Virus record (IMG/VR): IMGVR_UViG_3300010365_001248
Span: 32,001-96,000 of that record
Origin: a virus
Taxonomy: Duplodnaviria; Caudoviricetes
Direction: 5' to 3' (one strand)
Length of the DNA stretch: 64,000 nt
Position numbers and translations under genes: made by a program
The notes under the pieces: model-generated
Told to the model about the DNA's origin: nothing
The model's database searches: none
Seen by the model: the letters and a program-made list of their open reading frames with translations, nothing else
Part shown: piece by piece, positions 1-64,000 of the stretch
How positions within the stretch are numbered: the stretch's first letter is position 1
How the letters are laid out: each line of letters starts with the position of its first letter

Positions 1-83
1 GAAATGCGTACAGAGTACGAGGATTATTATATAATTCTTTTTATAAAAATCAACTTTACTTTGTACATAATGATTATCAAAAA

Positions 84-512
84 ATGAGTGAACAATTAGG
101 ATCAGGAGAAATAGTATCTAAAGGAGATTTTTATATAATTCCTAAAGAATTATTACATAATAATGATAATTTTCGTTTAGAAACAGAAGTATTATATTTA
201 AACTCTAAAGAAAATCCAGATTTAACTTTAGATATTATTTTAAAAATAATTCCCTATTTACAGGCTCCAGATGTTGGAACAAATATAGTAGGGTATTTAA
301 TGTTAAAATCTTATAACTGGATAGAATATCCTAATGTAATTTATACTTTATTACAGCAGTTTCCTAATTATTTGGGAGATTTGATGGCTTCTCCTCAAAT
401 AGGAGATATGCTTTGTTTTGTAATAAGTGATAAATATACAAAAAGTTCTTATGCAAAAGAAAAACAATTATTAAGTGATTTATTAAAGTATTTACAAAAA
501 TTTAAAAGATGA
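84..512 (+). CDS. hypothetical protein
   Basis: 142 aa ORF; its TGA overlaps the ATG of the next gene (ATGA at 509-512). Confidence 0.7.
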   Translation: MSEQLGSGEIVSKGDFYIIPKELLHNNDNFRLETEVLYLNSKENPDLTLDIILKIIPYLQAPDVGTNIVGYLMLKSYNWIEYPNVIYTLLQQFPNYLGDLMASPQIGDMLCFVISDKYTKSSYAKEKQLLSDLLKYLQKFKR

Positions 513-2528
513 ATCTAGAACAAGTAAAATCCATAACAAATAGAATTATGGATGTAAATCGAAAGTTAGCAGATTTAGGTGAACCAAAAATTCCTATTAA
601 TTTTATAGGTATGGCAGGTGTGGGTAAATGTGATTTGCCGTCTTATTGAGTAATTAATAAGATTATCATTGGGCAAAAACGGTGAAGACTGTGATGTTAA
701 TACCGTGGTAAGTTTTTTCATTACGAAAGGGAAAAAACCACCGTAACGCGTAGAAGGTGAATAAATATAATCCTTCCAAGAGTGTCCGACTCCTAATTTT
801 TAGGATGAATATGTACGCTGAGCTATAGAGAAAAAGAATCTATAGAAGTATAGATAAAAAGCTATACGATAACAAAACTGAAAACGAGCAGCCTAATGCA
901 AGTAGCTGAAGAAAGAGGTTGTCATATTGAAACAGTTGTCTTGTCGCAGCTTGAAGAGGTAGGTGATGAACTATAAATGTCACCTAAATTAAAAACTCTG
1001 TGAATCTGGGAAAATCATCGTTATTATATGACAACCCTAATCCAAGCCTTATAGAAATATATTGAAGGATCAACGACTAGAATTAGTAGCCTCAGCAAGT
1101 GGTGTTGGAGGTAAACATTCCACGAGTGCAGAGAATTTTCCTATATATACCAATATTTAGTGGAAAATTAAGAGATAGTCTGAACTATATATAATACATA
1201 AATTATAGAATTAAAGGATAAAGAGCCTTTAAGATAACACAATTGATTACAGGAATGCCAGTTAAATTTTATAAACTTATTGATCCTCAAGGACAAGAAG
1301 TTGAAATGGCAGAAAGTGTTGTTCCTACACTTTTAAATTCAGGATATACTATTTGTCCTAATTGCGAACCAGTTACTTCTTTTGCAAAACCAGCTTGGGT
1401 GCCAGAAGATCGAGATCAAGAGTTTATTTTACTACTTGATGATTTTACCCGTAAAAATTAATTATTAAAATTTAGGAAGCTGCGGGTGTAAAACTCTGTG
1501 AATCTGGGAAACCCTTTATAATAAAATAAAGGCAACCCTAATCCAAGCTTTGTAGAAATACACTGAAGGATCAACGACTAGATTTAGTAATCTGACCAGG
1601 TGGTGCTGAAGATGAAAAATCCACGAGTGCAGAGCAATTATTTAAACATACCAATGTTAAACGATAATTGGTGAGATAGTCTGAACAATACATATATCTA
1701 AAAGTATTGAATTAAAGGATAAAGAGCCTTTAAGATAACAATTTGTGCAATAAAACATTCCTTCAAGCAATTATGCAATTGTTGCAATTTGGTAGTTATG
1801 GTACTTGGAGATTGCCTAAATATACTACAATTCTACTTTCTTCTAATCCAGAAGATGGTATGTACGATGTAACTGAAATTGATCCAGCTTTAAGATCTAG
1901 AATGATGAATTTTGTTGTAGATTTTGATATTAAGTTATGGGCTAAATGGGCTGAATCTAAAAATAAAAATGGTCAACTAATTAATTTTGCTCTTTGGAAT
2001 CAAAAAATGTTCCAAACAGCTAATCATTCTATTAATGCTAGAAACTATTCTATGTTTATAGATGCATTGATGGGAATTAAATTGGACACTAAAAATATGC
2101 CTGAAATTATATTAATGGCACAAGGAATTTTTGGTGAAGAACTTTCTATTGCAGAAGATCTTAGAATGTTTATAGATCAGCAACTAGATAAATTGCCAAC
2201 TCCTAACGATGTCATTACTAAATCTTGGGATGAATTGGAACCAATGCTAACAGATATTCTTTATAAAAATGAAGGTTATCGTTCAGATATTGGTTTCCTA
2301 TTAACCGTTCGTTTTTCTAATTATCTTGAAGAATATTTCAAGAATAACAAAGAAAAGAAAAAAGGTGAAAAAATTGAAAAAAGATTAGTTGAGTTGTTAA
2401 CTGCTAAAAAACCTTTATTGCAAGAAAATGGTTTATTGGAAATTGTTAAAACTCTAATAACTAAGTTTGCAGCAAAATGTCCAACTTTAGTAGCAAATCC
2501 AATTATTGCTTCAAAATTATTAAATTAA
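509..2528 (+). CDS. MoxR-like AAA+ ATPase, split by 3 group I introns (exons 509-625, 881-967, 1246-1452, 1746-2528; about 397 aa)
   Basis: The spliced product restores Walker A GMAGVG|KT, LSQLEEVGD|ITGMP, Walker B LLLDDFTR|C, sensor SSNP and Arg finger DPALRSR. Confidence 0.88.
626..880 (+). mobile_element. group I intron (255 nt), variant P7 GCGTA/TACGC
   Basis: 5' exon ends GGT; P1 ggt|aaat pairs with atttgcc; 3' end GATAACAAAACTG; removal restores Walker A. Confidence 0.88.
968..1245 (+). mobile_element. group I intron (278 nt), canonical P7 GACTA/TAGTC
   Basis: P1 aggtgat pairs with gtcacct; R element TCAACGACTA; S element AGATAGTCT; terminal G; frame restored. Confidence 0.9.
1453..1745 (+). 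mobile_element. group I intron (293 nt), close paralogue of 968-1245
   Basis: P1 acccgt pairs with gcgggt; TCAACGACTA and AGATAGTCT; long identical blocks with the previous intron. Confidence 0.9.
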
Positions 2529-2530
2529 TT

Positions 2531-2869
2531 ATGAAACAATTAATTGAATTTATTAAAAACTTTTTTAGTACACCTGAAATTAAAGCTGATTATATTTTTC
2601 AAGTAGCTTTACACGGTGAACAATATATTGAGCTAGATGAAAATACTCGTATTAGAAAGTGTATTAAAAAAGCAATTGATTGGTCTTATAAAAAATCTTT
2701 ATGTGGAGAATGTCAATGTCTTGCAAAAATAGATCAAGATTTAATATCTAAAAAAGATATTATTATTGATATTCTTCAAAAAGATTACCATTTTGTAGTA
2801 AAAGATTTATCTGTATTAAATCCAAAATACAGTCATCTACTACTTTTAGATGTAGACCCATCTGAATAA
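2531..2869 (+). CDS. hypothetical protein
   Basis: ORF 2477..2869; more likely start is the ATG at 2531, just after the previous stop. Confidence 0.6.
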   Translation: MKQLIEFIKNFFSTPEIKADYIFQVALHGEQYIELDENTRIRKCIKKAIDWSYKKSLCGECQCLAKIDQDLISKKDIIIDILQKDYHFVVKDLSVLNPKYSHLLLLDVDPSE

Positions 2870-2946
2870 TATGGTTTATTTAATTATTTATATTTGTTTA
2901 ATTTTTGGTTTGCTTATTTATTTTAAGCAAACCGCTTTAATTTTTA

Positions 2947-3369
2947 ATGAAAACAATGAAAAATTCTAAAAAAATTATTATCTTTAAGCATTCTTCTTTA
3001 ACTGATTTTACAGGTGTTACACGTTATTTTTGTATTTGTGCTAGAGTACAATATGTATTTAAAGGTATTTCAACTATCACTTTTGGTTATTCTATTTGTA
3101 CTCCACCTGATGAATATAATCAGGAAACAGCAGAGAAAATTGCAAGAAAGAAAGTAGAATTTTCAAATAGACTAATTGCTTTTCCAGGTAAAATGATTAA
3201 TGATTCTGTATTAGAACAGATTCTAACTAATGAAATTGATTTCGTTAAAACTCATACCGGAGTTATTTTTAAAACTTATGCTACTGATGAACTTAAATAT
3301 ATTAAGTTACAGAAAGATATAAAAGGAGTTAAAAATGCAATTAATGAACTCAACACCACTAAAGGATAA
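2947..3369 (+). CDS. hypothetical phage protein
   Basis: 140 aa ORF in an operon; has a G.S.C.P.D.Y....A..IA pattern common in small phage proteins. Confidence 0.65.
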   Translation: MKTMKNSKKIIIFKHSSLTDFTGVTRYFCICARVQYVFKGISTITFGYSICTPPDEYNQETAEKIARKKVEFSNRLIAFPGKMINDSVLEQILTNEIDFVKTHTGVIFKTYATDELKYIKLQKDIKGVKNAINELNTTKG

Positions 3370-3517
3370 AAATAATATTATTTATAAATACCCCGAAAGA
3401 ACTTGTAAAAATTGTAAAAAATATCCTTGTTTTAAAGGATTTGATTTTATCAATTTAGATTTTGCTAAATATGGTTGTTTAAATTATGAAGCAGGATCTA
3501 AAAGAGTTTACAATTAA
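3335..3517 (+). CDS. small Cys-rich hypothetical protein (CxxC...C...C)
   Basis: YPERTCKNCKKYPCF...GC; overlaps both neighbours. Confidence 0.55.
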   Translation: MQLMNSTPLKDKNNIIYKYPERTCKNCKKYPCFKGFDFINLDFAKYGCLNYEAGSKRVYN

Positions 3518-3821
3518 AGCTAAATTATTAGCAGAAAAGAAAGATCTTTTTGGTTATACTCTTTATGTATTTCAAAATCTTGAAAATTATAATATTCATG
3601 AGAAATACATAACTCTCGTTAGATTTCCAAATTGGGAACAAAGCCCTTTTAATATAAATGAAGAGGGCTTTGTTCATTTTAAAATAGTAGAAGCTGGACA
3701 AGATGAATGGTATGATCCTAATTCTAAAAGATTTTATTATTATAATTATACTAATATGATTTTTTTACAGTTTATACCTTTAAAACCAACTACTGGAGAT
3801 CAGATATATATTTTAGATTAA
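3486..3821 (+). CDS. hypothetical protein
   Basis: 111 aa ORF in operon. Confidence 0.7.
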   Translation: MKQDLKEFTIKAKLLAEKKDLFGYTLYVFQNLENYNIHEKYITLVRFPNWEQSPFNINEEGFVHFKIVEAGQDEWYDPNSKRFYYYNYTNMIFLQFIPLKPTTGDQIYILD

Positions 3822-3831
3822 TATAATAAAT

Positions 3832-4686
3832 ATGACAGCAATTGCAGAAGCATTTAAAAAAGCTAATGAATCCAATTTAAACAAGTATGAATGGAGAACC
3901 TCTAAAGATGAGAATGGTGTATATAAAACTTATAAATTAATGGAATGTTCTTTTGAACAACTTCATAGTTTTTATAAACATTGTCAATCTATGCTAGAAA
4001 ATGAGGAATCTACACACTTAGGAAGAAGTGTTATTATGAATATGATTACTTCTCAAATTTCTAAAAGTTATGCTGAACTTGTAGTTAGAATGATGGTTGG
4101 AGTAGGTAAATCTTATAATACTCGATTGGAATTATATCAAGCTTTAAAACATTTTATAGAATTAAATCCTAATGTATTTGTTGATGCTGAAAGTAAAAAG
4201 AATTTTAGTATAGTAAATGCAATTTCTGGACTTGATTCTAAATTCACATCTGCTAATTTAGAAGATGTTATGAATGCTTGCCTATCTTCTTTAGGAAAAA
4301 TTCAATTAACTAAAATTTCTTTAAATTTTATTCTTTCTTTGGGAATTAATTTAAATAAAGAATCTCAAAAAGTAGTAGAATCTTGGATACGAACTAATAT
4401 TAATCTCCCTAAAGACACTAAACTAAAATTTAAAACAAATGGAATTACTAAAGAAGAACTCTATGATATTATCAAAATGAAAAGTGATTCTACTAATTTT
4501 GGTAAGTTTGTATTTGCTAAAGATTACAATGATTTATCATCAAGTCAACTTAATCTTTTAGTAACTAAATTATTACCAGCTCTTTATAATAAATGTGGTT
4601 ATCAGAAATTTCTTTGGGCAAAAAAGATGCAAGAAATTCAAGATGTCGGTTTAGCTAAGGGTTGGAATGTTGCAAATGAAATTTAA
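3832..4686 (+). CDS. hypothetical protein
   Basis: 284 aa ORF; TAATG overlap with the helicase start. Confidence 0.75.
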   Translation: MTAIAEAFKKANESNLNKYEWRTSKDENGVYKTYKLMECSFEQLHSFYKHCQSMLENEESTHLGRSVIMNMITSQISKSYAELVVRMMVGVGKSYNTRLELYQALKHFIELNPNVFVDAESKKNFSIVNAISGLDSKFTSANLEDVMNACLSSLGKIQLTKISLNFILSLGINLNKESQKVVESWIRTNINLPKDTKLKFKTNGITKEELYDIIKMKSDSTNFGKFVFAKDYNDLSSSQLNLLVTKLLPALYNKCGYQKFLWAKKMQEIQDVGLAKGWNVANEI

Positions 4687-6475
4687 TGACTAGGGATGAA
4701 CGTCAACAACTCGTAATTAAACACTGGATTGCTACAAAAGGAAAAGGAACTTGTGAACTTCCTACTGGGTTGTATTATTTTAAATATATGAAAAAATTTA
4801 TTGATTATAAAAATATAGTAATGAATATTCTAAAGAAAATGGATTAAATTTAATAAAATATCTTTATAATAATAGTTCTATCTACTTAGAAAGAAAATAT
4901 AATTTATTTAAATTTTTTCAAAAAGGCAGCCGTTCTGTAAAGGAATTTACAGAATTATTATCGGGCAATATCGGGGGAAAGCCTATATAGGAAAATCCCG
5001 AGATAAATTTAGAAATTAAAAAATCTAAATCATTGTACAGCGTAGAAGGTGAAACTTATGAAAAATAAATGTAAATATCAAATAAAATTAAAAGACTTTC
5101 CTTATTATTGTTGTAATGCACAAAAGTATTGTCCAGCAATAATATGTCCTTTAAATTATAAAGATTGTGAAGTTTATAAGAATATAATCCTTCCAAGAGT
5201 GTCCGATATCCCAACTGAAATAAGTGGATAAACAGGTACGCGGAGCTTATAAGTAATTATAAGAAGTATGGGATAAAAAGCCCATGCGGTAACAAAACTG
5301 TTGGTAAAACTAGAGTAGCTTTAAAAATAATTGCTTTATTACAAGCAAAAAAGCCTCTAATTTCAATTAAAATACTTGTTCCGACTAATACATTAAAACT
5401 TCAATGGGAAAAAGAAATAGAGGCTTTTAAATTAAAAAAAGATACTATTTCTGTTGAAGTTATGATGGGTTCTTCCCAAAAGCAATCTGAATGTGATTTA
5501 TTAATTTTAGATGAATGTCATCGTTGTCTTTCAGAACATTTATACGCAGCTTTTACTAATATTAAATTTAGATTTGTATTAGGATTAACTGCAACGCTTG
5601 AACGTCTAGATGGTAGACATTTATTAATAGATCAATATGCTCCAATTTGTGATAGTGTTACTATTCAAGAAGCCCTACAAGAAGGGTGGCTTGCTCCATA
5701 TAAAGAATATCTTGTATTAATTGATGTAGATGATATTCAAGTATTTAAAGATTTAAATAAACAATTTACTTCAGTATTTGAATTTTTTAATATGGATTTT
5801 AATTTAGCTATGTCATGTGTAGGTAAAAAAGGTTATTATAATCGTATAAAATTAAGAGATGAAATGCTGCCAAATAATGCTACTCAAAAACAAAAATCAG
5901 ATACTCTTAAACTGATTCAATTAAAAGTAGCTCAATTTATGAGAATTCTTCAAAAAAGAAAATCATTTATAGCAAATCATCCTAAAAAGATTGAAATAGC
6001 TAAACGAATAATAGCAGCACGTTCTAATAAAAAAATTATTACTTTTTGTAAAACAGTTAAAATGGCTGAAGCTATATCAGATAAATATGTTTATACAGGA
6101 GATAAAAGTGTCAAAAAGAATAAACAAATTTTAGAGGAATTTAATAAACAAACTTCTGGAGTATTATCTACAAGTAAAATGGCTCAAGAGGGGCTTGATT
6201 GTCCTGATTTATCTGTAGGTATTTGTTTAGATGTAGATTCAAGTAAAATTAAAGCTAAACAAATATTAGGAAGGGTAATTCGTAAATATAAAGACAAACA
6301 AGCTGAATTTTTTACTATAGTAATTAATAATTGTGTTGAAGTGCAATGGTGGCAAAAAAGTCACACAGGTGCTCCAAATACTATTAAAATTGATGAAGAA
6401 GGTTTAGATCAAGTTTTGAAAGGAGAAACTCCTAGAGAAATTAAAAATCTTCAAAATTATCAATTTAGATGGTGA
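4686..6475 (+). CDS. SF2 DNA helicase (DEAD/DEAH-like), split by 1 group I intron (exons 4686-4770, 5301-6475; about 419 aa)
   Basis: The spliced product gives Walker A PTGFGKT; also DECH, GLTAT, EGLDCP and QILGRVIR motifs. Confidence 0.9.
4771..5300 (+). mobile_element. group I intron (530 nt), variant P7, AT-rich L1 insert and internal Cys-rich ORF
   Basis: P1 ggt|tg pairs with cagcc near 4927; GCGTA/TACGC; 3' end GGTAACAAAACTG. Confidence 0.88.
5058..5231 (+). CDS. intron-embedded small Cys-rich ORF (57 aa from ATG 5058)
   Basis: MKNKCKYQ...YYCCNAQKYCPAIICPLNYKDCEVYK; six Cys, in a loop that is short in sibling introns. Confidence 0.45.
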   Translation: MKNKCKYQIKLKDFPYYCCNAQKYCPAIICPLNYKDCEVYKNIILPRVSDIPTEISG

Positions 6476-6538
6476 TTTGAAAAGTTTTAAATTAGTATTA
6501 TGTATTAAACCCTGAAAAGGGTAAAATGCATAAAAAGA

Positions 6539-7174
6539 ATGAAATTAATTCAATTCTTTTTATGTATGTTTATTAATTTAGAAACTGAACTCCTTTGCTA
6601 TAATCAATATAATCTATCTCCTAATGAATTGCTATTTCTTCGAATGTTACTTCTTTGTCAAACAGAAGATCCTGAAGAAAAGAAATATTTTATAACTTAT
6701 ATGCAATTACCTGAAAGTTGTAAAGGTAATATACGTGAAATGTTAGTTATCTTACAGGCTAAAGGTTATATTCTTAAAAATTATAAAATTCCTGAAAAAG
6801 GTCAACAATTTGATCCTGTAAATATTCCTTTTAATCAAAAAATGGTTAATAAACTTTATAAAGCTTCTTATCAAATGGGAAAAGAGCTTTATGATATTTA
6901 TCCATTGAGTTGTGTAGTAAATGAGTGTGAGTATAAATTAAAAAGAATTTCTAATAAATTTGATACTCTAGAAGATGCTTATCGTTATTATGGACAAGCA
7001 ATTCGTAATGATAATATGACTCATGAACAAATCATTAAATTAATTAAATGGGGTAAAGATAATGGGTATCAATTTACTACTTTAGGTGCATTTTTAGCAG
7101 ATCATGATTGGAATAATATATTGTCAATGCAAAAGGAAAGTATATTAAATAATTCTTATATGAAAATGGTGTAA
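6539..7174 (+). CDS. hypothetical protein upstream of DnaB (possible initiator/loader)
   Basis: 211 aa ORF (start may be 6566); function inferred only from position. Confidence 0.6.
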   Translation: MKLIQFFLCMFINLETELLCYNQYNLSPNELLFLRMLLLCQTEDPEEKKYFITYMQLPESCKGNIREMLVILQAKGYILKNYKIPEKGQQFDPVNIPFNQKMVNKLYKASYQMGKELYDIYPLSCVVNECEYKLKRISNKFDTLEDAYRYYGQAIRNDNMTHEQIIKLIKWGKDNGYQFTTLGAFLADHDWNNILSMQKESILNNSYMKMV

Positions 7175-7199
7175 TATGAGAATTTTTAATTAATTTTGT

Positions 7200-8904
7200 A
7201 TGATTTCTGATGAACTTTTAAAAGAAATAGATAGAGGTAGAGAGGGTTTAAATCAAGGTACTACAACTGGTCTAGATAAATTAGATGATTTAACTGGAGG
7301 AAATTTACCTAATAACTTTATTGTAATTTTAGCTCAAAGCGGAGTAGGTAGTGTCTTACATATAAAATGCCGTTCCTATAAAGGAATTTTAGGAATTATT
7401 ACAAACCAAAAACGGGGAACTAAGTAAGAAGAATCCCGTGGTAAATATAGAAATTAAAAAGTCTATATCACCGTAGAGCGTAGGAATTGAACCTATTAAT
7501 ATAGAATAAAATATTCCCAAGAGTGGTTTGCATCCCAACTGAAAGAAGTGGATGAATAGGTACGCCGAGCTGTATTGTAAAATACAGAAGTTAAGATAAA
7601 AAGCTTAACGATAACACAACTGAAATCTTCCTTAATGTTATATTCATATTTTTATAAAGCTTTAAGAACCCATGAAAATGATGATAACTATTTTTGTTAT
7701 TTGTTTAGTTTAGAAATGTCTGCTACAATGGTACTAGGTAAAGTAATTAGTACCTATCTTTATGAGGAATTTAATGTTAGACTTTCTATAAATGATATTT
7801 TTTCAAGAAAAAAAGATTATACTCTTTCTGACGAAAATTATAATTTAGTCCTTAAAGGTATTGAATGGATTAAAAAAATGGAATCTAAATTTATTATATT
7901 TGATAAATCTCTTAATGCAGAAATTCTTTATACTTTATTATTAAAAGAATTAGAAAAAAGAGGATCTTTTCAAGAAACTGAAAATAGAAAAATTTATATT
8001 CCAAATAATCCTAATTTACTTTTTAATGTAATAATAGATCATATTTCTTTAGTTATGCCTTCTAGAGGTAGAGATTTAAAAAGAGAAATAGATTTAATTA
8101 CAGCTTATTTAGTTACATTGAGAAATATGACTAAATTAAGTCCTATTATTGTACAACAAGTAAATAGAGAACAATCTACAATGGAGAGGCGTAAGCAAGG
8201 GTTGTCGGATAGGAGGGTCCCTTGGATTTTAAAAAACAAAAATCATTTTGTATCTTTAATTAAACCTTATATTATTCCATCCATGCTTTATAAAATTCAA
8301 TAAAAATGTCCGAATAAAATTCCGTTAAACGGAGAAACTCCTAACAAGGACAACTCCGTGCTAAATTTTGAAGAAATTCAAATAAATGCCTAAAGACTAG
8401 AGATGATGCTTAACAAGTAAAGTTGAAGCTATAAAATTCTCCACGAAAGCGGGACACTGTTTATAGTAATATTTGAGAAAATATGAAATAAATTAAAGAT
8501 ATAGTCTGATCTATATAGTAATATATAGAATTATAGGATAAAGAGCCTATAAGATAACAAAAATGGTACGCCAATCCGATGCAGCTGATTCTGCAGATCC
8601 TACAAAAGCAGCTGAAGTTGTTATAGCTGTATTTAGTCCTAAAAGAGAAAAATTAAATAACTATGTAGGTTATGATGTTTCTGTATTAGATGATAAATTA
8701 AGAGCTATTCAATTACTCAAAGGAAGATATGGTATTGCAGATGTTGCTATAGCTTGTTGTTTTTGGGGAGATATTAATTATTGGCGTGAATTGCCAAAAG
8801 CTGAACATATTCGAGATTATACTAATTATCTAGAACCAAATTTTATTCCTGAACCTATTGAAACTGAATCTATTAAAATTGATATAAATAATTTTACTTT
8901 ATGA
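7200..8904 (+). CDS. dnaB: DnaB-like replicative helicase, 2 group I introns (exons 7200-7349, 7623-8210, 8566-8904; about 358 aa)
   Basis: TTGLDKLDDLTGG, AQSGVG|KS, FSLEM, IIDHI, QQVNR and KGRYG motifs. Confidence 0.9.
7350..7622 (+). mobile_element. group I intron (273 nt), variant P7
   Basis: Follows GGT in Walker A; GCGTA/TACGC; ends ATAACACAACTG. Confidence 0.88.
8211..8565 (+). mobile_element. group I intron (355 nt), canonical P7
   Basis: P1 tcggat pairs with gtccga; GACTA and AAGATATAGTCT; ends ATAACAAAAATG. Confidence 0.87.
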
Positions 8905-9185
8905 CGAATTATGTAAAAGAATTTCAAGAAATTACTAAACAAATGTCTGAAACCTATGAACGAAAAAATACTGACTATGGAAATAGTTTTGCAGTTTCCG
9001 TTCAAAAATACGGTTTGATTGCAGCACTTACTCGTATAAGTGATAAATTTAACCGTATGGAAAATCTTATTTTAACTCGTAATCAACAAGTTAATGATGA
9101 ATCTCTTTCAGACACTTTGTTAGATCTAGCTACCTATTGTATTATGACTACAATAGAACTTAATCATTCTAATAATAAAAATTAA
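8901..9185 (+). CDS. DUF1599 / nucleotide-modification-associated (MazG-like) protein
   Basis: KNTDYGNSF...RISDKFNR...DESLSDTLLDLATY pattern. Confidence 0.8.
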   Translation: MTNYVKEFQEITKQMSETYERKNTDYGNSFAVSVQKYGLIAALTRISDKFNRMENLILTRNQQVNDESLSDTLLDLATYCIMTTIELNHSNNKN

Positions 9186-11357
9186 TGGCAATTACACTAC
9201 CTAAAACAAAACTTCCTGCACTTACTCAAGATCCTAAAAATCTAATTATTTTCGGTTTGCCTAAGGTTACCAGCCGTGCCTAAAAGGGATTTTAGGTATT
9301 ATAACTGAGTAAAAACGGTGGATGCTAAAAATTTTTCTTTTTACTATACAAAAAGTTGGAAAAAAATTATAAACTTGAATAGATTTTATTAAAAATAATT
9401 TATTTTAAGTTTATGAAAATTAATCGTTTTAAATATTCATTAAAAGATATAAAAATATTTGCAGATTATTATAAAAATAATCATACTTTATTAGAAACTG
9501 CAAAATATTTTAATATTAATTATAAAACTATGATAAATAGTTTTATTAGATTAGGGTATTATAAACCTACTAGAAAACAATTAAATAGAAAATATACTAT
9601 TTTGCATGAAGATTATTTTAGTAAAATAGATTCTCATGAAAAAGCTTATTTCTTAGGATTATTAATGTCTGATGGTTATATAGCTACAGATACTTATAGT
9701 AAAATTATGGGAATTACTTTACAATTGCAAGATGAATATATTTTAGAATATTTAAAACAAGCTATTAATCCAAATTCTAAATTACATTATTATAAAAATT
9801 CTGTTAAATTTAGAATTAATAGTACTAAAATATACAATGATTTAAAAACTTTAAATTTTTCTGAATCTAAATCAAATAAAGAATTTCATATACCAAATAT
9901 AAATAAAGAATTTTATAATTCTTTTATAGCTGGTTATTTTGATGGAGATGGATGTATTACTTTAAAAAAATCAGGTTACACAGTATGTTCTATTATATCT
10001 AATTCTAAATTAATATTAGAAGATATTCAAAAAATATTAACTGATAATAATATTTTAACAACTTTAAGAATAGATAGACCTGCTAAAAATAATAGACAAG
10101 CTTTGTATATTTTAGCTATTAATAGATTAAAAGAACAAAAAAAATTTGGAGAATTTATTTATAAAAATACTCCTATTTATTTAATTAGAAAGAAAGAAAA
10201 ATTCATGCAAATACCGTGCTAAATCTATAAATTGCGAAAGGTTATAGATCAGTGTAACGCATAGAGAGTGAATAAATATAATCTCTCCACGAGTACTCGG
10301 TATCTAGAACAGATAAAAATATATGCTGAACTATGAAGAAATTCATAGAAATACAGATAAAAAACTGTATGATAACAAAATTGTGGCAAAACAACTGCAC
10401 TTTCTACACTAGAAAATAATTTAATTATTGATACAGAAAATGGATCAGATTATGTAGAAGCTTTAAAAGTTAAAGCAACTAATATTAAAGAATTGCAAGA
10501 AATTTGTAAAGCAATTAAAGAAGCAGGAAATCCTTATAAATTTATTACAATTGATACTGTTACGGCAATTGAAGAAATGGCAAAACCATTGGCAATCAAA
10601 TATTATAGAGATTCTCCAATGTTTTCTGAAAAATATGCTCAAGTTACTGAACCTCAAGCACTTCCAAATGGAAGCGGGTGGCAATGGTGGCGACAAGCCA
10701 TTGAAAAATTGATAGATATGGTAGCTCAATGTACACCTAATTTAATTATTTGTGGACATGTTAAAGATACTAAACTTGATGAAAATACCTCAGGTTCTGT
10801 AAAAGATCTTGATTTGGCAGGTAAAAAATAGTAAAGTATTTTGCCGTCCTTAAGAGTGATCTTAAGGATCATGACGGGGCAATATCGGTGAAGGCTAAAA
10901 GTTGGATTAAAGATAATATAAATATTAAATTTAAAACAACTCATGTTAATACCGAGATAATTAATGATTTAAAAAGTCATTAACATCGTAACGCATAGAA
11001 AGTGAACCTATATTATAGAATATAATCTTTCCACGAGTGTCCTGCTCTAAATGAAAATTTAGATGAAAATATATGCTGAACTTATAAGAAATTATAAGAA
11101 CTATGAGATAAAAAACTTATAGGGTAACAAAATTGAAAACTAAAAGAGTTCTTTCAGCTAAATCAGACGCTATCGCTTTTTGTTTCAGAGACGATGATGG
11201 AAATTTGTGTTTACAATTTGGTAGTAATGGTGAAATTTTAACAGGAGCTCGTCCTGCTCATCTTGCTGGTAAAACTATTGTAGTTGCTGAAAAGAATGAA
11301 GATGGTACATTTATTTCTCATTGGGAACGTATTTATCCATCTTTGAATGAGAAATGA
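9185..11357 (+). CDS. AAA_24 / Sak4-like ATPase, 2 group I introns (exons 9185-9267, 10384-10822, 11136-11357; about 247 aa)
   Basis: The spliced product gives FGLPKVGKTT, IDTENG, TIDTVT, GHVKD and DLAG|KTK. Confidence 0.88.
9268..10383 (+). mobile_element. group I intron (1116 nt) encoding a LAGLIDADG homing endonuclease
   Basis: P1 ggt|t pairs with agcc; P7 GCATA/TATGC; ends GATAACAAAATTG; contains the endonuclease ORF. Confidence 0.9.
9413..10222 (+). CDS. LAGLIDADG homing endonuclease (two-motif)
   Basis: AYFLGLLMSDG and FIAGYFDGDG motifs; C-terminal LIRKK. Confidence 0.92.
   Translation: MKINRFKYSLKDIKIFADYYKNNHTLLETAKYFNINYKTMINSFIRLGYYKPTRKQLNRKYTILHEDYFSKIDSHEKAYFLGLLMSDGYIATDTYSKIMGITLQLQDEYILEYLKQAINPNSKLHYYKNSVKFRINSTKIYNDLKTLNFSESKSNKEFHIPNINKEFYNSFIAGYFDGDGCITLKKSGYTVCSIISNSKLILEDIQKILTDNNILTTLRIDRPAKNNRQALYILAINRLKEQKKFGEFIYKNTPIYLIRKKEKFMQIPC
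10823..11135 (+). mobile_element. group I intron (313 nt), variant P7
   Basis: ggt|aaaa pairs with ttttgcc; GCATA/TATGC; ends GTAACAAAATTG. Confidence 0.88.
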
Positions 11358-11377
11358 TAATTTTTAATTTAAATTAA

Positions 11378-11911
11378 ATGAAAGTAATTTCTGAAATTGT
11401 TTATACAATTGAAATTGATACTGAAACTAACGAATCTCGAATTATTAAACAGAGATTTTTAACAAAAGGAGATATTAAAATAGATGATTCTACTACAGAT
11501 CCTATTATTATTAGAGATGCTAATAAACTTACATTTAATCAAGCAGCTTTAGATTTAATGCAAGTAAAAGTAGGAGATTCTATTTCAATTAAGTATCGTA
11601 CTGAAAATGGTAAAGAAATTCCATTAATAGGAAAAGATCAATATTTTCCAAATGCTATTGGAAATAAAATTACTAAGAAAGGTACTATATCTTTTAGAGG
11701 AGATATGAATAAAAATTTATCTCTTTTTGGTTCTACTTTTAATTTAGTAGAAAGTAAAGATAAAGGTATTTTCTTTATGAAAGGAGATCTAAATACTGTG
11801 GAAGTTCCTGATGAAATTATTGATATTAATAAAGAACTTGATATATCTTCTTTAAATGAAGAAGATCTATCTTTAGACGATACGGATCTTTCTTTTGATT
11901 TTAGTCTTTAA
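11378..11911 (+). CDS. hypothetical protein with acidic tail
   Basis: 177 aa ORF with an acidic C-terminus. Confidence 0.7.
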   Translation: MKVISEIVYTIEIDTETNESRIIKQRFLTKGDIKIDDSTTDPIIIRDANKLTFNQAALDLMQVKVGDSISIKYRTENGKEIPLIGKDQYFPNAIGNKITKKGTISFRGDMNKNLSLFGSTFNLVESKDKGIFFMKGDLNTVEVPDEIIDINKELDISSLNEEDLSLDDTDLSFDFSL

Positions 11912-11971
11912 ACATTGCAAAACAAATACTATTAAATTTTAATATATTAACTTTTTAAATTTTTAAACAAC

Positions 11972-12697
11972 ATGAATTTTTCAAATCAAAACGACGAAGT
12001 AGTAATTAGTAGTTCTAACAAGAAGCCTTTGATGCCTTATGCTGTACACACAGTAACCCTTGATTCTGTTGAAATTACAGAAAGTGGAGTTTATAAATTC
12101 CTAGCTTTTTCATTTTCTAATGAGGAAGGAGTAATTAATCTTTCAGTATTTAAACCAAATGATAAAGATGAGGAACGTAAAGAAATGTCTCGTCAAAATG
12201 GTGCTAAATATTATTTACCTTCTAGAGCAGAAAATATGTGGGCTTGTTTTCAGCAACTAATGAAAACTTTGAATCCTGCTGGATATGAAAAAGCTAAAAC
12301 GGTAAAAATTAAGAATTTCGATGATGCTTTTGCAGTAGTAGAAAAAGTATTGAAGGCAGCTATTGGCACTCAAACTAATATTAAAGTAGAAGGATATATG
12401 AAGAATGGATATATCCAATTTATGCTTCCTAATATTACTACTTTGGTAGATTCTTCTAATAGTAAAAGTGAAGTTCGACAAAATGATTATTTTGTAGGAG
12501 ATCAGGTATTTCTAACTAATTATAATATCACTAGAGCAGCTAAATTTAAAGCAGATTATGAGGCATCTAGAAATGCTCAGCCAACTCCTATGACTACTGC
12601 AGAAAATTCAACAGAAAGTGGTGATCTTAATATTACAGAAACTACTCCAGAAGATTTGAATACTAATGATATTGATATTACTTCGCTAGATCTATAA
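11972..12697 (+). CDS. putative single-stranded DNA-binding protein
   Basis: 241 aa; beta-rich N-terminus and acidic C-tail; sits between the Sak4-like ATPase and primase. Confidence 0.55.
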   Translation: MNFSNQNDEVVISSSNKKPLMPYAVHTVTLDSVEITESGVYKFLAFSFSNEEGVINLSVFKPNDKDEERKEMSRQNGAKYYLPSRAENMWACFQQLMKTLNPAGYEKAKTVKIKNFDDAFAVVEKVLKAAIGTQTNIKVEGYMKNGYIQFMLPNITTLVDSSNSKSEVRQNDYFVGDQVFLTNYNITRAAKFKADYEASRNAQPTPMTTAENSTESGDLNITETTPEDLNTNDIDITSLDL

Positions 12698-12699
12698 TA

Positions 12700-13704
12700 A
12701 TGAATTTTAATTACTCTTCTGATAAGGTACAATTACCTATTACAAAAGAGTTTTTATTATCTAAAAATAGTGAAGAAACATATATGTCTTATTACTTAGG
12801 GATGCCCTTAAGTAATAAGGCATTTTGTAGTCCTTTAAGAAAGGATCATAAACCTTCTTGTTCACTTTGGAAAAGTAAATTAGGAACTTTATATTTTAAA
12901 GATTTTGCTACAGGACAAACTTTATCTTTTGTCAATTTAGTTATGGTGAAGTATAATTGTACTTACTCAGAAGCTTTAATTAAAATTGCAGAAGATTTTG
13001 GTTTAACTCCTGAACAAACTAATTTACAACCAATTATTCAACAAATACCTACTTTTAAAACAAAAAGTCAATCTAAAATTCAAATAGAACAAAAAAAATT
13101 TACTAAACAAGAATTAGCTTGGTGGAAACAATTTGGTATTACTAAAGAAATTTTAGATAAATTCAGTATTTTTAGTTGTAAAAATGTCTTTTTAAATAAT
13201 AAAATATTTATTACTTCTACAGAAAAATGTCCAGTTTATGGGTATTTTTATGGAATTAAAAATGGTATAGAACAATGGAAAATTTATATTCCATTAAGAA
13301 CTAAATTTAGATGGATTAATAATGCAGATAAAGAAACTACTCAAGGTTATGCTCAATTACCAGAAACAGGAAAATATTTAGTTATTACTAAATCTTTAAA
13401 AGATGTAGCTTTACTCTACACGTTTGGTATACCTGCAGTAGCTCCTTCTTCTGAAACAAGTTTTATTAAAAAAGAATTATTAGAAGAATTAAAAAATAGA
13501 TTTCAAACTATTATAGTTTTCTTTGATAATGATCGTACTGGGAAAGCTTATATGGCTAAATTAAGACATAAATATCCAGAATTTAAATATCTAATAATTC
13601 CTAGACAATTAAAAGCTAAAGATATTAGTGATTTTTATAAATTATATGGTAGAAAGTTGACTAAAGATCTTATTAAAAAAGGTTTAAAAATTATTTCAAA
13701 ATGA
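12700..13704 (+). CDS. dnaG: DNA primase (degenerate Zn-binding domain plus TOPRIM)
   Basis: CSPLRKDHKPSC, FKDF, ITKSLKD, FFDNDRTG and KDISD motifs. Confidence 0.88.
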   Translation: MNFNYSSDKVQLPITKEFLLSKNSEETYMSYYLGMPLSNKAFCSPLRKDHKPSCSLWKSKLGTLYFKDFATGQTLSFVNLVMVKYNCTYSEALIKIAEDFGLTPEQTNLQPIIQQIPTFKTKSQSKIQIEQKKFTKQELAWWKQFGITKEILDKFSIFSCKNVFLNNKIFITSTEKCPVYGYFYGIKNGIEQWKIYIPLRTKFRWINNADKETTQGYAQLPETGKYLVITKSLKDVALLYTFGIPAVAPSSETSFIKKELLEELKNRFQTIIVFFDNDRTGKAYMAKLRHKYPEFKYLIIPRQLKAKDISDFYKLYGRKLTKDLIKKGLKIISK

Positions 13705-13922
13705 ATAAAGAACTTGAAAAAAGACTTTTTGAAACTCCTTCAACTGAAATTGAAATGTTAACTGCAACTGCTTATAATAAAGTTATGAGAGAAGTAGTAG
13801 TTAATGAAGATTCAGATGAAAGAAAACTTTGTGCAATGGCAGGTAGTTAGATTTATAGAATCAAAGATAGTATTCCTGCTATTGAATATCCTGATGTAGA
13901 TAGAGCCAATGAGGCTCCTTAA
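13701..13922 (+). CDS. small hypothetical protein with one in-frame TAG (13848-13850)
   Basis: ATGA overlap with primase; 49 aa to the TAG, 73 aa to the TAA if TAG is Gln. Confidence 0.4.
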
Positions 13923-14060
13923 GCAGAGCCTCCCAGTAATAACTAATTGATATAGGTATTGGTCGATTTACTGTTAATGGAGATACTATTATTTATGAAA
14001 ATGCAGATTTTACACGATTTGGTTTTGCTACAATAGGATTACCAATTCGTCCTGTTAAAC

Positions 14061-14088
14061 AAGGTCAGTCTTAAGACTGACCTTTTTT
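14061..14088 (+). terminator. rho-independent terminator
   Basis: Perfect hairpin AAGGTCAGTC-TTAA-GACTGACCTT followed by a T run. Confidence 0.85.
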
Positions 14089-14099
14089 ATTTTATATAA

Positions 14100-14483
14100 A
14101 TGGATAAAGAAGAAAGAAAAGCTTTAGGAAAAAGAGTTCGAAGAAGAGGTAATGCTTATGAATTAAAAATTATTAAAGAATTAACTGAATTAGGGTTTTC
14201 TAATTTACAAAGCAGTCGTTCAGCATCTAGAGCATTAGATAATCAAAAAATTGATATTTATGATCCTGATAATGTTTTAAATTTTTATGTACAATGTAAA
14301 GCTTCAAAAAATACTCCTAATTTAGTTATACTAAATAAAGAAGTAGGTAAAAAAGATAAACCTTTAGCTATATTTTTTAATAAAGCAGATTCAATGGCAA
14401 AAATTAAAGAATTTGTATGTATTCCTAAATCATTTTTTTATCAATTAATTTCTAATAATTTTTTAAATGCAATTACTGAATAA
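14100..14483 (+). CDS. Hjc-like Holliday junction resolvase (PD-(D/E)XK)
   Basis: RRGNAYE...GF...SR...KIDI...VQCK pattern. Confidence 0.75.
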   Translation: MDKEERKALGKRVRRRGNAYELKIIKELTELGFSNLQSSRSASRALDNQKIDIYDPDNVLNFYVQCKASKNTPNLVILNKEVGKKDKPLAIFFNKADSMAKIKEFVCIPKSFFYQLISNNFLNAITE

Positions 14484-14943
14484 ATTAAAACAAAAAATTA
14501 ATTATTTAAATAAACGGTATAATCCATATTATTATTGGTTGCCTTTTAAAAAATATATTAAAAGACCTACTATGTCTTTTTATATAACTCATAAATATAA
14601 TTATTTTTTTGGTTTATCTTGTCCTGATAGCTTTCATTGTATATTTCGACCTTTAGGTTGGAAATTAAAATATGATATGGCTAGATGGGAATGGAATCCT
14701 TATTTTTCTTTACGTATTCCTTATATAGGTCATTTTTTAATTCTCTGGGGATTTGAAAATACTACTAAAGTAAAAAATGCTTATATGCTTAATAGTATTT
14801 GTTGGGAAAGTATGTTAGATCTTACTGCAGCTAATAAAATAACCAAAGAAAATATTATTCAAACTTTTAATGATGTTTGTTGGACCACTCATAGTAAAAA
14901 TGGTAAACATACAACTCATGTTACTGATTTATTGAAAAAATGA
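14467..14943 (+). CDS. hypothetical protein (aromatic-rich)
   Basis: 158 aa ORF overlapping the upstream gene. Confidence 0.65.
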   Translation: MQLLNKLKQKINYLNKRYNPYYYWLPFKKYIKRPTMSFYITHKYNYFFGLSCPDSFHCIFRPLGWKLKYDMARWEWNPYFSLRIPYIGHFLILWGFENTTKVKNAYMLNSICWESMLDLTAANKITKENIIQTFNDVCWTTHSKNGKHTTHVTDLLKK

Positions 14944-14998
14944 ATAAACTCATGAAAAAAGAAAAAATTAAAAATAAAATTTTAAAATTTTTAAATAT

Positions 14999-15499
14999 AT
15001 GTTAAATATTGGGCTGGACGCAGATGGAGTAATCGCTGATTTTTTTAATTCATATTATAAATTTTTTAATATGGATTATTCCACACCAATAGATAGTAAT
15101 AAAATGACAAAAGCATGTAATCAAATATTGATTCATGAACATGATTTTTGGGTAGAAATGCCTATTCTATATATGCCTAATTTTACCCCAAAATTAATTT
15201 GTACTAAAAGAAATTTTCCAATTGAATGGACTAAAGAATTTTTAATTAAAAATAATATTCCTATAGTTCCAATTATTCAAATAGAGTATTCTCAAAATAA
15301 ATCTACTTTTCTAAAACATGAAAAAATAGATGTATTTATTGAGGATACTCCTGAAAACTTAGAAGATTTAATTAATCATGGAATTCCTTGTCTTTTACTT
15401 GATGGTGATTTTAATAAGTATTATAATACGCCTTATAGGATATATTCGCTCGAATATCAAGAAATAGAAAAAATGTATAATAAATATTTTAAATTATGA
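14999..15499 (+). CDS. HAD-family 5'(3')-deoxyribonucleotidase-like protein
   Basis: IGLDADGVIADF (DxD motif); C-terminal IDVFIED...N. Confidence 0.8.
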   Translation: MLNIGLDADGVIADFFNSYYKFFNMDYSTPIDSNKMTKACNQILIHEHDFWVEMPILYMPNFTPKLICTKRNFPIEWTKEFLIKNNIPIVPIIQIEYSQNKSTFLKHEKIDVFIEDTPENLEDLINHGIPCLLLDGDFNKYYNTPYRIYSLEYQEIEKMYNKYFKL

Positions 15500-16194
15500 T
15501 TATTATTCCTGATATACACGGTAGAACTTTTTGGAAAAGTGCTATAGAACAAAAAGAAAAGAATGAGAAAATAATATTTTTAGGGGATTATTTAGATCAT
15601 TATGATTATGAAAAAAATTCAGAAAATGAATTAATTACTCCTGAAAAGGCTATAGAAAATTTTAAAGAAATTTTAAATTATAAAAAGAATAATAATAATG
15701 TAATTCTCTTACAAGGAAATCATGATTATATTCATTATAATTTAAATTCTTTTGATTACAGAAAATATTATAAATATGAAGAAGATATTAATATGCTTTT
15801 TAAAGATAATTTAAAATTATTTTCTATAGCTCATTATGAAGTGTTTAAAAATCAACCTTTTTTATTTACTCATGCTGGAGTAATGCAAAAATGGTTAAAT
15901 AGGGTTAATCAAAAATTTTCAACTATTGAAAATTTAGTACATTGGCTAAATACTAACCCTTGGGCGGCTTTACGAATGTGTGGACCTGATAGAGGAGGTT
16001 TTGATCCTGTAGGTAGTTGTTTATGGGTAACTGTAACTGAATTTGATACTACTAATTATGAATTACCTAATATTTATCAAATTTTTGGACACACACAACT
16101 ACGTTCTGGTTTTATAGGTCCATATCATGCAGATTTGGATTGTCGTAAAGCGTTTAAATTAAATGAAGATACTTTAGAAATTTCTCCTTTATGA
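15496..16194 (+). CDS. calcineurin-like metallophosphoesterase
   Basis: DIHG, GDYLD, GNHD, HAG and GHT motifs. Confidence 0.9.
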   Translation: MIIIPDIHGRTFWKSAIEQKEKNEKIIFLGDYLDHYDYEKNSENELITPEKAIENFKEILNYKKNNNNVILLQGNHDYIHYNLNSFDYRKYYKYEEDINMLFKDNLKLFSIAHYEVFKNQPFLFTHAGVMQKWLNRVNQKFSTIENLVHWLNTNPWAALRMCGPDRGGFDPVGSCLWVTVTEFDTTNYELPNIYQIFGHTQLRSGFIGPYHADLDCRKAFKLNEDTLEISPL

Positions 16195-17479
16195 AATTAG
16201 ATGATATTAAATTAATTCCTTTAATGGATACTTTAAGATTACAAAAAATTTCAGATGAAGTTTATTTTTCTGAAAAATATTCATCTTATATTAGTAATTC
16301 TCGTTTAGGATTACTAAATCCATTACAGGATGGGACTCCTGAAAAATTTTTTCAAGGATTTGTAAATCAGGGATATAACCCTTCTTTCGAGTTAGGTAGA
16401 TGAAAATTTTTATAGTATAACTGCCGTCTTTATGAGTAATTATAAAGATTATAACAGGGCAATATCGGTGAATTCTGAAATTGAAAATACCGAGATAACT
16501 TTTGGAATAGCGAAAGGTTCAAAAGCATCGTAGAGCATAGGAAATGAATAAATATAATTTTCCCAAGAGTGTCCTGCTCCTTATATATTAAGGATGAAAA
16601 TATATGCCGAACTATAAAGAATAACAATTTATAGAAATATAGATAAAAAGCTATATGATAACAAAATTGAGTAGAACCCATGAATTAATACTCCAGCCTG
16701 AATACTTTGAATTGGCTCCTGATTTAATGCGACCAAGTGCTAAATTAGGAGCTATTGCGGATAAATTATATCCCTATTTTATTAAAAATACTATAACAGA
16801 TGATCTAGTAACAAAATTTTGTTTGGAAATAGATTATTATGTTAATCAATTAACTCCTAATAGAATTCAAAGTATTAAAGATACTTGTAATGAGTATTGG
16901 AAAAGAAGACAACAGTATGAAGCTTCTCATGAAACATCTAAAATAATTCAATATTGTGATGCTAAATTGTTAAGTACTGTACAAAGTTGTGTTGGTAATT
17001 TAAATAATCATCCACAAGTTAAATCTTTATTACACCCTGAAGGTATACTAGAAACTCCAATATCTGAATGTGAACAAGCCATTCTTTTGGATATAAAAGC
17101 AGAATTACCTAATGGAAAAAATATTATACTAAAACTAAAAGCAAAACTAGATAATTATACTATAGATAAAGAAGCTAATATAGTTACTGTTAATGATGTT
17201 AAAACTTATAGAACTGATTTAATTATGAACTGTGAAGCTTTTCATTATCATCGCGAGATAGGGTTGTATCTCTATTTATTATCAAAATGTTGTGAAAAAT
17301 TTTATAATATGAAAGATTTTACAATGAAAGGTAATTATCTAGGTGTTCAAACTCAATTTCCTTTTAGAGCTTGTGTTTTACCTGTAAAACAACAAGATTT
17401 TAAAAAAGGATTAATTGAAATGGATAAATTATTAAAATATGCTGCTTATTTAATAGGATATAAAAATTATAAATTCTAA
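16191..17479 (+). CDS. PD-(D/E)XK exonuclease (RecE/ExoVIII-like), 1 group I intron (exons 16191-16397, 16670-17479; about 338 aa)
   Basis: ISNSRL, FELG|SRTHELILQP, KAKLD...NDVKT...YHREIGLY. Confidence 0.82.
16398..16669 (+). mobile_element. group I intron (272 nt), variant P7
   Basis: ggt|ag pairs with ctgcc; GCATA/TATGC; ends GATAACAAAATTG. Confidence 0.88.
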
Positions 17480-17813
17480 TGTCACTAACTAGTTCAATTT
17501 TAATTAGTTGCTTTTTAACTATACTATGTATTATTTTAATTGAAAGAAAAAATTAATTTTTCTTTTAAATATATTAAAATTTTTTAATACTTTTGTATTC
17601 TATGAATCCACAAATGGCTTATTCTATTGTACAATTTATCCATAAAAATTTAGAAAAAGATATTCAATTATCAGTAGAAGATACTGCTAGTTTAATTTCT
17701 AAACAATTTAATTTAAAATATGAAGAATCCTATAAAATAGCTTCAGATTTATTTTATTTTGTTAATTCTGATTTTTTAATGAATTTATTTAAATTTAAAT
17801 TAAATATTTTAAA

Positions 17814-18395
17814 ATGAGTAGTTACACTTTTGTTGATTTTTGTTACAAAGAAAAAACTATTAAATCTTTAATAGATTTTTGTACTTCTGCCTCAAGAGAA
17901 CTTGATTTACCAGGTACTGGTACAAATAGAATTAATTATTTTCTTGAACATGATCATAAATTTAAAGATGAAGTTTTTAAATCTATGATTGATAATGGTT
18001 TAGATCCCCTTAAAGATAATAGTATTTATTATATTTGGAGCCATTCTAAATTTAATTTAGTAGAAAGATTTGGAGAAAAAGCTCATTGGGCTCCTTTTAC
18101 AAAAGATTTACTAGATTATGCAATAAATCATTATAAAGAAAATGTTAATGAGGCTAAAAAAGCTATTAAAGATAATTTAGCAATTAACCAATATCTTTCA
18201 AAAATTCAGGCTTCTACAAAGGAAGCTGTAATAGAAATAGTTGAACAAATACAATCTAATGAATCTTCTAATGATTATTGGAAAGATGAATTAAAAATAG
18301 CTAAATATAATCTAAAGCGATTTAAACGTATTAAATTTTGGTATTATTTAACTAAATTTATACCTAAATGTCAACTATTGTATTATCGGGATTAA
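17814..18395 (+). CDS. hypothetical protein
   Basis: 193 aa ORF. Confidence 0.7.
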   Translation: MSSYTFVDFCYKEKTIKSLIDFCTSASRELDLPGTGTNRINYFLEHDHKFKDEVFKSMIDNGLDPLKDNSIYYIWSHSKFNLVERFGEKAHWAPFTKDLLDYAINHYKENVNEAKKAIKDNLAINQYLSKIQASTKEAVIEIVEQIQSNESSNDYWKDELKIAKYNLKRFKRIKFWYYLTKFIPKCQLLYYRD

Positions 18396-18411
18396 AAAAG
18401 AAAATACTTTT

Positions 18412-18445
18412 AGCAGGCTTTACTTTTATAGTAAGCCTGTTTTTA
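18412..18445 (+). terminator. rho-independent terminator
   Basis: GCAGGCTT(T)AC...GTAAGCCTGT hairpin followed by a T run. Confidence 0.75.
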
Positions 18446-18561
18446 TTTTTAATATATTTATATTATAAATGTGGAAGAATTATTACTTATAAGTTTTTTT
18501 CTTGGATTACTTCTGATAAGTATTTAAGGTTTAAATAAACTAATTAATAAAATACGAAAAA

Positions 18562-19053
18562 ATGGGCACTAATTTTTATAGAGTAAAAAAATATGATTCT
18601 TTTAATAATGAATTAGCTCATTATTATATTTCTGTTGGAAAATTATTAGGAGAAGATTCTTTAGAAAGTTTAATAAATGATTTAAAGAATCCAATTCATA
18701 TTTGTAAAATTTCAGCAGGTTGGCAAGTTTTATTTGATCATAATAATGGTGAATATTATAATCTTTCTAAAAAAAGTTTAAGTAAATTTCTAAAAAAAGA
18801 AGGTTATAATATAATAGATGAATATGGACAAATATATTCTTCAAAAGCTTTTTGGCAATTAGTTTCTTCACATAATAAAAATGAGCATAATAATTTTTAT
18901 GGAGAAATTTATGCTAAAGAAGTAAAAGATACAAACTATTATGCAACTGAATCAGAAAAAGAACGAATTCAAACTTTATGTGGAATTACGCCTATTTATG
19001 CTGATTTTCAATCTAATGGTTTAAGATGGTCAGTAAATACTAATTTTTGTTAA
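18562..19053 (+). CDS. hypothetical phage protein
   Basis: MGTNFY...IHICKISAGW...DEYG pattern. Confidence 0.75.
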   Translation: MGTNFYRVKKYDSFNNELAHYYISVGKLLGEDSLESLINDLKNPIHICKISAGWQVLFDHNNGEYYNLSKKSLSKFLKKEGYNIIDEYGQIYSSKAFWQLVSSHNKNEHNNFYGEIYAKEVKDTNYYATESEKERIQTLCGITPIYADFQSNGLRWSVNTNFC

Positions 19054-19359
19054 ATGATTGTATTACACAGTGTTAGTTTAGTAGCTTTAGCTGCAATGTT
19101 AATTTATGTTATTTGCTTTTTCTGTAAATATAGATTTATTCCACAAAGTTTATCTGTAACAGCAGAAAGGTCAGGTAGATATAGATGGTGGCAAGTTACT
19201 ATCTGTACTGTAATGGGTTGGTTAAGTTATTACTTACCAACTTGTTATCCTTTTGCTATTTATGGAGCTTTACCTCTTTTAGGAGCTGCTGGTGTAGCTG
19301 GATTAGCTTTAGCTGGTTATTATTCTTATTCACCTGGAATAGAAACTAAAAGGGAATAG
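19054..19359 (+). CDS. membrane protein, possibly truncated, ends at TAG
   Basis: About 3 hydrophobic segments; IPQSLSVT motif. Confidence 0.6.
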   Translation: MIVLHSVSLVALAAMLIYVICFFCKYRFIPQSLSVTAERSGRYRWWQVTICTVMGWLSYYLPTCYPFAIYGALPLLGAAGVAGLALAGYYSYSPGIETKRE

Positions 19360-19401
19360 TTGGTTATTATATTATAATAAATTTTATAGGAGTTCTATAA
19401 A

Positions 19402-19707
19402 TTGGATATTCGTGATTTGTATATAGGACACATGTCTTCTTCTGAAGATTGGTATCAATTTATTAATTTACTTTGTAATTTAACTAAATATTTATCTGAA
19501 CAAAAGAAGAAGAAACTTTCTTGCTCTGAAGTTTGGGAGGCAATATTGAAAAAATTACCTCCTAAAGATCAATGGGCAATAGATTTAGGTAAATTGGCTG
19601 ATATTATTTATATGCATTCAGATTTATTTGATAATTATGGATTTAAACCATCTGAATATTCAAGCCAATTATTAAAAATCTTTAATACAAAACTTGTACC
19701 ATTTTGA
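19402..19707 (+). CDS. hypothetical protein
   Basis: 101 aa ORF with TTG start. Confidence 0.6.
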   Translation: MDIRDLYIGHMSSSEDWYQFINLLCNLTKYLSEQKKKKLSCSEVWEAILKKLPPKDQWAIDLGKLADIIYMHSDLFDNYGFKPSEYSSQLLKIFNTKLVPF

Positions 19708-20243
19708 AACATATAGAAACTCAAATAGTGCGAGGTATTACTGTAAAAGACGCAGTTAAAATTTTGCCTTTTAAAGTCATCAAATGTATTGATGCAGGAC
19801 AATTTTTCCGTAAACTAGATAAAGAAGGAATAAAATATTCTAATAAAAAACAAAGAGAATTTGTTTGTGAAGAATTTTTAAAATACCATAAAGCTTGGAA
19901 ACCTGGTTATGTAGGTTATATTACACATAGATGGAGAACACTTTCTTGTAGATGTAAAAGCCAATCTATAGTAACTTATAATAAAAATACCAAGCATAAA
20001 TTAGAAAACGGTTATATTGTCTATAATCAAAATAATCAAATAGTAGAATTTATATACGATATTAAATTAAGTGATTTAATTTCATATTTGAGAAAAAAAT
20101 TAAAAGTAGATACTCTTTCTACTTATAAAGTTATGAAAATTAAAACACGCGATAGAGAAACTCCTACACTTTCATTTTCTAGAAAAAATATAAATGAAGA
20201 TAAATTAGGAGAATACGATATTTTCTATTGTATTGATGATTAA
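19704..20243 (+). CDS. hypothetical protein
   Basis: 179 aa ORF, coupled to neighbours. Confidence 0.65.
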   Translation: MKHIETQIVRGITVKDAVKILPFKVIKCIDAGQFFRKLDKEGIKYSNKKQREFVCEEFLKYHKAWKPGYVGYITHRWRTLSCRCKSQSIVTYNKNTKHKLENGYIVYNQNNQIVEFIYDIKLSDLISYLRKKLKVDTLSTYKVMKIKTRDRETPTLSFSRKNINEDKLGEYDIFYCIDD

Positions 20244-20829
20244 TAGCAAAATTTATCAAACTTTAATTAAACCTTGGATAAAAGAAAAAGATGTAGAACA
20301 ATTATTTACTGATTTATATAATAATTGGAAAAATACTTTAGCTACTAAAGATCGCATTCAAAATAAATTTATTTCAGATGGTATAATTAAAGTTTATAAA
20401 GATGATTCTTTTACAAAACTTGATTATTGGATTTTACAAGAATGTAAACTCAGTACTTTTTTAGGAGATAAAGAAAAAATAGCAGCACAGTTTTTACAAT
20501 CTTTAATTTATATTAGTTTTTCTTTATATGATATTTCTTATGATTTACCTGGAGATAAATGTAAAGGTATTGTTTTAAATTCTAAATATTTTTTTGGATA
20601 CATAGATTTAAAAGATATTAATTTATCTTCTTGGGAACCTTTATGGGATAAATATAGAAAAATTGTAAGACCTTGTGATGCTTTTAAGCATTCTGAATTA
20701 TTAAATTGGGCTAAACAAAATTTAAAATTTACTAAATATTTTGATATAGAACAATTTAAAACTATCGAAGATTCAGAAAATACAGGATTATTAACCAATA
20801 TAAATAATATAAGATATGAAATTGCTTGA
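20233..20829 (+). CDS. possible PD-(D/E)XK restriction-endonuclease-like protein
   Basis: SDGII...LQECK...QFLQSLIY arrangement. Confidence 0.45.
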   Translation: MMINSKIYQTLIKPWIKEKDVEQLFTDLYNNWKNTLATKDRIQNKFISDGIIKVYKDDSFTKLDYWILQECKLSTFLGDKEKIAAQFLQSLIYISFSLYDISYDLPGDKCKGIVLNSKYFFGYIDLKDINLSSWEPLWDKYRKIVRPCDAFKHSELLNWAKQNLKFTKYFDIEQFKTIEDSENTGLLTNINNIRYEIA

Positions 20830-21514
20830 TTTATATAAGGGTGCTACAGTTATTAACAAAAAATTAACCATTTCTCCTAAAAAATGTATAGCTCCTTTTA
20901 TAAAACAGTTTAAAGATTATAAAACTAAAATTAGTGTATTTGCATTATCTAATCAAGAAATACTTGAAAATAATATAACAAAGAAAATATATTCAGATGT
21001 ATTAATACAAGTAATTTTACCTAATATATCTTTAGCTTCTTATAAAATGATGATATGTTTTACATATAAAATAGGTTTTGGAGTAAAAATTTATAAATGT
21101 TGGTATGATATTGAAAATCAATCATATTTAGTAAATACTTCTAAAGATATTTATATGTATAATTTTGATAATATTGACTATTCTAAAGTTGCTACGTTAA
21201 TTAATGAAGATATACCTATTATTGATGAATCTAAATCTTTTAATACAGAAGATTTAAAGAAAATAATGGGTAGTTGGTCAATAGATTGTTCTCAATTAAC
21301 TTTAGCTATTAGTAAAGATAAAGTTAAATTAGCCGAAAATCTTCCTATTCGATGTTTTAAAAGAATTCAAAAACATTATTTACTTGATACTATTTCTATT
21401 AAAGAAATTAGACAAGATTTTAGTTTTCTTTTAATTGAAGATATGAAGAAAGATTTATATAATATATATGAGAAAAGTTTTCTCATCAATACTTTATTAA
21501 ATGAAAATTGTTAA
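20816..21514 (+). CDS. hypothetical protein
   Basis: 232 aa ORF. Confidence 0.65.
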   Translation: MKLLDLYKGATVINKKLTISPKKCIAPFIKQFKDYKTKISVFALSNQEILENNITKKIYSDVLIQVILPNISLASYKMMICFTYKIGFGVKIYKCWYDIENQSYLVNTSKDIYMYNFDNIDYSKVATLINEDIPIIDESKSFNTEDLKKIMGSWSIDCSQLTLAISKDKVKLAENLPIRCFKRIQKHYLLDTISIKEIRQDFSFLLIEDMKKDLYNIYEKSFLINTLLNENC

Positions 21515-24500
21515 AACTGTTATAAATAAAAAGAGAGAAGAAAAAATATTTGATATAAATAAAATTCATATAGCTATTCGTAAAAGTGCTGATAGAATTT
21601 TAGTTACTCTAAATGATTCAGATTGTATTAAAATTTCAGATGAAGTTATTAATATGATTGATACTGAAAAAATAGAAGTTTCTAAATTGCATAATATAGT
21701 TGAACAAGCTCTTGAAAAAACTGGTTTTAATAAAGTAGCAGATTCTTATAGACAATATCGAAATTATAAATTAGATCTCCAAAAAACAAAAGAAACGGCT
21801 AATAATGATATTCAAGCTACTTTTATGAGTATTATTAATGCTGTTAATAATGATATTACTAGAGAAAATGCAAATATGAATTCAGATTCTCCTGCAGGTA
21901 TGATGATGAAATTTGCAAGTGAATCAACTAAACCTTTTGTAAGTAAATATCTTTTGTCTGAAGATGTTTTACTTGCAGAATCTTTAAATTATTTACATAT
22001 TCATGATAAAGATTACTATCCAACTAAAAGTTTGACTTGTATTCAGCACCCTTTAGATAGAATTCTTGAAAAAGGATTTAAAGCGGGGCATGGAGAAGCT
22101 AGAGGAGCTAAAAGAATTGAAACTGCTAGTATTTTAGCAGCTATTTCAATGGAAACTGTACAAAATGAAATGCATAAATAATACTGTGCATACTATTAGA
22201 AATAATAGGTAAAAATAAAAATAACGTGAACTTGTTTATCAGCAAGGTGTGAAAGAAACCTTTAGGGTTATATAGGAAATGATATATTTATTCTTTTGCT
22301 AACAGGGGAAGACACGTCCAAGTTTATCCTGTGCCAAGTACTAGTTACCATAAAAGTATTAATAAAAACTAGTAACTAGTAAAGGTCAAGAGACTATCGA
22401 AAAGTTATATTTTGCATAAGAAAATAAACACTTAGTAGAGTAGGGTAGAGATTGATACTATCCGAAGTGCGTTACAACTTAACATTTGAAGGTGAAGTTG
22501 ATGATATAGTCCGTCCTAAATTTATATTTAGGAAGGGTGGACAAGCAATTCCAGCTTTTGATTTTTATATGGCACCTTATGTAAGAAAAACATTTAATGA
22601 AGAAATTCTCAAAATTAAAAATTTTATGTTTGATTCAAATATTAATTGGGAGAATTTAATGAATATTAAATTGAAAGATTATATAAAGAAGCCTTTAACT
22701 GATTGTAAAGATTTGTCAGAAAAAATCATACAACAAGCTATAAATAATACAGTAGATAGAGTTCATCAAGCTATGGAATCTTTTATTCATAATATGAATT
22801 CTATTCATTCTAGAGGAGGTAAAATATGATTGCCTCCCAAATATAGTAATATATTTGTAAAAAATCCCGTAAAATCGGTGAAGTCTAAAAATATTAGGAT
22901 TCCAATAATATTCAAGATAATACCGAGGTAAGTTCTAAGATTGCGAAAGGCTTGGAAACACCGTAGAGCATAGTGGGTGAATAAATATAATCCCGCCAAG
23001 AGTATGGGACCCCAAATATATTTGGGTGAAAATGTATGCCGAACTATAAAGAAATTTATAGAAATAAAGGATAAAAAACCTTTATGATAACAAAATTGAA
23101 TCAAGTTGTATTTAGTAGTATTAATTATGGTACTGATACTTCAGCTGAAGGTAGGTGTGTAATTAGAGAACTATTAATATCTACGGAACAAGGAGTAGGA
23201 AATAATGCTACAGCTATTTTTCCGATACAAATTTGGAAAACAAAAGAAGGTGTATCAATATTACCTACTGATCCTAATTATGATTTATATAAATTCGCTT
23301 GTAAAGTTAGTGCACGCAGATTTTTTCCAAATTTTTTAAATCTAGATGCTACTTTTAACAAAGATGATGCTTGGGATATTAATGATCCTAAACGTTATGA
23401 ACATGAAGTAGCTGCAATGGGTAAGTGAAAATGCAGCCCATTTAAAACCTTTTGAACCGTGCTAACGGGTGTGGAATAAACGATTTAGTTTAGATTAATA
23501 GTCTATTAATTATTCTGCTAACTGCTAGGTCCAATAATAGCAGTTCTAAAATTATTGGATGAGGCAGTGCCAAATCGCAAAATGCGAAAGTGTGAATCGA
23601 CTATCCCTGATGAGTGTAAGGGAGTAGAATTGGAGATAAGCACCAATTCGAAGCGGAAGGCTCTAGAAATAGAGAACATATAGTCAGTACTAATGGTGAC
23701 ATTAGATTAATACGTGTAGAACCAGAGTTTATGAAAATGCTTTTGGACCTAAAACTTCAATAGGTAGAGGTAATATTAGTTTTTCTACTATGAATTTAGT
23801 TAAATTAGCTATTGAGGTTTCAATTCAAGATGAATTTTTATATAAAGAAAATAATAATTGGAAATTTAATGAAAATAAAAATTCAATTGAAGATAAAAAT
23901 AGAAGGCTAGAAGCATTTTTAATTAAATTATCAAATTTAGTAACTATTACTACTAAACAATTACATCAACGTTTTGAATTTCAAAAAACTGCTTTGAAAA
24001 AACAATTTCCTTTATTAATGCAAGGACTTTGGAATGGTTCTGAATCTTTAAAAGATACAGATACTATCGAATCAGTTATTAATTCAGGAACCCTCGGTGT
24101 GGGCTTTATAGGTTTGGCTGAAACTTTGGTAGCTTTAACTGGAAAACATCATGGAGAATCTGAAGAAAGTCAAAAGTTTGGTTTAACTATAATTAAAAGT
24201 ATTAAAGATCAATGCGTTGAAGCTAGAGAAAAATATAAGCATAATTATGCTTGTTTAGCTACTCCAGCTGAAGGTTTATCTGGTAAATTTACTAAAATAG
24301 ATAAAAAAGAATTTGGAATTATTCCTGGAGTTATTGACAAAGAATATTATACTAATTCTAATCATGTTCCTGTAGAATATAAATGTAGTATTGAGCACAA
24401 ATTTAAAATCGAAGGACCTTATCATGAATTAATTACAGCTGGTCACATCGGATATTGTGAGATTGATGGAGATTTAACTAAAAATCCAGAAGCTATTATG

Positions 24501-24764
24501 GATATAGTTCAATTAGGTAGAAAATATAATATGGGATATATTTCTATTAATCATATACAATTGAGATGTCCTTATTGTAATTATGAATCTAACGAAAATT
24601 TAAATATTACAGAATGTCCGCATGATCATCATAAATTAGATATTTTGCAAAGAATTACTGGATATTTAGTAGGATCTACTGATCGTTGGAATTCAGGAAA
24701 ATTAGATGAATTACATAGAAGAATTAATCATAATTTATATGAAAATACTTCAAATAATTCCTAA
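21501..24764 (+). CDS. nrdD: anaerobic ribonucleoside-triphosphate reductase with ATP cone, 3 group I introns (exons 21501-22175, 22536-22820, 23099-23422, 23715-24764; about 777 aa)
   Basis: ENAN, HIHD, QNEMH|GGQ, SRGG|NQVVFSSINYGTD, MG|CRT, TPAEG, YTNSNH and RITGYL (glycyl radical site). Confidence 0.95.
22176..22535 (+). mobile_element. group I intron (360 nt), canonical P7
   Basis: P1 atgcat pairs with gtgcat; AGAGACTA and GATATAGTCC; short P9, then terminal G. Confidence 0.9.
22821..23098 (+). mobile_element. group I intron (278 nt), variant P7
   Basis: P1 ggaggt|aa pairs with ttgcctcc; GCATA/TATGC; ends GATAACAAAATTG. Confidence 0.9.
23423..23714 (+). mobile_element. group I intron (292 nt), canonical P7
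   Basis: P1 aatgggt pairs with gcccatt; TCGACTA and CATATAGTC; removal restores MGCRT. Confidence 0.9.
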
Positions 24765-25215
24765 TACTGTAGTAGATGGTCCTCATTTGAGGACCTCTAT
24801 TTATATTAGTGGTTGTAAACACAATTGTAAAGGATGTCATAATCCTCAATCTCATGATTTTAATGCAGGTATAGAAATTACAATTCAAGATTTAATAAAT
24901 AAAATTTTATCTTTAAATTGTAATTATATTACTTTAAGTGGAGGAGATCCTTTATATTCAGCTATTGAATGTTGTGAATTATGTAAAAAATTAAAAGAAT
25001 TAAATCCGAATTTTAATATTTGGGTTTATACTGGTTTTGAATTTGAATACGTAAAACATTTTGAAATTATGAAATATATAGATGTTTTATGTGATGGTCC
25101 TTTTATAGAAAGATTAAAAGATACTTCTTTACCTTTTAGAGGATCTTCAAATCAAAGATTAATAGATGTTCCAGCATCGTTAAAATCTGGTAAAATAATT
25201 TTATTTAATAATTAA
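24739..25215 (+). CDS. nrdG: anaerobic RNR activating enzyme (radical SAM)
   Basis: VDGP, CxxxCxxC (CKHNCKGC), SGGDP and RGSSNQR. Confidence 0.95.
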   Translation: MKILQIIPNTVVDGPHLRTSIYISGCKHNCKGCHNPQSHDFNAGIEITIQDLINKILSLNCNYITLSGGDPLYSAIECCELCKKLKELNPNFNIWVYTGFEFEYVKHFEIMKYIDVLCDGPFIERLKDTSLPFRGSSNQRLIDVPASLKSGKIILFNN

Positions 25216-25234
25216 TTTTAATTAAATTTGCACT

Positions 25235-25663
25235 ATGAAAATTTATTTAGCTAGTCCATTTTTTAATGAAACAGAAATTAATAATGTTAAAGCAGCAGCA
25301 GATGTACTAAGAATGCTAGGACATGATGTATATGTTCCTATGGAACATGAAAATAGAGAACTATCAAAATCAGATCCTGAAACTTTTAGTAAAACTACTT
25401 TTAAACTAGATGTTGATGCTATTAATGATGCTCAAGCAGTTGTAGCACTTTATTATGATAATTATAGTGATTCAGGTACAGCTTGGGAAATAGGTTATTC
25501 TTATGCTTTACATAAAAGACTAATTGTGGTACATATGGCAAATACACCTAGTAATTTAATGGTTCATGAAGCTGCTCACGCTAATATAAAAGGACTACTA
25601 AATTTAGGACTTTATGATTTTACAAATATGCCTTGGGTGCCTTGGGATGGTAAATTAATTTAA
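25235..25663 (+). CDS. nucleoside 2-deoxyribosyltransferase
   Basis: KIYLASPFF and DSGTAWEIGY motifs. Confidence 0.9.
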   Translation: MKIYLASPFFNETEINNVKAAADVLRMLGHDVYVPMEHENRELSKSDPETFSKTTFKLDVDAINDAQAVVALYYDNYSDSGTAWEIGYSYALHKRLIVVHMANTPSNLMVHEAAHANIKGLLNLGLYDFTNMPWVPWDGKLI

Positions 25664-25664
25664 A

Positions 25665-25841
25665 ATGAATATTTTTATTTTATTTTATAAAATAATTATA
25701 GGAAGTTTTGTTTTATTTATAACCTCCTATAGTATTTATATAAATTCTGTAGATCTAAATAATTTAGGAATTAAAAATGAAGATCAGAAATCATTAAAAT
25801 TAATGATTGCTTTTTTAATTCTTTTAGCAATTATCTTATAA
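25665..25841 (+). CDS. small two-helix membrane protein
   Basis: 58 aa hydrophobic ORF; TAATG overlap with the next small ORF. Confidence 0.5.
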   Translation: MNIFILFYKIIIGSFVLFITSYSIYINSVDLNNLGIKNEDQKSLKLMIAFLILLAIIL

Positions 25842-26014
25842 TGAGTAAAAATAAAACTATCTTTGTATCAAGAGAAAGTATGCGATTGAGATCAATCGTT
25901 AGAGCTAAATCTATCAATGATGCACTAGAAGAGCATCGTAAATCTAATTCTAAAGAATTACGTAATAGTAAAGATAATATTACTAAATTTGAAAAGAAAA
26001 AAGATTTTAGATGA
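25841..26014 (+). CDS. small basic hypothetical protein
   Basis: 57 aa ORF coupled to both neighbours. Confidence 0.5.
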   Translation: MSKNKTIFVSRESMRLRSIVRAKSINDALEEHRKSNSKELRNSKDNITKFEKKKDFR

Positions 26015-26277
26015 AATTAATTTTATGTCATTCTGATGATAATTGGGCAAATAAAATAATTGCTCAATTATCTAAAGATATTGAAATAGAATCTTACAAC
26101 GAATTTTATAAAAAAGAAAGAACAAAAGCGTTTAGAGTAAAAGGGGGGTTTGGTGCAAGAGCCACTCCTTTTGCTCTTTTTTATTACAATGATAAAATAA
26201 AACCTTTTTATTCTGAAACTTTAGATTGTACTGAAGAAAATATTATTAATTTTATTAAATCTATTAACAATGATTAA
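26011..26277 (+). CDS. thioredoxin/glutaredoxin-fold-like protein
   Basis: FGARATPF cis-Pro-like loop; lacks CxxC. Confidence 0.45.
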   Translation: MKLILCHSDDNWANKIIAQLSKDIEIESYNEFYKKERTKAFRVKGGFGARATPFALFYYNDKIKPFYSETLDCTEENIINFIKSINND

Positions 26278-26773
26278 TGTACGTGTAATTAAAAAAACTA
26301 TGAATGATCTTCCAAAAGAAGCTACTGTAGGTTCTGCAGGATTAGATTTTCAAGCTGATCTTTTGGAAATTAAAGAAAAATTTCTTTTCAATGCAGAAGT
26401 ACTAAAAGATCAAGAAGGTAATATTAAAGGTATTCTTATAATGCCTGGAGGTAGAGCACTTATTCCTACTGGAATTTATATGGATATGCCTGAAGGTATT
26501 TATATGGAACTTTTTGTACGTAGTGGTCATGCTATTAAACTAGGTATAATGTCATCAACTGGAGTATCTGTAATTGATACTGATTATCATCAAGAAATAG
26601 GTATTCCTCTTACTAATTTTGGAGACAAACCTTTCTTTATTGCTCAGGGTGATCGTATTGCTCAAGGAGTTTTTAAAAGAAAATTGGATATTAATTTTGA
26701 AGTAGTAGAAGATTTTAATATTCAAGAAGAGACACGTAACGGAGGTTATGGATCAACTAATCAAATTCAGTAA
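26270..26773 (+). CDS. dut: dUTPase (trimeric)
   Basis: GSAGLD, RSG, IDTDY, GDRIAQ and RNGGYGST motifs. Confidence 0.95.
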   Translation: MINVRVIKKTMNDLPKEATVGSAGLDFQADLLEIKEKFLFNAEVLKDQEGNIKGILIMPGGRALIPTGIYMDMPEGIYMELFVRSGHAIKLGIMSSTGVSVIDTDYHQEIGIPLTNFGDKPFFIAQGDRIAQGVFKRKLDINFEVVEDFNIQEETRNGGYGSTNQIQ

Positions 26774-27951
26774 TGAAACTAGTAACTAGAGATTCTAAAA
26801 ATAAAATTCGTGTTATTTATATTTCTTTGATAGAAGATATTAAAGATGTTTCTTATACTATTAAAAGAAGTAGTGGTCTACTAGAAGGAAAATTAATTAT
26901 ACAACCTGAGATTAAGATTACTAAAGGTAAAGTAAAACGTACTGTTTTTCAGCAAGCTGAACTTCAATTTAATAGTGAAGTTAAAAAGTTAAAAGACAAA
27001 GGATATAAAGAAATTTCTGTTAATTTATCTGTAGAAGAAATAGATAAGTTTTTAGGTCAAAATAAAACAGATTCAGAAGGTAATTATAAACCTATGCTTG
27101 CCAAAGCTTTAAAAGATTGTGATCAATCAAAAATTGATAATAAACAATGGTATATTTCTAGAAAAATAAATGGATTGAGATGTACTATTTGTAAACAAAA
27201 TGGTGTTTTACATGCTTTTGGTAGAGGTTCAAGTACTTATGATACTGCTATATCACATATTTTAAATCATCCTAAACTTATTGAATTCTTTGACAAAAAT
27301 CCTACTATTATTTTAGATGGAGAATGCTATAAACATGGTATTTATCTACAAGAAATTAGTGGTAAAATGAGGCAAGAATCTGAACAAATTCCTGAACTAG
27401 AATTTTATCTTTATGATGTTGTAGATCCTTCTAAAAAATTTACAGAAAGATTTAAACTTTTGCAACAAATTGAAAAGGATTTAGATTTATATTTTTTACC
27501 AGATAGAGAATGGAATGATAATGATTTAAAAATTCAAATTGTTCCTCAAGAACTTGTAAATAATTTAGATGAAATTAATGCTAAACATGATCAATTTGTT
27601 TCTGAAGGCTTTGAAGGAGCAGTTATTCGAGATCCAAATAGCTTGTATGTATGTGGCGGTAGAAATTTGTCCATGGTTAAAGTTAAACGATACTTGGATG
27701 ACTGTTTTACAGTTGTTGGAATACAACAAGGATTGCGTAAATATGATGATATGGTATTTGTTTTAAAAACTAAAGATAATTTATATTTTAATGCTAAACC
27801 TATGGGTAGTAGAGAATTAAAAATAGATTATACTGATAATTTTGAAACTAAATATAAAAATCATATTGGAGAATGTAAATTCTTTGAATATTCAAAAGAA
27901 AATATTCCTTGTCAACCTACGTTTATTTCTTTTAGATTTGATCTTGAATAA
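26773..27951 (+). CDS. ATP-dependent DNA ligase
   Basis: KPMLA, KINGLR (motif I), LDGE, YDVV, EGAVIR and KVK. Confidence 0.92.
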   Translation: MKLVTRDSKNKIRVIYISLIEDIKDVSYTIKRSSGLLEGKLIIQPEIKITKGKVKRTVFQQAELQFNSEVKKLKDKGYKEISVNLSVEEIDKFLGQNKTDSEGNYKPMLAKALKDCDQSKIDNKQWYISRKINGLRCTICKQNGVLHAFGRGSSTYDTAISHILNHPKLIEFFDKNPTIILDGECYKHGIYLQEISGKMRQESEQIPELEFYLYDVVDPSKKFTERFKLLQQIEKDLDLYFLPDREWNDNDLKIQIVPQELVNNLDEINAKHDQFVSEGFEGAVIRDPNSLYVCGGRNLSMVKVKRYLDDCFTVVGIQQGLRKYDDMVFVLKTKDNLYFNAKPMGSRELKIDYTDNFETKYKNHIGECKFFEYSKENIPCQPTFISFRFDLE

Positions 27952-27961
27952 ATAATAATTT

Positions 27962-28213
27962 ATGAAAAATATAACCAATTTATCTAATACTTATAATAAT
28001 GTAATTAAATTAGCAGATGATCTTTCAAAATTTATTAAAGATTATCAACCACAAAATGCTAATGATTACTTTGATAAAGACTTAATGGTGACTCAACTTA
28101 ATATATTACACAGTCTTGCTTGTACTTTAGCTATGCGTATTAATATTAATAGTGTACAAGAAGAACCTGAAGAGGCACCTATTATGGATAATGAGCCTTC
28201 TGTAAATGATTAA
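27962..28213 (+). CDS. hypothetical protein
   Basis: 83 aa ORF. Confidence 0.55.
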   Translation: MKNITNLSNTYNNVIKLADDLSKFIKDYQPQNANDYFDKDLMVTQLNILHSLACTLAMRININSVQEEPEEAPIMDNEPSVND

Positions 28214-29054
28214 AAAAGTAATTTTTACAGACCATTCTAATGATATACTAGTAAAATATTTTCATGATATTAATAAATATCCTATTCTATCAAATGATGA
28301 AATTAATCAACTTATTCCGTCGGCACAAAAAGGTAATGAACAATCAATTGATTTAATATGTAAATCAGTACTCCGTTTTGTTGTAACTATTGCAAAACAG
28401 TTACAATATAAAGGAGTACCTTTAATGGATTTAATATCAGAAGGTAATTATGGTATTTTAACTGCTATTAAAAAATATAAAGTAGAAAAAGAAATACCTT
28501 TTATTTACTATGCTATTCATTGGATTAAACAAAAGATGTATATTGCTATTTATGGAACTAATAAATCTATACGTATTACTTTTGTACAAAATATGCGTTT
28601 AAATAAGATTATTAAAGTTTCAGCTAAATTTATGCAAGAACATCAACGTGAACCTTCTGCTGAAGAATTAGAAGAATTAACTGGATTTCCTTTAAAAGAA
28701 ATTAAGATTTTATTACCTTATTTAGATAAAGTCAATTCTTTAGATACTATAATTGAATCTAATGATTCTGAAACAACTTTAGGAGAATTATTACCAGGAG
28801 ATTATATTGAACAAGATACTGATTTACATAAAGAATATGTAAATAAAAAACTTTATAAAGTTTTGAATAAATTAACTTTAAGAGAAAAAGCTGTTATTTG
28901 TTTAATATATGGAATACAATGTCAACAAATGTATTTACCTGATATTGCTAAATTATTTGGAGTTTGTGAAGAACGCATTAGGCAAATTAAAGAAAAAGCT
29001 TTATACAGATTGAAAAAATATAAACGTTATTTTATCGAAATAAATTATGCGTAA
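28206..29054 (+). CDS. sigma70-family (RpoD/SigA-like) RNA polymerase sigma factor
   Basis: Region 2 LRFVVTIAK...DLISEGNYG...YAIHWIKQ; region 3 REPSAEEL; region 4 ERIRQIKEKAL. Confidence 0.9.
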   Translation: MIKKVIFTDHSNDILVKYFHDINKYPILSNDEINQLIPSAQKGNEQSIDLICKSVLRFVVTIAKQLQYKGVPLMDLISEGNYGILTAIKKYKVEKEIPFIYYAIHWIKQKMYIAIYGTNKSIRITFVQNMRLNKIIKVSAKFMQEHQREPSAEELEELTGFPLKEIKILLPYLDKVNSLDTIIESNDSETTLGELLPGDYIEQDTDLHKEYVNKKLYKVLNKLTLREKAVICLIYGIQCQQMYLPDIAKLFGVCEERIRQIKEKALYRLKKYKRYFIEINYA

Positions 29055-29307
29055 GAAAGTTTTAATGAAAGGTCGCTATGGATTGAAACACTATTTAGTT
29101 GTAGATGAAGAAGATCCTAATCTATATAAATTGCAAACTGATAAAAAAACTAGTTATGTTTCAACTATAGGAGATAATTTTGATGATCTAGTAGCTGTTG
29201 ATCCTGAAGGTGGTCCTTATATTTCAAAAGGTAGTAAATTACTTAATAAAATTATTTCTTCTATTTATCAGGATGAAGATGGAACTATTTTTATTAGATT
29301 AGAATGA
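29047..29307 (+). CDS. hypothetical protein
   Basis: 86 aa; VDPEGGPYI motif. Confidence 0.65.
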   Translation: MRKKVLMKGRYGLKHYLVVDEEDPNLYKLQTDKKTSYVSTIGDNFDDLVAVDPEGGPYISKGSKLLNKIISSIYQDEDGTIFIRLE

Positions 29308-32300
29308 TTTACGCTATTTCAATTAATAAACCTCTTTACGATTGTGATGATATAAAATATATTTCTGTACAAGAAAGTATAGAAATATTGAATCAAATGT
29401 CTGTAATTCAAGTAGATAGCGAGACAAGTGGCTTAAATCTATACCTATCTAAACTTTTAACAGTTCAGTTAGGTAATGCTAAAGATCAAGTGGTAATTGA
29501 TACTCAGACAGTTGATATTAAACAATATAAATCTATTTTGGAAAGTAAAAAATTAATTCTTCATAATGCAAATTTTGATTTACAATTTTTGTATAAAGAA
29601 GGTATTATTCCAAGAAAGATTTATGATACTATGATTGCTGAACAAGTATTGTATTTAGGGTATCCTCCTGAACAAAAGAAATATAGTTTAGCTGATATTG
29701 CTCTATTTAGATTAAATAAAATAATGGATAAATCTATTAGAACAAATATTGCTAGACTAGGTTTTTGTGAAAGTGTAATACGCTATGGTGCAAAAGATGT
29801 TACTTTTCTAGAAGATATTGCTAAATCTCAAATAGCTGAAGCTCGTCAGAAAAAATGTGTAGATGCTATTATACTTGAATGTAAATTTGTACCTGCTATG
29901 GCTTATCTAGAATTTTGTGGAATTAAACTAGATGAAACAAAATGGAAAGCCAAAATGAAAAAAGATCAAACAGCTTTAAATGAATCTCAAGAAAAATTAA
30001 ATACTTGGTTACGAAATAAAGCTGCTAAAGATTCTAGGTTTAAAAAATTTATTCAGCAACAATTAAATTTATTTGGTTTTGAACCTGATATTTTATTAAA
30101 TTGGAATTCATCAGAACAAGTAGTAGAATTACTTAAATTACTTGGTTTTAATACTGAAGTTAAAGATAAAAAGACTGGAGAAACAAAAGATTCATGTCTT
30201 GAAAAAAATTTAGCTATTCAAAAAGGTATTGATGATGAATTTTTACAAATGTTTTTTGATTATAAAGGAGCTGTAAAAGTAGTATCTTCATTTGGTCAAA
30301 CTTTTTTAAATGCAATTAATCCTATTACGGGAAGATTGCACTTTCATTATAAATGTATAGGAACAGTTTCTAGTCGAATGTCTAGTGGTACAGGTAGAGA
30401 TGCTGAAATTGCTAGATATAAAGGACTTTTAGAGAAAGATTGTCCTAATCTAAATGGGCAACAATTACCTCATGATGCAGAAACTAGAGCTTGTTTCGTA
30501 TCTGAACCTGGAAATCTTTTCGTTTCGTGTGATTATTCGAGTTAAAAATTGACTTATAATTTAAACAAGATCAAATAATTAAATTATTTAATAAATTATA
30601 TTTAAATGCCCATGTATTTTTAAAAAGAAAATATATGAAATGGCTCGACTTTTATGAAAGTAAAAGAAATAAAATGGCTTAAACTGCGGGAACCAGAGGC
30701 AACTGCAATCCGCAACGAAACTTGTCCGCCTAAAAGGCAATTCCAAAGAGACAAGGACGCTCAGAGACTATAATAGCCACACCTAAGTATATTTATATAT
30801 ATGGTGAATGGATAGTCCAGCCTAGTCAGGCTGCAAGAAGGTTATATGCAAGCAGAAATATATGATGAACCTGTACTAAAAGAAATGTATCGTAATGGAT
30901 TAGATTCTCATAGTGTTAATGCTAAAATCTTTTTTAAAGACGAATTAAAAGATATTCCTATTGAAGATGTTAAAAAATTAAGACCAGATTTAAGATCTAA
31001 AGCTAAAGCTCCATTTTTTGCTCTTTCTTAATTGGTAAATTTGTCTTTTTGTTGTAAAAACAAAAAGTTATTACAGACTATTTAAATAAATTTTGTTTAA
31101 ATAGGAAAAAAACAAATTTTTGAGACTTATAGAAGTAATTCTATATGAAACATTGGGTGAATTGCTGGAAAGCTAAACATACTGTAAGTGCATGCCAATC
31201 AGCAGCTTAGTTAACGAAAAGCATAAAAGTAGTTAAAAAGTTCAACGACTAATCTTTGAGAAGCTTATCAATAAAAAGATCACGAGTGCCCAACTCCTTA
31301 ATAAAGGATGATGATATAGTCTGAGCTATATGGAAACATATAGAAATGTATTATAAACAAATACATGATAACATAACTGATGGAGGATCTGCTTCAACTT
31401 TAGTAACTTCTTTAGGTATTTCTAAAAAAGAAGCTCAGCAAATTGTAAATAACTATCAAGAAGGTTATAAAGCAACAATGGAATTTGCTAAAAGGGGAGA
31501 AGCTTTTGTCAAAAAATATGGATATATTTTAATTAATAAAATTACTGGTTTAAAACTATGGTGGTGGGATCATAAAAATTGGTTAGAAGAAGAATATTAT
31601 TTATGTGAACACCCTGAAGAAAGGCGATCTAAAAAATTTAGAACACACAATTCCGTATTAGCTCAATATAGTAGATATTCAAGAAATTATCCAAGTCAGG
31701 GTAAACAAAGACTGCCCTGGGTAAACTCCTTAAATTCGGTGAAAACTGAGATGTTAATACCGAGCCAAGTCTTTTAGTAATAAAAGAAAGGTGTAACGAC
31801 TAGTATATGGAATCCTTTTATAGGATAGTAAAATACCACGAAAAGGGAGATTATATTTTTACTTTTTGTAAAAATATATTAAGATATAGTCTGAACAATA
31901 ACGAAAAAGAAGTTATTGAATCTAAAGATAAAGAACTTTAGAGTTAACATATTTGAGTTCAGCTTCTATGACGAAAACAGCTGCTACAAATCTATTTAAT
32001 TGGATAGTTGATAATGGATATTTTGGTATTATTAAATTAGTTAGTATGGTGCACGATAAACATTTTGTTGTGGGTAAATAAGGTTAACTGCTGGGACATC
32101 TTAAAGATATTTTCACTACAATTTATTCTGAAAAGATAGATGAAAGTTTAAAAAGAAAATATATTATTATTATAATGAATAGACAATCAGCAACGTATAA
32201 CCTAAGTAATAAATTATTTATTATAAGGTTATATGCTCAGAGACTATCCGTCAATGGAGTAAGCTCCAAGAGGAGTTGAAAAGCCTTAATATAGATATTA

Positions 32301-32567
32301 ATTCTTTATCTAGAAAAATGCTTTCTAGTAAATTAAAACAAATATCTATATAAGATATAGTCCGATCTTAATAGAAATATTAAGAGATATTACGGAATCG
32401 GTAATATCGTAACACAAATGGAAATGTCCTGTGAATATCCTGATAAACCTGAATTTCAAGATTTTCCTAGAAGATTAGAAAATTTTATGATTGATGCAGG
32501 TAAAGTTTTTGTTACTTCTTTAGATATGAAAGCAGTAGCAGAAGTAGGAAATCATTGGATCCACTAA
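29304..32567 (+). CDS. polA: family A DNA polymerase with 3'-5' exonuclease, 4 group I introns (exons 29304-30542, 30834-31029, 31380-31702, 31956-32057, 32421-32567; about 668 aa)
   Basis: ExoI DSET, HNANFD, motif A DYSS|QE, motif B RSKAK..FALS-Y-GG, NYPSQG|SSA, motif C VHD|E. Confidence 0.95.
30543..30833 (+). mobile_element. group I intron (291 nt) in PolA motif A
   Basis: P1 tcgagt pairs with gctcga; TCAGAGACTA and GATAGTCC; minimal P9 AGCCT/AGGCT, then G. Confidence 0.88.
31030..31379 (+). mobile_element. group I intron (350 nt) splitting the motif B Tyr codon
   Basis: P1 tctt|aa pairs with ttgaga; TCAACGACTA and GATATAGTCT; T+AT gives Tyr. Confidence 0.88.
31703..31955 (+). mobile_element. 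group I intron (253 nt)
   Basis: P1 cagggt pairs with gccctg; ACGACTA and AAGATATAGTCT. Confidence 0.9.
32058..32420 (+). mobile_element. group I intron (363 nt) in PolA motif C
   Basis: P1 cacgat|aaa pairs with tttgttgtg; TCAGAGACTA and AAGATATAGTCC; removal restores VHDE. Confidence 0.9.
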
Positions 32568-32570
32568 TAT

Positions 32571-32604
32571 AAATGCCCTAAAATTAATCTTTTAGGGCAT
32601 TTTT
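32571..32604 (+). terminator. rho-independent terminator
   Basis: AAATGCCCTAAAA...TTTTAGGGCATTT hairpin followed by Ts. Confidence 0.8.
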
Positions 32605-32617
32605 AATTTTATTTTAT

Positions 32618-33559
32618 ATGTTTTTTACTACAAATAATTTTAATAAAGTTTATACAACTTATAGTTCAAGTTGGGCTGCAAATGGAATAACAACTGGAAA
32701 ATATATTTATGTTAATAAATGTGATTATGATATATTTTTAAAAAATCTTGTAAAACCGAAAGTTTCTTTAGATCCAGATAAAGATATTTTATGGATACAC
32801 CCTTCTTGTGTATTACCTAGAACACAAGTTAGGACTAAATATAAAATTGCTTTAAAAAAAGAAAAAGCCACTGTTTTAGTTTATCCTGATGTAGCTGGAG
32901 AATTATCTAGAAGATATACTAATGAATTTCAAACCTATATTAAAGATGATATATGCTGTTTGCTATATAGATCTTATGATAGGGATTTTGTTTTATTACC
33001 TGGTAATGAAAAATTATTAAAATCTGAATGTATTATTAGTAAACCTTTTAGATATTATGAATGTTGTCAAGAATTTGGTGAATTATGTCAGGATTTTTAT
33101 CAAAATGCTTCTTCAAAAAATTGGGTAAATGAAAGTGAAATTATAGATACTTTGGATTTACCTCCAATTTTACCTCAACATGTAGAGACTATAGTAAGTT
33201 TATTAAAATCTGATTCTAAACAATTAGCTTGGAAAATGTTATCAGAATTAAATTACAAAAGAGCTAGGAATTTTGTTAATCTTTTAATTCGTGATTTTGG
33301 TATAAATCGAATTAAAAAGAATGTATCTATTCAAGCTTTATTAGATTGTTGCCAGTCTTATAATTTAGAGGAATCTTCAGCTGAAGAAATTGACCTTATT
33401 TATCTTTACAAAAAAGAAAAACTTAAAAATGATTTTGAAGCTCATATAAATCGAATTAAAAATGAATTACATATTGATTTTAAATCTGAAATTAAATTAA
33501 CTTTTAATGCCTTAAATACAACTACTTCAATTATACTAGAAAATGAAAGCACAAATTAA
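32618..33559 (+). CDS. hypothetical protein
   Basis: 313 aa ORF. Confidence 0.75.
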   Translation: MFFTTNNFNKVYTTYSSSWAANGITTGKYIYVNKCDYDIFLKNLVKPKVSLDPDKDILWIHPSCVLPRTQVRTKYKIALKKEKATVLVYPDVAGELSRRYTNEFQTYIKDDICCLLYRSYDRDFVLLPGNEKLLKSECIISKPFRYYECCQEFGELCQDFYQNASSKNWVNESEIIDTLDLPPILPQHVETIVSLLKSDSKQLAWKMLSELNYKRARNFVNLLIRDFGINRIKKNVSIQALLDCCQSYNLEESSAEEIDLIYLYKKEKLKNDFEAHINRIKNELHIDFKSEIKLTFNALNTTTSIILENESTN

Positions 33560-34328
33560 TGTTAAAGAATATAATAATGATTTTGGTTCTTTAGTAGCCA
33601 TTAAAAAATTTATTGAATTTTGTGGAAGACTTTGCTATAATAGTAGAGATAAAATAACTCCTAGTTCTTATGATACTTTTTATGATATGCTACTAAAAAG
33701 AGGTCATTTATCTCCACTAGCTCATGGCACAGTGTACTTAACTGTTTCTAATGATTCTAAATGGTTAGCTCAATATGATGAGTATATTCCAAAAGGAATT
33801 TGGAAAAGAAATCCTTGGATTCGAGTAAATCAAGACGCAGATCATCTATTTATAACTACAAATATGCGTTTTATTGAAACTTATAAATTACAAGATTGGC
33901 TACAATATATATCTAATCCTTGCTATATGCACACTTATAGATATACTTTTGAAATAGAAGCTCCTATATCTTGTACTAGAGAATTAAATAGACACGCTTA
34001 TTTACTTAATGGAATCTGTGAAAAATCTACTAGATATATTGATATGAGTGGTGATACTCCATATATTATTACAAAACCTGAAATTATGAAATATATGGAA
34101 ATGGCAACAACGTTTTATGATTTGGCTTTACTTGGTGGAGCTCAAAAACAAGAAGCCCGTGAAGTATTACCTTTAGGAACTATGTCTACGGCTATTTATA
34201 CAGCTTTTGAAGATGATTGGGAAGAAATTCTATCTAAAAGATCTTCTGATGCTGGTGCTCATGGACAACATCCAATGATTAATGAAGTTGCTAATTTAAT
34301 ATATAATTCTATAAAAGATAGAAAATAA
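33543..34328 (+). CDS. thyX: FAD-dependent thymidylate synthase
   Basis: GRLCY, GHLSP and RELNRH...EKSTRY motifs; AREVLP. Confidence 0.88.
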   Translation: MKAQINVKEYNNDFGSLVAIKKFIEFCGRLCYNSRDKITPSSYDTFYDMLLKRGHLSPLAHGTVYLTVSNDSKWLAQYDEYIPKGIWKRNPWIRVNQDADHLFITTNMRFIETYKLQDWLQYISNPCYMHTYRYTFEIEAPISCTRELNRHAYLLNGICEKSTRYIDMSGDTPYIITKPEIMKYMEMATTFYDLALLGGAQKQEAREVLPLGTMSTAIYTAFEDDWEEILSKRSSDAGAHGQHPMINEVANLIYNSIKDRK

Positions 34329-34330
34329 AT

Positions 34331-34369
34331 ATAAATAGCCCTATTTGTTAATAGGGCTATTTATTTTTT
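34331..34369 (+). terminator. rho-independent terminator
   Basis: ATAAATAGCCCTATT-TGTT-AATAGGGCTATTTAT followed by Ts. Confidence 0.8.
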
Positions 34370-34413
34370 ATAATAAACAATATGATTGTAGCTATAATTT
34401 AATAACTACAACT

Positions 34414-34806
34414 ATGAAAAAATTAATATTTACTTTACTATTTATGTTTTCAATTTCTATAGCTCCAGCTATAGGAACTCATTACTATTATGAATGGCAA
34501 AAAGCCATAGGTATTCATCAAATTGAATTTGAAACTGACAAAGATTTAATAATTATTGATTTAGATAAAAATCAAATTATTACAGATTATACAACTTATG
34601 ATATAATAGAGCCTCCTACAAAATGGGCTTGGCATAAAAAATATAGAGAAAAATTTTGTATATTTTTATGTAATGATCAAAATTTTAATAAAGTCTTTGT
34701 TAAATTAATTAAATATACTAAAGATTTTTATATAATTAAAATAAATGATAATTCTTTAGATTATCCAATTAAATGTTATTATACTAAAAAGATATATCGT
34801 AAATGA
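34414..34806 (+). CDS. exported protein (signal peptide)
   Basis: MKKLIFTLLFMFSISIAPA signal-like N-terminus; start 34414 preferred to the TTG inside the terminator. Confidence 0.65.
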   Translation: MKKLIFTLLFMFSISIAPAIGTHYYYEWQKAIGIHQIEFETDKDLIIIDLDKNQIITDYTTYDIIEPPTKWAWHKKYREKFCIFLCNDQNFNKVFVKLIKYTKDFYIIKINDNSLDYPIKCYYTKKIYRK

Positions 34807-35150
34807 AAAAATTATTTATAACTTTATTTTCTTTAATATTATTTAGTTGTTCTGAAAATACTATTAATAAAACTCAATATTATCCAAAAATCAGAAAACC
34901 TATTATATTTAAAGATACTTTAATTTGTAAAGTAGTAAAAGATAGTTTTTCTATCTTTGCTACTAAAAATGAATGGTATTATCATACACAATATTATATA
35001 ATTATGTCAGATTCCTTTAATCAAGGTGATATAATTAGTTTAAAAAACAAAGATATATTTGTTATTGGTAAAATGGGATTAAAATATGGTAATATCTATC
35101 CTATTATTACTATTAAAGAAAAAGGGAATAGACGCAATATAGTTAATTAA
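34803..35150 (+). CDS. putative lipoprotein
   Basis: MKKLFITLFSLILFSC lipobox. Confidence 0.65.
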   Translation: MKKLFITLFSLILFSCSENTINKTQYYPKIRKPIIFKDTLICKVVKDSFSIFATKNEWYYHTQYYIIMSDSFNQGDIISLKNKDIFVIGKMGLKYGNIYPIITIKEKGNRRNIVN

Positions 35151-35353
35151 TGTTTAAAAAAGGAGATTCCGCTATAATTTTTTATAAAGATTTAAAATTA
35201 GATATAACTATTAAATCGGTTAAAAAAGATACTTATATTATTTCTTTTAAAGATTATAGAAATTTAAAAAAGAAACTTGGAATAGGATTTATTCCTATTA
35301 CTAATGAAAAATTAGTAACTAAAAATTTATTACATTGGATATTAACGATATAG
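35150..35353 (+). CDS. hypothetical protein (ends TAG, then TAA)
   Basis: 67 aa ORF. Confidence 0.55.
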   Translation: MFKKGDSAIIFYKDLKLDITIKSVKKDTYIISFKDYRNLKKKLGIGFIPITNEKLVTKNLLHWILTI

Positions 35354-35547
35354 TAACTCTAGAAGAGTTAAAAAAAGAATTTAATAAACCTAATGTTATA
35401 GGTTCAGTTTTTGATACTAAAGATAATATCTGTTATGATCTAAAAGAAAATGTAACTTCTTCTAAAAAATTTTATTTAAGAAAAGTAGAAACTGCATTAA
35501 TTGTAGATACCTGGCTATATAATATTTTTATTGAACCTGTAGAATAA
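35335..35547 (+). CDS. hypothetical protein
   Basis: 70 aa ORF with TTG start. Confidence 0.5.
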   Translation: MDINDIVTLEELKKEFNKPNVIGSVFDTKDNICYDLKENVTSSKKFYLRKVETALIVDTWLYNIFIEPVE

Positions 35548-35694
35548 TGGATAAATGTCCTTTACAACAAACTTGTTTAATTCAATTAGTTCAAAAAGAA
35601 CACATTAGAAAATTAAATGAGAAATTAAAAGATATGCAAGCTCATATTGAACATTTAAATTTGACGCTTGATTATTTAATAACTAATTATAAAA

Positions 35695-36654
35695 ATGATA
35701 AAAAATAAAAATTTACATAAAGCTAAAAAAGAAAAAAATGATGAATTTTATACTCAACTGGCTGATATTGAAAGAGAATGTTATAAATATAAAGATCTTT
35801 TTCGGGATAAAGTTATTTACTGTAATTGTGATGATGCAAGGGAGAGTAATTTTTTCAGATACTTCTCTATGAATTTCGAGTTCTTTGGTTTGAAAAGACT
35901 TATTACAACTGGGTATAAAGCCAACGGACATGGAGTAGCTTTAATATATGAGGGAGATAAAAATGGAAATAGAGTTGTAGATGATGAGGAAATTCAGGTA
36001 GTCGAGTTAGAAGGTAATGGAGACTTTAGATCACCTGAGTGTATAGAGTTTTTAAAACAAGCTGATATCGTCGTTACCAACCCTCCCTTCTCCCTTTTCC
36101 GTGAATATGTGGGACTACTTATGGAATACAACAAGAAATTCCTAATTATAGGTAACTACAATGCTGTAACTTATAAAGAAATTTTTCCCCTTATAAAAAA
36201 CAATAAAATATGGTTAGGTATTCATTCAAATGTGACTATGGAATTTGCAATGCCTGATAGCTATCAAAAATATGATAGAATAGAAAATGGGGTAAAGATA
36301 GGTAAAGTTCCTTCAATTTGTTGGTTTACAAATTTACCTAACAAGAAACGAACTGAATCTTTGGATTTATATAAAAAGTATAATTCAAAAGAGTATCCGC
36401 AATACGACAATTACGACGCCATTAATGTAAACAAAGTGACTGACATTCCTATGGATTATGATGGTGTGATGGGTGTGCCTATCACTTTTCTGGACAAGTA
36501 TAATCCTAATCAATTTGAAATACTAAGTTCTAATGATTATCGAAAATCAGATTCTGTTCCATTCAAAGCACATGGACTTATAAAAGATAAAGATGGAGCG
36601 ATAAACGGCAAACCCACTTACGCCCGCATCCTCATTCGTCGCTTGATTATTTAA
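35695..36654 (+). CDS. adenine-specific DNA methyltransferase, EcoRI family (copy 1, single chain)
   Basis: KNDEFYT, YCNCDD, GDFRS.EC, catalytic TNPPFSLF and GVPITFLDKYNP. Confidence 0.92.
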   Translation: MIKNKNLHKAKKEKNDEFYTQLADIERECYKYKDLFRDKVIYCNCDDARESNFFRYFSMNFEFFGLKRLITTGYKANGHGVALIYEGDKNGNRVVDDEEIQVVELEGNGDFRSPECIEFLKQADIVVTNPPFSLFREYVGLLMEYNKKFLIIGNYNAVTYKEIFPLIKNNKIWLGIHSNVTMEFAMPDSYQKYDRIENGVKIGKVPSICWFTNLPNKKRTESLDLYKKYNSKEYPQYDNYDAINVNKVTDIPMDYDGVMGVPITFLDKYNPNQFEILSSNDYRKSDSVPFKAHGLIKDKDGAINGKPTYARILIRRLII

Positions 36655-36669
36655 TAACTAATTATAAAA

Positions 36670-37530
36670 ATGATAAAAAATAAAAATTTACATAAAGCTA
36701 AAAAAGAAAAAAATGATGAGTTTTATACTCAACTAGCTGATATTGAAAGAGAATGTTATAAATATAAAGATCTTTTTAAAGATAAAATTATTTATTGTAA
36801 TTGCGATGATGCTAGAGAAAGTAATTTTTTTAAATACTTTTCAATGAATTTTGAATTTTTTGGATTGAAAAAACTCATTACAACTGGATATAAAGCTAAT
36901 GGACATGGAGTAGCTTTTATATATGAAGGAGATAAAAATGGGAATAAAGTTGTAGATGATGAAGAAATACAAGTAATTAATTTAGAAGGAGATGGAGATT
37001 TTAAATCCCCAGAATGTATAGAATTTCTAAAACAAGCGGATATTATTGTAACCAACCCACCCTTTAGCCTTTTCAGGGAGTATGTAGCCTAGTTGATGAA
37101 ATATAATAAGAAATTTTTAATTATAGGATCTCAGAATGCTATTACATATAAAGAAATTTTTTCTTATATTAAAAATAATAAAATGTGGTTAGGAACTCAA
37201 TTAGTAAAAGAATTTATAACTCCATTAAAAACAATTACTGAAAAAACACAATATTGTAATGATCAAGGACAAATTATTCAAAAATTTGGAAATATTTGTT
37301 GGTTTACTAATTTACCTCATAATAAACGAAATGAAAGTATAGATTTATATAAAAAGTATAATAAAAATGATTATCCTACTTATGATAATTATGATGCAAT
37401 TGAAGTAAAAAAAGTTGCTGAAATTCCTATGGATTATGAAGTTGAAAGAATTGTAACAGAAGAGGAATTAAATAAACTTAATAAGTTAGGATTTACTATT
37501 GAAATACTTGAAGAATATGAAAACATATAA
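36670..37530 (+). CDS. EcoRI-family adenine methyltransferase copy 2, large subunit, with in-frame TAG at 37090-37092
   Basis: Co-linear with copy 1 across the TAG (YVA*LMKY vs YVGLLMEY); stops before the GVPITF block. Confidence 0.8.
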
Positions 37531-37726
37531 AATAAAAATTAAAAATCCTGCTATAGGAGTTCCTATTACATTTATGGACAAATATAACCCAGAACAATTT
37601 GAAATCATAGGAATGGGAGAAGATAATGGCATGGGACAATCAGGTGGAGTTTGGTTAGGAGGTTCAAAATCTTGTTTAGTGAATGGGAAAGCTGCATTTA
37701 AGCGTATTTTCATTCGTCATAAATAA
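37517..37726 (+). CDS. methyltransferase C-terminal module A (separate small ORF)
   Basis: MKTYKIKIKNPAIGVPITFMDKYNPEQFEI...RIFIRHK; homologous to the C-terminus of copy 1. Confidence 0.8.
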   Translation: MKTYKIKIKNPAIGVPITFMDKYNPEQFEIIGMGEDNGMGQSGGVWLGGSKSCLVNGKAAFKRIFIRHK

Positions 37727-37742
37727 CTAATAAAATATTATT

Positions 37743-37919
37743 ATGAAAACTTATAAAATAAAGATTAAAAATCCTGTGATGGGTGTGCCTATCACTTTTC
37801 TGGACAAGTATAATCCAGACCAGTTTGAGATCATTAGATTCAGAAAAGGGAATGATGATAAGGACTTGTCAATAAATGGTAAATGTCCATATTTCCGCAT
37901 CCTCATTCGTCGCAAATAA
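37743..37919 (+). CDS. methyltransferase C-terminal module B (58 aa, not in the ORF track)
   Basis: MKTYKIKIKNPVMGVPITFLDKYNPDQFEIIRFRKGNDDKDLSINGKCPYFRILIRRK. Confidence 0.8.
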   Translation: MKTYKIKIKNPVMGVPITFLDKYNPDQFEIIRFRKGNDDKDLSINGKCPYFRILIRRK

Positions 37920-37936
37920 TTAATAAAAGCAGTAAT

Positions 37937-38416
37937 ATGAAAATAGAACTAGTAAAAACAAAGATATCAGAGTTATTTAGGGGTTACATAAATACTCAGG
38001 AAGATGGTGTAAAAGGTTATAACGGATTATTAAATATACGCCCACCATATCAGAGAGAATTTGTATATAAAGATAAGCAGAGAGATGCCGTAATAGAAAC
38101 AATAAATAAAGGCTTTCCACTTAATTCGATGTATTGGGTAAGAAATAGTGACGGAACGTTTGAATTACTCGATGGACAGCAAAGGACGTTATCTATTTGT
38201 TCTTACCTTAATGGAGAGTTCAGTATAGATGGAAAAGCTTGGCATAACTTATTTCCAGTAGAGCAGAATAAAATTAACGACTACGAATTAATGGTATATA
38301 TCTGTGAAGGAGATGAGGTAGAGAAGCTTGAATGGTTTAGAACAATTAATATCGCTGGAGAAAAGCTAACGGATCATCGAGAGAGTCATCAAGGAATATT
38401 TGGAGGCATAATCTAA
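37937..38416 (+). pseudogene. DUF262 (ParB/Srx-like) restriction-associated protein, truncated near 38375
   Basis: RPPYQREF, LLDGQQRT, WFRTINIAGEKLT, then an abrupt switch to unrelated sequence; no nuclease domain. Confidence 0.75.
38376..38411 (+). pseudogene. probable C-terminal remnant of host guanylate kinase
   Basis: IERVIKEYLEA* immediately upstream of nadD; gmk-nadD adjacency is typical of Bacteroidales (inference). Confidence 0.4.
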
Positions 38417-38435
38417 TATAAATATCCCGACGCGT

Positions 38436-39020
38436 ATGAAAATTGCACTGTTTTTCGGTTCATTCAATCCAGTCCATATCGGTCACGTCGCTTTGGCGAA
38501 TTATGTGGCTGAGTATGGAAATGTCGACAAGGTGATGATGATAGTGTCACCGTTGAATCCGTTGAAGGCAGGCAATACATTGCTTCCAAACGAAGTGAGA
38601 CTTAATATGCTTCGTAAGGCGGTGGAAGGGTACAGCAAGATTGAGGTTTCAGATGTTGAGTTTGGACTTCCAATTCCGTCGTACACATACGACACTTTGG
38701 AATATTTGAGACGAGAGCATCCTGAGCACGAATATATACTGCTGATGGGAGCCGACAATGTGGAGGTTTTCTCAAAGTGGCGTAACTATGATAAGATTCT
38801 TGAAAAGTATCACGTCATGGTATATCCACGTCGAGGATACACGGATGAACTGCCATATAATAATATGAGTAGAATCGAAACACCGATTATAGAAGTGTCG
38901 TCGACATTCATCAGAGAATCGGTGGAGAAGGGCAGAGACGTGAGGTTCTTTCTGCCTGGAGGCATCTACGACGATGTATGCAGAGAAGTAAGAAAAATGA
39001 AAAAAATTACAATAAAATGA
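38436..39020 (+). CDS. nadD: nicotinate-nucleotide adenylyltransferase (host-derived)
   Basis: FGSFNPVHIGH, SPLNPLK, PSYTYDTL, MGADN and SSTFIR; clearly higher GC than the phage backbone. Confidence 0.95.
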   Translation: MKIALFFGSFNPVHIGHVALANYVAEYGNVDKVMMIVSPLNPLKAGNTLLPNEVRLNMLRKAVEGYSKIEVSDVEFGLPIPSYTYDTLEYLRREHPEHEYILLMGADNVEVFSKWRNYDKILEKYHVMVYPRRGYTDELPYNNMSRIETPIIEVSSTFIRESVEKGRDVRFFLPGGIYDDVCREVRKMKKITIK

Positions 39021-39154
39021 AAGATAGAATTAGTGAACTTCTTGAAGAGGTTTCCAAGCTTTCAGCGGAGAATGCAGAGCAGTTGGAGGCACTTAGAATC
39101 AAGTATTTGAGCAAGAAAGGAGAGATTTCTTCGCTGTTCAATGATTTCAAGAAT
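39017..39154 (+). pseudogene. pheS: N-terminal fragment of host phenylalanyl-tRNA synthetase alpha subunit
   Basis: MKDRISELLEEV...LEALRIKYLSKKGEISSLFNDF coiled-coil; breaks off after about 46 codons. Confidence 0.75.
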
Positions 39155-39265
39155 CAACAATTCCGCAATTTTCTATCTCCAACATCCGGGTTATGCGAGA
39201 ATCTAGAAGATTTAGTTGTGTTTTAATTAGAGTTTTAATTAGAGAATCTAGATCTAGATATCCCT

Positions 39266-39460
39266 ATCTATCCTAATCCTGCAACTGATGTTATCACTGT
39301 AACTAACGAGGGTGTTAACAGCGTGGCTGTTTACTCTGTAGCTGGTTCTTTGGTTGCTTCTTCTGAGTCTAACGTAGTTAGCGTAGCAAACTTGGTTAAG
39401 GGTATCTACGTTGTTGCGGCTAACACAGAGGCAGGTGTAATCACAGGTCAGATCATCAAT
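39266..39460 (+). pseudogene. fragment encoding a T9SS (Por) C-terminal sorting domain
   Basis: IYPNPATDVITV...VAVYSVAGSLV...LVKGIYVV; in-frame TAA at 39236 and no start codon before the domain. Confidence 0.75.
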
Positions 39461-39646
39461 AGAGGCTTTAATAAAACTATAGAAGAGTTGCAGAAAGAAC
39501 GAGCTCGGTTAATTGAGGAGCTTGATAAAATTGACGAAAATGGATGTATGGATACTATACTCAGATAACATTACTAGGGATAGAATAGAGAAATTACAAC
39601 AAGATGAATTATAACTCAGGATTATTTATTTAAAAACTGAAAAACT

Positions 39647-39805
39647 ATGATAGTATTACTTTTAGCGATGTTTTTTGCAATTTGTTGTGGAATAGTTGCA
39701 AATAATAAAAATAGAAGCGTAGGTCTTGCTATATTTTGTGGATTTTTCTTTGGAATTTTTGCTTTGATAATTTATTTGCTGTTAGGAAAAAAAGAAAAAG
39801 AATAA
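39647..39805 (+). CDS. small membrane protein
   Basis: 52 aa; two hydrophobic segments around ANNKNRS. Confidence 0.6.
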   Translation: MIVLLLAMFFAICCGIVANNKNRSVGLAIFCGFFFGIFALIIYLLLGKKEKE

Positions 39806-39982
39806 TGAAAAAAATTATTAAATTAATTATATTAATTTTATAATCATTCTAATAATTCTTCTTATGATTGCCCTTATAATTCATGAATATATTTAATAAT
39901 GATATTTGTCTTTTTAATAACAATTGCTCTGGGTATTCATATAATTAATTTATATTATAATATAATAAAGAAAAGAAATAAA

Positions 39983-40501
39983 ATGATAACTTTTGATAAT
40001 GTCATCACTAATTATAACTATGCTCTCGATACTCTTGATAAATATGATTATCAAAAGTTGATTGTAGAGCAAACTACAAATGAGGAACGTTTTCATGCGA
40101 CTTACGAAAATGCTATAGATGCCATAACTTGTATGAAAAACAAATTTGGCGGCAGTTCGCTGTTCGGTAATGAGAAAGATGATTCTTTCAAAAGTTCTAT
40201 CGGACAAATCTACCAGACATTTGGAGGTGTTGATCTCTATCCGTCTGTGGAAGAAAAAGCGGCTATGTTGCTATATCTTGTCACTAAAAACCATTCTTTC
40301 AGCGATGGAAACAAACGGATTGCTGCTGCGTTGTTTCTTTGGTTTATGAACAACAATGGTATTTTGTACGACGAGAATGGAGGCAAACGTATAGCGGACA
40401 ACACTTTGGTGGCTTTGACTTTAATGATTGCTGAGAGTCGTCCTGAAGAAAAAGATATTATAATAAAAGTAATTGTTAATTTAATAAATAAAAACAATTA
40501 A
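39983..40501 (+). CDS. Fic/Doc family protein (resembles the C-terminal half of Bacteroidales RhuM-Fic proteins)
   Basis: HSFSDGNKRIA Fic motif; LYPSVEEKAA; start 39983 or 39899. Confidence 0.85.
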   Translation: MITFDNVITNYNYALDTLDKYDYQKLIVEQTTNEERFHATYENAIDAITCMKNKFGGSSLFGNEKDDSFKSSIGQIYQTFGGVDLYPSVEEKAAMLLYLVTKNHSFSDGNKRIAAALFLWFMNNNGILYDENGGKRIADNTLVALTLMIAESRPEEKDIIIKVIVNLINKNN

Positions 40502-40849
40502 ATGAAAAAGAAAATTTATTTCTGCGTAGATTACGACACCTACGAAAGCTATAAATCTGACGCTTGGACTTCAATGTGTTATTTGTTTTCGATAGATTAT
40601 TGCAGCACTGACGAAATTATTAATACAGATCGTCTGGACTGTTGGGAAGGCTTGATAACAACTTCAATGGCACATTTATCGTTTGATTTGATAGATAAGT
40701 ATGATATCTATCTATGTTATAAAGATAAACGTGTGAAAATAGAAGAGCATATGGATTTAGGAAATAGCGATATGGATCTTCGCAGAGGGCATAGTATTTT
40801 CAAAATTTTTAGAAGCGGAATTTTTGATTATGTTTTAGGGCTGGAATAG
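40502..40849 (+). CDS. hypothetical protein (ends TAG)
   Basis: 115 aa ORF. Confidence 0.65.
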   Translation: MKKKIYFCVDYDTYESYKSDAWTSMCYLFSIDYCSTDEIINTDRLDCWEGLITTSMAHLSFDLIDKYDIYLCYKDKRVKIEEHMDLGNSDMDLRRGHSIFKIFRSGIFDYVLGLE

Positions 40850-40851
40850 AG

Positions 40852-41331
40852 ATGGGGATAATAATAAAAACGCTAAAAAAGGAGTTCACTTTTGAATTTA
40901 TTACATTCAATGGTGAAAATATGTCAGAAGTATTATCATTTATTTCACTGAGGCGATTAAATAGTAGTGGAGATATTTTCGAGGATTTTATGAAACGCCC
41001 AGAAGATATTCCTAATTTAGACGAAGAAGAAATGAAAAAATGGTGGACATCTACTGGCACTATTACGAAAGAATTTAGATATAATCAAGAAAAGGAAATT
41101 AATTCACATAGTCTTAGCAATATGCCGCTATGGAGAAAAGATGAACTATTTAAAGTGGATATGAAATTAAATAAATCTGGTTATATGAGATTGGTATTTT
41201 TCAAAAAGGGAGATACTATTATATATTGTGATAAAATGGAACTAGATGATGAAGCTAATTTTACTATCTTAGAAGGATCTATGACTGAAGAGGAAATTAA
41301 AAAATATATAGAAGATCATTACGGTATATAA
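40852..41331 (+). CDS. hypothetical protein
   Basis: 159 aa ORF. Confidence 0.65.
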   Translation: MGIIIKTLKKEFTFEFITFNGENMSEVLSFISLRRLNSSGDIFEDFMKRPEDIPNLDEEEMKKWWTSTGTITKEFRYNQEKEINSHSLSNMPLWRKDELFKVDMKLNKSGYMRLVFFKKGDTIIYCDKMELDDEANFTILEGSMTEEEIKKYIEDHYGI

Positions 41332-41386
41332 AAATCTTTTGAAGATTGTAAATCAGTAATTTGGCTAAAAGATTAATATTTTTAAT

Positions 41387-41638
41387 ATGACAGATAAAAC
41401 AAAGCACAGTTATTTTGAGTATGTTTATCATAGAGGTATAGAACCAATGTGGAAAGTTGGTGATAAACTTGCCTATTATGAATTTTGTACAAATTATGAA
41501 GGAGAACATAATTTAGGTACGATTATAAATATTGAATTAGATGAGGAGTGTGATGATTGGGTTTATACTTTTGATAATTTTAATCAAGAATTTGAAGAAG
41601 ATTTATTGAATTCTGCAACGTATATAGATAAAAAATAA
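41387..41638 (+). CDS. hypothetical protein (SH3-like small beta domain)
   Basis: 83 aa; PMWKVGD...GTI...WVY. Confidence 0.6.
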   Translation: MTDKTKHSYFEYVYHRGIEPMWKVGDKLAYYEFCTNYEGEHNLGTIINIELDEECDDWVYTFDNFNQEFEEDLLNSATYIDKK

Positions 41639-41645
41639 ACTTTTT

Positions 41646-41897
41646 ATGACTAAAAAGAAAAACGTAAATGGCTATACAAAATCCATTAAAAGGCTTTTGA
41701 GAAATATAGATGGTGGGATTATGGCTATATGCTTGATTTTGAAAAAGCTATATGGGCGGACTGGCTGGACAAATATTCTAAAAAAGAATTAACCCATGCA
41801 CTAGATGAATACTCAGATAGACGTGCTGCAATTGCTAAGTTGGCATTAAGGCTACTTGAAATATATGAATATGAAAATTCAGATTCTAAAATTTAGG
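41646..41897 (+). pseudogene. probable frameshifted hypothetical gene
   Basis: Start frame MTKKK...LLR shifts to a frame reading KYRWWDYGYMLDFEK... Confidence 0.4.
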
Positions 41898-41956
41898 TCA
41901 ATAATTTAAAAAATATAAAGAATCTGAAGAATTTGAAGAAGATGATGATTATTAAT

Positions 41957-42044
41957 AAATAACCCCTAGCACTTTTTAGTGTTAGGGGTTATTTTTTTCG
42001 TACACCCTATAACTTTTTAGTTATAGGGTTATTTTTTTCGTACA
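41957..42044. terminator. tandem terminator hairpins between the converging arms
   Basis: Hairpins at 41957-41994 and 42003-42029, each followed by identical GGTTATTTTTTTCGTACA. Confidence 0.85.
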
Positions 42045-45000
42045 TTAATCTTCACTAGGAACATAAGAAGGTTTAACTAATGTTCTAGTTAATGCATTAG
42101 TATCAATTAAGAATTTTCCTACATCTTGTTGTCCAGTTAATACCTAATAAGCATCACGGGCTAAATCTGCAGTTTGTTTAATACTGAAAGCATTCCAATC
42201 AGATACAAAAGAAATTGCTGTACCAATAATATTAGCATCATCTGCTACAAAATTAGTAGTTCTAAAGGCTAAATTTAATAAAGCAGCTTGAGCTCGATTA
42301 GATAAATCTGGCTATTCTTTAGCTAATTTAGAAGTTTCTGTAAGATAATTTTTAACTATCATACCTAAAAGACCTAAAACTAATACTGTCATTAAATCAG
42401 CTAACCATAATCTAAAATTAAACATATAAGTATAATATAAATGTTCATTTAGAACACCATCAACAGTACAAAGTTCTTTTAAAGTTTTAGATGGATGAAA
42501 AAGTTTAGAATACCAAGGAACTCCCTCATATTTAATTATTTGAGCTAAAGTCAAGAAAATACCTTCTTGAATTAAACCTTTCATTCTCATTACTTTTACA
42601 TCACTAGCTTCAGCATCATCACTCCAAACAAATCTATTAGGATTTATTGTACCATCTTCATATTTAGCATAAACTAATGATATATTAGGATCACTATCTT
42701 TAGTTACGAAATCCCAATAAACTTCATTCTTTTTATTTCTATTACCAAAATATAGATTCTTTTTAGCGGACATATAAGTTCTCATTTGACCTATCAATCC
42801 TCCTAACCATTTACTCAAAAAGAATGATTTTTTACCATTATCATAATATCCATATAAAGTATCACCTAAGGATTTCATAGACTCAATTTCAGCATTAGAA
42901 AAAGCTCTAGGTATAGGTTTAGGTTCATTAACATTTAATTCAAATTTATTACCATCTTTATTTAATTCTTGAATTAAAGAAATATAACGTGATAAAGCTT
43001 TTTTATATTCAGGACTATCTTTAGAAACATTATCTTTAAATAAAATTTCAAAACGTTTATCCTTTTTCATATCATACTAGATAACATTATTTTCATCTAA
43101 AGAATAAGCGTCATAAGCTCCTTCATGAATTAATCGGGCAATAAAAATAGTCATTCTATTATAAAAGTCAGGTCGTGAAGTAGTATAAAAAGCAAATCTA
43201 GAAAAATTAAATATGGAATAATTTTTACTATATTTCATATTTTCTACATACTGATCAATATCCATATCATTTACTCCATATAAAATATTTAATTGATCAA
43301 CTAAACTACTTTCTATAGAAGTTTTTAATTGAGAAGCAGCTACAATTAATTCAGCACGTTTATACTCTTCTTCAGTAAATGGTGCCTCACTTAAACCAGA
43401 TACTATAGCTTTTAATTTTGCTCCTTTTACAATACCATCAGCTCTTTGTCCTAAATATTGAACTGGAGAAAAAGCTAATGTCATATAAGAAGCAGCTTTA
43501 GCTAATTTACCTGTAATTTTTTGTAATTTTTTCTAATTTTCAGTGCCTAAAGAGAGGTTATTAATATTTCTTTTAACCATTTCCTCAATGACATTTAATT
43601 CAGATTCAAAATTATTTTCAGCAGATTCACCAAAATTAACTGAGGCTTGTTGTAAACCTAAATAGGCAGCTTTAATAATTGGCATTATTTCAGTATAGGT
43701 AGAACTAGTAATTTTAGCTTGTTCATACTAACCTAAAATTTGTTCTATACTAGTTTCATAAAAAGCTGTATCTCCATATTTAGCCCTCAAAGTTTCAATT
43801 AATTCTACTCTTTCAACTTGATTCTCACTTTGACTAAATTGATTTACTGTTTTAAAAATACTTTCTGAATTTTTATGAATTAAATCAGCATTAGTAGTAG
43901 AAGAAAAGAATTTATTCCAATATTCATTAAAATTAGTAAAAGGTCTCATTTTACTCATAAATGTAGAAAACCATCCTTGCTCAGCTATTTGAGAAGACAT
44001 GTTTGGCTACATTAAAGGAACTTGTAGATATTGTTTAATTCCTAAAGATAATTTAGTTTTAATAGTTTCCTCAGATTCATTAAATCTAATTTTATTTAAT
44101 TTGATAAGAACTGCTTTTAAAAATTCTAATTGAGCTTCTTGAATATTAGCAGGAAAGTTCTATCTAGTTGAATCAAAAGGATTTACAAATAAAACATCAC
44201 TAAAATCACTAGTTACATAAGTTAGATCTTTAAATCTATCATCAGGATTTGAAAAGAAACCATATGATTTATTTAAATCTTGATCTAATTTCTAAACTAA
44301 ACGTCTATTTTCAAAAACAGAATTCATTAATTTAGATCGTAATGTTTGGGTAGTATTATTAATAATTTTACTAACTTCATTAGGAACATAACCTTTAAAT
44401 TGTCCAGGATTATCAGTTTGATTACCTGAAATACCTTCAGAAAATATATTTGTTAAACCCCCATCAAAATAATCTGAAGTACCTCTTAAAACCTATTTAT
44501 TTTTAAAACCGTATAAATCTTTTAAAGTTTGAGTAGTTTCAAAATATAATAAATATAATTTATCATTTGGTGTATAAGATAAAATACGTTTAAATTTTCT
44601 TTCATTACCTTGTTTATCAATAGTTAAAAGATGAGGGTATTTTTCTTCTAACATATGAACAAATTCTTGTAATTTATCAATAATTAATTGAGTATTTTCT
44701 CCACTCTATTTAAATCGTGTTAAATCATTAAAAGTATCAGAAAATTGACTAATAAGTTTTTTCTATTCATTAGATTTTAAATTTTCATATACACAAATTA
44801 AATTATCAAGTGCATCACTAATTTCAAGAGAACTTATAAATGGAAAATTAGTTAATAAATCATTCTAAATTTTATTATGAGATTTATATAAAGTATGTTT
44901 AAAAGAATATTCTATTTGATCCATTGGAGCTGAAAAATAAACACTACTACCTCCATGAGGACTAACTACTGCCATATTATTAATTTTAGCATCTTTAAAT

Positions 45001-47072
45001 CCAGCTTCATGTAATAGCATATACATTTCAATTAATTCCAAATTTCCACGTACTGCTTGTAGCATTAAAGAATCAGGATTAGTGTCCTCTTCAATATTTT
45101 TAGCAAATTGAAAATTACAATAGTTTCTATCAGAACTAGTTCCTTTTACATTCTAAAAAGGATTAATATTATCAATTTTTACTGTCTCAATAATTTTTTG
45201 AGGATTTCCTTTTTCATCTACAATTGTAGATTCAAAAACTAGAATATTATAAACTCTGAGGAGCTATTGAGCATTTTCAGAAAGTGAAACTTTCCAATTA
45301 CTATTACAGTATTTATTTAATTTAGCTATATTCTTTTCTCCAAAAATACCTAATTTAGGTTCTTCTAGAATACTCATATAAGATTTTTTCTCAATAGCAT
45401 TATGAATTTCACGTAATAATATCTAGCTTAATTCTTTAGCTGACTATATAATAGCTAATTTTTCACTTTTTACTTTAGCAATAAATTTAGATTTAGCGTT
45501 AGGAGTTGAGGCAGATATAGTTACACGAATTCCTCCAGCTTCATAATGAAAATTACCTGATTCATTTGGTTCAATTTCTTTAGTATGATTTTCAGTTAAT
45601 TCATTAATAATATCCGCATCTGCAATATGTTGATCATCTTGTAAAGATAAATTAAATAATAATTTCATTCTTTCCTCATGATCATTAATTAAATTAGGAT
45701 TTAATTCTTCAGCAGGTTGTTCATAAGGTATAATAATATTAATTTCTTTTAAGACAGTAGGGTTACTAGCATCAATTGTAATATCTCTAGTAATAGATCC
45801 TCCTTCTTCATTATATTTAAATTTAAATTTAGAATTATCTAGTCCGTAGATATTTTCTACTTCAATTGGAACAATAAGATCCTATATAGTTTTATTCTAT
45901 AATAAAGCCCTATTAGTTTGTAGCATTCTACCATAAAGTCCTTCCTGATAAATAAAAGTTAATCTTTTAGCAGAATCATATTTATTATAAGATTTATTAC
46001 CTACTTTAAAATCTACTATTTTTAAATCTCCCTATGGAGTAGTAATAAGTAAGTCAATACGTCCAGCTATAGTAGTAATTTTATCATTTTGAATAGTCAT
46101 TTCTACATCAGGACCTAAATCAGCACAAATAGGTACTTCTATATTATAATCTAACTAATTACCTGCTTTTTTATCTTCAGCAGTTAAATATTTATTTTCA
46201 AATTCTTCACGGAGTTTTTTAGCTTGTTCTATGAAAAATTTAATTTGATCATCATTTAATAAAGTAGAATCAATATAACCTTGAGAGGCAGGATTTCTAA
46301 AATATTCTAAAATAGATTTATTTATACTACCAGGATAAGTTTCCCATAATTCATATTGATATTGAAATTTAGAATGAGAAGACAATTTTCTAAAATAAGT
46401 AGCATAAATATTATGAATAGCAATACCTAATTTAGCCTAATATTCCCATCTCTATTTAATTCTTTCAATTATTCTAGCCTATAAAGAATTAGCAGGTAAT
46501 TTAGTTATATCTACATGACCAGTTTCATTATTAAACCATCTTTTATCTAAATCAATAGTTTTTAAATTTTTACCTAAATCTGAGGGATCTATCTATTCTC
46601 CATTTAATTCATGATAAACCATAGCTTCTTCTTCAGTAAAACCTTCATTTTCTTTAGATACACTACCATCTGCAAATAATCTTCTCAAAGTATTTTTTTC
46701 AGACCATGTATTTATACGTTGTGTCCAATAAGCATTTTCGTCAAAATAAGGAGAAATTACTTCCCCATTAAATTTTCTATATAAACCACAAAATTTAAGT
46801 GTACCAACAGCATAATTAGCTTCGTAAGTATCATAGATTTCACCATCTACACCTAAATTATTTTTACCTATATTAGAATCTTTTAATCTTTTTAAAGTAG
46901 AAGCTTTTTCACTAACCTATCTTAAAGCTTGATTAATAGTATTTTGAGCATCAGTTAAAGAAAAAACATAATCTCCTAACTCTTTATAATTAGGGAATTT
47001 AAATAATAAAAATTTATTTAAATCATTTACATCCCCTATAAGAGTATTATTAAAATAATATAAACAACTCAT
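42045..47072 (-). CDS. giant virion/ejected protein with a PD-(D/E)XK nuclease-like domain (about 1675 aa, TAG=Gln)
   Basis: All six track fragments share one frame and end at TAG; starts MSC, stops TAA; AGRIDLL...IVDFK near 46000-46080. I did not check every codon for TAA/TGA. Confidence 0.8.
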
Positions 47073-47073
47073 A

Positions 47074-48645
47074 TTAACAAATTTCTTTTAATTGATTAGA
47101 TTTAAATAAATTTTCTTTTAAATTAGCAAATGCTCTCTAATTAGCTGAATTAATTAAAATATCTTCAGCATTAATAGGTTGTGAATTTAACATTTTAGCT
47201 AAAGTATTAAAAGAATAATTTAAAGGACTTAGCTATTTAAACGTTTCAGCACTTTCTGTACCATTAATAATAGTATCTAAAACATTATAAATACTAAATT
47301 GTAATTCATATAAATCTCTTTGTTTTAGTGATTGTATTGAAGAATTTCTTCCAGTTAAATAATTAGCTAATTCATGAACAAATACTTCTTCAAATACATC
47401 TTCCTAAGATCTATTTTCATAATTTTTAGCAATTTCTTGAAAAGATGGGTATTCAGAAACTTGCTTTATAAGGTCATAATATTTTTCAGGTTGAATAGTT
47501 CTATAATGACCTAGTAATATATGTAATAATTCATGAGTCTAAGAATCCTCTGTAGCTAAATCTGTATTTATATATATTTGTCCATTATAAATAAAAGCTT
47601 TAGCATTTTGAATATGAGGAATTCTAGATAATTCTTCGTCTGTCTAAATTAAATTAGAAGTTACTGAAACAATTTTAACTCCTAAAGTATCTCGAATTTT
47701 ATTTAATAAATCTAATATAATAGGAGGTTCTACTATTTCTTCAAAAGAATTTTGAATTTTAGATATATCTTCTTTTGATACTATAGAAGATTGTCCTATA
47801 TAAGGTTTTTGATAAATAGGAATAATATTATTTTGATATAAATTATCTCCTACTTTTTCTCCTTTAATTATATTAGTATTATTTAAATCAAAATAACATG
47901 CCCCTGAGGGTAATAATTGTTTAAATAATTGTATTAATTCATTTTGTTGAGAATTAGTAAATTCTCCTTTAAATTGATAACTATATAATCCTAAATCTTT
48001 AGTTTTAATTACTTCTAAATAATTTTCTGAATCTATAGCTATTTTTATATTTTTATTATTATTATTTAAGCCTTCTTTAACAAAAAAGCTATTTGTAGAA
48101 ATTTTATTAAATTTATTAACATTAATAAAATTAGATAAAGCAGAACATAAAGTAGTATAAACTTTATTAGGATTATTAAAAATAATTCCCTTTTTAATAT
48201 GATTTATATATTCTTCTTCATCAATACTAATTTCTCCATTATTAATATTTAAAAAAGATAAATTATTTAACCTATCTGTATTATTATTTAAATTTTCTGA
48301 AAATCTATTAACTCTTGGTTTAATTTTTATTAAAGAATCTTTACTATCAATAGGTATAATCTAAATAATTCTATCATTAAAATCTGTATTTAATTTTACT
48401 TGTGCTTCTTTTATATCAGTAGTATTAGTAAAACTCAATAAATCATAATTAGAAACCTAATTATCCTAAATATTTAAAATATTTTTTAAATAATTAGTGG
48501 AATTAGCTCCAGGTAATTCTCTTAATGTAGGTTTTCTTCCTATTGTTTTTACAAAGTAATCATAATAAAAATTAAGAACAGTCGGATTTAATCCCGACTG
48601 TTCTTTAATTTTATCATAATAAGCATCTATTCTACACGCTTTCAT
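47074..48645 (-). CDS. zincin metallopeptidase-domain virion protein (about 523 aa, TAG=Gln)
   Basis: IYIN...HELLH (HExxH)...EEVFV; starts MKAC, ends EIC*; absent from the track because of TAGs. Confidence 0.78.
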
Positions 48646-51600
48646 TATTCACATTTTCCAGTTAAAGTTGAATCATCTAGTTCTTTAGTTGTAATAAATT
48701 CATAAAGAATAACCTAGCCATCTGTTATTTCTGCTTTTATAAATTCATTTAAAACTTCTTTTACGGAATTTATATCTAAAGAAGGATTTATTTTATTAAT
48801 TAACGTTGCATAAGCTTCTATAGTTTTACCTGTTAATTTATTTTTAATTGTCTCACGTTTTTCAACTTTATCATTTTTTATTGTAATAATCAATTGTGAA
48901 GGATCATTATCATCAATTTTAATATAATTCTTTAATAATTTAATTTCAGGAACATATAAAATATTTAATGGCAAAGTATTTCCCAATCCATTAATAGATG
49001 TAGCTTCTTGAAATCCTGTAGGCATTTTATAAGTTGAAAACCAACTATCATCTTCTCCTGGCTCTACTCCATAAATTTCTTCTTGAGCTTCTATATTTTC
49101 AATATCATTAGATTGATTTATAGAATTACTTTTTTCAATTAAATGAATTGTATTAGTATTAGTATCTAATTGTCTAAAGATAGTTCCCTAAGAATCATTT
49201 ATAGATTTCTAAACTATAGGAATTAAAAAATATTTTAAATCTGTATCAAATAATTTAATATAATTTGCAATTAAAGTATTGCCTGACAGATTTAAATTTT
49301 TAGAATTAGGATCTATATTTTGTAAAGCACTTTTCTAAATTAAATTATTTTCTGATGCCTAATGTTTAATATAATCTTGAGCCAAACTGCCATCTTTAGT
49401 TAATTGATTAGTTACTAATCTTGATAAAGAAACTTTTGAAACTTGGTTACCAGAAGTTAATAAAGAATATAAATAAAAAATATCTGCTAAATTTAAAGAC
49501 TAAATATTTTCATTTTTACGCTAAATAAAATGATCATCAGTTACTTGATTTAAGTTTAAATAGTGCTTTATCACAGTATCATAAATGCGTCTATCTATTT
49601 CTGCTGTAGGATTTAAATCTATATCCAAAGAATAAGGTAAAATAGCTTGTCCTGATAAAGTATAACTATTAGATTTAACTAGTAATTTATCAATAAATTG
49701 ATTATTATATAGATTAGAAGTTTCTTTAACTGTATCAAGTTGCCAATCAGGAATTAAATTATGAACTAAAGCTATAAAATTTAATCTTCCATAATTAGTT
49801 TTTAAACTAATCTATTCTTCATTAACAAAATGTTTAGAATTTCCATTTTCATCAAATCCTTTAAAATTTTTAGGTATTCTAATAATAAAATTATTTTTTT
49901 CTAAATAAGAATTTATACTATAAGATTCTAATAGTGCTTGTTGTAATTTTAGCATATTATTTCTTATTTTTTTATCTTTTATTTTATATTGAATTATTAA
50001 AGGTCTTGTTACTTTATTATAAACTATATTCTATAAAAGTAATTGTGTAGCATTAGTTTGAGCTAATAAAGATTCCATATAAGCCTAATAATGAGGTAAT
50101 ACAGATACTGGTAATAGAATATTAAAAAATGTTTTAATTTTATTTAATAAATTTAAACAATTCAATTTATATTTAGGATCTTTGCAATAAGAATCTAAAT
50201 TTAATCTAGCACCACTATCAGGATTAGGTAATCCATTTTCATCAAAAGTTAAATAATTAAACTAAAAATCAATTTTATCTTTATTTTTAATATTTTGAAC
50301 CCAAGCAGTAATTTCTAATTTATCTAAAATTTCTGTAGAATAATTTAATTTAAACTAATTAATAAAAATTTCTTCAAAATTATTTATTTGAGTCTAAACA
50401 TCTTCAAATTGTGTTTTTAATTCTTTATTTATTAATAATCTACTTCCTCTAGAAAATTCATCAGCAATACGTGTAATTTGATTAAAAGCCTAAATTGGAT
50501 CATAAGCTCCTTTTAACATATCTATTACATTTGGAGTAGAATATTTAGTAATACAAGCACTAATTCTATCTAAATACATATCCCAAACCTAAGCTGTTAA
50601 AACTAAAGCTTTAGTTTTCTAAGTATTATAAAATTGCTATAAATCTGTATTATTCCCTTTCTTATTATTTACTATAAAAGAATTAGATTCTCCTTGAGAA
50701 ATTTCATTTATTAAATAATTTTCTCTATTAAAATTAATAATATGTTTTAAATCCCTATATAAAGCACGTCTTCTATCTTTATAAGGTATATCATATTGTT
50801 TAAGAGGATTATTTAAAAAACTATCAACTTCTGTAATTATATTTAAATCATCTATCTAATTAATATAAGAATTATACCAAATTTGCATTGAAGCAATTAA
50901 TTGCTATTTTTGTTTTTCATTAATAGATGAAAGAGAAATTTCATTTATTTCACAATAAGCATTAATTTGATTTTTTAAATCTAAATTAAATTGTTGTTTT
51001 TTATAATAATTTTCGTTTTTCTCATCATTTTGAAAATGTTCTTCAATTTTTTCTATAAATTTTTCAATAGGATGAGTATTAAAAATAGTGTCTTTAATAT
51101 TTTCTTCTCCTGTTAATTCTTTATATTTTTCTAATAATTTTTGACCTAAATATTGTTGAACAGCTTCATAAGGTTGAATTATCTTTCTACCTATAACTCT
51201 ATCTTCTTTAAATTGATTTTTAATATAAGTATCAATTAAATCAAACTACTAAACAGCTTGAACTGTAGTAGTTAATGCTTTTTTATGTGAAAAATAATCA
51301 TTCTTTCTTAGCTTAGTAATTTCTTGACCATAATTACTATTAATAATAGTTTCAAGGGTATCAAAAGAAAGACCTATAGATGCACCTGCTAAATATAAAT
51401 CAATTACTTCAGTACCTGCATTAATTTTACCTAAAATAAGTTCTTTAGCATTATCTGTTGCTAATGATAGCAGAGCTGAAATAACTAGTGCTGCATTAGG
51501 ATTATAACGTTGTTGTTCTACAAGTACTTTTAAAGTTTCATCTATATTATACTATTCTTCTGCAGTTATTTGTAAATATTTATAAGAATTATCTCCAAAT

Positions 51601-54600
51601 GTAAATTTAGGATCTACTAACCTAGAATCAAAAGCATTACTAACTACTCTTGCTGTAGTATTACCTACTTTACCATTATAAATAGGATTTTCTACTAATA
51701 TTGTATTACCATTTATATCTTTATCTAACCATGGTAATCCTGCTAGTAACATTTCTTTTAATTTTTCATCTCCTGATTCTAATACAGCTTGAAAAGCTCC
51801 TATTAAAGCAAAATAGTGTTTTTCTGCTACAGCACAAAGGGCAATACCGTCTTTACCTTCCATACAAATACGAATACCTAAAGGAATACTCATACTATTT
51901 CCAGTAGTATTATACCAGTCTTTCTGGGCTTGTTTAGATTTATTACCTTTAGCTTTAAATGGACTAACAATATTATCAACTGAAGCAGTAGATTCTGACA
52001 TATGACTAGTATCTATTACTACATTGTATTCATTGTTAGTTTCAAAATTTTTAGCGGCACATTCTTTATTATCTTTAGATAATTTATGATAATACTCGTA
52101 GTGTTTAGAAAGTAATTTTACAATATTTTCATCAACTCCAATATCTGCTTTAACATAAGGCATATCTTCTGTAAATAAATCCAAAATTTTAGCAAGGGTT
52201 TTAATATTTTTACTTGAATTTAAATTAAATCTACGAGTTTCAATATTATAAAAAAGACCATCTACAGTTTCTGTTCTTCCTTCTAGCATTAAATTTTTAA
52301 TATCTTCCCAAGCAATACCTTTTTCATCATTAATAGTAATTTCTTTTATTTCCGGTTTAAAAGGTAATAAAGTAGAAGCTTCATCAAAATCTAAATTATA
52401 ATAAGGAGAATGAGTCTAAAAAATTCCTTGTTTATTTAAGGTAAATGTTTTTAATGAAACTGTATCAATATCCAAGTCAGATCCTTGTAAATAGAATTGA
52501 TAAACACTAACCATAGCATTATTAGTATCAGACTCAATAAAATCAGCTACACGCATACCCATTACTGATTGTAAACATTGTGCAGGAATACGGGCAGCTA
52601 TAATATTTAAAACTTTATCAAAACTTTGGTGTAATAATTTACCTAAATGTTTATAATATCTTTTTAAAGATTCAAGTTCATCAATTAAATAAGGGTCATT
52701 ATTATTATCACGTAAATAATCTAATATAGCAATATTAGATTCATAATCATCTACTAAAAATTGATTAGTACCACTTTTAGTAATAGCATTATTAAATAAT
52801 TGCCAATTTAGTGATTCTTCTGAAATATCAAAATCAACTGAATTTTCAGTATTTAAAGTAGCTACAAAATGTGGAATAGATTCAATATAAAATTGATAAG
52901 GAGAGAAACCATCTATTGCTTTCTTCTTTTGAAGAAATTGCCCTAAATCATTATGATCAGATCCATTTTTTATAGGTATTTTAGTACCATTTTTATCAAT
53001 TATATAAGCAGGATCTGTAACTATTATAATACAATCTAAAATAGAATCATAATAAACCTCATCATTTGGACTAAATAATTTATACTAATCATTATTAATA
53101 TTAGAATAAGCTATTGGATTTCCATCAAGATCAGTATCATTATTATATTTTTTATAACGATCTGTGTCTTGTAAATAAGTTAAATAAGAATTATTCTATC
53201 TAGTTTTAATATAAATCTACTGATTATTTTTTCTTTTTAAACATATATCCCAAGTAGAATAAATTTTTTCCTTACCAGTATTTTCATCAAAAATAGGTAT
53301 ATTTTGTAATCTACAATTAGCATTAGCTAGTAATTTTTTATAAAAATAATTTTGGTCAGCTAATATTTCACCTACAGTATCATCTCCATCTAAACCTAAA
53401 GCACTTTTAAAAGTTTTAGGCATAATTACACCACAAACTTTATTCTTTATAGAATCTTTATTTATACGTACTTGAGTATAAGATTGAGTAGGAACATTAG
53501 AGTCAGAAAAAGAATAATCACTAACTACATATACATCTGTAATCTAATCACTTAAAGTACTAAATTTAGATAAAGCATGTAAATCATCTTGATGTGTTTT
53601 ATAATGAAATCTTTGACAAATATCTATTAAAGTATTTTGTATAGATTCTTTTATATTAGTTTTTTTCTTTTCTAATTTAATTATTAATTCTTCTAATTCA
53701 ACTTTTTCTTCGGCAGTTTTTCTTTTATTTCTTTTTAATTTTTCTATTTGTTGTATTTCTGCCCATGTTAAATTATTAATTAAAGCTTCTATTTGTTTAT
53801 TTATATTGTCTTCTCCATTATTCCAATTATCTAAATCTAATCGTAAAAAATTATAAAGAACTTGTTCTCCTAATTTACGTTCAGATAAATTTTCTATGTC
53901 CTCAGATAATTCTTCTTTATAATTTAATTCTGTTTGACAATAGAATTTAAAATAGTCTTTAAATTTATCATTATAACTATTAATTAAAGGAGTATAAATT
54001 AATAATGTAGTTTCTTTATCTTTTTTCTTACTTAATTGACAATATAACTATAAAGTCATTAGATCAGTTAATTCAAATTTCTTTCCTTCAGTATCTTCAA
54101 AAGAAACATTCTAAAACTCTAAATCTAATCCTTTAGAATATAATTTTTCTACTGTAACTCCTTCAAGTGTACTTAAAGCTTTAATTACTTGTTGACCAAT
54201 AAAATGCTTTTTCTTTTCATATAATTCATAATGAGGTAATCCTACATTTGCCCAGAAAGTTAATTCATTTCCTACTATAGGAGAAATATCTAATAATTTA
54301 TTAACTTCCGTAGCTTCCATGCCCTGATTTTTAAAAATGTTATAAAATTGTTCAATACTATTAGGATCAGTAATAGTAATTTTATAATTTAAACCTATAT
54401 TAACATCTTGAATATCTACAGGTTCAGATAAATTTTCTAGAATATTTTTAATATAACTTTGAGTATTTGTTGCAGGATAATTTTCTACTTTAATTGCTGG
54501 TAATTGATTAGAACGGACTATTTTCCATTGTATTTGATCTGAAGTATTTGCTATTTGTTCAGCATAATTAACTTCTATATTAAAAGTTCCTTTAAAATCC

Positions 54601-57600
54601 GCTAAAAAATTATAAAGGGCAGCTCGTGGGGCTGCTTTATATCTTTCATCTTGACATAATTGATCAAAATACTGTTCAATTAATTCATTATGCTTAACTG
54701 GAATTTTATAATATTTAACAATTTCATCAGTTGGGTTAATTACTGCTAAATTACCAGATACTTTTAATTTAATACCATTTTTAGTTAAAGTAGAACCTAA
54801 AATAGAATATACTTTCTTGAAAATTTGTGTATTATCAAGTGGAATATTTTCTTCTAATTCTTTTAAATTATCTTTAGTTAAATAACCTTTAACTTTAAAA
54901 TCATTAAGAATACCTTTAGCTAAAATTCCTAATAAAGTATTTTCTTCTTGATCAAAATTTTTAGCTAAATAATCACATAAAGAAGTAAATATAGCTATTG
55001 ACATATTTTCAGGAGCTAATACTGTCAAATTTTTATCTCTAAAAGCTTTTGTTGCTAAACGAGATAAAGTACCTAAAGCTCTATAAACTCCTAAAGCCTA
55101 TTTAGGTGTATATCCTTGAGAAATACAAGCACTAGTTACCTGAGTCATATTAGAAAGATGACTATCATCAGCATGATGTCCTTTATCCAACTGAGGTCCT
55201 AAAACATCAGCTGTCTGATAATAAGGATTATAATAAGAAGATTCAATAAAAGAACCATCTGAATTTTGAATATTTTTAAATAAAACATCTGCTGACATCA
55301 AATTAGTATGAGTCATTTTTACAGCTCCTTCAGTTAAAAGCATAAAAATATCAGACATTAAAAGAGGTTGATAGTAATTAGTTTTATACATTTTAGTATT
55401 ATCTACTAAAGTATTATCATTTAATTCTTTATCTAAATTTAAAGAAACTAATTTACTAACTTGAATTTCATATAATTTATCCTATGACCAATTAGAATAT
55501 TGTAATTTGTCATCAATTAATTCACAACTATTCCAACCTCCCAAAGCCATATATAATTCAAAATTATCTGAAATTGTTAATTTTATAGGAGTAGGTTCAT
55601 CTGTTAATAAAGATCCTTTTTCATCACATTCATATTCATCAAATACATATTTTTTATTTATAGAATCATATTCTTTATATATTCTAGCATAATATTTATT
55701 ATTTACTTTATAGTAAAACGGTGTTGCTAAAGATATTAAAAAAGAACCATCAATATCTGATTCAAATAATGTATCGCCGGGATCATAAAAAGTTTCATCT
55801 TGATTTCTCCAACGATGTTTTAACATATTAAAAAGCATTCGTTGATACATTTCATCTTTACGAACTTTTTCATTAGTTAAAGTAAAGTTAGCAGTTTTAT
55901 TATTACTTCCAATACCTAATCGAGTATCGTATAAAGCAGCAAAAAGTTTCATAGTATCTATACTAACTTTAGCTGCTCCTAAACTTTCATTAATTGCTTT
56001 AGCACAAGTATAAGTAATTAGTGTACAACCATCCATTCCTTTCATTACTCCTTCAGCTCCATTAGCTGAAAAACCTAAAGAAGAAATATCTTCTACACAA
56101 GCGACTTTAAATTTATTAGGTATACCTTTAATAATACTAGTATCTAATCGTTTTTCTTGAGCAGTATTATTATTATTTCTTTTCTATTGAGTTCTATCCA
56201 GAAAACCTAATAGAATTTCATGATAAGCAATTTTACCTAAATCCGTTAACTTATTATTTTCAACTAGCCATGGATTCTTTTCTTTAAATTTTTCTTCAGA
56301 AGGGGCACCTGTAGGTTTATGAGCTAAATTAGATCCTACTTGAGAAATAATATATTCTTGAGAAATTAAAGTATTAAAAGCATTAAATTTAGCTAATAAA
56401 GGATTTAATTGAAATTCTATATCCTCAGAAGAATATAATGCTAATGGATTTTCTAATAATTCTTTTCTATTAGGATATTTTATAGGATCCATCTAATATA
56501 TAGCATTTTCTAAATCACTATATTGAGTAAGAATTTTAGAACAATATTCTCCATTTTTATTCCAAAAACTCATTTTAGCAATAGGAGTTAAATAAGGATT
56601 TTTATGATTACTATTACATAAAAAGGCTAAATTATATGATTTAATTTGTATACCATCAATTAAAGGATTATTTGAATTTTTTTCTTCTTTTTTTACTTCA
56701 TAATTTTCTAGTTTAATATTTTTCTTTTTTATATAATAAACCTTCTCTTGCTTGTCATCTTTATTAGGATAAAAAGAAGAATTAATATTAGTTACTTCCC
56801 AATAATCTTCTTTTTTAGCTCCTTTAGGTAATTTTTCAATTAAATCATAATTATATTTATCATTACCTAGTAAATTTTCTAAAGTTTTTAATAAATAACC
56901 TTTTTCTGAAGTTTCTTTAAAAGGAATTCTAATTCCTTCTGTAAGTAATCTATGGGCAAATAAACGATCATTTATTTCAGCATGTTTATTATAAATATCA
57001 TATTTAGAAAATTTATTTATTTCAGTTTGAACTAATGTTTGCTATTGAGCTTTAATATTCTAAAAAACATCATTTACTTCAATAATAGGAGTTGTTCTTT
57101 TAGGATTAGTATTATAATCCTCTATTAATTTTTTATTAGTAGAATAAAAATTCCAAATATCCTATAATTTAGGCTTATTTATAACAGGAAGATTTAATAA
57201 ATTACAATCGGTTTTATATTTATTTATTAAATTTTTTTGTAAAATAGTATAAAACCTTTTTAAATCATTAAAATACTAAGTTTTAATTTGTTCTGATGAA
57301 GCTTCTAATATATTTTGTCCACTAAAAAGTTTTGCAGCAGTATTTAAAAATAATTGATAAAATGCTGTTTTATCAGCATTTACTACACAAGGTCCTCCTA
57401 TTCTTTTTCCATTAGTAGTAGAATAATTATTAGAATCAAAAGTGCTAAAACCTCCTATAAATTCAGTATAAAAAGTTCCTAAAAACATATCAGGTAATGA
57501 AACTTGTTTCCATTCTTCATAAGGATTAAATCCTAACTATGCCCCTCTAATAGTTTTAATAGAAAAATTAGCATCAGGATTTAAAATAGTAAACTTAGAA

Positions 57601-59846
57601 GTAGGTACTTCTTCAGGATTTATTTGTCCTTCAGCTTGATAAATCATTGGAGTAGAAGCTAAATTTCCTAAATTAGTAGAACTAATTTGTGCACCATTAG
57701 CATCTTTATATACATTTAATTTTTCAGTTCCTTTAATAGCAGTAACTAAAGTAGCTATATTATATAATTCTGATAATCTATTAGTTGTAATAGAAGATTT
57801 ATAGGATTGTCTAAAGCTTTGTGAAAAATTTAATTTTGAAAAAGTTATTTTATCTCTAAAATGAACTTGAGCACTTAAAATATCAAAGCATATTTTATTT
57901 AAATCATAAATATTACTTATACTAGATTCAAAAGCATCTCTATATAAAGAATTATTATAATGAATTCCAGTTAATAAATCAACTAATTTACCAAAAGGTT
58001 CAGTAATATATTTCATTTGATTTAAAGAATAATTTTCATTATTAAAATTTTTTAATTTATCATTATGAATATTAAATAAAACAAATCCTTTATTATTTGT
58101 TATTTGAAAATAAAAGTCTTCACCTTCAATAGAAGATGTATCGTTTATATCATAATCTTTATATTTTTTAGCATCTTTTATTTTTAAAGAAATGTTTATT
58201 CCATATTTTTGATTTACAGCATCACACCATTCTTTAAAAGATTCAGCATTAGGATCCTAGTTACTTTGATTTCTTTCATTAATTTGTGTTTCTAAATTAC
58301 GTCTATCAGCATAAATATAACTAGCTTTAGATTCTCTTTGCATTAAAGCTCCTTCTTCTGTTTTTAATTCTACTGGTTCAATAGTTCCTGTAGACAAAAT
58401 ATTTTGTATTATAGCTGATAAATAATTTTGTGAAAAACTATTTTCTGATTTCCAAGTTGAACTCTACATAGAATGTTCAGCACCAAATAAATTTTTATAA
58501 ACTGAATATATCAAATTAAATTTATTTTTACTTATATTATGAGTTAATTCAGTAAATCTATCTTGTTGTGCTAAGTTTAATAAATTATTATAAGTAAATT
58601 TTCCCGATTGCTGATCATATAATAAAGTCTGTAAATAATACTTTAAATAAAAATGTGGATTTTTATTCATAGCATTAAATAAATAAGATCGACTTACTAA
58701 AATAGAATCATAATAAACCTCATCATTTGGATTTCCATCAAGATCAGTATCATTATTATATTTTTTATAACGATTTCTTTTAAGATCATCTAATAATATC
58801 TAGTCTTGTCGAGATTTATTTTCAGGTAAACCTTTTAAATGATTTATTACAGTATCAGTAAGTTTAAAATCAATATTTTTTAATAATGACATATAATTAA
58901 TAGCTTCTGCCCAAGAAGATGTGGTAAAAGTTATATTAGTTGGAGTATCTCCATTATATATCATAAAGTTTTCCAAAAATAATTTTATTAATTTTTCAGT
59001 ATTCTATTCTAAGTCAATAAATTTACTATCATCATAATCTTTTCGTAATTTTATTTCTGTAGAATAAGAATATTTTGAAATATCCTCATTATCAAAATTA
59101 TTTTTAAATTTAGAATCAATTTTAATAAATTCTTTAAAATCTTTTTCTATAAAATTATCTAAGTAGGTTAAAGTAAATCTATTAGTAAATTCAGTAAAAA
59201 AATTTGAATTATTTTCTGCTTCTTTTGTATTTATAAATTTAGATTCAAATTGAGTTGCTAAGGACTAATCTTGAATTAATTTTATAAATATATTTTCATC
59301 TAAAGCTTTTGAAGATAATTCTTGATAATATTGAAAAATATTTTTTTGAAGTTCTTCAGTACTAGTAATAAAATGATCATTTTCTTTATCCCAAATTAAT
59401 TTTTGAAATAAAGTATCTTTTACTTTTTTGATATATTCACTAGCTACTAAACCTTGTCCTATAGTATCATAGATAAAAGAAGAAGAGGAAAGGTTTTCCT
59501 CCTCTTCTACAATAGTTATTTTTTCTGGATTATTTATAATTTGATCAAGTTCTTTAAAAAAAGTATTAAATTTTGCTGGAAATTCTTGCATCTAATCTTG
59601 TAAAGCATTTTTTAATTTTTCAATAAAAAGAGTATTTTCCTAGTTTAATGTATAATTATAATGTTGATTTTTACAAAACTTTAAAAATTCTTTATAAAAA
59701 ATCTAAGAAAAATTATTAAGTTTATTTGTTAAGTATTTTGAATATTTATCATTAGCATAATAATCAAAAAATAAATTACAAAAAGATTGAAAATCCTTTA
59801 AAAATTGTGGATTTTCAAATAGACTTGAACATTTTTGTGTTGCCAT
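48645..59846 (-). CDS. virion two-barrel DNA-dependent RNA polymerase (about 3733 aa, TAG=Gln)
   Basis: Eleven track fragments in one frame; RIPAQ motif and catalytic GSDLDID at 52464-52484; GMDG near 56030. Confidence 0.88.
58697..58774. repeat. 78 nt exact composite copy of 53036-53070 plus 53119-53161
   Basis: Direct sequence comparison; the join falls at a TTGGA microhomology. Confidence 0.9.
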
Positions 59847-59849
59847 ATG

Positions 59850-62800
59850 TTATTTTATTATTATATTACAGCTTTTTTGCCATCCTTCTAATATATCTGA
59901 CGTCTTTGCTATTTCTTGTAAATCCTAATCTGTATAAGGAATTTTTCCTTCTTCATCTTTATAAATTTCAGAATTTATAGAGAAAGAATTTTCTTTTATT
60001 AAATACCTATCGAATATAAAATTTTCTAAACCACTTTTTACAATATCATTGTAAGTAGTATTTTCATCTACTATATAAAAATAATTAAATGTACCAACCT
60101 AAAGACCTGGAACTTCATAGATGGTTCCTATTTCTAACGTTTCGGACTGAAATTTATTTACTTCTATTTTTTGTATGTTTCCTGAAAAATTTTTTGGTTT
60201 AGATTTTAATTGAATACGTAAATTTTTTCCTACTGGAGCAGGATTTATTAATTGTTTATATAATTTAACTTTCTCATAACTTGAGCATCGTCGTATATGT
60301 TCTAGAGTATATTCTATATTATAAGTATTACTGCCTGATTTATAACTTGTAATCTAACCTTCTTTATTTACTTCTACATTTGTTGCAGAATTAAGAATTT
60401 GTTCTACATAATATTGTCCATTAAATTTATATAAAATTAATGAATTTTCTGCTAATGTTTTTAAATAATCCACAATAAATTCATTATTATTTTTATTTTC
60501 AGATAAATTATAAAATAATTCATACATTTCGTCGGTTATTTCCTATAAAGGGTCAAGTTTTATACAGTTAGATTTAAAAAATTCTTTACCTTTTGCTATT
60601 TTTTCTTCTTTTGTTAAAGATTTATTACCATCCTCTGAAGGAGAAGATTCTTCCTAATCAGAAATTTGTTCTATTTTTAATTTAGCAGGATTCCAAAGTT
60701 TATTTAATAAATCTTTCAATGCACTAGAATTAAAAGTAGGTCTTTGTAAATGTCCTCTAATTATATATTGATCCCAAGGCATTAAAGATTCTAATACATC
60801 AGAATCATTAGTATGTACTATTTCAGCTTGAGGGATAATATCAGGTAAATCTTCATTTTCTAAAGCATTTTGAATTTTAATTAAAGTCTATTCTATAGCT
60901 GCATTTAATTCAGCTTTTTCTTGTGGTGATAAACCTGTTTCTATTGGAGTTAATAAATTTAATAAAGTTTTATTAAAAATAGTATAAAAACGAGAAGTAC
61001 CTGAATTAATAGCAGTAAAATAATTCTATGAACCTATCTAATTAGTTAAAAAAGAAATAACTTCTGTCCCATATTTATTTGAAGTTAAACCTTGTCTTCT
61101 AGGTTCAATATTATTCTTTTTAACTAGTTTCTAAAACCTTAAAAATTGTTTTATTGCTTCATCAAGATTTATATCTGTTGCCTTAGAATTTTCTAAATGT
61201 CTTTTTAAATTTTTAATTAAAGGATGATTTTCATCATAATTAATAATATTTTTAAATATATAATCTGTTATATACCATGATGTAGCATTATTTCCCCAAT
61301 GTTGTTCAATATCTTCTGGATGTTTCTATTTTTCTTCTAAATAAGCTAAATAATCCTTAATATTATTATTAGGTTGTTCCGTTAATCCATACCATAATAC
61401 TGAATTAGGAGACGATTTTAAACCATTTATAGTTAAATTATTTTTACTTAATTCATCAAAACTATATAGTATAAAAGAAGTTCCTTGAGGTATAATAGTT
61501 TCACCATTATCATCGGTAATATCATATTTAGCAATATAAACTTTATCTCCTATATAAATTCCATCTTCTTTTGTAGCAACTTCTTTATAATCTTTTAAAG
61601 AACGCTCTACAGGATTCCACTAAGTATTCTAAATAGATTGAATATATTCTGCATTTCTAAAACCAGCAGCTATATTTAAATTTAAATCAAAAGCTTGATT
61701 CTATTCATAAGGAATTGATTTTAAATTATAATAGTAAGTTTTATGAGAAAATATTTGACATAGTACTGTAAACTAAGTTAAAAAGTCTTTAACTAAAGGA
61801 TCTAAATTTTCTTCTATTTTACTTTGTAAAAAAGGATAAAATGTTGGATCTTTACCACTAAATATATCATATATTTCTCTAGCTTTTTCTTGACTAGGAG
61901 GAAGGTCAGGATTTAATTTAGGATATTTAGCAATAATATCTTGAACATACTATTTATTTTTATATGTTTTAAGTAAAGTTAATGGATTAATTAAAGCTCC
62001 TAAATTAATTTCTAATAGCATTTTTTGTTTATTTTTATTTGTTTTTTCTTTACTAAATAAACGAAATACTACATGGGTTCCAGGAGCTTCAAAATTATCC
62101 GTACCTTTCTATAAAGTTACTTTATCTTCCCTAAACCATACACTATTTTTAAATTCTTCTTTATTAGTTCTAAATTCAGGATGAGTTAAACCTATACTTA
62201 AAGAATGAATTTCAGGAAAATTATTGCCTCCAATTATAGTCTATAATCTAGAAACATCAATAGGAATATTTTGTAATAAACAATAATATAAATAATTTTG
62301 TACGTTTTGTAAAACTTTTTCTGCCTCTTCTTTATTAGTTTTAAAAGCAGGATTTAATTTAATTAATCCATAATAATTGTCTATTCTTTGTGAATTTGAA
62401 TTAAATTCATCAGGATAAGGAAAATTAGTATTAAATCCATAAAATTGTAATACAGATCCAGGAGCTTTAGAATCAGGAACTGTTTCATCATTATTAGTAA
62501 AAGAAGAAGGTTCATTTTCAGAAGGTTCTTCAGCTGGTATATGGGTAGCTAAAAAATCATTAAATGAATATTCTGTTTCATCTACTTTTACTTTAATCTA
62601 ATATTGTCCATTAATAGGTTGAATAGAAAAATTATCTGCACTTGTAGTAACAGTATTATTATTTAAATCTTTCCATTCTTGATCAATTTTAAAAGAATTT
62701 AAAAACTCTTCAACTTCTTCTTTAGAAGTAAATCCTTCTGGATTTTTTTCTGGAGGAGTTTGAGTTGTTCCTTTTAAAGATTCATCTTTATATATTGGCT

Positions 62801-64000
62801 AAAAATGTTCTTTACCTAATTCAGTTTTATTTTCTAAATCAGAATATTGATCTATACGTGCCTAATTAGTTTTTTGAATAAATGCTTCTGATAATGAAGG
62901 GAATTTTTTATAAGAATCCATTTTAAAAGAATTAATATTACGCCAGCTTAATAAAGCTGCTTTTTTAGCTCTACTAAAAGAAGTATATAATTCTTTTTTA
63001 TCTTCGTAATATTCAGTTAAATCTATAACATAATCAGCTTCATTGCCCTAACTTTCATTTAAAGTTTTAATAGAAATATTTTTATTTCCTGCTGTTAAAT
63101 TTTTAATTTTGTCAAATTCAGTTTTATCAGCAATAATCATTATAGATTCTTCAGCATTTCTTATTTTTAATAATTTATTTAATTCTGTTTCAAAATTTCT
63201 GGGCTAAAAATATTTTATTCCTGCTATTTCAGTATCAGATTCATAATAATTAAATCCATTAAAAGTTTTTATATCATTTATATCATTAATTTTTTGAAAT
63301 TCATTTAAAGCATTTTCCATTAAATTATTCTCTGCACGAACTACTATAGAAATTTTTTCAGTAGAATAAAATTGTTTAGCTTTAGAAGTACATTTAAATT
63401 CTGGAGTTTCACATATAGTATTTATCTAATCAAAATCTCCTAAACCTATTATAATAAAACCATTTGCTAAAGCTGCTCTTTCTAATAATCGTAAATCAAT
63501 TTCAGTATATTTACTAATTTCATCTATAAATATAATTTTAGGACAGTTAGTAATTATGTTAGGTTTAATAATTTCTTTTAAATTTAAATTTTTGTCTGTT
63601 ATGTCAAATAATTTATTTGTCTATTCTTCAGTTAAAATACCTTCAGTTGGATAAGAGTCATAATCATTATAAAATAATTTTAATAAATCATTTTTTTCAT
63701 AGGGTTTTACATTTTGACCTATTTTTTCAGTAACCTATTTAGCATTTTCTTCAGTAATATGTGCAAAATATGAAGAAGAAATTAAAATAGGATTACTTTT
63801 TTTCATTAAATCAATAATTTGTTTTACACAAGCCATAGTTTTGCCAACTCCTGGAAAACCTTGCATAAGAACAATATTTTTATAACCAAAAAAAAGTTTA
63901 TAATCTTTTAATTCTGTAGCATCAGGATTATTTATATTAATTTTTTCTATGCAAACTTCATTAATTAAATCACAAGCCTCATTAATAAATTTTGAATTAA
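59850..64000 (-). CDS. giant virion protein with SF1 helicase domain (5'-partial, TAG=Gln)
   Basis: GFPGVGKT, IFIDE, GDFD*I (motif III), S*GNE (motif V) and LYTSFSRAK (motif VI). Confidence 0.85.

Follow-up and report, generated by a model that had tools for sequence, protein, structure and literature searches.

Sixteen group I introns in replication genes of a crAss-like phage, nearly all without an intact endonuclease gene, are probably selfish elements in fast turnover

The 64 000-nucleotide stretch of DNA analysed here (the window) belongs to a crAss-like phage with a 164 kb genome. Between window positions 626 and 32420, seven replication and nucleotide-metabolism genes are interrupted by 16 insertions (I1 to I16, all on the plus strand), which to judge from their predicted folds and junctions are very likely all genuine group I introns. 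We delimited each insertion independently, the outermost ends coinciding with those in an earlier note made from the DNA alone, and the counts in that note stand: 16 introns, 14 of them 253–363 nt long and free of ORFs, with a single recognisable endonuclease gene (LAGLIDADG_3, E = 1e-15) in I7. The other 15 lack an intact endonuclease gene, although I4 keeps a decayed C-terminal remnant, and twenty other ORFs of the region yielded no homing-endonuclease domains. Four other public assemblies are 99.995–100% identical to this one, two of them covering I13–I16 and the others I10–I16, and an assembly artefact was thus rejected. Outside these 16, the genome has further introns and GIY-YIG genes, and our own tests put its intron total at 20 or more (at least 20).

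Conserved motifs are frequent insertion sites (marked below by a slash), and those singled out in the earlier note were all recovered: the Walker A motifs of four NTPases (I1, I4, I5 and I7), a position directly after Walker B (I3), the NrdD MG/CRT site (I12), and motifs A, B and C of PolA (I13, I14 and I16 respectively). Seven of the introns (I1, I4, I5, I7, I8, I9 and I11) form one sequence family, family A; bit scores are for full-length matches to the Rfam group I model RF00028 unless stated. The AAA_5-type ATPase gene holds I1 (626–880, 255 nt) in Walker A (GMAGVG/KTS), with a P1 of GGU/AAAU and AUUU[G]CC (23.6 bits, E 0.0015); I2 (968–1245, 278 nt) at LEEVGD/ITGMP, with a P1 of seven exon base pairs plus U.G (51.5 bits, exceeding the cut-off); and I3 (1453–1745, 293 nt) after Walker B at LLLDDFTR/CNK (42.2 bits). 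I2 and I3 are sister introns, 80% identical over 208 nt, with different guide sequences. An SF2 helicase is split in motif I (ELPTG/FGKT) by I4 (4771–5300, 530 nt; nhmmer 63–66 bits), which contains the LAGLIDADG remnant (4811–4990) and a 57-aa Cys-rich ORF (5058–5231), and whose junction is gapless against a distant relative (G003). The DnaB-like helicase gene carries I5 (7350–7622, 273 nt) in Walker A (AQSGVG/KSS) and I6 (8211–8565, 355 nt) in motif H4 (GLSD/VRQSD), the latter with a P1 of UCGGAU and [G]UCCGA (45.9 bits). I7 (9268–10383, 1116 nt; nhmmer 113 bits for the 3′ core) lies in the AAA_24 Walker A (GLPKV/GKT), its LAGLIDADG ORF (9413–10222) within the P5 loop, and I8 (10823–11135, 313 nt) lies in the same AAA_24 gene at DLAG/KTKR, which is not a P-loop yet has the same GGT/AAAAC sequence. 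I9 (16398–16669, 272 nt) interrupts a RecE/exonuclease VIII-like gene (PHROG 412 match) at FELG/SRTHE.

The remaining seven introns fall in two genes. NrdD is interrupted by I10 (22176–22535, 360 nt) at QNEMH/GGQ (33.6 bits), by I11 (22821–23098, 278 nt) at SRGG/NQV, and by I12 (23423–23714, 292 nt) at the radical cysteine (AAMG/CRT). PolA carries I13 (30543–30833, 291 nt) in motif A at DYSS/QE (38.6 bits), I14 (31030–31379, 350 nt) in motif B at FALS-Y/GG, splitting a codon (79.5 bits), I15 (31703–31955, 253 nt) at PSQG/SSA, with a P1 of CAGGGU and GCCCUG (39.2 bits), and I16 (32058–32420, 363 nt) in motif C at VHD/E (30.7 bits).

In each of the 16 introns the preceding exon base (position −1) is U, the last intron base is G, and the P1 helix contains a U.G pair. 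RF00028, the kind of model proposed as a check in the earlier note, matches nine of them (I1–I3, I6, I10 and I13–I16), while a default Rfam scan of the 64 kb detects only one of 16 because of its speed filters on AT-rich DNA. I12 gave no match to an Rfam covariance model; it can be folded manually into P1–P9, with P7 formed by GACUA and UAGUC and with P7.1 and P7.2, so that its assignment relies on this fold together with an unrelated intron found at the identical site elsewhere. The introns we checked are IA-like, with extra P7.1/P7.2 hairpins, and the 16 fall into at least eight sequence groups unrelated to each other. Conceptual splicing yields proteins whose alignments to uninterrupted homologues are free of gaps (among them those across the I1, I9, I10, I13 and I16 junctions), and eleven junctions are collinear and ungapped with intron-less DNA of a sister strain, with 47–60 of 60 bases matching (60/60 for the flanks of I8). 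With a 5′ exon U opposite the guide G in P1, a conserved P3–P8 core including the P7 G-C pair, and a terminal G, each intron has the features required for self-splicing, and the usual two-step reaction initiated by guanosine most likely restores the mRNAs.

The core elements of family A are kept in all seven members. Covariation and folding were tested with five of them (I1, I5, I8, I9 and I11) over a set of pairs that covers the P3/P7 pseudoknot: 96.4% of cells were paired, against 33–45% when the partners were slid, and 43 of 66 pairs showed double changes, values attained by none of 500 shuffles. GGT precedes family A introns in seven of seven cases in the window and eight of nine genome-wide, against a background of 2.7% of T positions, which we attribute to a shared 3-nt guide (GCC); at these sites GGU frequently encodes the glycine of the P-loop G-K-[ST]. 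The eight GGU-preceded copies lie in all three codon phases, and the similarity among sites extends over just 4–6 nt or so (RGGU/AAA), as might be expected if family A RNA had inserted at GGU/AAA-like sites by reverse splicing through its 3-nt guide and been copied back to DNA. We consider this improbable, as the genome has 211 GGTAAA hexamers, several of its P-loops are uninterrupted, we saw no reverse transcriptase, family A introns of relatives bear LAGLIDADG genes, and the exon flanks (including the −1 base) differ between intron-bearing and empty alleles, for which co-conversion at the DNA level is a better fit. The family A copies are only 52–76% identical to one another, too diverged for any to have been copied recently within the genome; donors were not found.

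The sister strain (165 kb, about 97% identical to the window strain) precisely lacks 11 of the 16 introns (I1–I3, I5–I9 and I14–I16), a difference that may reflect gain in the window strain or loss in the sister, and I2 is also missing from a further contig (L135). Four of the shared introns are longer in the sister, or carry a gene there: its I4 (about 650 nt longer) has an intact 350-aa LAGLIDADG ORF, to residues 267–323 of which the window remnant is 91% identical; I10 has about 490 nt extra, encoding an HNH_3/NUMOD4 ORF; I11 has about 980 nt extra, encoding a 325-aa LAGLIDADG ORF; and I12 contains a GIY-YIG ORF. The sister's I13, like ours, has no ORF. Other close strains carry different subsets of the introns, protein clusters at ≥ 90% identity contain many allele lengths, every intron examined is independently polymorphic, and the intron-less alleles are the commoner ones (22–25 contigs each). 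With 11 of 16 introns missing from a strain about 97% identical, the phage cannot be said to conserve its intron load.

Two functions suggested in the earlier note find no support. One was that the splicing load couples expression of replication genes to GTP, Mg2+ or temperature; all seven interrupted genes do serve replication or nucleotide metabolism, and translation of unspliced RNA would yield truncated products, but such a checkpoint is very unlikely given the sister strain, the other subsets in close strains, and the interruption of late genes as well (TerL, together with other group I matches beyond the window). The other was that the 15 ORF-less introns depend in trans on the I7 LAGLIDADG protein as a single maturase. 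Certain fungal LAGLIDADG proteins are maturases, and I7 has the one intact intron ORF in the region. Maturases are intron-specific, whereas there are at least eight unrelated intron groups here; the family A cores are complete; the I7 protein retains both LAGLIDADG catalytic aspartates, as expected of an endonuclease; and self-splicing is known for phage IA introns, those of T4 among them. The sister strain, moreover, has its ORF-less I13 without I7, although it carries LAGLIDADG genes in I4 and I11. Taken together, we find dependence on one maturase scarcely credible.

Instead, the intron load is best read, with good confidence, as the ordinary life cycle of homing-endonuclease introns at extreme density, that is, as selfish elements in fast turnover. 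Invasion would have been accompanied by co-conversion of flanking exons and followed by endonuclease loss, with acquisition probably at the DNA level, through repair of a double-strand break with a diverged donor as template. The window strain would have deleted the endonuclease genes of I4, I10, I11 and I12 that are intact in the sister, while I7 still retains its own. Consistent with co-conversion, mismatches reach 6.6% within 50 nt of polymorphic junctions compared with 3.0% overall (P = 0.008), the guide-pairing bases of the 5′ exon differ between intron-bearing and intron-less alleles, and the −1 base is not T in five of 11 intron-less alleles; selection for P1 pairing, or for empty sites resistant to the endonuclease, could alternatively account for the junction excess. 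The siting in conserved motifs follows from the targeting of conserved coding sequence by homing endonucleases, and from such sites allowing precise insertion and excision only. Among the close strains, we identified no mobilising endonuclease for 11 ORF-less introns.

In distant relatives, the same sites are occupied by introns with ORFs or by inteins. Family A introns, each with a LAGLIDADG ORF, occupy the I5 site in G003 and the I8 site in G002 (the latter ORF 384 aa long); the I12 site holds a different intron in L087 and in-frame, intein-sized insertions in L049 and L056; ORF-bearing insertions lie at or near the I14 site in L018, L019 and L034; and L025 has a 938-nt insertion at the I15 site. 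It is conceivable, if rather unlikely, that the ORF-less introns persist for the protection they give, each splitting the recognition site of a homing endonuclease from co-circulating strains, leaving the phage uncuttable and not out-competed in mixed infections while sparing it the cost of an endonuclease gene. Endonuclease-bearing introns do occur at the I4, I10, I11 and I12 sites in the sister strain and, in distant relatives, at the DnaB P-loop, the second AAA_24 site and PolA positions 478 and 586; a free-standing DUF723 ORF of the sister strain is lost from the window strain; and with empty sites still common in the population, a lack of targets cannot explain endonuclease loss. Resistance to homing endonucleases is, however, a textbook by-product of intron occupancy, conferred automatically, and there is no sign of selection for it: for seven sites an endonuclease-bearing version was seen in no strain, and numerous intron-less alleles persist as the more frequent forms. 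Of the immunisation idea in the earlier note, then, the rival endonucleases at shared sites are borne out, but not a selected function. We favour turnover of selfish introns, and compare it below with known systems.

The lytic phage T4 has three group IA introns in 169 kb, in td, nrdB and nrdD (sunY), with I-TevI, I-TevII and I-TevIII. As here, IA-type ribozymes sit in nucleotide-metabolism genes with GIY-YIG or HNH genes in their loops, homing in T4 involves exon co-conversion and intron-less relatives are known; the T4 nrdD intron, in contrast, lies about 12–15 residues upstream of I11 and coincides with none of our three NrdD sites. Fungal mitochondrial LAGLIDADG introns reportedly cycle through invasion, fixation, endonuclease decay and intron loss, as described by Goddard and Burt. 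Every stage can be seen among our close strains, namely empty sites, introns with intact ORFs (sister I4 and I10–I12, window I7), an ORF remnant (window I4) and ORF-less introns, although here the setting is a population of viruses that differ by about 3%, with 16 sites involved together and empty sites still common. Inteins in P-loops and in ribonucleotide reductase active sites occupy identical conserved sites (cf. the NrdD MG/C insertions in two other phages), but our occupants act at the RNA rather than the protein level.

In Bastillevirinae, SPO1 and Twort, group I introns interrupt DNA polymerase, terminase and reductase genes, some self-splice in vitro, and whether they act as a ‘molecular switch’ or an ‘anti-competitor weapon’ is debated, a question that arises equally for our phage (PMC11878797); at most six introns per genome are tabulated there, whereas our 32 kb contain 16, four of them in PolA alone. 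That some crAss-like lineages are rich in introns is known, as the earlier note says, and a high density in the large members has been reported before: the ‘Zeta’ and Delta groups have intron- and intein-dense genomes of 145–192 kb with LAGLIDADG ORFs and TAG/TGA recoding, in which introns, detected via endonuclease domains, number up to 14 per genome along with three inteins (Yutin et al., 2021; PMC7886860). Our phage resembles these in its large genome and in the abundance of group I introns within core genes, but 15 of its 16 introns, having no intact endonuclease gene, would be missed by that approach, and presence/absence at the strain level is not described there. What is new is the strain polymorphism, the near-total lack of endonuclease genes, and the occupation of five P-loops by a single LAGLIDADG-linked family. 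The PolA of our phage shares 41% identity with its crAss001 counterpart, and the phage genome encodes a tRNA with a CUA anticodon.

Read as stop-to-stop frames, seven plus-strand genes of replication and nucleotide metabolism lie in pieces between positions 626 and 32420 of the window. We placed 16 insertions in them (I1 to I16) on three criteria: a preceding U, a terminal G, and a reading frame that is open and regains its motif once the insertion is taken out. They interrupt an AAA_5-type ATPase (the first ATPase, I1-I3), an SF2 helicase (I4), a DnaB-like helicase (I5, I6), an AAA_24 ATPase (I7, I8), a RecE/exonuclease VIII-like gene (I9), NrdD (I10-I12) and PolA, a family A DNA polymerase (I13-I16). 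The outer ends, and the size of 253-363 nt found for 14 of the 16, agree with an earlier note that had proposed sixteen group I introns from the sequence. Protein alignments show no gap at any of the 16 junctions: spliced PolA (668 aa) and spliced NrdD (777 aa) can be aligned over their full length with uninterrupted genes of many IMG/VR phage contigs, the junctions of the spliced SF2 helicase, DnaB, exonuclease and first ATPase are likewise gapless against uninterrupted homologues, and intron-less alleles confirm 11 of the junctions at the DNA level. The C-terminal exon of the first ATPase, used as a related-locus query, returned no relatives, which were then found by protein search; among GenBank phages, a megablast search with the PolA region gave only trivial matches of 30-40 nt. 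Four further public assemblies are 99.995-100% identical to ours over I10-I16 or over I13-I16, so the intron arrangement is not an assembly artefact. Samples containing this strain include those behind ERZ27257450/51 and SRR5007348/52.

The U at the 5' splice site forms a U.G wobble with an internal guide sequence (P1), and the terminal nucleotide is G (omega G), in all 16 introns. The distance from the 5' splice site to the guide is 8-30 nt in 11 of them, about 93-101 nt in I6, I13 and I14 and about 155 nt in I4; for I4, I5 and I7 we took P1 from the family alignment, the automatic scan having ranked other candidates higher. When short segments were scanned with the Rfam group I model (RF00028), as the earlier note had suggested, nine introns gave full-length matches: I14 (79.5 bits) and I2 (51.5) exceeded the gathering score, and I6 (45.9), I3 (42.2), I15 (39.2), I13 (38.6), I10 (33.6), I16 (30.7) and I1 (23.6) fell below it, with E-values of 1e-9 to 1.5e-3. 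The same scans gave no RF00028 match for I4, I5, I7, I8, I9, I11 and I12. Recovery depended on the length scanned: one intron (I14) in the whole window at the gathering threshold, four in a permissive 34-kb scan and nine in short segments. The low recovery in long scans is due to the Rfam speed filters, which are laxer on short segments, and is no sign that introns are absent; as a practical warning, in DNA as AT-rich as this (G+C about 26%) default Rfam scans overlooked all but one of the 16 introns.

Six of the seven unmatched introns (I4, I5, I7, I8, I9 and I11) are homologous to I1, and with I1 they form a single LAGLIDADG-associated sequence family of seven, here family A. Its P7 reads GCRUA/UAYGC as opposed to the usual GACUA/UAGUC, and the family is scarcely recognised by Rfam. 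RNAalifold on five short members gave P2, P3, P4/P5, P6/P6a, a P7.1-like hairpin, P8, P9 and P9.1; once P7 was included as a pseudoknot, pairing reached 96.4% of cells, compared with 33-45% for slid partners, and 43 of the 66 pairs show double-sided changes, values attained in none of 500 shuffles. Compensation on this scale among copies of only 52-76% mutual identity indicates that selection has preserved the fold. The remaining unmatched intron, I12, was folded by hand into P1 (AAUGGGU/GCCCAUU), P3, P4-P6, P7 (GACUA/UAGUC), P7.1, P7.2, P8, P9 and a terminal G. The hallmark of subgroup IA, extra structure between the 5' strand of P7 and the 3' strand of P3, is present as one covarying hairpin (helix 6) in family A and as two hairpins in I12, and the Rfam alignments place an insertion at the same point in I2, I3, I14, I15 and I16.

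The decisive evidence comes from close strains, which between them show the homing cycle in all its stages: unoccupied sites, introns that carry an endonuclease gene, an intron with the remnant of one and introns without any ORF. Walking along one such genome with exact-protein look-ups, we compared a sister strain (Logan ERR12023022_753, 165,372 nt) that matches the window at 96-98% identity over the DNA common to both and lacks I1, I2, I3, I5, I6, I7, I8, I9, I14, I15 and I16. At these eleven empty sites the sister sequence is collinear with the spliced window sequence, ungapped, and identical in 47-60 of 60 bases. I13 is present without an ORF in both strains. The other four introns are larger in the sister strain, by about 650 nt (I4), 490 nt (I10) and 980 nt (I11), and in I12 about 694 nt replace about 118 nt of the window; this extra DNA encodes endonucleases of the LAGLIDADG (I4, I11), HNH_3/NUMOD4 (I10) and GIY-YIG (I12) types. 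A 59-aa frame survives in the window's copy of I4 and shares 91% identity with the C-terminal end of the I4 LAGLIDADG ORF in the sister strain. In the window the only intact intron ORF with a recognisable endonuclease domain, in I7 (9413-10222), matches PF14528 (E 1e-15) and its translation contains the motifs LGLLMSDGY and IAGYFDGDG, both ending in an acidic residue; it is a putative LAGLIDADG homing endonuclease.

More strains extend this picture. The 90%-identity cluster of the first ATPase, drawn from genomes of 164-173 kb, holds a full-length form of 397 aa on 24 contigs together with forms of 353, 326 and 251 aa, and many allele lengths also occur in the clusters of DnaB, AAA_24, the exonuclease and the C-terminal part of PolA. 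One further contig, L135, retains the 3' end of I1 and lacks I2 and I3, reflecting either DNA polymorphism or spliced RNA. Taken together, the variety of allele lengths, the sister strain and L135 indicate that each intron is independently polymorphic within one phage species, whose species-level cluster numbers at least 60 contigs.

The two strains differ elsewhere in the same region. About 194 extra nt separate two collinear blocks in the sister strain (stitched positions 27873-28067, opposite window 19353-19355), and an insertion of about 855 nt opposite window 14954-14974 (L154:2652-3581) carries a 309-aa ORF with a DUF723/treble-clef zinc finger, probably a free-standing mobile nuclease-like gene, that is absent from the window strain. 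We considered a seventeenth mini-intron at about 13842-13960 (AMAG/RFTVNG, between frames in 13677-14075) and rejected it, having found no relative with the joined protein; because the sister strain has 615 more nt there, with a 261-aa gene, the stretch is the scar of a deletion, not an intron. An extra insertion of about 110 nt in the P7.1 region of I4 holds a Cys-rich 57-aa ORF (5058-5231) for which Pfam and PHROG gave no match; the sister strain's I4 has kept the corresponding DNA.

The empty alleles also bear on how the introns arrived. Around the eight polymorphic junctions lying upstream of NrdD, the two strains mismatch at 6.6% of positions out to 50 nt, versus 3.0% overall (P = 0.008), the junction differences are concentrated in the part of the 5' exon that pairs with the guide, and the base at -1 is other than T in five of the 11 empty sister alleles. 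Acquisition by DNA-level homing, with co-conversion of flanking sequence from a diverged donor, fits this pattern. Selection could also have produced the junction mismatches, either by favouring P1 pairing or by favouring empty sites that resist the endonuclease. Reverse splicing into a sister-like allele fits poorly with mismatches that gather at the junctions and include the guide-pairing bases and the -1 base.

The three ideas that the earlier note had proposed for the intron load fare unequally. A splicing-dependent checkpoint on replication is hard to reconcile with a 97%-identical strain that dispenses with 11 of the 16 introns. Dependence on a single maturase acting in trans is unlikely, given at least eight unrelated intron groups, complete cores and an I7 protein that has kept its catalytic residues. 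Immunisation of conserved sites against competitors' homing endonucleases is compatible with the data, because co-circulating strains carry endonuclease-bearing versions at the same sites, but such protection is an automatic by-product of site occupancy.

Family A has a marked preference in its sites. GGT precedes all seven window members and one of two further copies in TerL, in all three codon phases and with a shared guide GCC, against a background in which 2.7% of T positions are preceded by GG. Five copies lie inside the P-loop-coding stretch of different NTPases (AAA_5, SF2, DnaB, AAA_24 and TerL). The two copies in TerL, the large terminase gene (G000:C1:150218-150520 and 150950-151215 in whole-genome numbering, both minus strand, outside the window) comprise one after GGT and one in a Walker A-like KARSI/GFS, where a changed guide, GUCG, pairs with CGAU. 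GGU/AAA alone was rejected as a target rule: the genome contains 211 GGTAAA and several uninterrupted P-loops, so a rule of 3-6 nt of RNA is not the whole explanation. We likewise rejected a recent burst of family A within this genome, the copies being 52-76% identical and no closer to each other than to those of distant relatives. A broader scenario, which we offer tentatively and think unlikely to hold in full, is that one LAGLIDADG-linked lineage with an odd P7 and a 3-nt guide took five P-loops and other GGU sites by hopping between look-alikes, that the endonuclease-poor set serves as standing immunity against sister strains, and that the load is both a record and a tool of phage competition. 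Conservation at the target sites differs by gene, the NrdD junctions falling in the top 3-10% of most conserved 8-residue windows and the PolA junctions at the 46th-89th percentile on this crude measure, yet inside named motifs. I2 (968-1245) and I3 (1453-1745) interrupt one gene with 207 nt between them and share 80% identity over 208 nt, but have different guides (GUCACCUA and GCGGGUG), each matched to its own 5' exon.

Several of the same sites are occupied in distant phages. In one contig (G003) the DnaB P-loop is interrupted by a family A intron whose LAGLIDADG ORF is 351 aa long; in another (G002) a family A intron carrying a LAGLIDADG ORF of 384 aa fills the I8 site. ORF-bearing insertions occur in further contigs, in PolA near residues 478 and 586 and in NrdD at residues 225 and 428, and in yet others the two NrdD sites hold short ORF-less introns. 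In L049:2805-6050 and L056:2493-5963 NrdD is encoded by one unbroken ORF (1082-1157 aa), into which about 300-340 aa, probably an intein, are inserted exactly at MG/C, the I12 site. The nrdD intron of T4 lies nearby, upstream of the I11 site, and not at the same site.

The introns are very dense, 16 of them in a 32-kb stretch and at least 20 in the 164-kb genome: the genome total comprises these 16, the two in TerL and two Rfam group I matches outside the window (G000 147393-147605 and 131241-131769, both minus strand). The Rfam group I matches of this late-gene region (G000:C1:130500-132900 and 147393-147605, minus strand), one scoring 82 bits, are accompanied by GIY-YIG-type ORFs. For large crAss-like phages, Yutin et al. 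(2021, PMC7886860) reported up to 14 introns plus 3 inteins per genome, located through endonuclease domains. Cultured phages have far fewer introns, with a maximum of six per genome in a table for Bastillevirinae (PMC11878797). Although this kind of element is already known, the near-absence of endonuclease genes, the strain-level series of homing stages and a P-loop-associated LAGLIDADG intron family are new. Since nearly all the introns lack an endonuclease gene, searches of crAss-like phages by protein domain will give too low an intron count and wrongly annotate core replication genes as fragments. We judge the series of near-identical strains a more useful result than the density, because it makes the homing cycle, co-conversion, the cost and benefit of introns and endonuclease-mediated phage competition testable from existing metagenomes and simple biochemistry.

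The window spans bases 32001-96000 of an IMG/VR virus record that is 163,912 nt long, with an estimated completeness of 94%. Among named phages, the best matches of PolA are crAss001 and other Bacteroides crAss-like phages (about 41% identity); this similarity, the 164 kb genome and a tRNA of amber-suppressor type are indirect evidence that the phage may belong to the Crassvirales, perhaps to a Zeta-like group. The tRNA, with anticodon CUA, lies outside the window (G000:C1:157152-157241, minus strand). In-frame TAG codons, two to five per ORF, occur in the LAGLIDADG ORFs of the sister strain's I4 and I11 (L137:13352-14404 and L154:11970-12947) and in its DUF723 ORF (five); the TAG-bearing endonucleases may be full-length only after TAG readthrough. 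The sister strain's I10 HNH ORF has TAG only as its penultimate codon, right before TAA; no in-frame TAG occurs in its GIY-YIG ORF or in the I7 ORF of the window. Under table 11, the uninterrupted PolA genes of two relatives contain nine (L021:6001-8022) and six (L027:6001-8010) in-frame stops, which suggests stop-codon reassignment in those phages.

Follow-up and report, generated by a model that had tools for sequence, protein, structure and literature searches.

The window analysed here, a 64,000-nt stretch from the genome of a crAss-like gut phage (164 kb, 94% complete), carries on its plus strand seven group I introns that all follow an exon GGT and have an altered P7 pairing, which raises the question of what these elements are and how they came to occupy so many genes. 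Two further variant-P7 copies were found in the terminase gene outside the window, giving nine in the genome. It is close to certain that all nine are group I introns of one variant lineage, and in architecture they correspond to Twort-type (IA2-like) introns of phages. The lineage is large, mostly unannotated and widespread in phages, and not peculiar to one genome.

Insertion sites and splice junctions

The seven window introns, which an earlier note on this DNA had recognised by their P7, proved to be real group I introns at the starts then given, with a fold backed by covariation. Intron i626 (626–880; 255 nt, ORF-less) splits the Walker A motif of an ATPase gene (PHROG 1297) as GMAGVG|KTSS, has its GCC guide at 637–639 and the P7 strands GCGTA at 748–752 and TACGC at 814–818, and scores 139.9 bits with the family model R1. 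Intron i4771 (4771–5300; 530 nt) interrupts motif I of an SF2 helicase gene in phase 1 (PTG|FGKT), with the GCC guide at 4929–4931 and P7 GCGTA (5040–5044) and TACGC (5237–5241); its P1 loop holds the remnant of an endonuclease C-terminus (motif YLERKY) and its P7.1 loop a Cys-rich ORF of 60 aa (5049–5231). Intron i7350 (7350–7622; 273 nt, ORF-less; guide 7369–7371; P7 GCGTA 7478–7482 and TACGC 7561–7565) splits the Walker A motif of a DnaB-like helicase gene (GVG|KSS), which reads SGAGKSS without interruption in the relative L122.

Intron i9268 (9268–10383; 1116 nt; guide 9273–9275; P7 GCATA 10259–10263 and TATGC 10322–10326) lies in phase 2, with the GGT out of frame, in the Walker A motif of an AAA_24 ATPase gene (GLPKV|GKTT; uninterrupted FGLPKCGKTT in L122), and its P5 loop contains an intact LAGLIDADG homing-endonuclease ORF of 269 aa on the plus strand (9413–10222; Pfam LAGLIDADG_3, E 1e-15). 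The same gene has a second family intron, i10823 (10823–11135; 313 nt, ORF-less; guide 10843–10845; P7 GCATA 10993–10997 and TATGC 11072–11076), at DLAG|KTKRV, which is not a P-loop yet has the same DNA, GGT|AAAAC, as the site of i626; relatives read through it as DLMGKL (L122) and DLAGKL (L123). A conserved gene of unknown function is split at FELG|SRTHE by i16398 (16398–16669; 272 nt, ORF-less; guide 16423–16425; P7 GCATA 16535–16539 and TATGC 16603–16607), the site being intron-free (LG|SAVHE) in 20 of 20 relatives. The last, i22821 (22821–23098; 278 nt, ORF-less; P7 GCATA 22968–22972 and TATGC 23035–23039), lies in the anaerobic ribonucleotide reductase gene nrdD (SRGG|NQVVF) and has an extended guide, GCCTCC from 22832.

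The genes concerned had been called unrelated. This is true of the insertion sites, as the nine copies occupy nine non-homologous sites in seven genes, but two of the seven window introns share the AAA_24 gene and four interrupt Walker A codons, each in a different P-loop protein; in the whole genome, five different NTPases are interrupted in this motif. The host genes belong to replication, nucleotide metabolism and packaging, and are described as essential. Insertion after GGT with a GCC guide likewise holds for each window copy, whereas one of the terminase copies follows GAT and has the guide GUCG, so that 'always after GGT' becomes eight of nine overall, with GCC guides pairing to exon GGU in the same eight. 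In other phages, the GCC guide was found at about 21 of 28 distinct sites. P1 pairs the guide with 3 bp of exon in six of the window copies and with 6 bp in i22821; in all nine copies the exon-end U forms a U.G wobble with a guide G, and the helix comprises 3–6 exon pairs and 1–4 intron pairs. P10 is site-specific and 3–8 bp long in seven of the nine copies, and just 1 bp in i4771 and i7350.

Predicted removal of the introns restores conserved proteins exactly, as judged against uninterrupted homologues for i7350, i9268, i10823 and i16398, and by profile coordinates for i22821, where the match to the Pfam NRDD profile stops at 154 in the upstream exon and starts at 155 in the downstream exon.

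A shared 3′ end had also been proposed as a mark of the subfamily. The motif is present in all seven introns, with eight matches on the plus strand of the window and none on the minus strand (0.26 expected), but the eighth match is an intron with the canonical P7 GACTA/TAGTC (968–1245, plus strand), located in the ATPase gene of i626 after GGTGAT, with the guide GTCACC and 51 bits in R1. Since this intron and the Twort introns have the same tail, the tail is no subfamily marker. The ATPase gene has a second canonical-P7 intron (1453–1745, plus strand; after ACCCGT, guide GCGGGT, R1 45 bits), and of the canonical-P7 introns in the window, the one at 31112–31379 (plus strand; R1 90.1 bits) is most closely related to the family.

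The altered P7 and the distribution of the family

The whole fold, comprising P1 to P9 and the P3/P7 pseudoknot, has 95.9% of its cells paired, and 46 of the 73 pairs show compensatory changes; none of 500 shuffles matched it and no slid register came near. Whichever version the 5′ strand of P7 takes, GCGTA in i626, i4771 and i7350 or GCATA in the other four, the 3′ strand changes to match. P7 is 100% paired in alignments of 5 and of 14 sequences, with covariation at the third pair and the closing pair, and in 86 distinct family sequences (GCATA in 55, GCGTA in 28) its strands are complementary without exception, which bears out the covarying GCGUA/UACGC and GCAUA/UAUGC helices noticed earlier. 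A covarying hairpin of 5 pairs, 100% paired, is found between P7 and P3′ in all copies, with an inner second hairpin just in i7350, i10823 and the terminase copies, which are the long variants. In the Michel-Westhof classification, subgroup IA2 has extra pairing(s), P7.1/P7.2, between P7 and P3′.

The guanosine-binding G-C pair of P7 is invariant (86 of 86 sequences), the bulged base preceding it is C in 55 of them and A in the other 31, and the terminal nucleotide is G in every copy. Above the G-C, the pairs are C-G and then G-C or A-U, replacing A-U and C-G, and the J6/7 base two positions before the closing pair is U in the family versus C in the canonical siblings. Because the changes in P7 affect the two pairs adjoining the guanosine-binding G-C while the G-C itself is kept, ordinary guanosine-dependent splicing would be expected of the variant family.

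Relatives with the same P7 number more than 100, in crAss-like, Lak, Clostridioides, Bacillus and Staphylococcus phages. A pattern scan of IMG/VR gave at least 105 matches, nearly all loci being confirmed by the family profile; 45 phage records in GenBank match; and at least 93 distinct insertion sites, in phages of very different kinds, are occupied. Rfam RF00028 detected none of the seven window copies, even at E up to 10, and none of 20 relatives, these 27 sequences making up the sample tested and the two terminase copies lying outside it. All 20 relatives missed by Rfam were found with the family model, and among the window introns only that at 31112–31379 passed the Rfam threshold (79.5 bits). 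According to GISSD (PMC2238919), the Rfam group I seed contained one IA2 sequence, with P7 left out of the structure. Members of the family score 119–140 bits in R1, except i4771 with its P7.1-loop insert (79.5 bits).

Mobility and mode of spread

Empty orthologous sites were found in related phages at all four sites tested: those of i7350, i9268 and i10823 are intron-free in all four relatives sampled (35–69% protein identity), and GGT|AGTGC is retained in half of the distinct empty sites of i16398. The non-homologous sites, the empty orthologues and the conserved GCC indicate that moves to new sites have happened and were constrained to GGU. To this extent the earlier argument for ectopic movement stands, but nothing found is specific to reverse splicing, and endonuclease genes and same-site identity fit the classical homing that had been disfavoured. 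No endonuclease gene or trace was detected in seven of the nine own copies (five in the window and the two in terminase); the gene is intact in i9268 and a remnant in i4771. Endonuclease ORFs are found in the P1 loop of some relatives, among them L095 and cr6_1, and the endonuclease genes of relatives are of the LAGLIDADG type.

In the comparison of core relatedness with insertion site, suggested by the earlier note, relatedness followed the site across the family. Identity is 87.3% between copies at the same site and 66.5% between copies at different sites, a signature of site-specific homing or vertical descent, but the few same-site relatives of the own copies are just 66–72% identical to them. 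The own copies are mutually 68.6% identical, no closer than random family members and as divergent as from copies in unrelated phages, and a recent burst inside the genome therefore did not occur. A tree of 182 core columns lacked resolution, and an AU test did not reject the nine own copies as a monophyletic group (p 0.39), so that an old radiation within the lineage is conceivable.

We consider it probable, though well short of assured, that these are group I introns of a widespread variant-P7 lineage that spreads by endonuclease homing with rare ectopic jumps limited by a fixed guide. LAGLIDADG homing endonucleases encoded in the P1 or P5 loop would move the lineage, in most cases to the corresponding site of a homologous gene. 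Jumps to new sites would be rare, would survive only where the exon gives GGU for P1, and would be favoured at DNA similar to that of the home site, for which GGT|AAA(A/T)C in a glycine-rich nucleotide-binding loop is typical. The 5′ part of the guide would then adapt, so that P10 can form with the 3′ exon at the new site. Most copies in the crAss-like phage would have lost the endonuclease gene and persist by splicing out of essential genes.

Walker A codons account for 17 of 93 distinct family sites (18%), whereas their share is 1.5% among positions drawn at random and 1.6% among those following any GGT. This excess, about 12-fold over GGT sites generally, implies that target choice involves more than GGT and is not predicted by a 3-nt RNA guide alone, although it could also come from survival in conserved motifs and not from targeting.

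To account for ORF-less group I introns and for ectopic moves, published work has proposed reverse splicing (PMC2504315). Here, the excised intron RNA would integrate after any accessible GGU guided by GCC alone, and a DNA copy would then enter the genome by recombination. We regard this as unlikely, albeit the best of the alternatives. It accords with a 3-nt guide kept over many unrelated sites, with the ORF-less state of most own copies and with the use of out-of-frame GGT at i4771 and i9268. Moreover, insertion points within one motif are shifted by 4–15 nt between phages and always follow GGT: there are three positions in the AAA_24 Walker A motif (i9268, L089 and L113), and the terminase GG/TGGD motif has two. 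Such shifts are left unexplained by ordinary homing, and RNA-guided insertion fits them at least as well. However, an RVT_1 reverse transcriptase was not found in the 164-kb phage genome, which alone was searched, and the sites share not only GGT (eight of nine) but also the over-represented Walker A context. Endonuclease genes or remnants in the family, the dominance of same-site similarity and the differing guides, GGG and GGC, of the different-site pair with the highest similarity found (L043, 88%) also speak against it. A bolder form, in which the lineage is a GGU-seeking RNA element that needs no endonuclease and colonises, by reverse splicing, the glycine codons of nucleotide-binding loops, is more doubtful still; if true, it would explain ORF-less copies at shifted, even out-of-frame, GGT within one motif across phages.

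It is improbable that the introns have been immobile on the relevant time scale, being old and vertically inherited, with the guide reflecting shared ancestry and the requirement of a 3-bp helix for two G-C pairs, and with relatives having lost their copies. The saturated divergence within the genome (54–77%), the unrejected monophyly of the nine copies and the missing endonuclease gene in most of them would agree with such a history, but many precise losses would be needed to explain the absence of i16398 from 20 of 20 relatives and of the three helicase and AAA_24 introns from four of four, and the number of distinct sites in very different phages and the intact endonuclease gene in i9268 are also against it. 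That the altered P7 marks a change of cofactor or chemistry, namely a distinct ribozyme class not using guanosine, is highly improbable: both layers between which Tetrahymena sandwiches the bound G (A265-U310 and C266-G309; PMC9943679) are replaced and the J6/7 base differs, but the guanosine-binding G-C and the preceding bulged base are kept, the terminal G is invariant, P7 mutagenesis found G264:C311 alone to be sequence-critical if pairing is kept (PMC2860135), and a canonical-P7 sibling reaches 90 bits with the family model.

Comparison with known introns

The family resembles the introns of Staphylococcus phage Twort in helix order, in the AGUAAU-type P2 loop and in the hairpin between P7 and P3′; the 3′ domain and tail are also shared with three Twort introns, the 3′ strand of P7 being followed by UGAAC, P9, GAAG, P9.1 and the tail GUAACAUAAUUG with a terminal G. 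The Twort introns, in orf142 and nrdE, belong to subgroup IA2, and the ribozyme structure has been solved. They differ from the family in P7 (GACUA/UAGUC) and in their guides (GUGC). A family nhmmer profile did not find Twort at E up to 1, and R1 gives the Twort introns 36–42 bits (and the LL-H terminase intron 30 bits) versus 119–140 for the family, which thus forms a separate cluster.

In Tetrahymena, the guanosine site is a base-triple sandwich on P7 (PMC9943679). Its closing pair C262-G312, bulged A263 and G264-C311 have counterparts in the family, whereas the layers A265-U310 and C266-G309 correspond to C-G and to G-C or A-U.

TMP-IVS1 and TMP-IVS2 are IA2 introns in tape-measure genes of Bacillus cereus-group prophages (Tourasse and Kolsto 2008, PMC2504315), and a member of the present family occurs in the tape-measure gene of Clostridium phage phiCD211. 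As in the present family, TMP-IVS1 and TMP-IVS2 differ in insertion site but are related phage introns, their core being conserved and their P1 and guide site-adapted (PMC2504315), but there the guide changes with the site, whereas the variant-P7 family keeps a 3-nt guide at most sites. A comparison system tied to Walker A by protein likewise inserts in the nucleotide-binding motif, while here one RNA lineage is tied to it through the fixed GCC/GGU pairing; a literature search found no paper reporting such an RNA lineage.

The Zeta-group crAss-like phages have low-GC genomes of 145–192 kb with many introns and inteins (Yutin et al. 2021, PMC7886860). The 164-kb record is the same kind of genome, with introns in core genes. 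The published introns were found through endonuclease protein domains alone (PMC7886860), whereas seven of the nine copies described here are ORF-less and Rfam detects none of those in the window. Such copies would account for part of the additional, unknown gene fragmentation noted in the Zeta-group paper (PMC7886860).

Fold, splice signals and host genes of the seven introns

Alignment of the five short members of the group i626, i4771, i7350, i9268, i10823, i16398 and i22821 (named by window start, all on the plus strand) gave a fold with P1, P2, P3, P4, P5, P6/6a, a hairpin between P7 and P3′, P8, P9 and P9.1. With the P7 pseudoknot included, 95.9% of 365 cells were paired and 46 of 73 pairs showed compensatory changes, a level that no shuffled alignment or slid register approached. 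P7 was 100% paired, in the order closing pair, bulged base, G-C, C-G, R-Y, U-A and A-U, and covariation was seen at both the closing pair and the R-Y pair. The covariation between the GCGTA/TACGC and GCATA/TATGC versions of P7 claimed in the earlier note was therefore confirmed, as was the shared 3′ end, since RTAACAMAAYTG closes all seven introns. This motif has eight matches on the plus strand of the window and none on the minus strand (0.26 expected), the eighth being the end of the canonical-P7 intron at 968-1245. As a marker of the subfamily the tail was rejected, because the Twort introns and the canonical siblings (introns of the same genome with P7 GACTA/TAGTC) carry it too; it is a trait of the wider Twort-like group.

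GGT precedes, and a GCC guide is present in, each of the seven introns. Pairing between exon and guide is 3 bp long except in i22821, where the guide GCCTCC allows 6 bp. A site-specific P10 of 3-5 bp, between bases 5′ of the guide and the 3′ exon, was predicted for five introns, with just 1 bp in i4771 and i7350. The guide region GCCGU (window 637-641) and the 5′ strand of P4, ACGGU (705-709), are complementary, as are the equivalent positions in the other copies; conceivably, the two could form a competing pairing, which might help to keep the guide conserved.

The host genes and insertion points (^) are as follows: i626 lies in an ATPase gene (PHROG 1297; GMAGVG^KTSS), i4771 in an SF2 helicase gene (PTG^FGKT), i7350 in a DnaB-like helicase gene (GVG^KSS), i9268 and i10823 in a single AAA_24 ATPase gene (GLPKV^GKTT and DLAG^KTKRV), i16398 in a conserved gene of unknown function (FELG^SRTHE) and i22821 in nrdD (SRGG^NQVVF). 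By these positions, the split falls in a Walker A motif in four of the seven. The host genes are unrelated, as had been noted, but the sites are analogous, and two introns share one gene. In L122, a phage related at 69% protein identity, the sites of i7350 (SGAGKSS), i9268 (FGLPKCGKTT) and i10823 (DLMGKL) are uninterrupted; 20 relatives read through the i16398 site as ..LG^SAVHE..; and at i22821 the Pfam NRDD profile stops at 154 in the upstream exon and restarts at 155 downstream. By these comparisons, the five junctions are exact. No relatives were found in searches with the ATPase and SF2 helicase exons that flank i626 and i4771. Just upstream of the nrdD exon before i22821 lies a 270-nt non-coding stretch (window 22181-22452) with no family or Rfam match, perhaps a leader or one more divergent intron.

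Further copies in this genome and in other phages

The source record, of which the window covers bases 32001-96000, is 163.9 kb long, with an estimated completeness of 94% and a GC content of about 25%; it matches the crAss-like phages of the Zeta group in size, low GC and number of introns. Searching it with the family profile revealed two extra copies outside the window, both in the gene for the terminase large subunit (minus strand). The first has P7 GCGUA, follows GGT GGT^ and carries the guide GCC. The second has P7 GCAUA, follows ..TCGAT^, carries the guide GUCG with an 8-bp P10 and interrupts Walker A of the terminase (KARSI^GFSE). The rule of the earlier note that insertion is always after GGT thus holds for 7/7 introns in the window and for 8/9 in the genome, the second terminase copy following GAT. 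An in-frame stop was seen in the terminase exon between these two introns (genome 150719-150721, minus strand), with similar stops in genes of L122 and of a 168-kb relative, L095; they would fit a recoding of stop codons in this group of phages.

The ATPase, DnaB-like helicase and nrdD genes also hold ORF-less group I introns with a canonical P7, at window 968-1245, 1453-1745, about 8300-8565 and about 23429-23720. Their 6-bp guides are longer than those of the family and their 3′ tail is the same. Four introns of the type of RF00028, the Rfam group I model, lie at 30627-32420 (79.5, 39.2, 38.6 and 30.7 bits) and interrupt one gene downstream of the ORF at 29304-30545.

BLASTN with i16398 matched 45 GenBank phage records. 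Family members were found in crAss-like phage cr6_1 (ATPase gene, before K-T), Clostridium phage phiCD211 (tape-measure gene), Bacillus phage PJN02 (RecD-like helicase, before K-S), Lak-A1 and Staphylococcus phage SA2 (terminase), and P7 was GCGTA or GCATA in every GenBank record examined. A scan of IMG/VR, with a pattern made of the 3′ strand of the variant P7 only, gave at least 105 matches, and almost all of the matches listed fit the family profile. The 5′ strand formed no part of the pattern; over 86 distinct sequences it was GCATA in 55 and GCGTA in 28, complementary in all cases. In phiCD211 (LN681537.2) the family intron lies directly upstream of an annotated Intron_gpI (401-681 and 705-970 of the compared locus), between the CDSs ‘Minor tail protein’ and ‘Tail tape measure protein’. 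Both CDSs probably belong to a single tape-measure gene, interrupted by two introns in tandem, only one of them annotated.

RF00028 scored above threshold at one place in the window (31112-31343), with three weaker matches within 30627-32384, and gave no match to the seven introns even at E up to 10 (window 1-42000 scanned). At its gathering score it detected 0/20 relatives, all 20 of which were recovered by R1, a covariance model built on the 3′ half of the family only; overall, Rfam's only group I model recovered 0/27 tested family copies. The Rfam group I seed included a single IA2 sequence, and P7 is left out of its structure (PMC2238919), and a recent survey described phage IA2 introns as heterogeneous and thinly covered by Rfam and GISSD (PMC11878797). 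Split host genes get annotated as pieces, such as the ‘minor tail protein’ and tape-measure genes of phiCD211 and the ATPase of cr6_1, and the family accounts for part of the ‘unknown gene fragmentation’ described in Zeta crAss-like phages (Yutin et al. 2021, PMC7886860).

Target choice and history

Guides of relatives were taken only from compact P1 hairpins and alignment-based guide columns; automatic 5′ splice-site calls with long P1 loops were dropped as unreliable, two known sites having been mis-called. At 28 distinct sites with an aligned guide, the guide was GCC in 21, GGC in 4, GCU in 2 and GUC in 1, and a cruder count gave GCC in about 28 of 44. In compact-P1 relatives the exon triplet, mostly GGT, visibly complements the guide. 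The 3′ exon began at or inside GK[ST] in 17 of 93 distinct contexts, against 1.5% of random positions and 1.6% of positions following any GGT in the same loci. We found no group I family specifically tied to Walker A in the literature. The data do not separate targeting from selection after insertion.

The history of the family was most likely one of homing at fixed sites, driven by endonucleases, with rare ectopic jumps. Family-wide, same-site pairs averaged 87.3% identity against 66.5% for different-site pairs, and LAGLIDADG ORFs are present: an intact LAGLIDADG_3 ORF lies in the P5 loop of i9268, and the i626 site is also filled in L095 (SLPGIG^KTSL) by an intron with an HTH-LAGLIDADG ORF within its P1 loop, the two cores being only 66% identical. 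The P1 loop of i4771 retains ..YLERKY.., a C-terminal motif found at the end of such P1-loop endonuclease ORFs. Its P7.1 loop holds a 60-aa cysteine-rich ORF (window 5049-5231) with no Pfam match, at a place where cargo is unusual in group I introns. Among the copies examined, just one pair at different sites is clearly recent. Its two family introns are 88% identical and occupy a single gene of a 94.8-kb IMG/VR contig (L043, 3325-3570 and 3684-3940), with about 110 nt between them; the guide was altered along with the site (GGG in one, GGC in the other). Following a jump, the endonuclease gene would be lost. Because the guide is kept, a jump would last only after GGU, and glycine-rich nucleotide-binding codons like those of the home site would be favoured.

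Spread by reverse splicing, which the earlier note preferred together with ectopic transposition over classical homing, is possible. Insertion points are shifted inside one motif, with GGT before each: FG^KPKAGKSS (L113), PKAG^KST (L089) and, out of frame, PKV^GKTT (i9268) in the AAA_24 Walker A of different phages, and GG^TGGD here versus TG^GD in two other phages (L018, L040) in terminase. Reverse splicing accounts well for such positions, but not for the Walker A excess, and no RVT_1 reverse transcriptase was found in the phage genome. The ectopic element of the earlier proposal is retained as rare jumps, and homing is favoured by the same-site identities and the LAGLIDADG ORFs. A recent burst within this genome was rejected, because own-genome pairs (54-77%, average 68.6%) match the family background (66.5%, sd 5.7). 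The tree of 182 core columns was mostly unresolved, and a single clade of the nine own copies was neither supported nor rejected (AU test, p 0.39). Each own copy has an outside relative at 71-82% core identity sitting at another site; family-wide, identity follows site. A near-constant guide at dozens of unrelated sites, together with the Walker A bias, provides a concrete system for telling RNA-guided from endonuclease-guided choice of new sites, a standing question for ORF-less group I introns.

Intron class and the altered P7

In the Tetrahymena ribozyme, bound G and G264-C311 make up a triple that is sandwiched by those on C262-G312, A265-U310 and C266-G309 (PMC9943679), and P7 tolerates sequence changes outside G264:C311 as long as the strands still pair (PMC2860135). 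In the family, neither the G-C pair nor the bulge nor the terminal G varies; the change is confined to the two layers above and is compensated. From this conservation and the known tolerance of P7 changes, splicing by the ordinary guanosine-dependent route would be expected. We found no specific report of this P7 variant in the literature; the 80-odd natural sequences with two layers of the guanosine-site sandwich swapped and compensated bear on ribozyme structure.

With R1, family members scored 119-140 bits, apart from i4771 (79.5 bits, lowered by its insert). The canonical-P7 sibling at 31242-31382, the intron ending at 31379, is the closest canonical relative (90 bits); other canonical introns in the window scored 29-51 bits, the Twort introns 36-42 bits and the terminase intron of Lactobacillus phage LL-H 30 bits. 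The last was rejected as a member, having a canonical P7 and no profile match. These scores and the shared 3′ layout indicate that the family is a distinct branch, set apart by R1 and still Twort-like (IA2-type) in class, and it is close to certain that the seven elements are group I introns of the Twort-like type and belong to a single variant lineage. The three Twort introns have the same 3′ layout (UAGUC, UGAAC, P9, GAAG, P9.1 and then GUAACAUAAUUG) and a similar P2 loop, but differ from the family in that their P7 is canonical.

Follow-up and report, generated by a model that had tools for sequence, protein, structure and literature searches.

A methyltransferase gene of a gut phage ends ahead of its last fold module, and two short genes that follow it each encode that module behind the same leader peptide. 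We consider it probable that the large product (copy 2) and the two small ones (S1 and S2) form a naturally heteromeric N6-adenine methylase, docked by a zipper of strands and carrying loops that would set its motifs. The genes lie in a 64,000-nucleotide stretch, called the window here, taken from a phage genome whose record has 163,912 bases and ∼25% GC. The region from 35.6 to 38.4 kb belongs to a plus-strand gene block, with the following features:

35695-36654, plus strand: copy 1, an unsplit EcoRI-family N6-adenine methylase of 319 aa (PF13651; PADLOC MTase_II)
36634-36669, plus strand: junction of the tandem arrangement, where copy 1 finishes (..ATTCGTCGC) and runs into a repeat of the final codons of the gene upstream (first occurrence at 35659-35694)
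36670-37530, plus strand: copy 2, the putative large catalytic subunit, 286 codons, without the last fold module (PF13651 profile 1-292 of 345)
37090-37092, plus strand: in-frame TAG in the large subunit, the sole clearly internal TAG of the plus-strand gene block
37438-37527, plus strand: tail of the large subunit, an acidic strand-helix-strand (EVERIV / TEEELNKLNKLG / FTIEILEEY), then ENI; kept in 43 clusters
37517-37549, plus strand: MKTYKIKIKNP, the basic leader strand of S1, unchanged across 30 small ORFs
37517-37726, plus strand: S1, 69 aa, with leader, GVPITF helix, QFEII strand, a 29-residue loop of the GMGEDNG type and RIFIR strand (PF13651 279-345)
37743-37919, plus strand: S2, 58 aa, with the same leader and frame elements and an 18-residue loop of the RFRKGNDDKDL type (PF13651 279-345)
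37937-38416, plus strand: truncated partner nuclease, the DUF262/GmrSD_N part only, 159 aa compared with ∼375 (PF03235; PADLOC REase_II 1-151 of 372)

The division of the fold is evident from the Pfam profile. PF13651 matches copy 1 over positions 1-344 of 345 (E 2.9e-127, 425 bits, with a cut-off of 26.4), and PADLOC assigns copy 1 to MTase_II (PDLC03297). The whole domain (profile 1-345) lies on one polypeptide in copy 1 but not in copy 2, which covers positions 1-292 with 344 bits, while S1 (43 bits) and S2 (49.5 bits) each cover 279-345; the PADLOC profile is likewise divided between the large ORF and the small ORFs. The catalytic NPPF and the N-terminal DEFYT and CNCDD motifs, invariant in family alignments, are present in both copies. 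What the preliminary description of this locus had read from the letters was confirmed throughout: copy 1 runs unbroken across the junction (...PMDYDGVMGVPITF...), copy 2 ends after PMDY and an extra tail of 30 residues (EVERIVTEEELNKLNKLGFTIEILEEYENI, stop), both small ORFs open with MKTYKIKIKNP, and both keep GVPITF.DKYNP.QFEII and RI.IR around 18-29 central residues that are unrelated. At the corresponding site copy 1 has PMDY-DG-VMGVPITF, encoded by GAT TAT GAT GGT GTG, and its loop is of the SSNDYRKSD type. S1 lies in the +1 frame relative to the large gene, and its ATG falls within the last codons of that gene (AATATGAAAAC).

That the tail and the leader form a docking module had been proposed from the letters of the two proteins, with an AlphaFold-type complex prediction as the check. 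We modelled the L085 large subunit, 93% identical to that of the window (pS 0.256, pN 0.034), together with S1 of the window, and an interface was predicted. The ipSAE values of 0.79, 0.80 and 0.79, compared with 0.07 for the best of three controls, pass a mark that 58 of 80 solved complexes and two of 110 mismatched pairs attain, although halves of one fold tend to score well in complex models. A search by sequence returned no solved structure of the PF13651 family, so it is unlikely that a known complex explains the pass. At least 96% of contacts recur between the runs, and the partner has a pLDDT of 82. In the predicted complex, the contacts with the lowest error run from leader residues 4-9 to tail strands 257-262 and 275-280, between which the leader lies antiparallel, and the remainder of S1 packs against core residues 155-174 and 236-249. 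The pairing of an acidic tail strand with a basic leader strand suggests a contribution of charge. Conservation in each of the two proteins is highest in these elements, the leader in one and the tail in the other.

Natural unsplit proteins bear on the same point. In three of them (P0287, P0238 and P0267) the tail-leader module is present as a continuous insertion. P0287, a relative of 408 aa with 47% identity, carries the tail, a 40-residue linker and the leader in one chain, and its AF2 model has a strand at 269-275, a helix at 276-284, a strand at 288-294 and the leader strand at 335-341, i.e. the same pattern as the tail-leader part of the complex model. Taken with the conservation of both elements and the ipSAE result, this supports the docking module. 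As an idea only, the tail may have arisen by degeneration of a duplicated first half of the C-module; the two can be aligned by MAFFT, but hhalign gives the match a probability of just 12%.

A search for the same split, and for several leader-bearing ORFs, in other Crassvirales had been suggested as a check, and both were found in public metagenomes as large-subunit clusters, small-subunit clusters and arrays. A search with the tail region yielded 43 large-subunit clusters (252-310 aa), all of which end in PMDYEVE[KR]IVTEEELNKLKEQGFIIEIIEEY or a close variant; the tail is absent from 46 unsplit homologues as well as from copy 1. Searching with S1 returned many short proteins (58-80 residues) that have its leader and its frame elements, and an exhaustive profile search gave ∼35 clusters of leader-bearing small proteins at 50% identity, the loops of small subunits being about 15-40 residues long. 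Across 30 aligned small ORFs from other samples the leader is invariant and at least 13 unrelated loop types occur; the conservation of leader and tail goes far past what chance would produce. Array contexts drawn from independent ENA, JGI and Logan assemblies are as follows:

L085/L086: large gene, then four small genes
L092/L093: large gene, then five small genes
L087, L184: large gene, then two small genes
L091/L094: large gene, then one small gene
L088-L090, L181-L183: large gene, homing endonuclease gene, then one small gene

Usually the gene next after the array encodes a DUF262-HNH nuclease. Within the L092 array, the second type corresponds to S1, the fourth to S2, and the first to the C-module of copy 1. 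Every small gene in the arrays has its own ATG, its leader and an intact frame. Selection on the small genes was estimated at pS 0.12-0.50 versus pN 0.007-0.066 (pN/pS about 0.03-0.13), including pS 0.365 and pN 0.015 for S1 compared with its L085 counterpart and pS 0.12 and pN 0.007 for S2 compared with the fourth small gene of L092. By this measure the small genes are under strong purifying selection; the tail of the large subunit has a pN/pS of 0.30, pooled over pairs. The picture of one core with interchangeable small subunits, put forward from the window alone, thus extends to loci with one, two, four or five small genes per large gene, each of them constrained.

What the variable loop does was approached by structure, by distribution and by covariation with the nuclease. 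In the AF2 model of copy 1 (pLDDT 89), residues 280-310, the loop, are the sole low-confidence segment of the C-module and lie between two conserved strands. In gamma/class-A methylases the target recognition domain stands at this point of the chain. Alignment of the copy 1 model with MmeI, HsdM and M.TaqI extends to residue ∼282, and these enzymes, as described in 10.1101/2023.12.13.571470, continue into or bind their recognition part after the aligned region. A Foldseek search for solved relatives returned nothing at E ≤ 0.001, and VIA-align found generic class-I N6A methylases only, with an HsdM-like core at Z 8.3-8.7.

The loop types are discrete, conserved within a type, and recur on split and unsplit backbones in phages and bacteria. 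The GMGEDNG type of S1 recurs with 84% identity in an unsplit Firmicutes methylase beside a DUF262-HNH nuclease (L096), and the RFRKGNDDKDL type of S2 is also found in an unsplit methylase (L025). Three kinds of device act on this same loop: silent cassettes in inverted orientation, which begin with the QFEI box and have perfect inverted repeats of 17-18 bp (L002, L004, L078); frame-shifting perfect tetranucleotide repeats between tandem modules, (GACA)x19.5 in L136 and (CAGC)x8.8 in L155; and in-frame tandem modules (L068, L106, L121, L127 and P0172, the last with four). Because inversion, repeat slippage and in-frame tandem modules all converge on it, target recognition is the likeliest reading of the loop, and we infer that it is most likely the specificity determinant.

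Covariation with the partner nuclease adds a complication. Where an unsplit methylase stands beside a DUF262-HNH nuclease (75-81 loci), nuclease similarity tracks the methylase core (r 0.61-0.62), but it tracks neither the C-terminal loop (partial r 0.02-0.04, not significant) nor the central variable region. The loop is therefore unmatched to the partner nuclease, and this test lends a specificity role no support: the result fits a nuclease whose specificity comes from the methylase and, equally well, a loop that sets no specificity. The second branch leads to an alternative that we regard as unlikely, in which the small ORFs bind the core but their loops are without DNA specificity and serve escape from an inhibitor, contact with the nuclease or stability, or in which the small genes are a store of cassettes and only the first one matters. 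The lack of tracking speaks for loops without specificity, yet discrete types conserved across phyla are typical of recognition domains. A store of cassettes would fit the observations that overlap with the large gene, and hence the look of translational coupling, is confined to the first small gene, and that boxes of near-identical DNA (D3, D6) flank the loops. Against this reading, all the small genes of the arrays have an ATG, an invariant leader and an intact frame and are under purifying selection; the split loci contain no leaderless silent copies, and the silent copies found elsewhere (L002, L004) are inverted and begin at the QFEI box.

The frame of copy 2 contains the TAG at 37090. 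The giant minus-strand ORFs of the genome hold 25-46 in-frame TAGs each, compared with essentially none in the plus-strand block, and the genome encodes a tRNA with anticodon CTA (90 nt, with a long variable arm). This tRNA and the dozens of TAG-bearing genes indicate that TAG is read as sense. The preliminary description had translated it as glutamine. Relatives show CAA or CAG where copy 2 has the TAG, and glutamine occupies the position in 38 of the 43 large-subunit clusters, which makes glutamine likely at this site. Given the long variable arm of the tRNA, and mixed residues opposite the TAGs of the TerL fragment in two relatives (T, Q, N, I and F, K, R, Q), it is likely rather than certain. 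The name Crassvirales, used at the outset, is a loose label, given that TerL is just 22-27% identical to that of crAss-like phages. Searches for the giant recoded ORFs in PHROGs and for PF03354 anywhere in the genome gave no match, and the TerL, portal and tail-fibre matches fall solely on other ORFs.

One could also take the split copy in this phage for a decaying relic, with translation halting at the TAG after residue 140, copy 1 alone active and the small ORFs left over. This appears quite improbable to us. The TAG does stand in a block that otherwise uses the standard code, the adjoining nuclease is truncated, and copy 1, apparently acquired later, could take the place of copy 2; moreover, the L087 large subunit is broken near its start, so split loci do decay. 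Against a relic, TAG is sense in dozens of genes of a genome with the matching tRNA, it replaces a Gln codon of the relatives, and copy 2, S1 and S2 show pN/pS of 0.04-0.13 versus relatives and no frameshifts.

The nuclease gene itself breaks off where captured DNA of higher GC content, which carries nadD, begins. Its product matches positions 1-151 of 372 of PADLOC REase_II (PDLC03418) only, whereas that of L085 is full length; full-length nuclease genes follow the small genes in L085, L088 and L184. With a partial nuclease, the window lacks a complete Type II pair, and the phage keeps the methylases without the nuclease. A scan for promoters and terminators stayed at background level. Tandem methylase copies and a cut nuclease mark the locus in the window as rearranged.

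The position of the break has a counterpart in the relatives. In six loci of one lineage (L088-L090, L181-L183) a gene for an HNH homing endonuclease of 185 aa (NUMOD4/HNH_3; PADLOC HEase, E 2.8e-26) sits precisely at the break, after the large gene has stopped and before the small one starts, so that the break coincides with a homing-endonuclease insertion site of relatives. The window has no homing endonuclease gene at the break, where the ORFs overlap. Since the tail-leader module is unbroken in P0287 and P0238, it may predate the break, which may then have hit the last hairpin of an existing mini-domain; in that case the module would not have come in along with the endonuclease.

The overlap of the large ORF with S1, in the +1 frame, might indicate that the halves are joined during expression, by frameshifting, bypass, or splicing of RNA or protein, and that tail and leader are no docking device. 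We find this very hard to sustain: an endonuclease gene separates the halves in the six loci, the second to fifth small genes of arrays could not be joined to the large gene in this way, and tail and leader change as protein, with synonymous changes. An intron was rejected, the 115 nt between PMDY and GVPITF being below the size of group I and group II introns. In a split intein, the N-fragment has ∼100 residues beginning with Cys, Ser or Ala, and the C-fragment ends in His-Asn followed by Cys, Ser or Thr. This candidate was rejected as well: the tail has 30 residues and starts with Glu-Val, and the leader has 11 residues and ends in Asn-Pro, followed by Ala or Val.

Copy 1 records exchange between the unbroken and broken forms. 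Its homology with split large subunits stops at 36461 and that with small-subunit genes starts at 36465, and at the DNA level its C-module shares 97.7% identity with the small genes found in L091, L092 and L094. This mosaic indicates that broken and unbroken alleles share one gene pool and recombine. A direct repeat (D1; 35659-35958 versus 36634-36933, 91% identical) is part of the tandem arrangement; the final four codons and the stop of copy 1 derive from a duplicated piece of the upstream gene, and copy 1 was placed ahead of copy 2 via a short patch of similar sequence. That the arrangement is an assembly artefact stringing together strain variants of one gene, as a metagenome-assembled record with repeats of 91-100% identity between the copies might invite one to suppose, is scarcely credible given that ENA, JGI and Logan assemblies show the same split and arrays with other gene numbers and that copies 1 and 2 meet cleanly within a short similar patch (..CGC), with an open frame and a stop.

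Split methylases, separate specificity subunits, multispecific phage methylases and genes in pieces are each known kinds. In Type I systems HsdM takes its specificity from a separate HsdS, and there are loci with alternative or invertible hsdS genes. The methylase described here resembles them in having a catalytic core, with an HsdM-like fold, and separately encoded, alternative subunits that would set specificity. HsdS, however, has ∼400 residues and two recognition domains outside the catalytic fold, whereas the partners here have 58-75 residues and consist of three strands of the core fold with a loop of 15-40 residues, S1 (69 residues) and S2 (58 residues) matching the C-terminal end of PF13651 only; furthermore, the variants appear to be co-expressed rather than switched.

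Among two-polypeptide enzymes, M.AquI and M.EcoHK31I are C5 methylases with a large and a small polypeptide from adjacent or overlapping genes (PMC3404938); they differ from the present N6-adenine enzyme with several partners in having one fixed partner and, in that article, no dedicated docking tails described. The multispecific C5 methylases of the Bacillus phages SPR, phi3T and rho11s combine one core with several recognition modules and thereby guard against more than one host restriction system (Trautner et al., 1996, as cited in PMC12707154). Those modules stand in tandem inside one polypeptide, unlike the version in the window, which is split into genes; a closer analogue of the C5 enzymes is provided by the bacterial PF13651 proteins with in-frame modules (L106, L121, P0172).

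For the break itself, the nearest parallel is the nrdA gene of phage Aeh1, split by the mobE endonuclease, in which short C- and N-terminal tails rebuild the enzyme and neither RNA nor protein splicing is involved (Crona et al., 2011; PMC3045599). The present case appears to share with it a break at the insertion site of a free-standing homing endonuclease, as judged from the relatives, and short terminal tails that would rebuild the enzyme. They differ in that the window is without the endonuclease, that tail and leader also occur unbroken in P0287 and P0238, and that the small half has been multiplied, for which NrdA offers no counterpart. Within the PF13651 and DUF262-HNH family, copy 1 is an ordinary member, the split genes jointly cover the same profile, and the same nuclease follows the arrays of relatives; ordinary members are single polypeptides, in contrast to copy 2 with S1 and S2. 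We found no published description of a split EcoRI-family methylase, of leader-bearing small subunits, or of a methylase of this family completed through a docking zipper by arrays of tiny alternative subunits.

We propose that the heteromeric enzyme would work as follows. The large subunit would hold the cofactor-binding and catalytic part (DEFYT, CNCDD, NPPF), and a small subunit would supply in trans the last module of the fold, i.e. the GVPITF strand and helix, the QFEII strand, the loop and the RI.IR strand. Its basic leader strand (KTYKIKIK) is predicted to insert antiparallel between the two strands of the acidic tail (EVERIV, helix, FTIEILEE). With a shared leader and a single tail, the small subunits should compete for the core, and the resulting enzymes would form a mixed population distinguished by the loop alone. 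If each loop type sets a different DNA motif, several motifs would be marked and the phage would resist several restriction systems of the family, much as the preliminary description had envisaged. Copy 1 would add a third loop type, so that the phage could make three forms of the enzyme, namely copy 1 itself and the core paired with either S1 or S2. As to origin, the gene would have been broken in the last hairpin of the inserted mini-domain, at the site where relatives carry the HNH gene; the small part, once autonomous, would have multiplied, and loops would have been exchanged with unsplit relatives by recombination in the conserved boxes that flank them.

More tentatively, and at somewhat less than an even chance, the split enzymes may be a plug-in system with a universal zipper, in which each small subunit has its own m6A motif and phage arrays of one to five genes copy the loop types of host restriction-modification systems. 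The break would have been made or exploited by a homing endonuclease, and the same loop would be switched in bacteria by inversion or repeat slippage, which is safe only if the nuclease takes its specificity from the methylase.

If each small subunit does set its own motif, the phage would possess a compact, naturally multispecific adenine methylase, in which one more gene of 200 bp could extend protection to new restriction systems, and the number of leader-bearing genes would serve as a rule for predicting phage methylomes; the enzyme would also be a scaffold for engineering methylases with exchangeable specificity. It would represent a second, independent case of a gene broken at a homing-endonuclease site and rescued by short interaction tails, here with the break becoming an advantage as the detached part multiplies. 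Beyond the phage, comparison with the bacterial loci suggests that in a very common, biochemically unstudied restriction-modification family this loop is the determinant that is hypervariable and can be switched.

The box GTGATGGGTGTGCCTATCAC, which codes for VMGVPIT, has the same sequence in the unsplit methylase gene (copy 1) and in S2, the second small-subunit ORF of the split methylase (window 36466-36485 and 37776-37795 respectively). It forms an imperfect hairpin positioned exactly at the methylase break and recombination point, and could possibly be an endonuclease target or a recombination hot spot. Downstream, within window 37937-39150, a DUF262-HNH nuclease gene breaks off after residue 159, close to GEKLTD. 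On its 3′ side lies a block of ∼40% GC that contains a complete nadD (window 38436-39020) and is apparently host DNA captured by the phage.

Outside the window, two essential genes of the same genome gave partial profile matches near a homing endonuclease gene:

L178:1909-3222, L178:596-1732 and L177:1411-2550, partial TerL and portal matches with a homing endonuclease gene nearby

The TerL match is limited to profile positions 332-726 of 758 and the portal match to positions 49-326 of 827; further essential genes of this phage may also be in pieces. The genome also encodes, outside the window, a TAG-reading tRNA (anticodon CTA; G000:C1:157152-157241) of 90 nt with a long variable arm. This is the usual shape of a Ser, Leu or Tyr tRNA, not of a Gln tRNA.

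Among the relatives with a split methylase, L092 carries a large gene and five small genes flanked by a direct repeat:

L092:993-1178 and L092:2910-3134, direct repeat encoding IGQDS.CFLTDSFQFVK

The fifth small gene continues into this repeat and has lost its RILIR end. This arrangement may identify the array as an inserted cassette. L087 is a case of a split-methylase system in decay: its large subunit (L087:3010-3814) is broken near the start by a deletion and a frameshift, with the CNCDD region gone, and both small genes are intact.

The C-module, the last module of the PF13651 fold, also occurs repeatedly within single chains, as two to four modules in tandem or as an in-frame fusion of two small modules that each carry the leader:

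L068:3627-5024, L106:1885-3219, L121:2065-3558, L127:1960-3501 and proteins P0172, P0176 and P0179, multi-module polypeptides

Two further arrangements concern the variable loop of this module. Three IMG/VR loci carry a silent, partial C-module, tail-to-tail with the methylase gene and 3′ of its stop codon:

L002:4864-5135, L004:4829-5036 and L078:5302-5385, inverted silent C-module pieces

Each comprises an alternative loop type and the RILIR strand, and perfect inverted repeats of 17-18 bp lie at the QFEI codons of both copies. The cassette looks like an invertible switch of the methylase loop, similar to hsdS shufflons. Bacterial genomes (outside the window) show a different layout, in gut Firmicutes whose PF13651 methylase gene is unsplit:

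L136:2881-2958, L155:1148-1182 and L143, tetranucleotide-repeat methylase loci

Here a perfect intragenic repeat, (GACA)x19.5 or (CAGC)x8.8, lies 3′ of a shortened FRKG-type module, and the C-modules beyond it are in different reading frames, apparently a case of slipped-strand phase variation, by which the loop joined to the methylase core would change.

Follow-up and report, generated by a model that had tools for sequence, protein, structure and literature searches.

The gene for nicotinate-nucleotide adenylyltransferase (nadD) carried by this uncultured phage lies within a 779-bp piece of host chromosome that, judging from its near identity to host alleles, was captured very recently. The capture was probably repair filler that took the place of part of a phage restriction nuclease, with nadD as a passenger or exerting at most a dosage effect. 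The phage is TAG recoded, crAss-like, and about 164 kb long (IMG/VR record of 163,912 bp; 94% completeness by CheckV; mean GC content of the whole genome, 27%), and its host belongs to a ruminant-gut and digester lineage of Bacteroidales. We studied bases 32001 to 96000 of the record, a stretch of 64,000 nucleotides that we refer to as the window; positions are those of the window unless another locus is named.

Across positions 38350 to 39100, the GC content rises to 0.43, against ∼0.25 to 0.33 outside. To locate the source of this block, we ran blastn against host loci that had been fetched using the nadD protein as the query. Positions 38376 to 39154 (779 bp) matched host DNA in one ungapped-like alignment (E = 0), with nucleotide identities of 99.1% to Bacteroidales bacterium UBA3743 (L002, 3941 to 4718), 98.2% to UBA3844, and 84 to 89% to nine further metagenome-assembled genomes labeled Paludibacteraceae, Bacteroidales, or Candidatus Scybalocola. 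The segment has a GC content of 43%, versus 27% for the phage. Its gene order is that of the host, namely, the end of the guanylate kinase gene (gmk; PF00625), nadD, and the start of pheS (PF01409 and PF02912); the 24-nt host spacer between gmk and nadD has been kept, and the pheS start overlaps the nadD stop in the same arrangement as in the host (Table 1). The encoded NadD is 99% identical in amino acid sequence to the proteins of UBA3743 and UBA3844, scores 150.1 bits against the equivalog profile TIGR00482 (curated cutoff, 112.45), and shows both the N-terminal HxGH and the C-terminal ISST-type nucleotide-binding motifs of a full-length enzyme. The blastn alignment, the profile matches, and the host gene order thus bear out the original prediction of a GC-richer block of captured host chromosome with a gmk remnant, a complete nadD, and about 46 pheS codons, both neighbors being cut and nadD alone being whole. 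Of the limits that it gave (38372 to 39154), the end is exact, while the start was placed 4 bases too early. The further suggestion that the segment is centered on nadD found no support: it belongs to a scrambled restriction-modification island with three or more host-like patches, its ends ignore gene borders, and nadD is whole because the gene is short.

Table 1. Features in and around the host-derived segment and the NAD salvage operon of a related phage
Feature	Position	Strand	Basis or remarks
EcoRI-family type II adenine methylase, copy 1, intact	35695..36654	+	PF13651, 425 bits; PADLOC MTase_II, 399 bits
Methylase copy 2, interrupted, plus extra C-terminal pieces	36670..37919	+	PF13651, both halves; ORF list
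DUF262-HNH type II restriction nuclease, 5' remnant (residues 1 to 146 of ∼367)	37937..38375	+	PF03235
Host gmk tail (11 last codons plus stop, 36 nt)	38376..38411	+	L002/L003 alignment; host ORF is guanylate kinase
nadD, complete, host type (nicotinate-nucleotide adenylyltransferase, 194 aa)	38436..39020	+	TIGR00482
pheS head (exactly 46 codons)	39017..39154	+	PF02912; alignment ends at 39154
Linker (102 bp; GC content, 0.32; short internal direct repeats)	39155..39256		No match to known source
Second host scrap (last ∼67 codons of T9SS-sorted protein)	39257..39461	+	PF18962, TIGR04183
Remnant like 3' end of host gene preceding another DUF262 gene	39503..39618	+	79% nucleotide identity, G003:C58:14221-14293
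Fic/Doc-domain protein	39899..40501	+	PF02661; PADLOC PDC-S23, 247 bits, profile positions 156 to 326 of 327
NAD salvage operon of L075 (IMG/VR UViG_3300012016_000001)	L075:14806-21190		Profile matches; followed by YqeY and dNMP kinase

The sequence to the left of the segment belongs to a damaged type II restriction-modification cassette. Cassettes of this kind, in which an EcoRI-family methylase is paired with a DUF262 (ParB-like)-HNH nuclease (PADLOC MTase_II and REase_II), occur in 22 viral contigs and in the hosts. The phage resembles them in having the methylase and nuclease residues 1 to 146 but differs in that the HNH half has been lost to the host patch, leaving duplicated methylases without a nuclease. 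In the second methylase copy, the reading frame is split by an in-frame TAG at 37090 to 37092, where copy 1 has Leu; if the recoding phage reads through this codon late in infection, as it may, copy 2 would not truly be broken. The nuclease remnant covers positions 1 to 151 of the 372-position REase_II profile, whereas a full-length homologue (L045) covers positions 1 to 372, including the HNH domain. Homology ends at residue 146, exactly at the 38375/38376 junction, and beyond it, the nuclease frame continues for 13 junk codons, out of frame in the gmk tail, until the ORF ends at 38416. Nuclease homologues in the 22 viral loci are 360 to 386 amino acids long in 20 cases, with one cut by the end of its contig and one stopping at 105 amino acids; they match REase_II over the full profile, and among the matches listed, an EcoRI-family methylase precedes the nuclease gene. 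A search of the whole 164-kb genome for the other 220 residues, among them the HNH domain, found them nowhere. Because nuclease homology stops at the junction and does not resume elsewhere in the genome, the host DNA replaced the 3' 60% of the nuclease gene and was not simply inserted into it. We also considered a left join made by cutting and ligation at GATC, but the joined sequence does not fit.

More host-like DNA lies to the right of the segment, beyond the linker. Searches of five host genomes, INPHARED, and IMG/VR with the linker gave no match, nor did a search of IMG/VR with an exact 28-mer taken from it. The scrap that follows, from a gene for a type 9 secretion system (T9SS)-sorted protein, is 95 to 96% identical over 203 bp to G002:C9:122497-122699 (UBA3844) and G001:C29:73929-74131 (UBA3743); it lacks a start codon of its own as well as the final two codons and the stop, and its source contigs differ from the nadD contigs in the same host genomes. 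Further downstream is the remnant at 39503 to 39618; in the related host genome G003, a DUF262-type protein begins right after the translated stretch that matches it. The Fic/Doc ORF, which covers only the C-terminal half of PDC-S23, a candidate defense protein, and sits on a separate GC-richer islet, is probably another acquired fragment. A 77% identical copy of this ORF is present in an unrelated viral contig with a GC content of 44% (L068).

Exchange with the host may also have left a trace within the cassette. The hosts own a copy of the methylase-nuclease cassette, parts of which are 67 to 77% identical to those of the phage (∼69% for the bulk of the copy 1 methylase of the phage against that of UBA3844). 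The 3' end of this methylase, by contrast, is 94% identical to the UBA3844 gene over 254 bp (36389 to 36642; G002:C43:94218-94471), which looks like the product of gene conversion between the cassettes of phage and host. When ∼158 of the 164 kb of the phage genome was compared with the two nearest host genomes, host-like DNA was found only at 36.0 to 39.5 kb and at two protospacers. The ∼3-kb island is a recombination hot spot around a restriction-modification cassette common to phage and host, and one-sided homology in the cassette may have helped illegitimate joins.

A mosaic of this kind could be produced by assembly, with host reads misjoined into the contig of a phage that has no nadD. 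We regard such a chimera as highly improbable. The Logan contigs of both runs in which we followed the junctions (X1 and X2) do end at 38376 from either side, the host-type loose ends at this position indicate that the host co-occurs, and no contig bridging the left junction is among those listed. The right side, however, is independently confirmed: a 1,125-nt X2 contig (38434 to 39558) starts in the nadD interior, crosses the right junction and the linker, takes in the T9SS scrap with both of its ends, and meets a 13.5-kb phage contig, and three X1 contigs cover the right junction, the linker, and the scrap joints. A chimera would require several misjoins. Sequencing depth is flat over flank, insert, and flank (∼14, 17, and 15 in X1 and 30, 30, and 34 in X2) and scales together between the runs, and 93 to 95% of sampled words from 37600 to 40100 occur in the two runs, which come from two studies and were assembled independently. 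The excess depth at 38356 to 38439 fits a short, unlisted bridging contig. Spanning sequence was found at the right junction in independent contigs from two runs; for the left junction, support comes from the IMG/VR assembly and from depth, with no bridging contig among those listed. X1 contigs branch exactly at 39155, whereas X2 contigs run through; this branch may reflect a variant in the same sample whose left neighbor differs, possibly a phage without the nadD patch. Scans of viral and metagenome contigs with the flanking proteins found no near-identical insert-free phage and returned relatives with at most 53% amino acid identity or unrelated carriers of single genes.

To estimate the age of the capture, we polarized the phage-host differences against nine host genomes. 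The phage differs from both nearest hosts at four third positions, three of which proved to carry alleles of other hosts, and differences from just one of these two hosts are likewise alleles present in other hosts. The only phage-specific substitutions are at 38783 (in nadD; still C in the single 809-nt X1 contig covering that site) and 39134 (in the pheS fragment), and both are synonymous. An extra A at 39000 changes the last two NadD residues and adds two (194 amino acids, versus 192 in the host); we rejected a phage-specific frameshift or assembly error as its source, as it is found in both phage runs and in host locus L005, which has the same C-terminal difference. We also rejected a reading of purifying selection and AT drift from the four third-position differences, as three are ordinary host alleles. 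With at most two substitutions in 779 bp from known host alleles, the capture appears to be very recent; the 99.1% identity and the lack of any shift in base composition toward that of the phage agree with the original prediction on this point. Too little time has passed since the capture for decay or for drift to phage base composition, and with two changes at most, the intactness and conservation of nadD are uninformative about selection or retention.

The nearly identical DNA points to the donor, and CRISPR spacers point to the host. A 38-nt spacer in an array of UBA3844 (L039:1501-1538) matches positions 879 to 916 of the phage genome (36/38 identical), and one of 39 nt from a UBA3743 array (L040:1501-1539) matches positions 23098 to 23136 (36/39 identical). 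Both spacers sit exactly between repeats, and the two arrays differ (30-nt versus 37-nt repeats), with each contributing one phage-matching spacer with two to three mismatches. Because spacers of both UBA3743 and UBA3844 match the phage, the donor lineage is also the host, which we assign, from the 99% identical DNA and independently from the CRISPR spacers, to the UBA3743/UBA3844 species group of Paludibacteraceae-type Bacteroidales. The expectation that the segment should identify the host was therefore upheld, with independent backing from the spacers. Two public runs labeled "activated sludge" contain the whole phage stretch. In cattle and sheep gut runs, ∼0.29 of the sampled words are present, all from the host part of the stretch, and we rejected these small word shares as evidence of the phage; in RNA runs, too, the sampled words that are present are confined to the host share.

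Taken together, the cut neighbors, the truncated nuclease, and the adjoining scraps lead us to favor repair filler. A break inside the type II restriction-modification cassette of the phage during a recent infection would have been healed with host DNA, presumably by illegitimate recombination, so that the nuclease lost its 3' 60% and gained the 779-bp chromosomal piece, the 102-bp linker, and the 203-bp scrap of a secreted-protein gene. The strand of nadD is that of the methylase operon, and a sequence scan found no terminator-like site between the methylase and nadD; read-through transcription from this operon is therefore probable and expression plausible. The product would be the same NaMN adenylyltransferase that the host already makes, and the knockout of the nuclease may itself be the change that mattered. 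In a crude simulation, ∼10% of random 779-bp host windows held a complete ORF, and ∼5% held one in the sense orientation; when many windows are scanned, an intact passenger is thus nothing exceptional. Several points count against filler. An intact sense gene is expected in only ∼5% of random captures of this size, the depth of the insert is even with that of its flanks in two samples, which speaks against a rare and defective variant, and NAD synthesis is a pathway known to be exploited by phages. The native NadD-like gene of distant relatives at the syntenic place, the SEFIR-like protein of the nearest host, and the lack of a listed contig across the left junction also weigh on this side.

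Most of these points bear on a different and, in our judgment, unlikely course of events, in which the capture was random but the nadD genotype then spread as a nascent auxiliary metabolic or counterdefense gene. An extra NaMN/NMN adenylyltransferase would speed NAD+ resynthesis via the PncA-PncB-NadE route of the host, with a benefit expected when host defenses or the infection itself depletes NAD+. The gene is intact and in the sense orientation, with no terminator separating it from the upstream operon, and the nadD-bearing genotype matches the phage flanks in depth in two runs. NAD+-depleting defenses may also be encountered, as UBA3743 encodes a 428-amino-acid TIR_2/bSEFIR-like protein (L177:1432-2715; PADLOC bSEFIR, 232 bits) and a host relative (G005) encodes a SIR2_2 protein; SEFIR-type proteins are reported to deplete NAD+ (bioRxiv 10.1101/2024.02.11.579819), and work cited in PMC11662467 found that nadD overexpression raises NAD+. 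Against a benefit, the enzyme is essentially identical to that of the host and could act by dosage only, the fragment ends disregard gene borders, useless scrap arrived with it, and too little time has passed since capture for selection to be tested. The bSEFIR-like gene of UBA3743 adjoins an AbiH-like gene, making this a candidate NAD+-depleting defense locus.

The lack of partner genes weighs further against such a benefit, since the phage NAD pathways described to date are all multigene (bioRxiv 10.1101/2024.02.11.579819; PMC13464706) and no partner occurs anywhere in the 164-kb record. Profile searches of the record gave no match to the NAPRTase family (PF04095; Nampt, Namat, and PncB), which control genomes do match, to the Pribosyltran_N family of the PRPP synthetase-like Adps (PF13793), or to PnuC (PF04973); a second nucleotidyltransferase is absent, with nadD being the sole cytidylyltransferase-like gene. 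tblastn with the PncA, PncB, NadE, Nudix, and ADP-ribosylglycohydrolase (ARH) proteins of relatives likewise found only nadD in the phage genome. The earlier observation that the window holds no partner enzyme thus extends to the whole record. An NAD+-dependent ligase was considered as a source of NAD+ demand and rejected (PF01653, no matches). The nadD insert was not found in another phage, either by a pattern search of IMG/VR, which returned no relatives of the gene, or in INPHARED, which held nothing above 45% identity. Retention for NAD salvage or antidefense, as originally proposed, is unsupported: a functionless 203-bp scrap adjoins the segment, part of a phage gene was replaced, and the changes since capture are at most two and synonymous. 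We consider improbable the more ambitious version of the proposal, in which a counterdefense gene has been caught just as it arises and host nadD, newly gained by a lineage without the salvage operon of its relatives, already outruns SEFIR/TIR-type NAD+ depletion while the phage's own nuclease has been disarmed as well.

Distant relatives, on the other hand, do own an NAD pathway, which speaks for a useful nadD. Eleven related crAss-like loci, with core proteins 40 to 50% identical, have a native, AT-rich NAD operon (GC content, 32 to 33%) downstream of the homologue of our phage's ORF at 33543 to 34328, i.e., in the region syntenic with the nadD patch. Genes for PncA-like and PncB-like proteins, a 93-amino-acid ORF, and NAD synthase are present in all 11, NadD-like and Nudix genes are present in 9, and an ADP-ribosylglycohydrolase gene is present in 9. 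In L075, the operon consists of an isochorismatase (PncA-like), ADP-ribosylglycohydrolase, NAPRTase (PncB-like), the 93-amino-acid ORF, NAD synthase, NadD-like, and Nudix genes, and the NadD-like protein is 175 amino acids long, with TIGR00482 scores of 101 to 109 bits for the relatives' proteins. The native operon is also seen in L076, L077, L085, L112, L117, and L143, and the phages are 163 to 194 kb in size. Our literature search found no report of such an NAD cluster for crAss-like phages. Looking for nadD in related phages therefore gave a divided answer, with a native NadD-like gene in distant relatives and a captured host-type nadD in none found.

Host metabolic genes in phages, nadD included, and the mechanism proposed here are both already known, and the locus is best placed by comparison with the systems described. 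Classical auxiliary metabolic genes, or morons, taken up from hosts through illegitimate recombination, are old, phage adapted, and conserved across lineages. Our segment is like host-acquired genes of this kind in being a host metabolic gene with host-like base composition in a phage but unlike them in being at most two substitutions from the donor allele and in having nonfunctional filler DNA alongside. Among the phage NAD+ reconstitution pathways, NARP1 consists of Adps and Namat, and NARP2 consists of Nampt and Nmnat, e.g., in Vibrio phage KVP40 (bioRxiv 10.1101/2024.02.11.579819), while NARP3 combines PnuC with a NadR-like protein (PMC13464706). The likeness lies in a phage-borne NAD+ synthesis enzyme, with adenylyl transfer by NadD being the same kind of reaction as the Nmnat step of NARP2. 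All three, however, are two-gene, phage-resident systems, whereas here there is a lone host allele at 99% identity, and the record lacks the partner that each would need: Nampt (PF04095) for NARP2, PF13793 and PF04095 for NARP1, and PF04973 for NARP3, with nadD as the only cytidylyltransferase-like gene. Nor is it a Preiss-Handler cluster, as pncB and nadE are absent beside nadD. Such clusters (pncB-nadD-nadE) or salvage clusters occur in "NAD-jumbo phages" from animal guts, and a giant phage that has nadD alone has been described (PMC11662467), a precedent in favor of usefulness. Ours is similarly a gut phage with nadD, and its relatives, L075, L076, and L077 among them, match the description of this group; it differs in having nadD only, at a GC content of 43% against 27%, with cut neighbor genes that arrived alongside.

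What makes the locus valuable is how finely the event is resolved and how it contrasts with relatives possessing a full salvage operon. It offers an unusually clean and datable host-to-phage transfer in an uncultured crAss-like phage, with the donor narrowed to a species group, both junctions placed to the exact base, and the phage sequence that was lost now known; useless filler DNA arrived together with the gene. It also calls for caution, as an intact host gene in a phage is not always an adaptation. If nadD does turn out to be useful, the locus would represent a first step in the building of multigene NAD+ salvage operons like those of the relatives.

Outside the window, at G000:C1:20625-21545, lies a 0.9-kb islet with a GC content of 41% and no matches in the two nearest host genomes. 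The recoding of the phage is evident from its reading frames: TAG as a sense codon is needed for continuous ORFs from ∼74 kb onward and in the first 10 kb of the genome, and reading it as such raises ORF coverage from between 0.3 and 0.6 to between 0.83 and 1.0 in all 10-kb bins except one. Across the late minus-strand half (window positions 42000 to 64000 plus the remainder of the genome), frames are open only when TAG is read as sense. A 90-nt tRNA with the anticodon CTA is located near the end of the phage genome (L038:1152-1241), and the nadD patch is positioned at the end of the plus-strand, standard-code early block.

Follow-up and report, generated by a model that had tools for sequence, protein, structure and literature searches.

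Crassviruses are the most abundant phages in the human gut. The matter at stake here is how they pack and inject about 0.7 to 1 MDa of polymerase-associated protein; a 2026 paper on phage N4 treats crassvirus ejection proteins as still an open problem (PMC13434306). N4-like phages (Schitoviridae) package a giant virion RNA polymerase (RNAP) and eject it through a short tail with gp51 and gp52; that polymerase is unrelated to the crassvirus RNAP module and is a single chain, and the N4 paper makes no mention of disulfide or cysteine (PMC13434306).

A closer precedent for what is described below comes from cyanopodophage A4 (Anabaena phage A-4L), in which cryo-EM of the pre-ejectosome showed a disulfide between gp27 Cys1715 and gp26 Cys5 (PNAS 2025, PMC12002296). 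The only cysteine of A-4L gp27 is residue 1715 of 1717 (C-terminus NPCQF) and the only one of gp26 is at 5 (MSKHC). Like crassvirus cargo, gp27 and gp26 are giant, cysteine-poor internal virion proteins, encoded by consecutive genes, and in sequence their cysteine signature (−2, +5) equals that of crassvirus junctions. The A4 bond is a single link, reported as a detail that stabilizes a folded pentameric ring; it is presented neither as a chain nor as a general rule (PMC12002296); gp28 and gp29 are not linked by terminal cysteines. A4 is T7-like, has no RNA polymerase, and belongs to a different family from the crassviruses.

In crassviruses, virions of crAss001 hold gp47, gp49, and gp50 (detected by mass spectrometry [MS]) and contain inter-subunit disulfides, with tail and portal-vertex proteins using such bonds; reduced and non-reduced MS runs exist, in which terminal-cysteine peptides are not reported (PMC10172136). 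The cargo proteins of phi14:2 are marked as MS detected in virions in the record annotation, and its gp077 is PDB entry 6VR4 (chain 6VR4_A). Together, phi14:2 gp078, gp077, and gp076 have 4 cysteines in 5,398 amino acids, all at facing termini (the last residue of gp078, positions 3 and 2179 of the 2,180 residues of gp077, and position 3 of gp076); crAss001 gp47, gp50, and gp49 have 5 in 6,102 amino acids, four of them terminal. Cysteine makes up 1.35% of the other genes of these two phages. The C-terminal cysteine of crAss001 gp47 is its only one, and its gene lies on the strand opposite gp50 and gp49, which excludes mRNA-level explanations and places the signal on the protein. Terminal-cysteine pairs were also found at p-crAssphage gp45/gp44, crAss002 gp32/gp33, cr1_1 gp076/gp077, and Flavobacterium phage Fpv1 gp33/gp34, so that the rule spans cultured crassviruses of three families and one Flavobacterium phage. 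Where the module is a single giant polyprotein (for example p-crAssphage gp44 and Fpv1 gp33), its domains follow one another along a continuous N-to-C thread, a topology that a disulfide chain would mimic; there the link is a peptide bond, and release would require proteolysis, not reduction. In p-crAssphage gp44, where gp50-like and gp49-like parts are fused, the extrapolated junction region has no cysteine. We found no published description of the terminal cysteines of phi14:2 or crAss001 cargo, or of a chain in crassviruses.

The window analyzed here is a 64,000-nucleotide stretch of an uncultured Caudoviricetes genome (IMG/VR record IMGVR_UViG_3300010365_001248, positions 32,001 to 96,000). 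Translation table 11 gives no long open reading frames (ORFs) here; with TAG read as glutamine the region has four abutting minus-strand genes, which we call A to D:

59850..64000, minus strand: gene A (3' part in the window), SF1-helicase-like giant
48645..59846, minus strand: gene B, 3,733-amino-acid virion-type RNA polymerase
47074..48645, minus strand: gene C, 523-amino-acid HExxH (zincin-like) protein
42045..47072, minus strand: gene D, 1,675-amino-acid last link

The recoding is backed by 104 in-frame TAGs and a tRNA-CUA in the genome, and it is under this code only that the terminal-cysteine reading below is valid. Each of A to D starts at the first possible start codon after an in-frame stop. 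A 3-nt spacer separates A from B, B and C share TAATG, and 1 nt separates C from D, in agreement with a sequence-only reading of this DNA that had the genes abutting or overlapping. That reading's helicase protein has the C-terminus it gave, and the gene extends past the window: in the whole genome it encodes 2,875 amino acids (59850-68477 in window coordinates).

The block had no match among GenBank phages (megablast), and none of A, B, C, or D matched PHROGs. A single-protein locus search of IMG/VR returned nothing; an alignment-based search did find related loci. C and D searched against phages (tblastn) matched only three records, all unannotated. A carries Pfam AAA_19, Viral_helicase1, and UvrD_C_2 at residues 1534-1843. 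B was called an RNAP on its two-barrel RNAP catalytic motif, DxDxD, shared by homology with phi14:2 gp66 (6VR4); the motif reads GSDLDID at residue 2455. B had no match in PDB with phmmer, and an HMM of its relatives matched no cultured crassvirus protein; hhalign of the catalytic region succeeded, aligning it with crAss001 gp50, phi14:2 gp077, and p-crAssphage gp44 (95.7% probability, E 1e-8). D has a PD-(D/E)XK nuclease domain (residues 213-403), and its residues 1155-1583 aligned with phi14:2 gp076, crAss001 gp49, Fpv1 gp34, and cr1_1 gp077 (hhalign, 94.8%, E 5e-8).

C had no Pfam or PHROG match, and its family did not align significantly (hhalign) with the HExxH regions found in cultured phages. 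Its 14 homologues all keep H371, E372, H375, E419, E420, and C523, and nearly all keep C4, both terminal cysteines being retained down to about 30% identity; an invariant glutamate lies two residues ahead of the C-terminal cysteine (E521-x-C523). An AF2 model of C was only moderate (pLDDT 65) and found nothing meaningful in PDB (Foldseek); residues 1-6 and 519-523 have pLDDT below 50, so both ends of protein C are predicted to be flexible tails.

We assign A to D to a crAss-like gut phage (epsilon-type, TAG-recoded) as its RNA-polymerase cargo module, made as four separately translated proteins; distant homology to the MS-detected phi14:2 and crAss001 proteins suggests that they are packaged in the virion. 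The RNAP catalytic region and the last protein are homologous to those of phi14:2 gp078-gp077-gp076 and crAss001 gp47-gp50-gp49, which are likewise giant proteins following the terminal-cysteine rule. The window phage differs from both in having four links against three, a helicase-like first protein, the HExxH domain as a separate 523-amino-acid protein after the RNAP, TAG recoding, and internal cysteines that are not purged. A4 gp26 to gp29 had no match (phmmer, E ≤ 1) among A to D and the cultured crassvirus proteins; the resemblance to A4 is an analogy, not family membership.

All six facing termini have a cysteine: KSCNIIIK (end of A) and MATQKC (start of B), GKCE (end of B) and MKAC (start of C), EIC (end of C) and MSC (start of D). 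The outer ends, MEDKQYD at the A N-terminus and YVPSED at the D C-terminus, have none. The six codons are all TGT:

59868..59870, minus strand: A C-terminal cysteine (6th residue from the end)
59829..59831, minus strand: B Cys6, would-be partner of the A C-terminal cysteine
48651..48653, minus strand: B Cys3732 (penultimate residue)
48634..48636, minus strand: C Cys4
47077..47079, minus strand: C Cys523 (last residue)
47064..47066, minus strand: D Cys3

The A4 arrangement, a cysteine near the upstream C-terminus and another among residues 3-7 of the protein that follows, recurs at three window junctions. The sequence-only reading had transcribed these termini, and YVPSED at the free end, exactly as the TAG-to-glutamine translation gives them, and its count of six of six adjoining termini with a cysteine within 6 residues, against none at the free end, stands out from the rest of the genome. 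Among the 122 other genes, cysteine occurs at positions 2-7 in 2 and within the last 10 residues in 18, and no adjacent pair besides the block junctions has both. Three complete pairs would arise with a chance of about 1e-8 from this same-genome baseline, frequencies far too low for the pattern to be chance. The accompanying statement that cysteine is scarce in these proteins held in direction, the difference being mild (0.42 to 0.88% within the block versus 1.1 to 1.4% elsewhere in the genome); A has 14 cysteines in total and B has 33.

Conservation of the terminal cysteines, a check proposed in that reading and one whose failure would have refuted it, was scored in 80 related loci forming about 24 clusters at 50% identity and using code 11, TAG as glutamine, or TGA as tryptophan (L030 was too fragmented to score). 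The pattern withstood this check: every true junction is two-sided for cysteine across the approximately 24 diverged lineages and three genetic codes, as it is in cultured crassviruses. A relatives have a cysteine 2 to 10 residues from the C-terminus, the A/B junction being two-sided too; B relatives begin MxxC or MxxxC and end in C or in C plus 1 to 3 residues; D relatives start M-x-C or M-x-x-C in all lineages. In L031 an extra gene split has cysteine pairs as well (YEC/MSAKNC, GCE/MAC, and YCE/MAKC). The cysteine-less breaks, which serve as a negative control, hold LAGLIDADG homing-endonuclease ORFs, marking them as insertions inside one gene; Rfam gave no intron model at the gathering cutoff at two such loci, so the label "intron" rests on these ORFs only. 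In L068, where RNAP and zincin are fused, the junction region of about 90 residues is shortened and has one cysteine (2800), the fused-versus-split comparison being approximate; L031 (333 + 549) and L035 (809) gave no alignment over the junction. No gene for a further partner lies downstream of D in L017 or L022.

The pairs are conserved, confined to true termini, absent from endonuclease-interrupted breaks, and independent of gene order, adjacency, and strand, so an end-to-end link is their natural reading, and that part of the earlier proposal gains from the comparison; its ordered threading and release on reduction stay at the level of proposal. On sequence and on the analogy with A4, we consider it fairly likely that A to D form a head-to-tail disulfide chain in the particle, a "virtual polyprotein" that reduction would take apart. 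The link chemistry is probably a disulfide, favored by the A4 cryo-EM bond with the same signature and by the inter-subunit disulfides of crAss001 virions. For crassviruses we infer, beyond the bond itself, docking, threading, and reductive release, as follows. Each C-terminal tail would dock on the N-terminus of the next protein in the particle, where the two terminal cysteines of the junction would form an inter-chain disulfide. The product would be a single linear thread (A-S-S-B-S-S-C-S-S-D) that runs N-to-C over about 8,800 residues; its tether would hold the subunits at 1:1:1:1 during packaging. The proteins could be drawn through the narrow tail successively, as if one polypeptide, the links lying a few residues from the chain ends and so making serial pulling possible under this proposal. 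On entry, the reducing host cytoplasm would open the links, freeing the polymerase and its partners.

Some observations count against the disulfide chain. A reducing host cytoplasm and an anoxic gut make the timing of bond formation problematic, and the internal cysteines kept in A and B make mispairing possible. Thioredoxin and glutaredoxin families were not detected in the genome; an Erv-type oxidase had no match there either, and the Erv control likewise matched no genome, which leaves the Erv result uninformative. The orphan C-terminal cysteine of p-crAssphage gp47 has no partner in gp46. A metal bridge, an option that the sequence-only reading named too, in which facing cysteines jointly bind Zn, Fe, or similar, perhaps with other ligands, could form in a reducing cytoplasm and would find two thiols per junction and the invariant E521 near the zincin's C-terminal cysteine. 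Each terminus offers only one cysteine, however, most junctions having no conserved His, Cys, or Asp beside it and the phi14:2 and crAss001 termini no other cysteine; the near-total purge of internal cysteines fits avoided disulfide scrambling better, and the sole structure with such a signature (A4) shows a disulfide. We consider this bridge unlikely. Slightly less probable still is that the cysteines make homodimers (C-to-C or N-to-N) or join the cargo to proteins of the portal, capsid, or tail: the disulfides of crAss001 tail and portal-vertex proteins (PMC10172136) and the unpaired gp47 cysteine of p-crAssphage would suit such bonds, which do not predict the both-or-neither rule at each junction, the new pair at the extra split of L031, or the cysteine-free outer ends.

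A candidate zincin-like HExxH domain in every module, and a vRNAP preprint that suggests cleavage of the fused polyproteins and possible activation of the RNAP by the protease, could point instead to a cysteine switch of the zincin, a recognition or cleavage signal for it, acylation, or thioester ligation to a peptide bond. We rate these chemistries as improbable, the terminal cysteines also being present on proteins lacking HExxH (phi14:2 gp078 and gp077; window A, B, and D), the block having no intein or Hint domain, and the symmetry of the pairs being left without explanation. For the cysteine switch, occurrence on non-protease proteins is decisive, and it was rejected. Split inteins or trans-splicing were rejected as well (no Hint domains in A to D by Pfam search, and cysteines 1 to 6 residues from the ends, which leaves no room for intein halves), as was intramolecular N-to-C cyclization, since gp47, gp49, gp078, and gp076 each have a single cysteine. 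Ribosome hopping is exemplified by T4 gene 60. Such an mRNA-level signal, or translational coupling, would suit genes that abut or overlap with TGT on both sides of each stop-start, but crAss001 gp47 keeps its sole C-terminal cysteine on the strand opposite gp50, an arrangement that rules out both, and the pattern spans three genetic codes and 30% identity. With the baseline frequencies arguing equally against chance or composition, we give explanations of this last kind almost no credence.

Returning to the disulfide chain, we put forward more tentatively a wider form of it, for crass-like phages together with one or more podophages unrelated to them. In this form, up to four giant cargo proteins that are translated separately, the virion RNA polymerase among them, would be joined N-to-C by terminal disulfides. 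They would for that reason be packaged in a fixed ratio, pass through the tail as a single continuous strand, and come apart in the reducing host cytoplasm. If true, a covalent chain would explain how split genes retain the behavior of an ancestral polyprotein, the stoichiometry and order of ejection, and the separation of the proteins after entry; it would be a general redox-gated mechanism of protein ejection, with a sequence signature that also marks true protein boundaries.

For annotation, the cysteine rule would help to choose true start codons, to tell real protein boundaries from intron-split exons, and to show which proteins of uncultured phages belong to the injected set. Applied to start codons, it picks the internal Met33 as the true start of crAss002 gp33 and marks GTG starts in L017 and L022 as true.

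No long reading frames are present at 42 to 64 kb of the window under the standard bacterial code, and the frames stay closed when TGA is read as tryptophan. With TAG read as glutamine, the region yields four abutting minus-strand genes (A to D, in order of transcription), with 104 in-frame TAG codons across them, and the 163.9-kb virus record containing the window encodes a tRNA with anticodon CUA.

Predicted genes and their protein termini (ORFs A to D called with TAG as glutamine)
From 59850 to beyond the window end, minus strand: A, helicase-like, 2875 aa in the whole genome; start MEDKQYD, end ..KSCNIIIK
48645-59846, minus strand: B, RNA polymerase (RNAP), 3733 aa; start MATQKC, end ..GKCE
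47074-48645, minus strand: C, HExxH (zincin-like) protein, 523 aa; start MKAC, end ..EIC
42045-47072, minus strand: D, last protein, 1675 aa; start MSC, end ..YVPSED
Genome 157152-157241 (window coordinate about 125152-125241, outside the window): tRNA, anticodon CUA

TAG serves as a glutamine codon in the minus-strand late block (42045-64000), and the plus-strand genes at 1-41900 are nearly TAG-free.

Protein A carries an SF1-helicase/AAA_19 region (residues 1534-1843), B a GSDLDID motif, C an HExxH plus EE that are invariant in its family, and D a PD-(D/E)XK domain. The catalytic region of B matched the virion RNA polymerases crAss001 gp50, phi14:2 gp077 (PDB 6VR4), and p-crAssphage gp44 (hhalign probability, 95.7%), and the C-terminal part of D is homologous to phi14:2 gp076 and crAss001 gp49 (94.8%, hhalign). 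By sequence, these matches identify the block as the RNA-polymerase cargo module of a crAss-like phage that is very divergent. Contigs carrying relatives are 150-197 kb long, the size range of the "epsilon" group.

The sequence-only reading had placed Cys at all adjoining termini and none at the free end of D, and the sequences are exactly so. The six Cys codons at facing termini are all TGT (checked by coordinate), and the N-termini are the earliest possible starts after an in-frame stop. Among 122 other genes in the same genome, 2 have Cys at positions 2-7, 18 have Cys within the last ten residues, and no adjacent pair has both; on this baseline, the chance of three complete pairs is ~1e-8. 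The accompanying claim that Cys is scarce in the block held in direction (0.42-0.88% versus 1.1-1.4% elsewhere in the genome), but the depletion is mild.

Conservation of the terminal Cys had been named beforehand as the test that could refute the idea, and the pairs are kept in diverged relatives. In homologues of C drawn from a set of 5.8 billion proteins, the N-terminal M-x-(x)-C and the C-terminal E-x-C-(D/E) persist at identities as low as about 30%, and the C523 column is invariant. Four of them (P0011, P0012, P0014, and P0015; 693-752 aa) were probably called with truncated starts, since the MxxC motif is absent there; these four also carry an inserted domain, PF18760 (precomputed Pfam match), which follows the N-terminal region and precedes the HExxH domain. 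An alignment-based IMG/VR scan gave 80 loci, which fall into about 24 clusters when protein D is grouped at 50% identity and which use the standard code, TAG=Q, or TGA=W; two-sided Cys occurs at every true junction in all 80.

Examples of junctions in relatives
L004: ..ANPC / MLTC; ..EYCE / MACK
L031, with one additional gene split: ..YEC / MSAKNC; ..GCE / MAC; ..YCE / MAKC
L068: ..HDC / MTAKC; ..ECN / MQLGSNC

C-termini of A-like proteins have Cys 2-10 residues before the end. Apparent exceptions were start miscalls in L017 and L022, where GTG starts give (M)ANC and (M)ANNC, and, in L024, a zincin ORF overlooked because of one in-frame TAG. The C-terminus of D lacks Cys except in one lineage (Cys at -9, no downstream partner gene). 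Several lineages have proteins with no Cys besides the terminal ones, such as the zincin proteins of L035 and L049 (804-809 aa; Cys at position 3 and the last residue).

Some relatives have Cys-less breaks in the RNAP gene, e.g., at the catalytic motif (..LQGSD / Y..). Because these roughly 1-1.3-kb inserts hold LAGLIDADG homing-endonuclease ORFs (E values, 1e-26 to 1e-32), the breaks are read as mobile insertions within one gene and not as protein termini; an intron is only inferred, because no Rfam intron model (group I included) scored there. The RNAP gene of the window is uninterrupted.

RNAP-gene inserts
L035:4240-5331, splitting the catalytic motif exactly (LQGSD/Y); LAGLIDADG ORF at 4568-5266
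L074:6974-8248; LAGLIDADG ORF at 7053-7961

Across these sequences, the terminal-Cys rule at junctions reads as "both or neither."

Cultured phages show the pattern in purer form. The phi14:2 proteins gp078, gp077, and gp076 (1797, 2180, and 1421 aa; structural proteins confirmed by mass spectrometry) hold four Cys together: one at the very end of gp078, two in gp077 (residues 3 and 2179), and one in gp076 (residue 3). Their respective crAss001 homologues are gp47 (2341 aa; one Cys, at 2339), gp50 (2412 residues; Cys at 5, 1334, and 2404), and gp49 (1349 aa; one Cys, at 5). Cys content in these two blocks is 0.07-0.08%, versus 1.35% in other genes. Pairs also occur in p-crAssphage (gp45 ..FSCM / gp44 MSCGN), cr1_1 (Suoliviridae; ..IHCIKS / MSIIC), and Flavobacterium phage Fpv1, outside the ICTV order (gp33, 4401 aa, sole Cys at 4400; gp34 start, MAC). 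In crAss002, the sole Cys of gp32 is at 2019/2020, and the annotated start of gp33 (L086:9088-21825) probably precedes the true one by 32 codons, given that internal Met33 yields MSCTPS.., like p-crAssphage gp44, and fits the terminal-Cys rule. In p-crAssphage gp44, gp50-like and gp49-like parts are fused, and the extrapolated junction region (about 2360-2600) has no Cys (nearest, 2220 and 3105). The pattern is confirmed and general.

Its origin in chance or mRNA-level signals is contradicted. In crAss001, gp47 is encoded on the strand opposite gp50 and gp49, an arrangement that rules out explanations by ribosome hopping or translational coupling, or by a motif at the nucleotide level. A precedent exists in cyanopodophage A4 (Anabaena phage A-4L), in which cryo-EM resolved a disulfide between two ejection proteins, gp27 Cys1715 and gp26 Cys5 (PMC12002296). 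Each has a single Cys, the bonded one (gp27, 1717 aa, ..NPCQF; gp26, 1114 aa, MSKHC), so the same signature is a real interprotein disulfide in one solved virion. No homology of these proteins to those of crassviruses was detected, and A-4L therefore serves as an analogy, not a family member. Virions of crAss001 hold gp47, gp49, and gp50 and contain genuine disulfides between subunits, both at the portal vertex and in the tail (PMC10172136). Terminal cysteines are not mentioned in that paper, the vRNAP structure preprint, the epsilon-group genome paper, or the 2026 N4 paper, and full-text searches on Crassvirales cysteine and ejection returned nothing relevant. That internal Cys have been purged from these proteins in phi14:2, crAss001, Fpv1, and A-4L fits selection against wrong pairings; unlike in those phages, the purge is weak in the AT-rich, TAG-recoded lineage of the window.

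For the end-to-end disulfide proposed for the cargo proteins, support is partial: sequence comparison and a single structural analogue speak for it strongly. The pattern may extend the A-4L-type terminal disulfide to a multilink chain with the virion RNA polymerase among its members. The proteins would be translated separately, the C-terminal tail of each docking on the N-terminus of the next; in an AF2 model of C, a long C-terminal helix runs into a tail of low confidence, and the N-terminal tail is likewise of low confidence. Facing thiols would form disulfides once the particle is beyond cellular reductants, and the chain would be packaged in fixed ratio and drawn through the tail one protein after the next; the reducing cytoplasm would open it. 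A metal bridge between facing Cys is unlikely; homotypic or other disulfides, slightly less probable again, do not predict the both-or-neither rule, and protease-related or other chemistry seems very improbable. Searches for thioredoxin, glutaredoxin, and Erv-type families detected no thiol oxidoreductase in the genome of the window, although the Erv control also gave no signal in any genome. In p-crAssphage, two putative thioredoxins, one of them truncated (gp39 and gp37; L084:26978-27256 and 27976-28245), are encoded a few kilobases from the cargo block.

The chain rule gives no explanation for p-crAssphage gp47 (L084:1588-4161, 857 aa), whose single Cys, at 856/857, has no partner and is not shared by crAss002 gp31; the next protein in p-crAssphage, gp46 (L084:4152-6725, 857 aa), has no Cys anywhere. 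The chain position of the HExxH (putative zincin-like) domain varies between lineages (L083, L084, L086, L088, and the window). The first proteins crAss001 gp47, p-crAssphage gp45, and crAss002 gp32 carry it near their C-termini; the RNAP fusion Fpv1 gp33 has it at the C-terminus, and phi14:2 gp076, the last protein of its chain, near the N-terminus. In the window, a separate gene after the RNAP encodes it (C, 47074-48645). Any protein that ends with this domain also ends in Cys.
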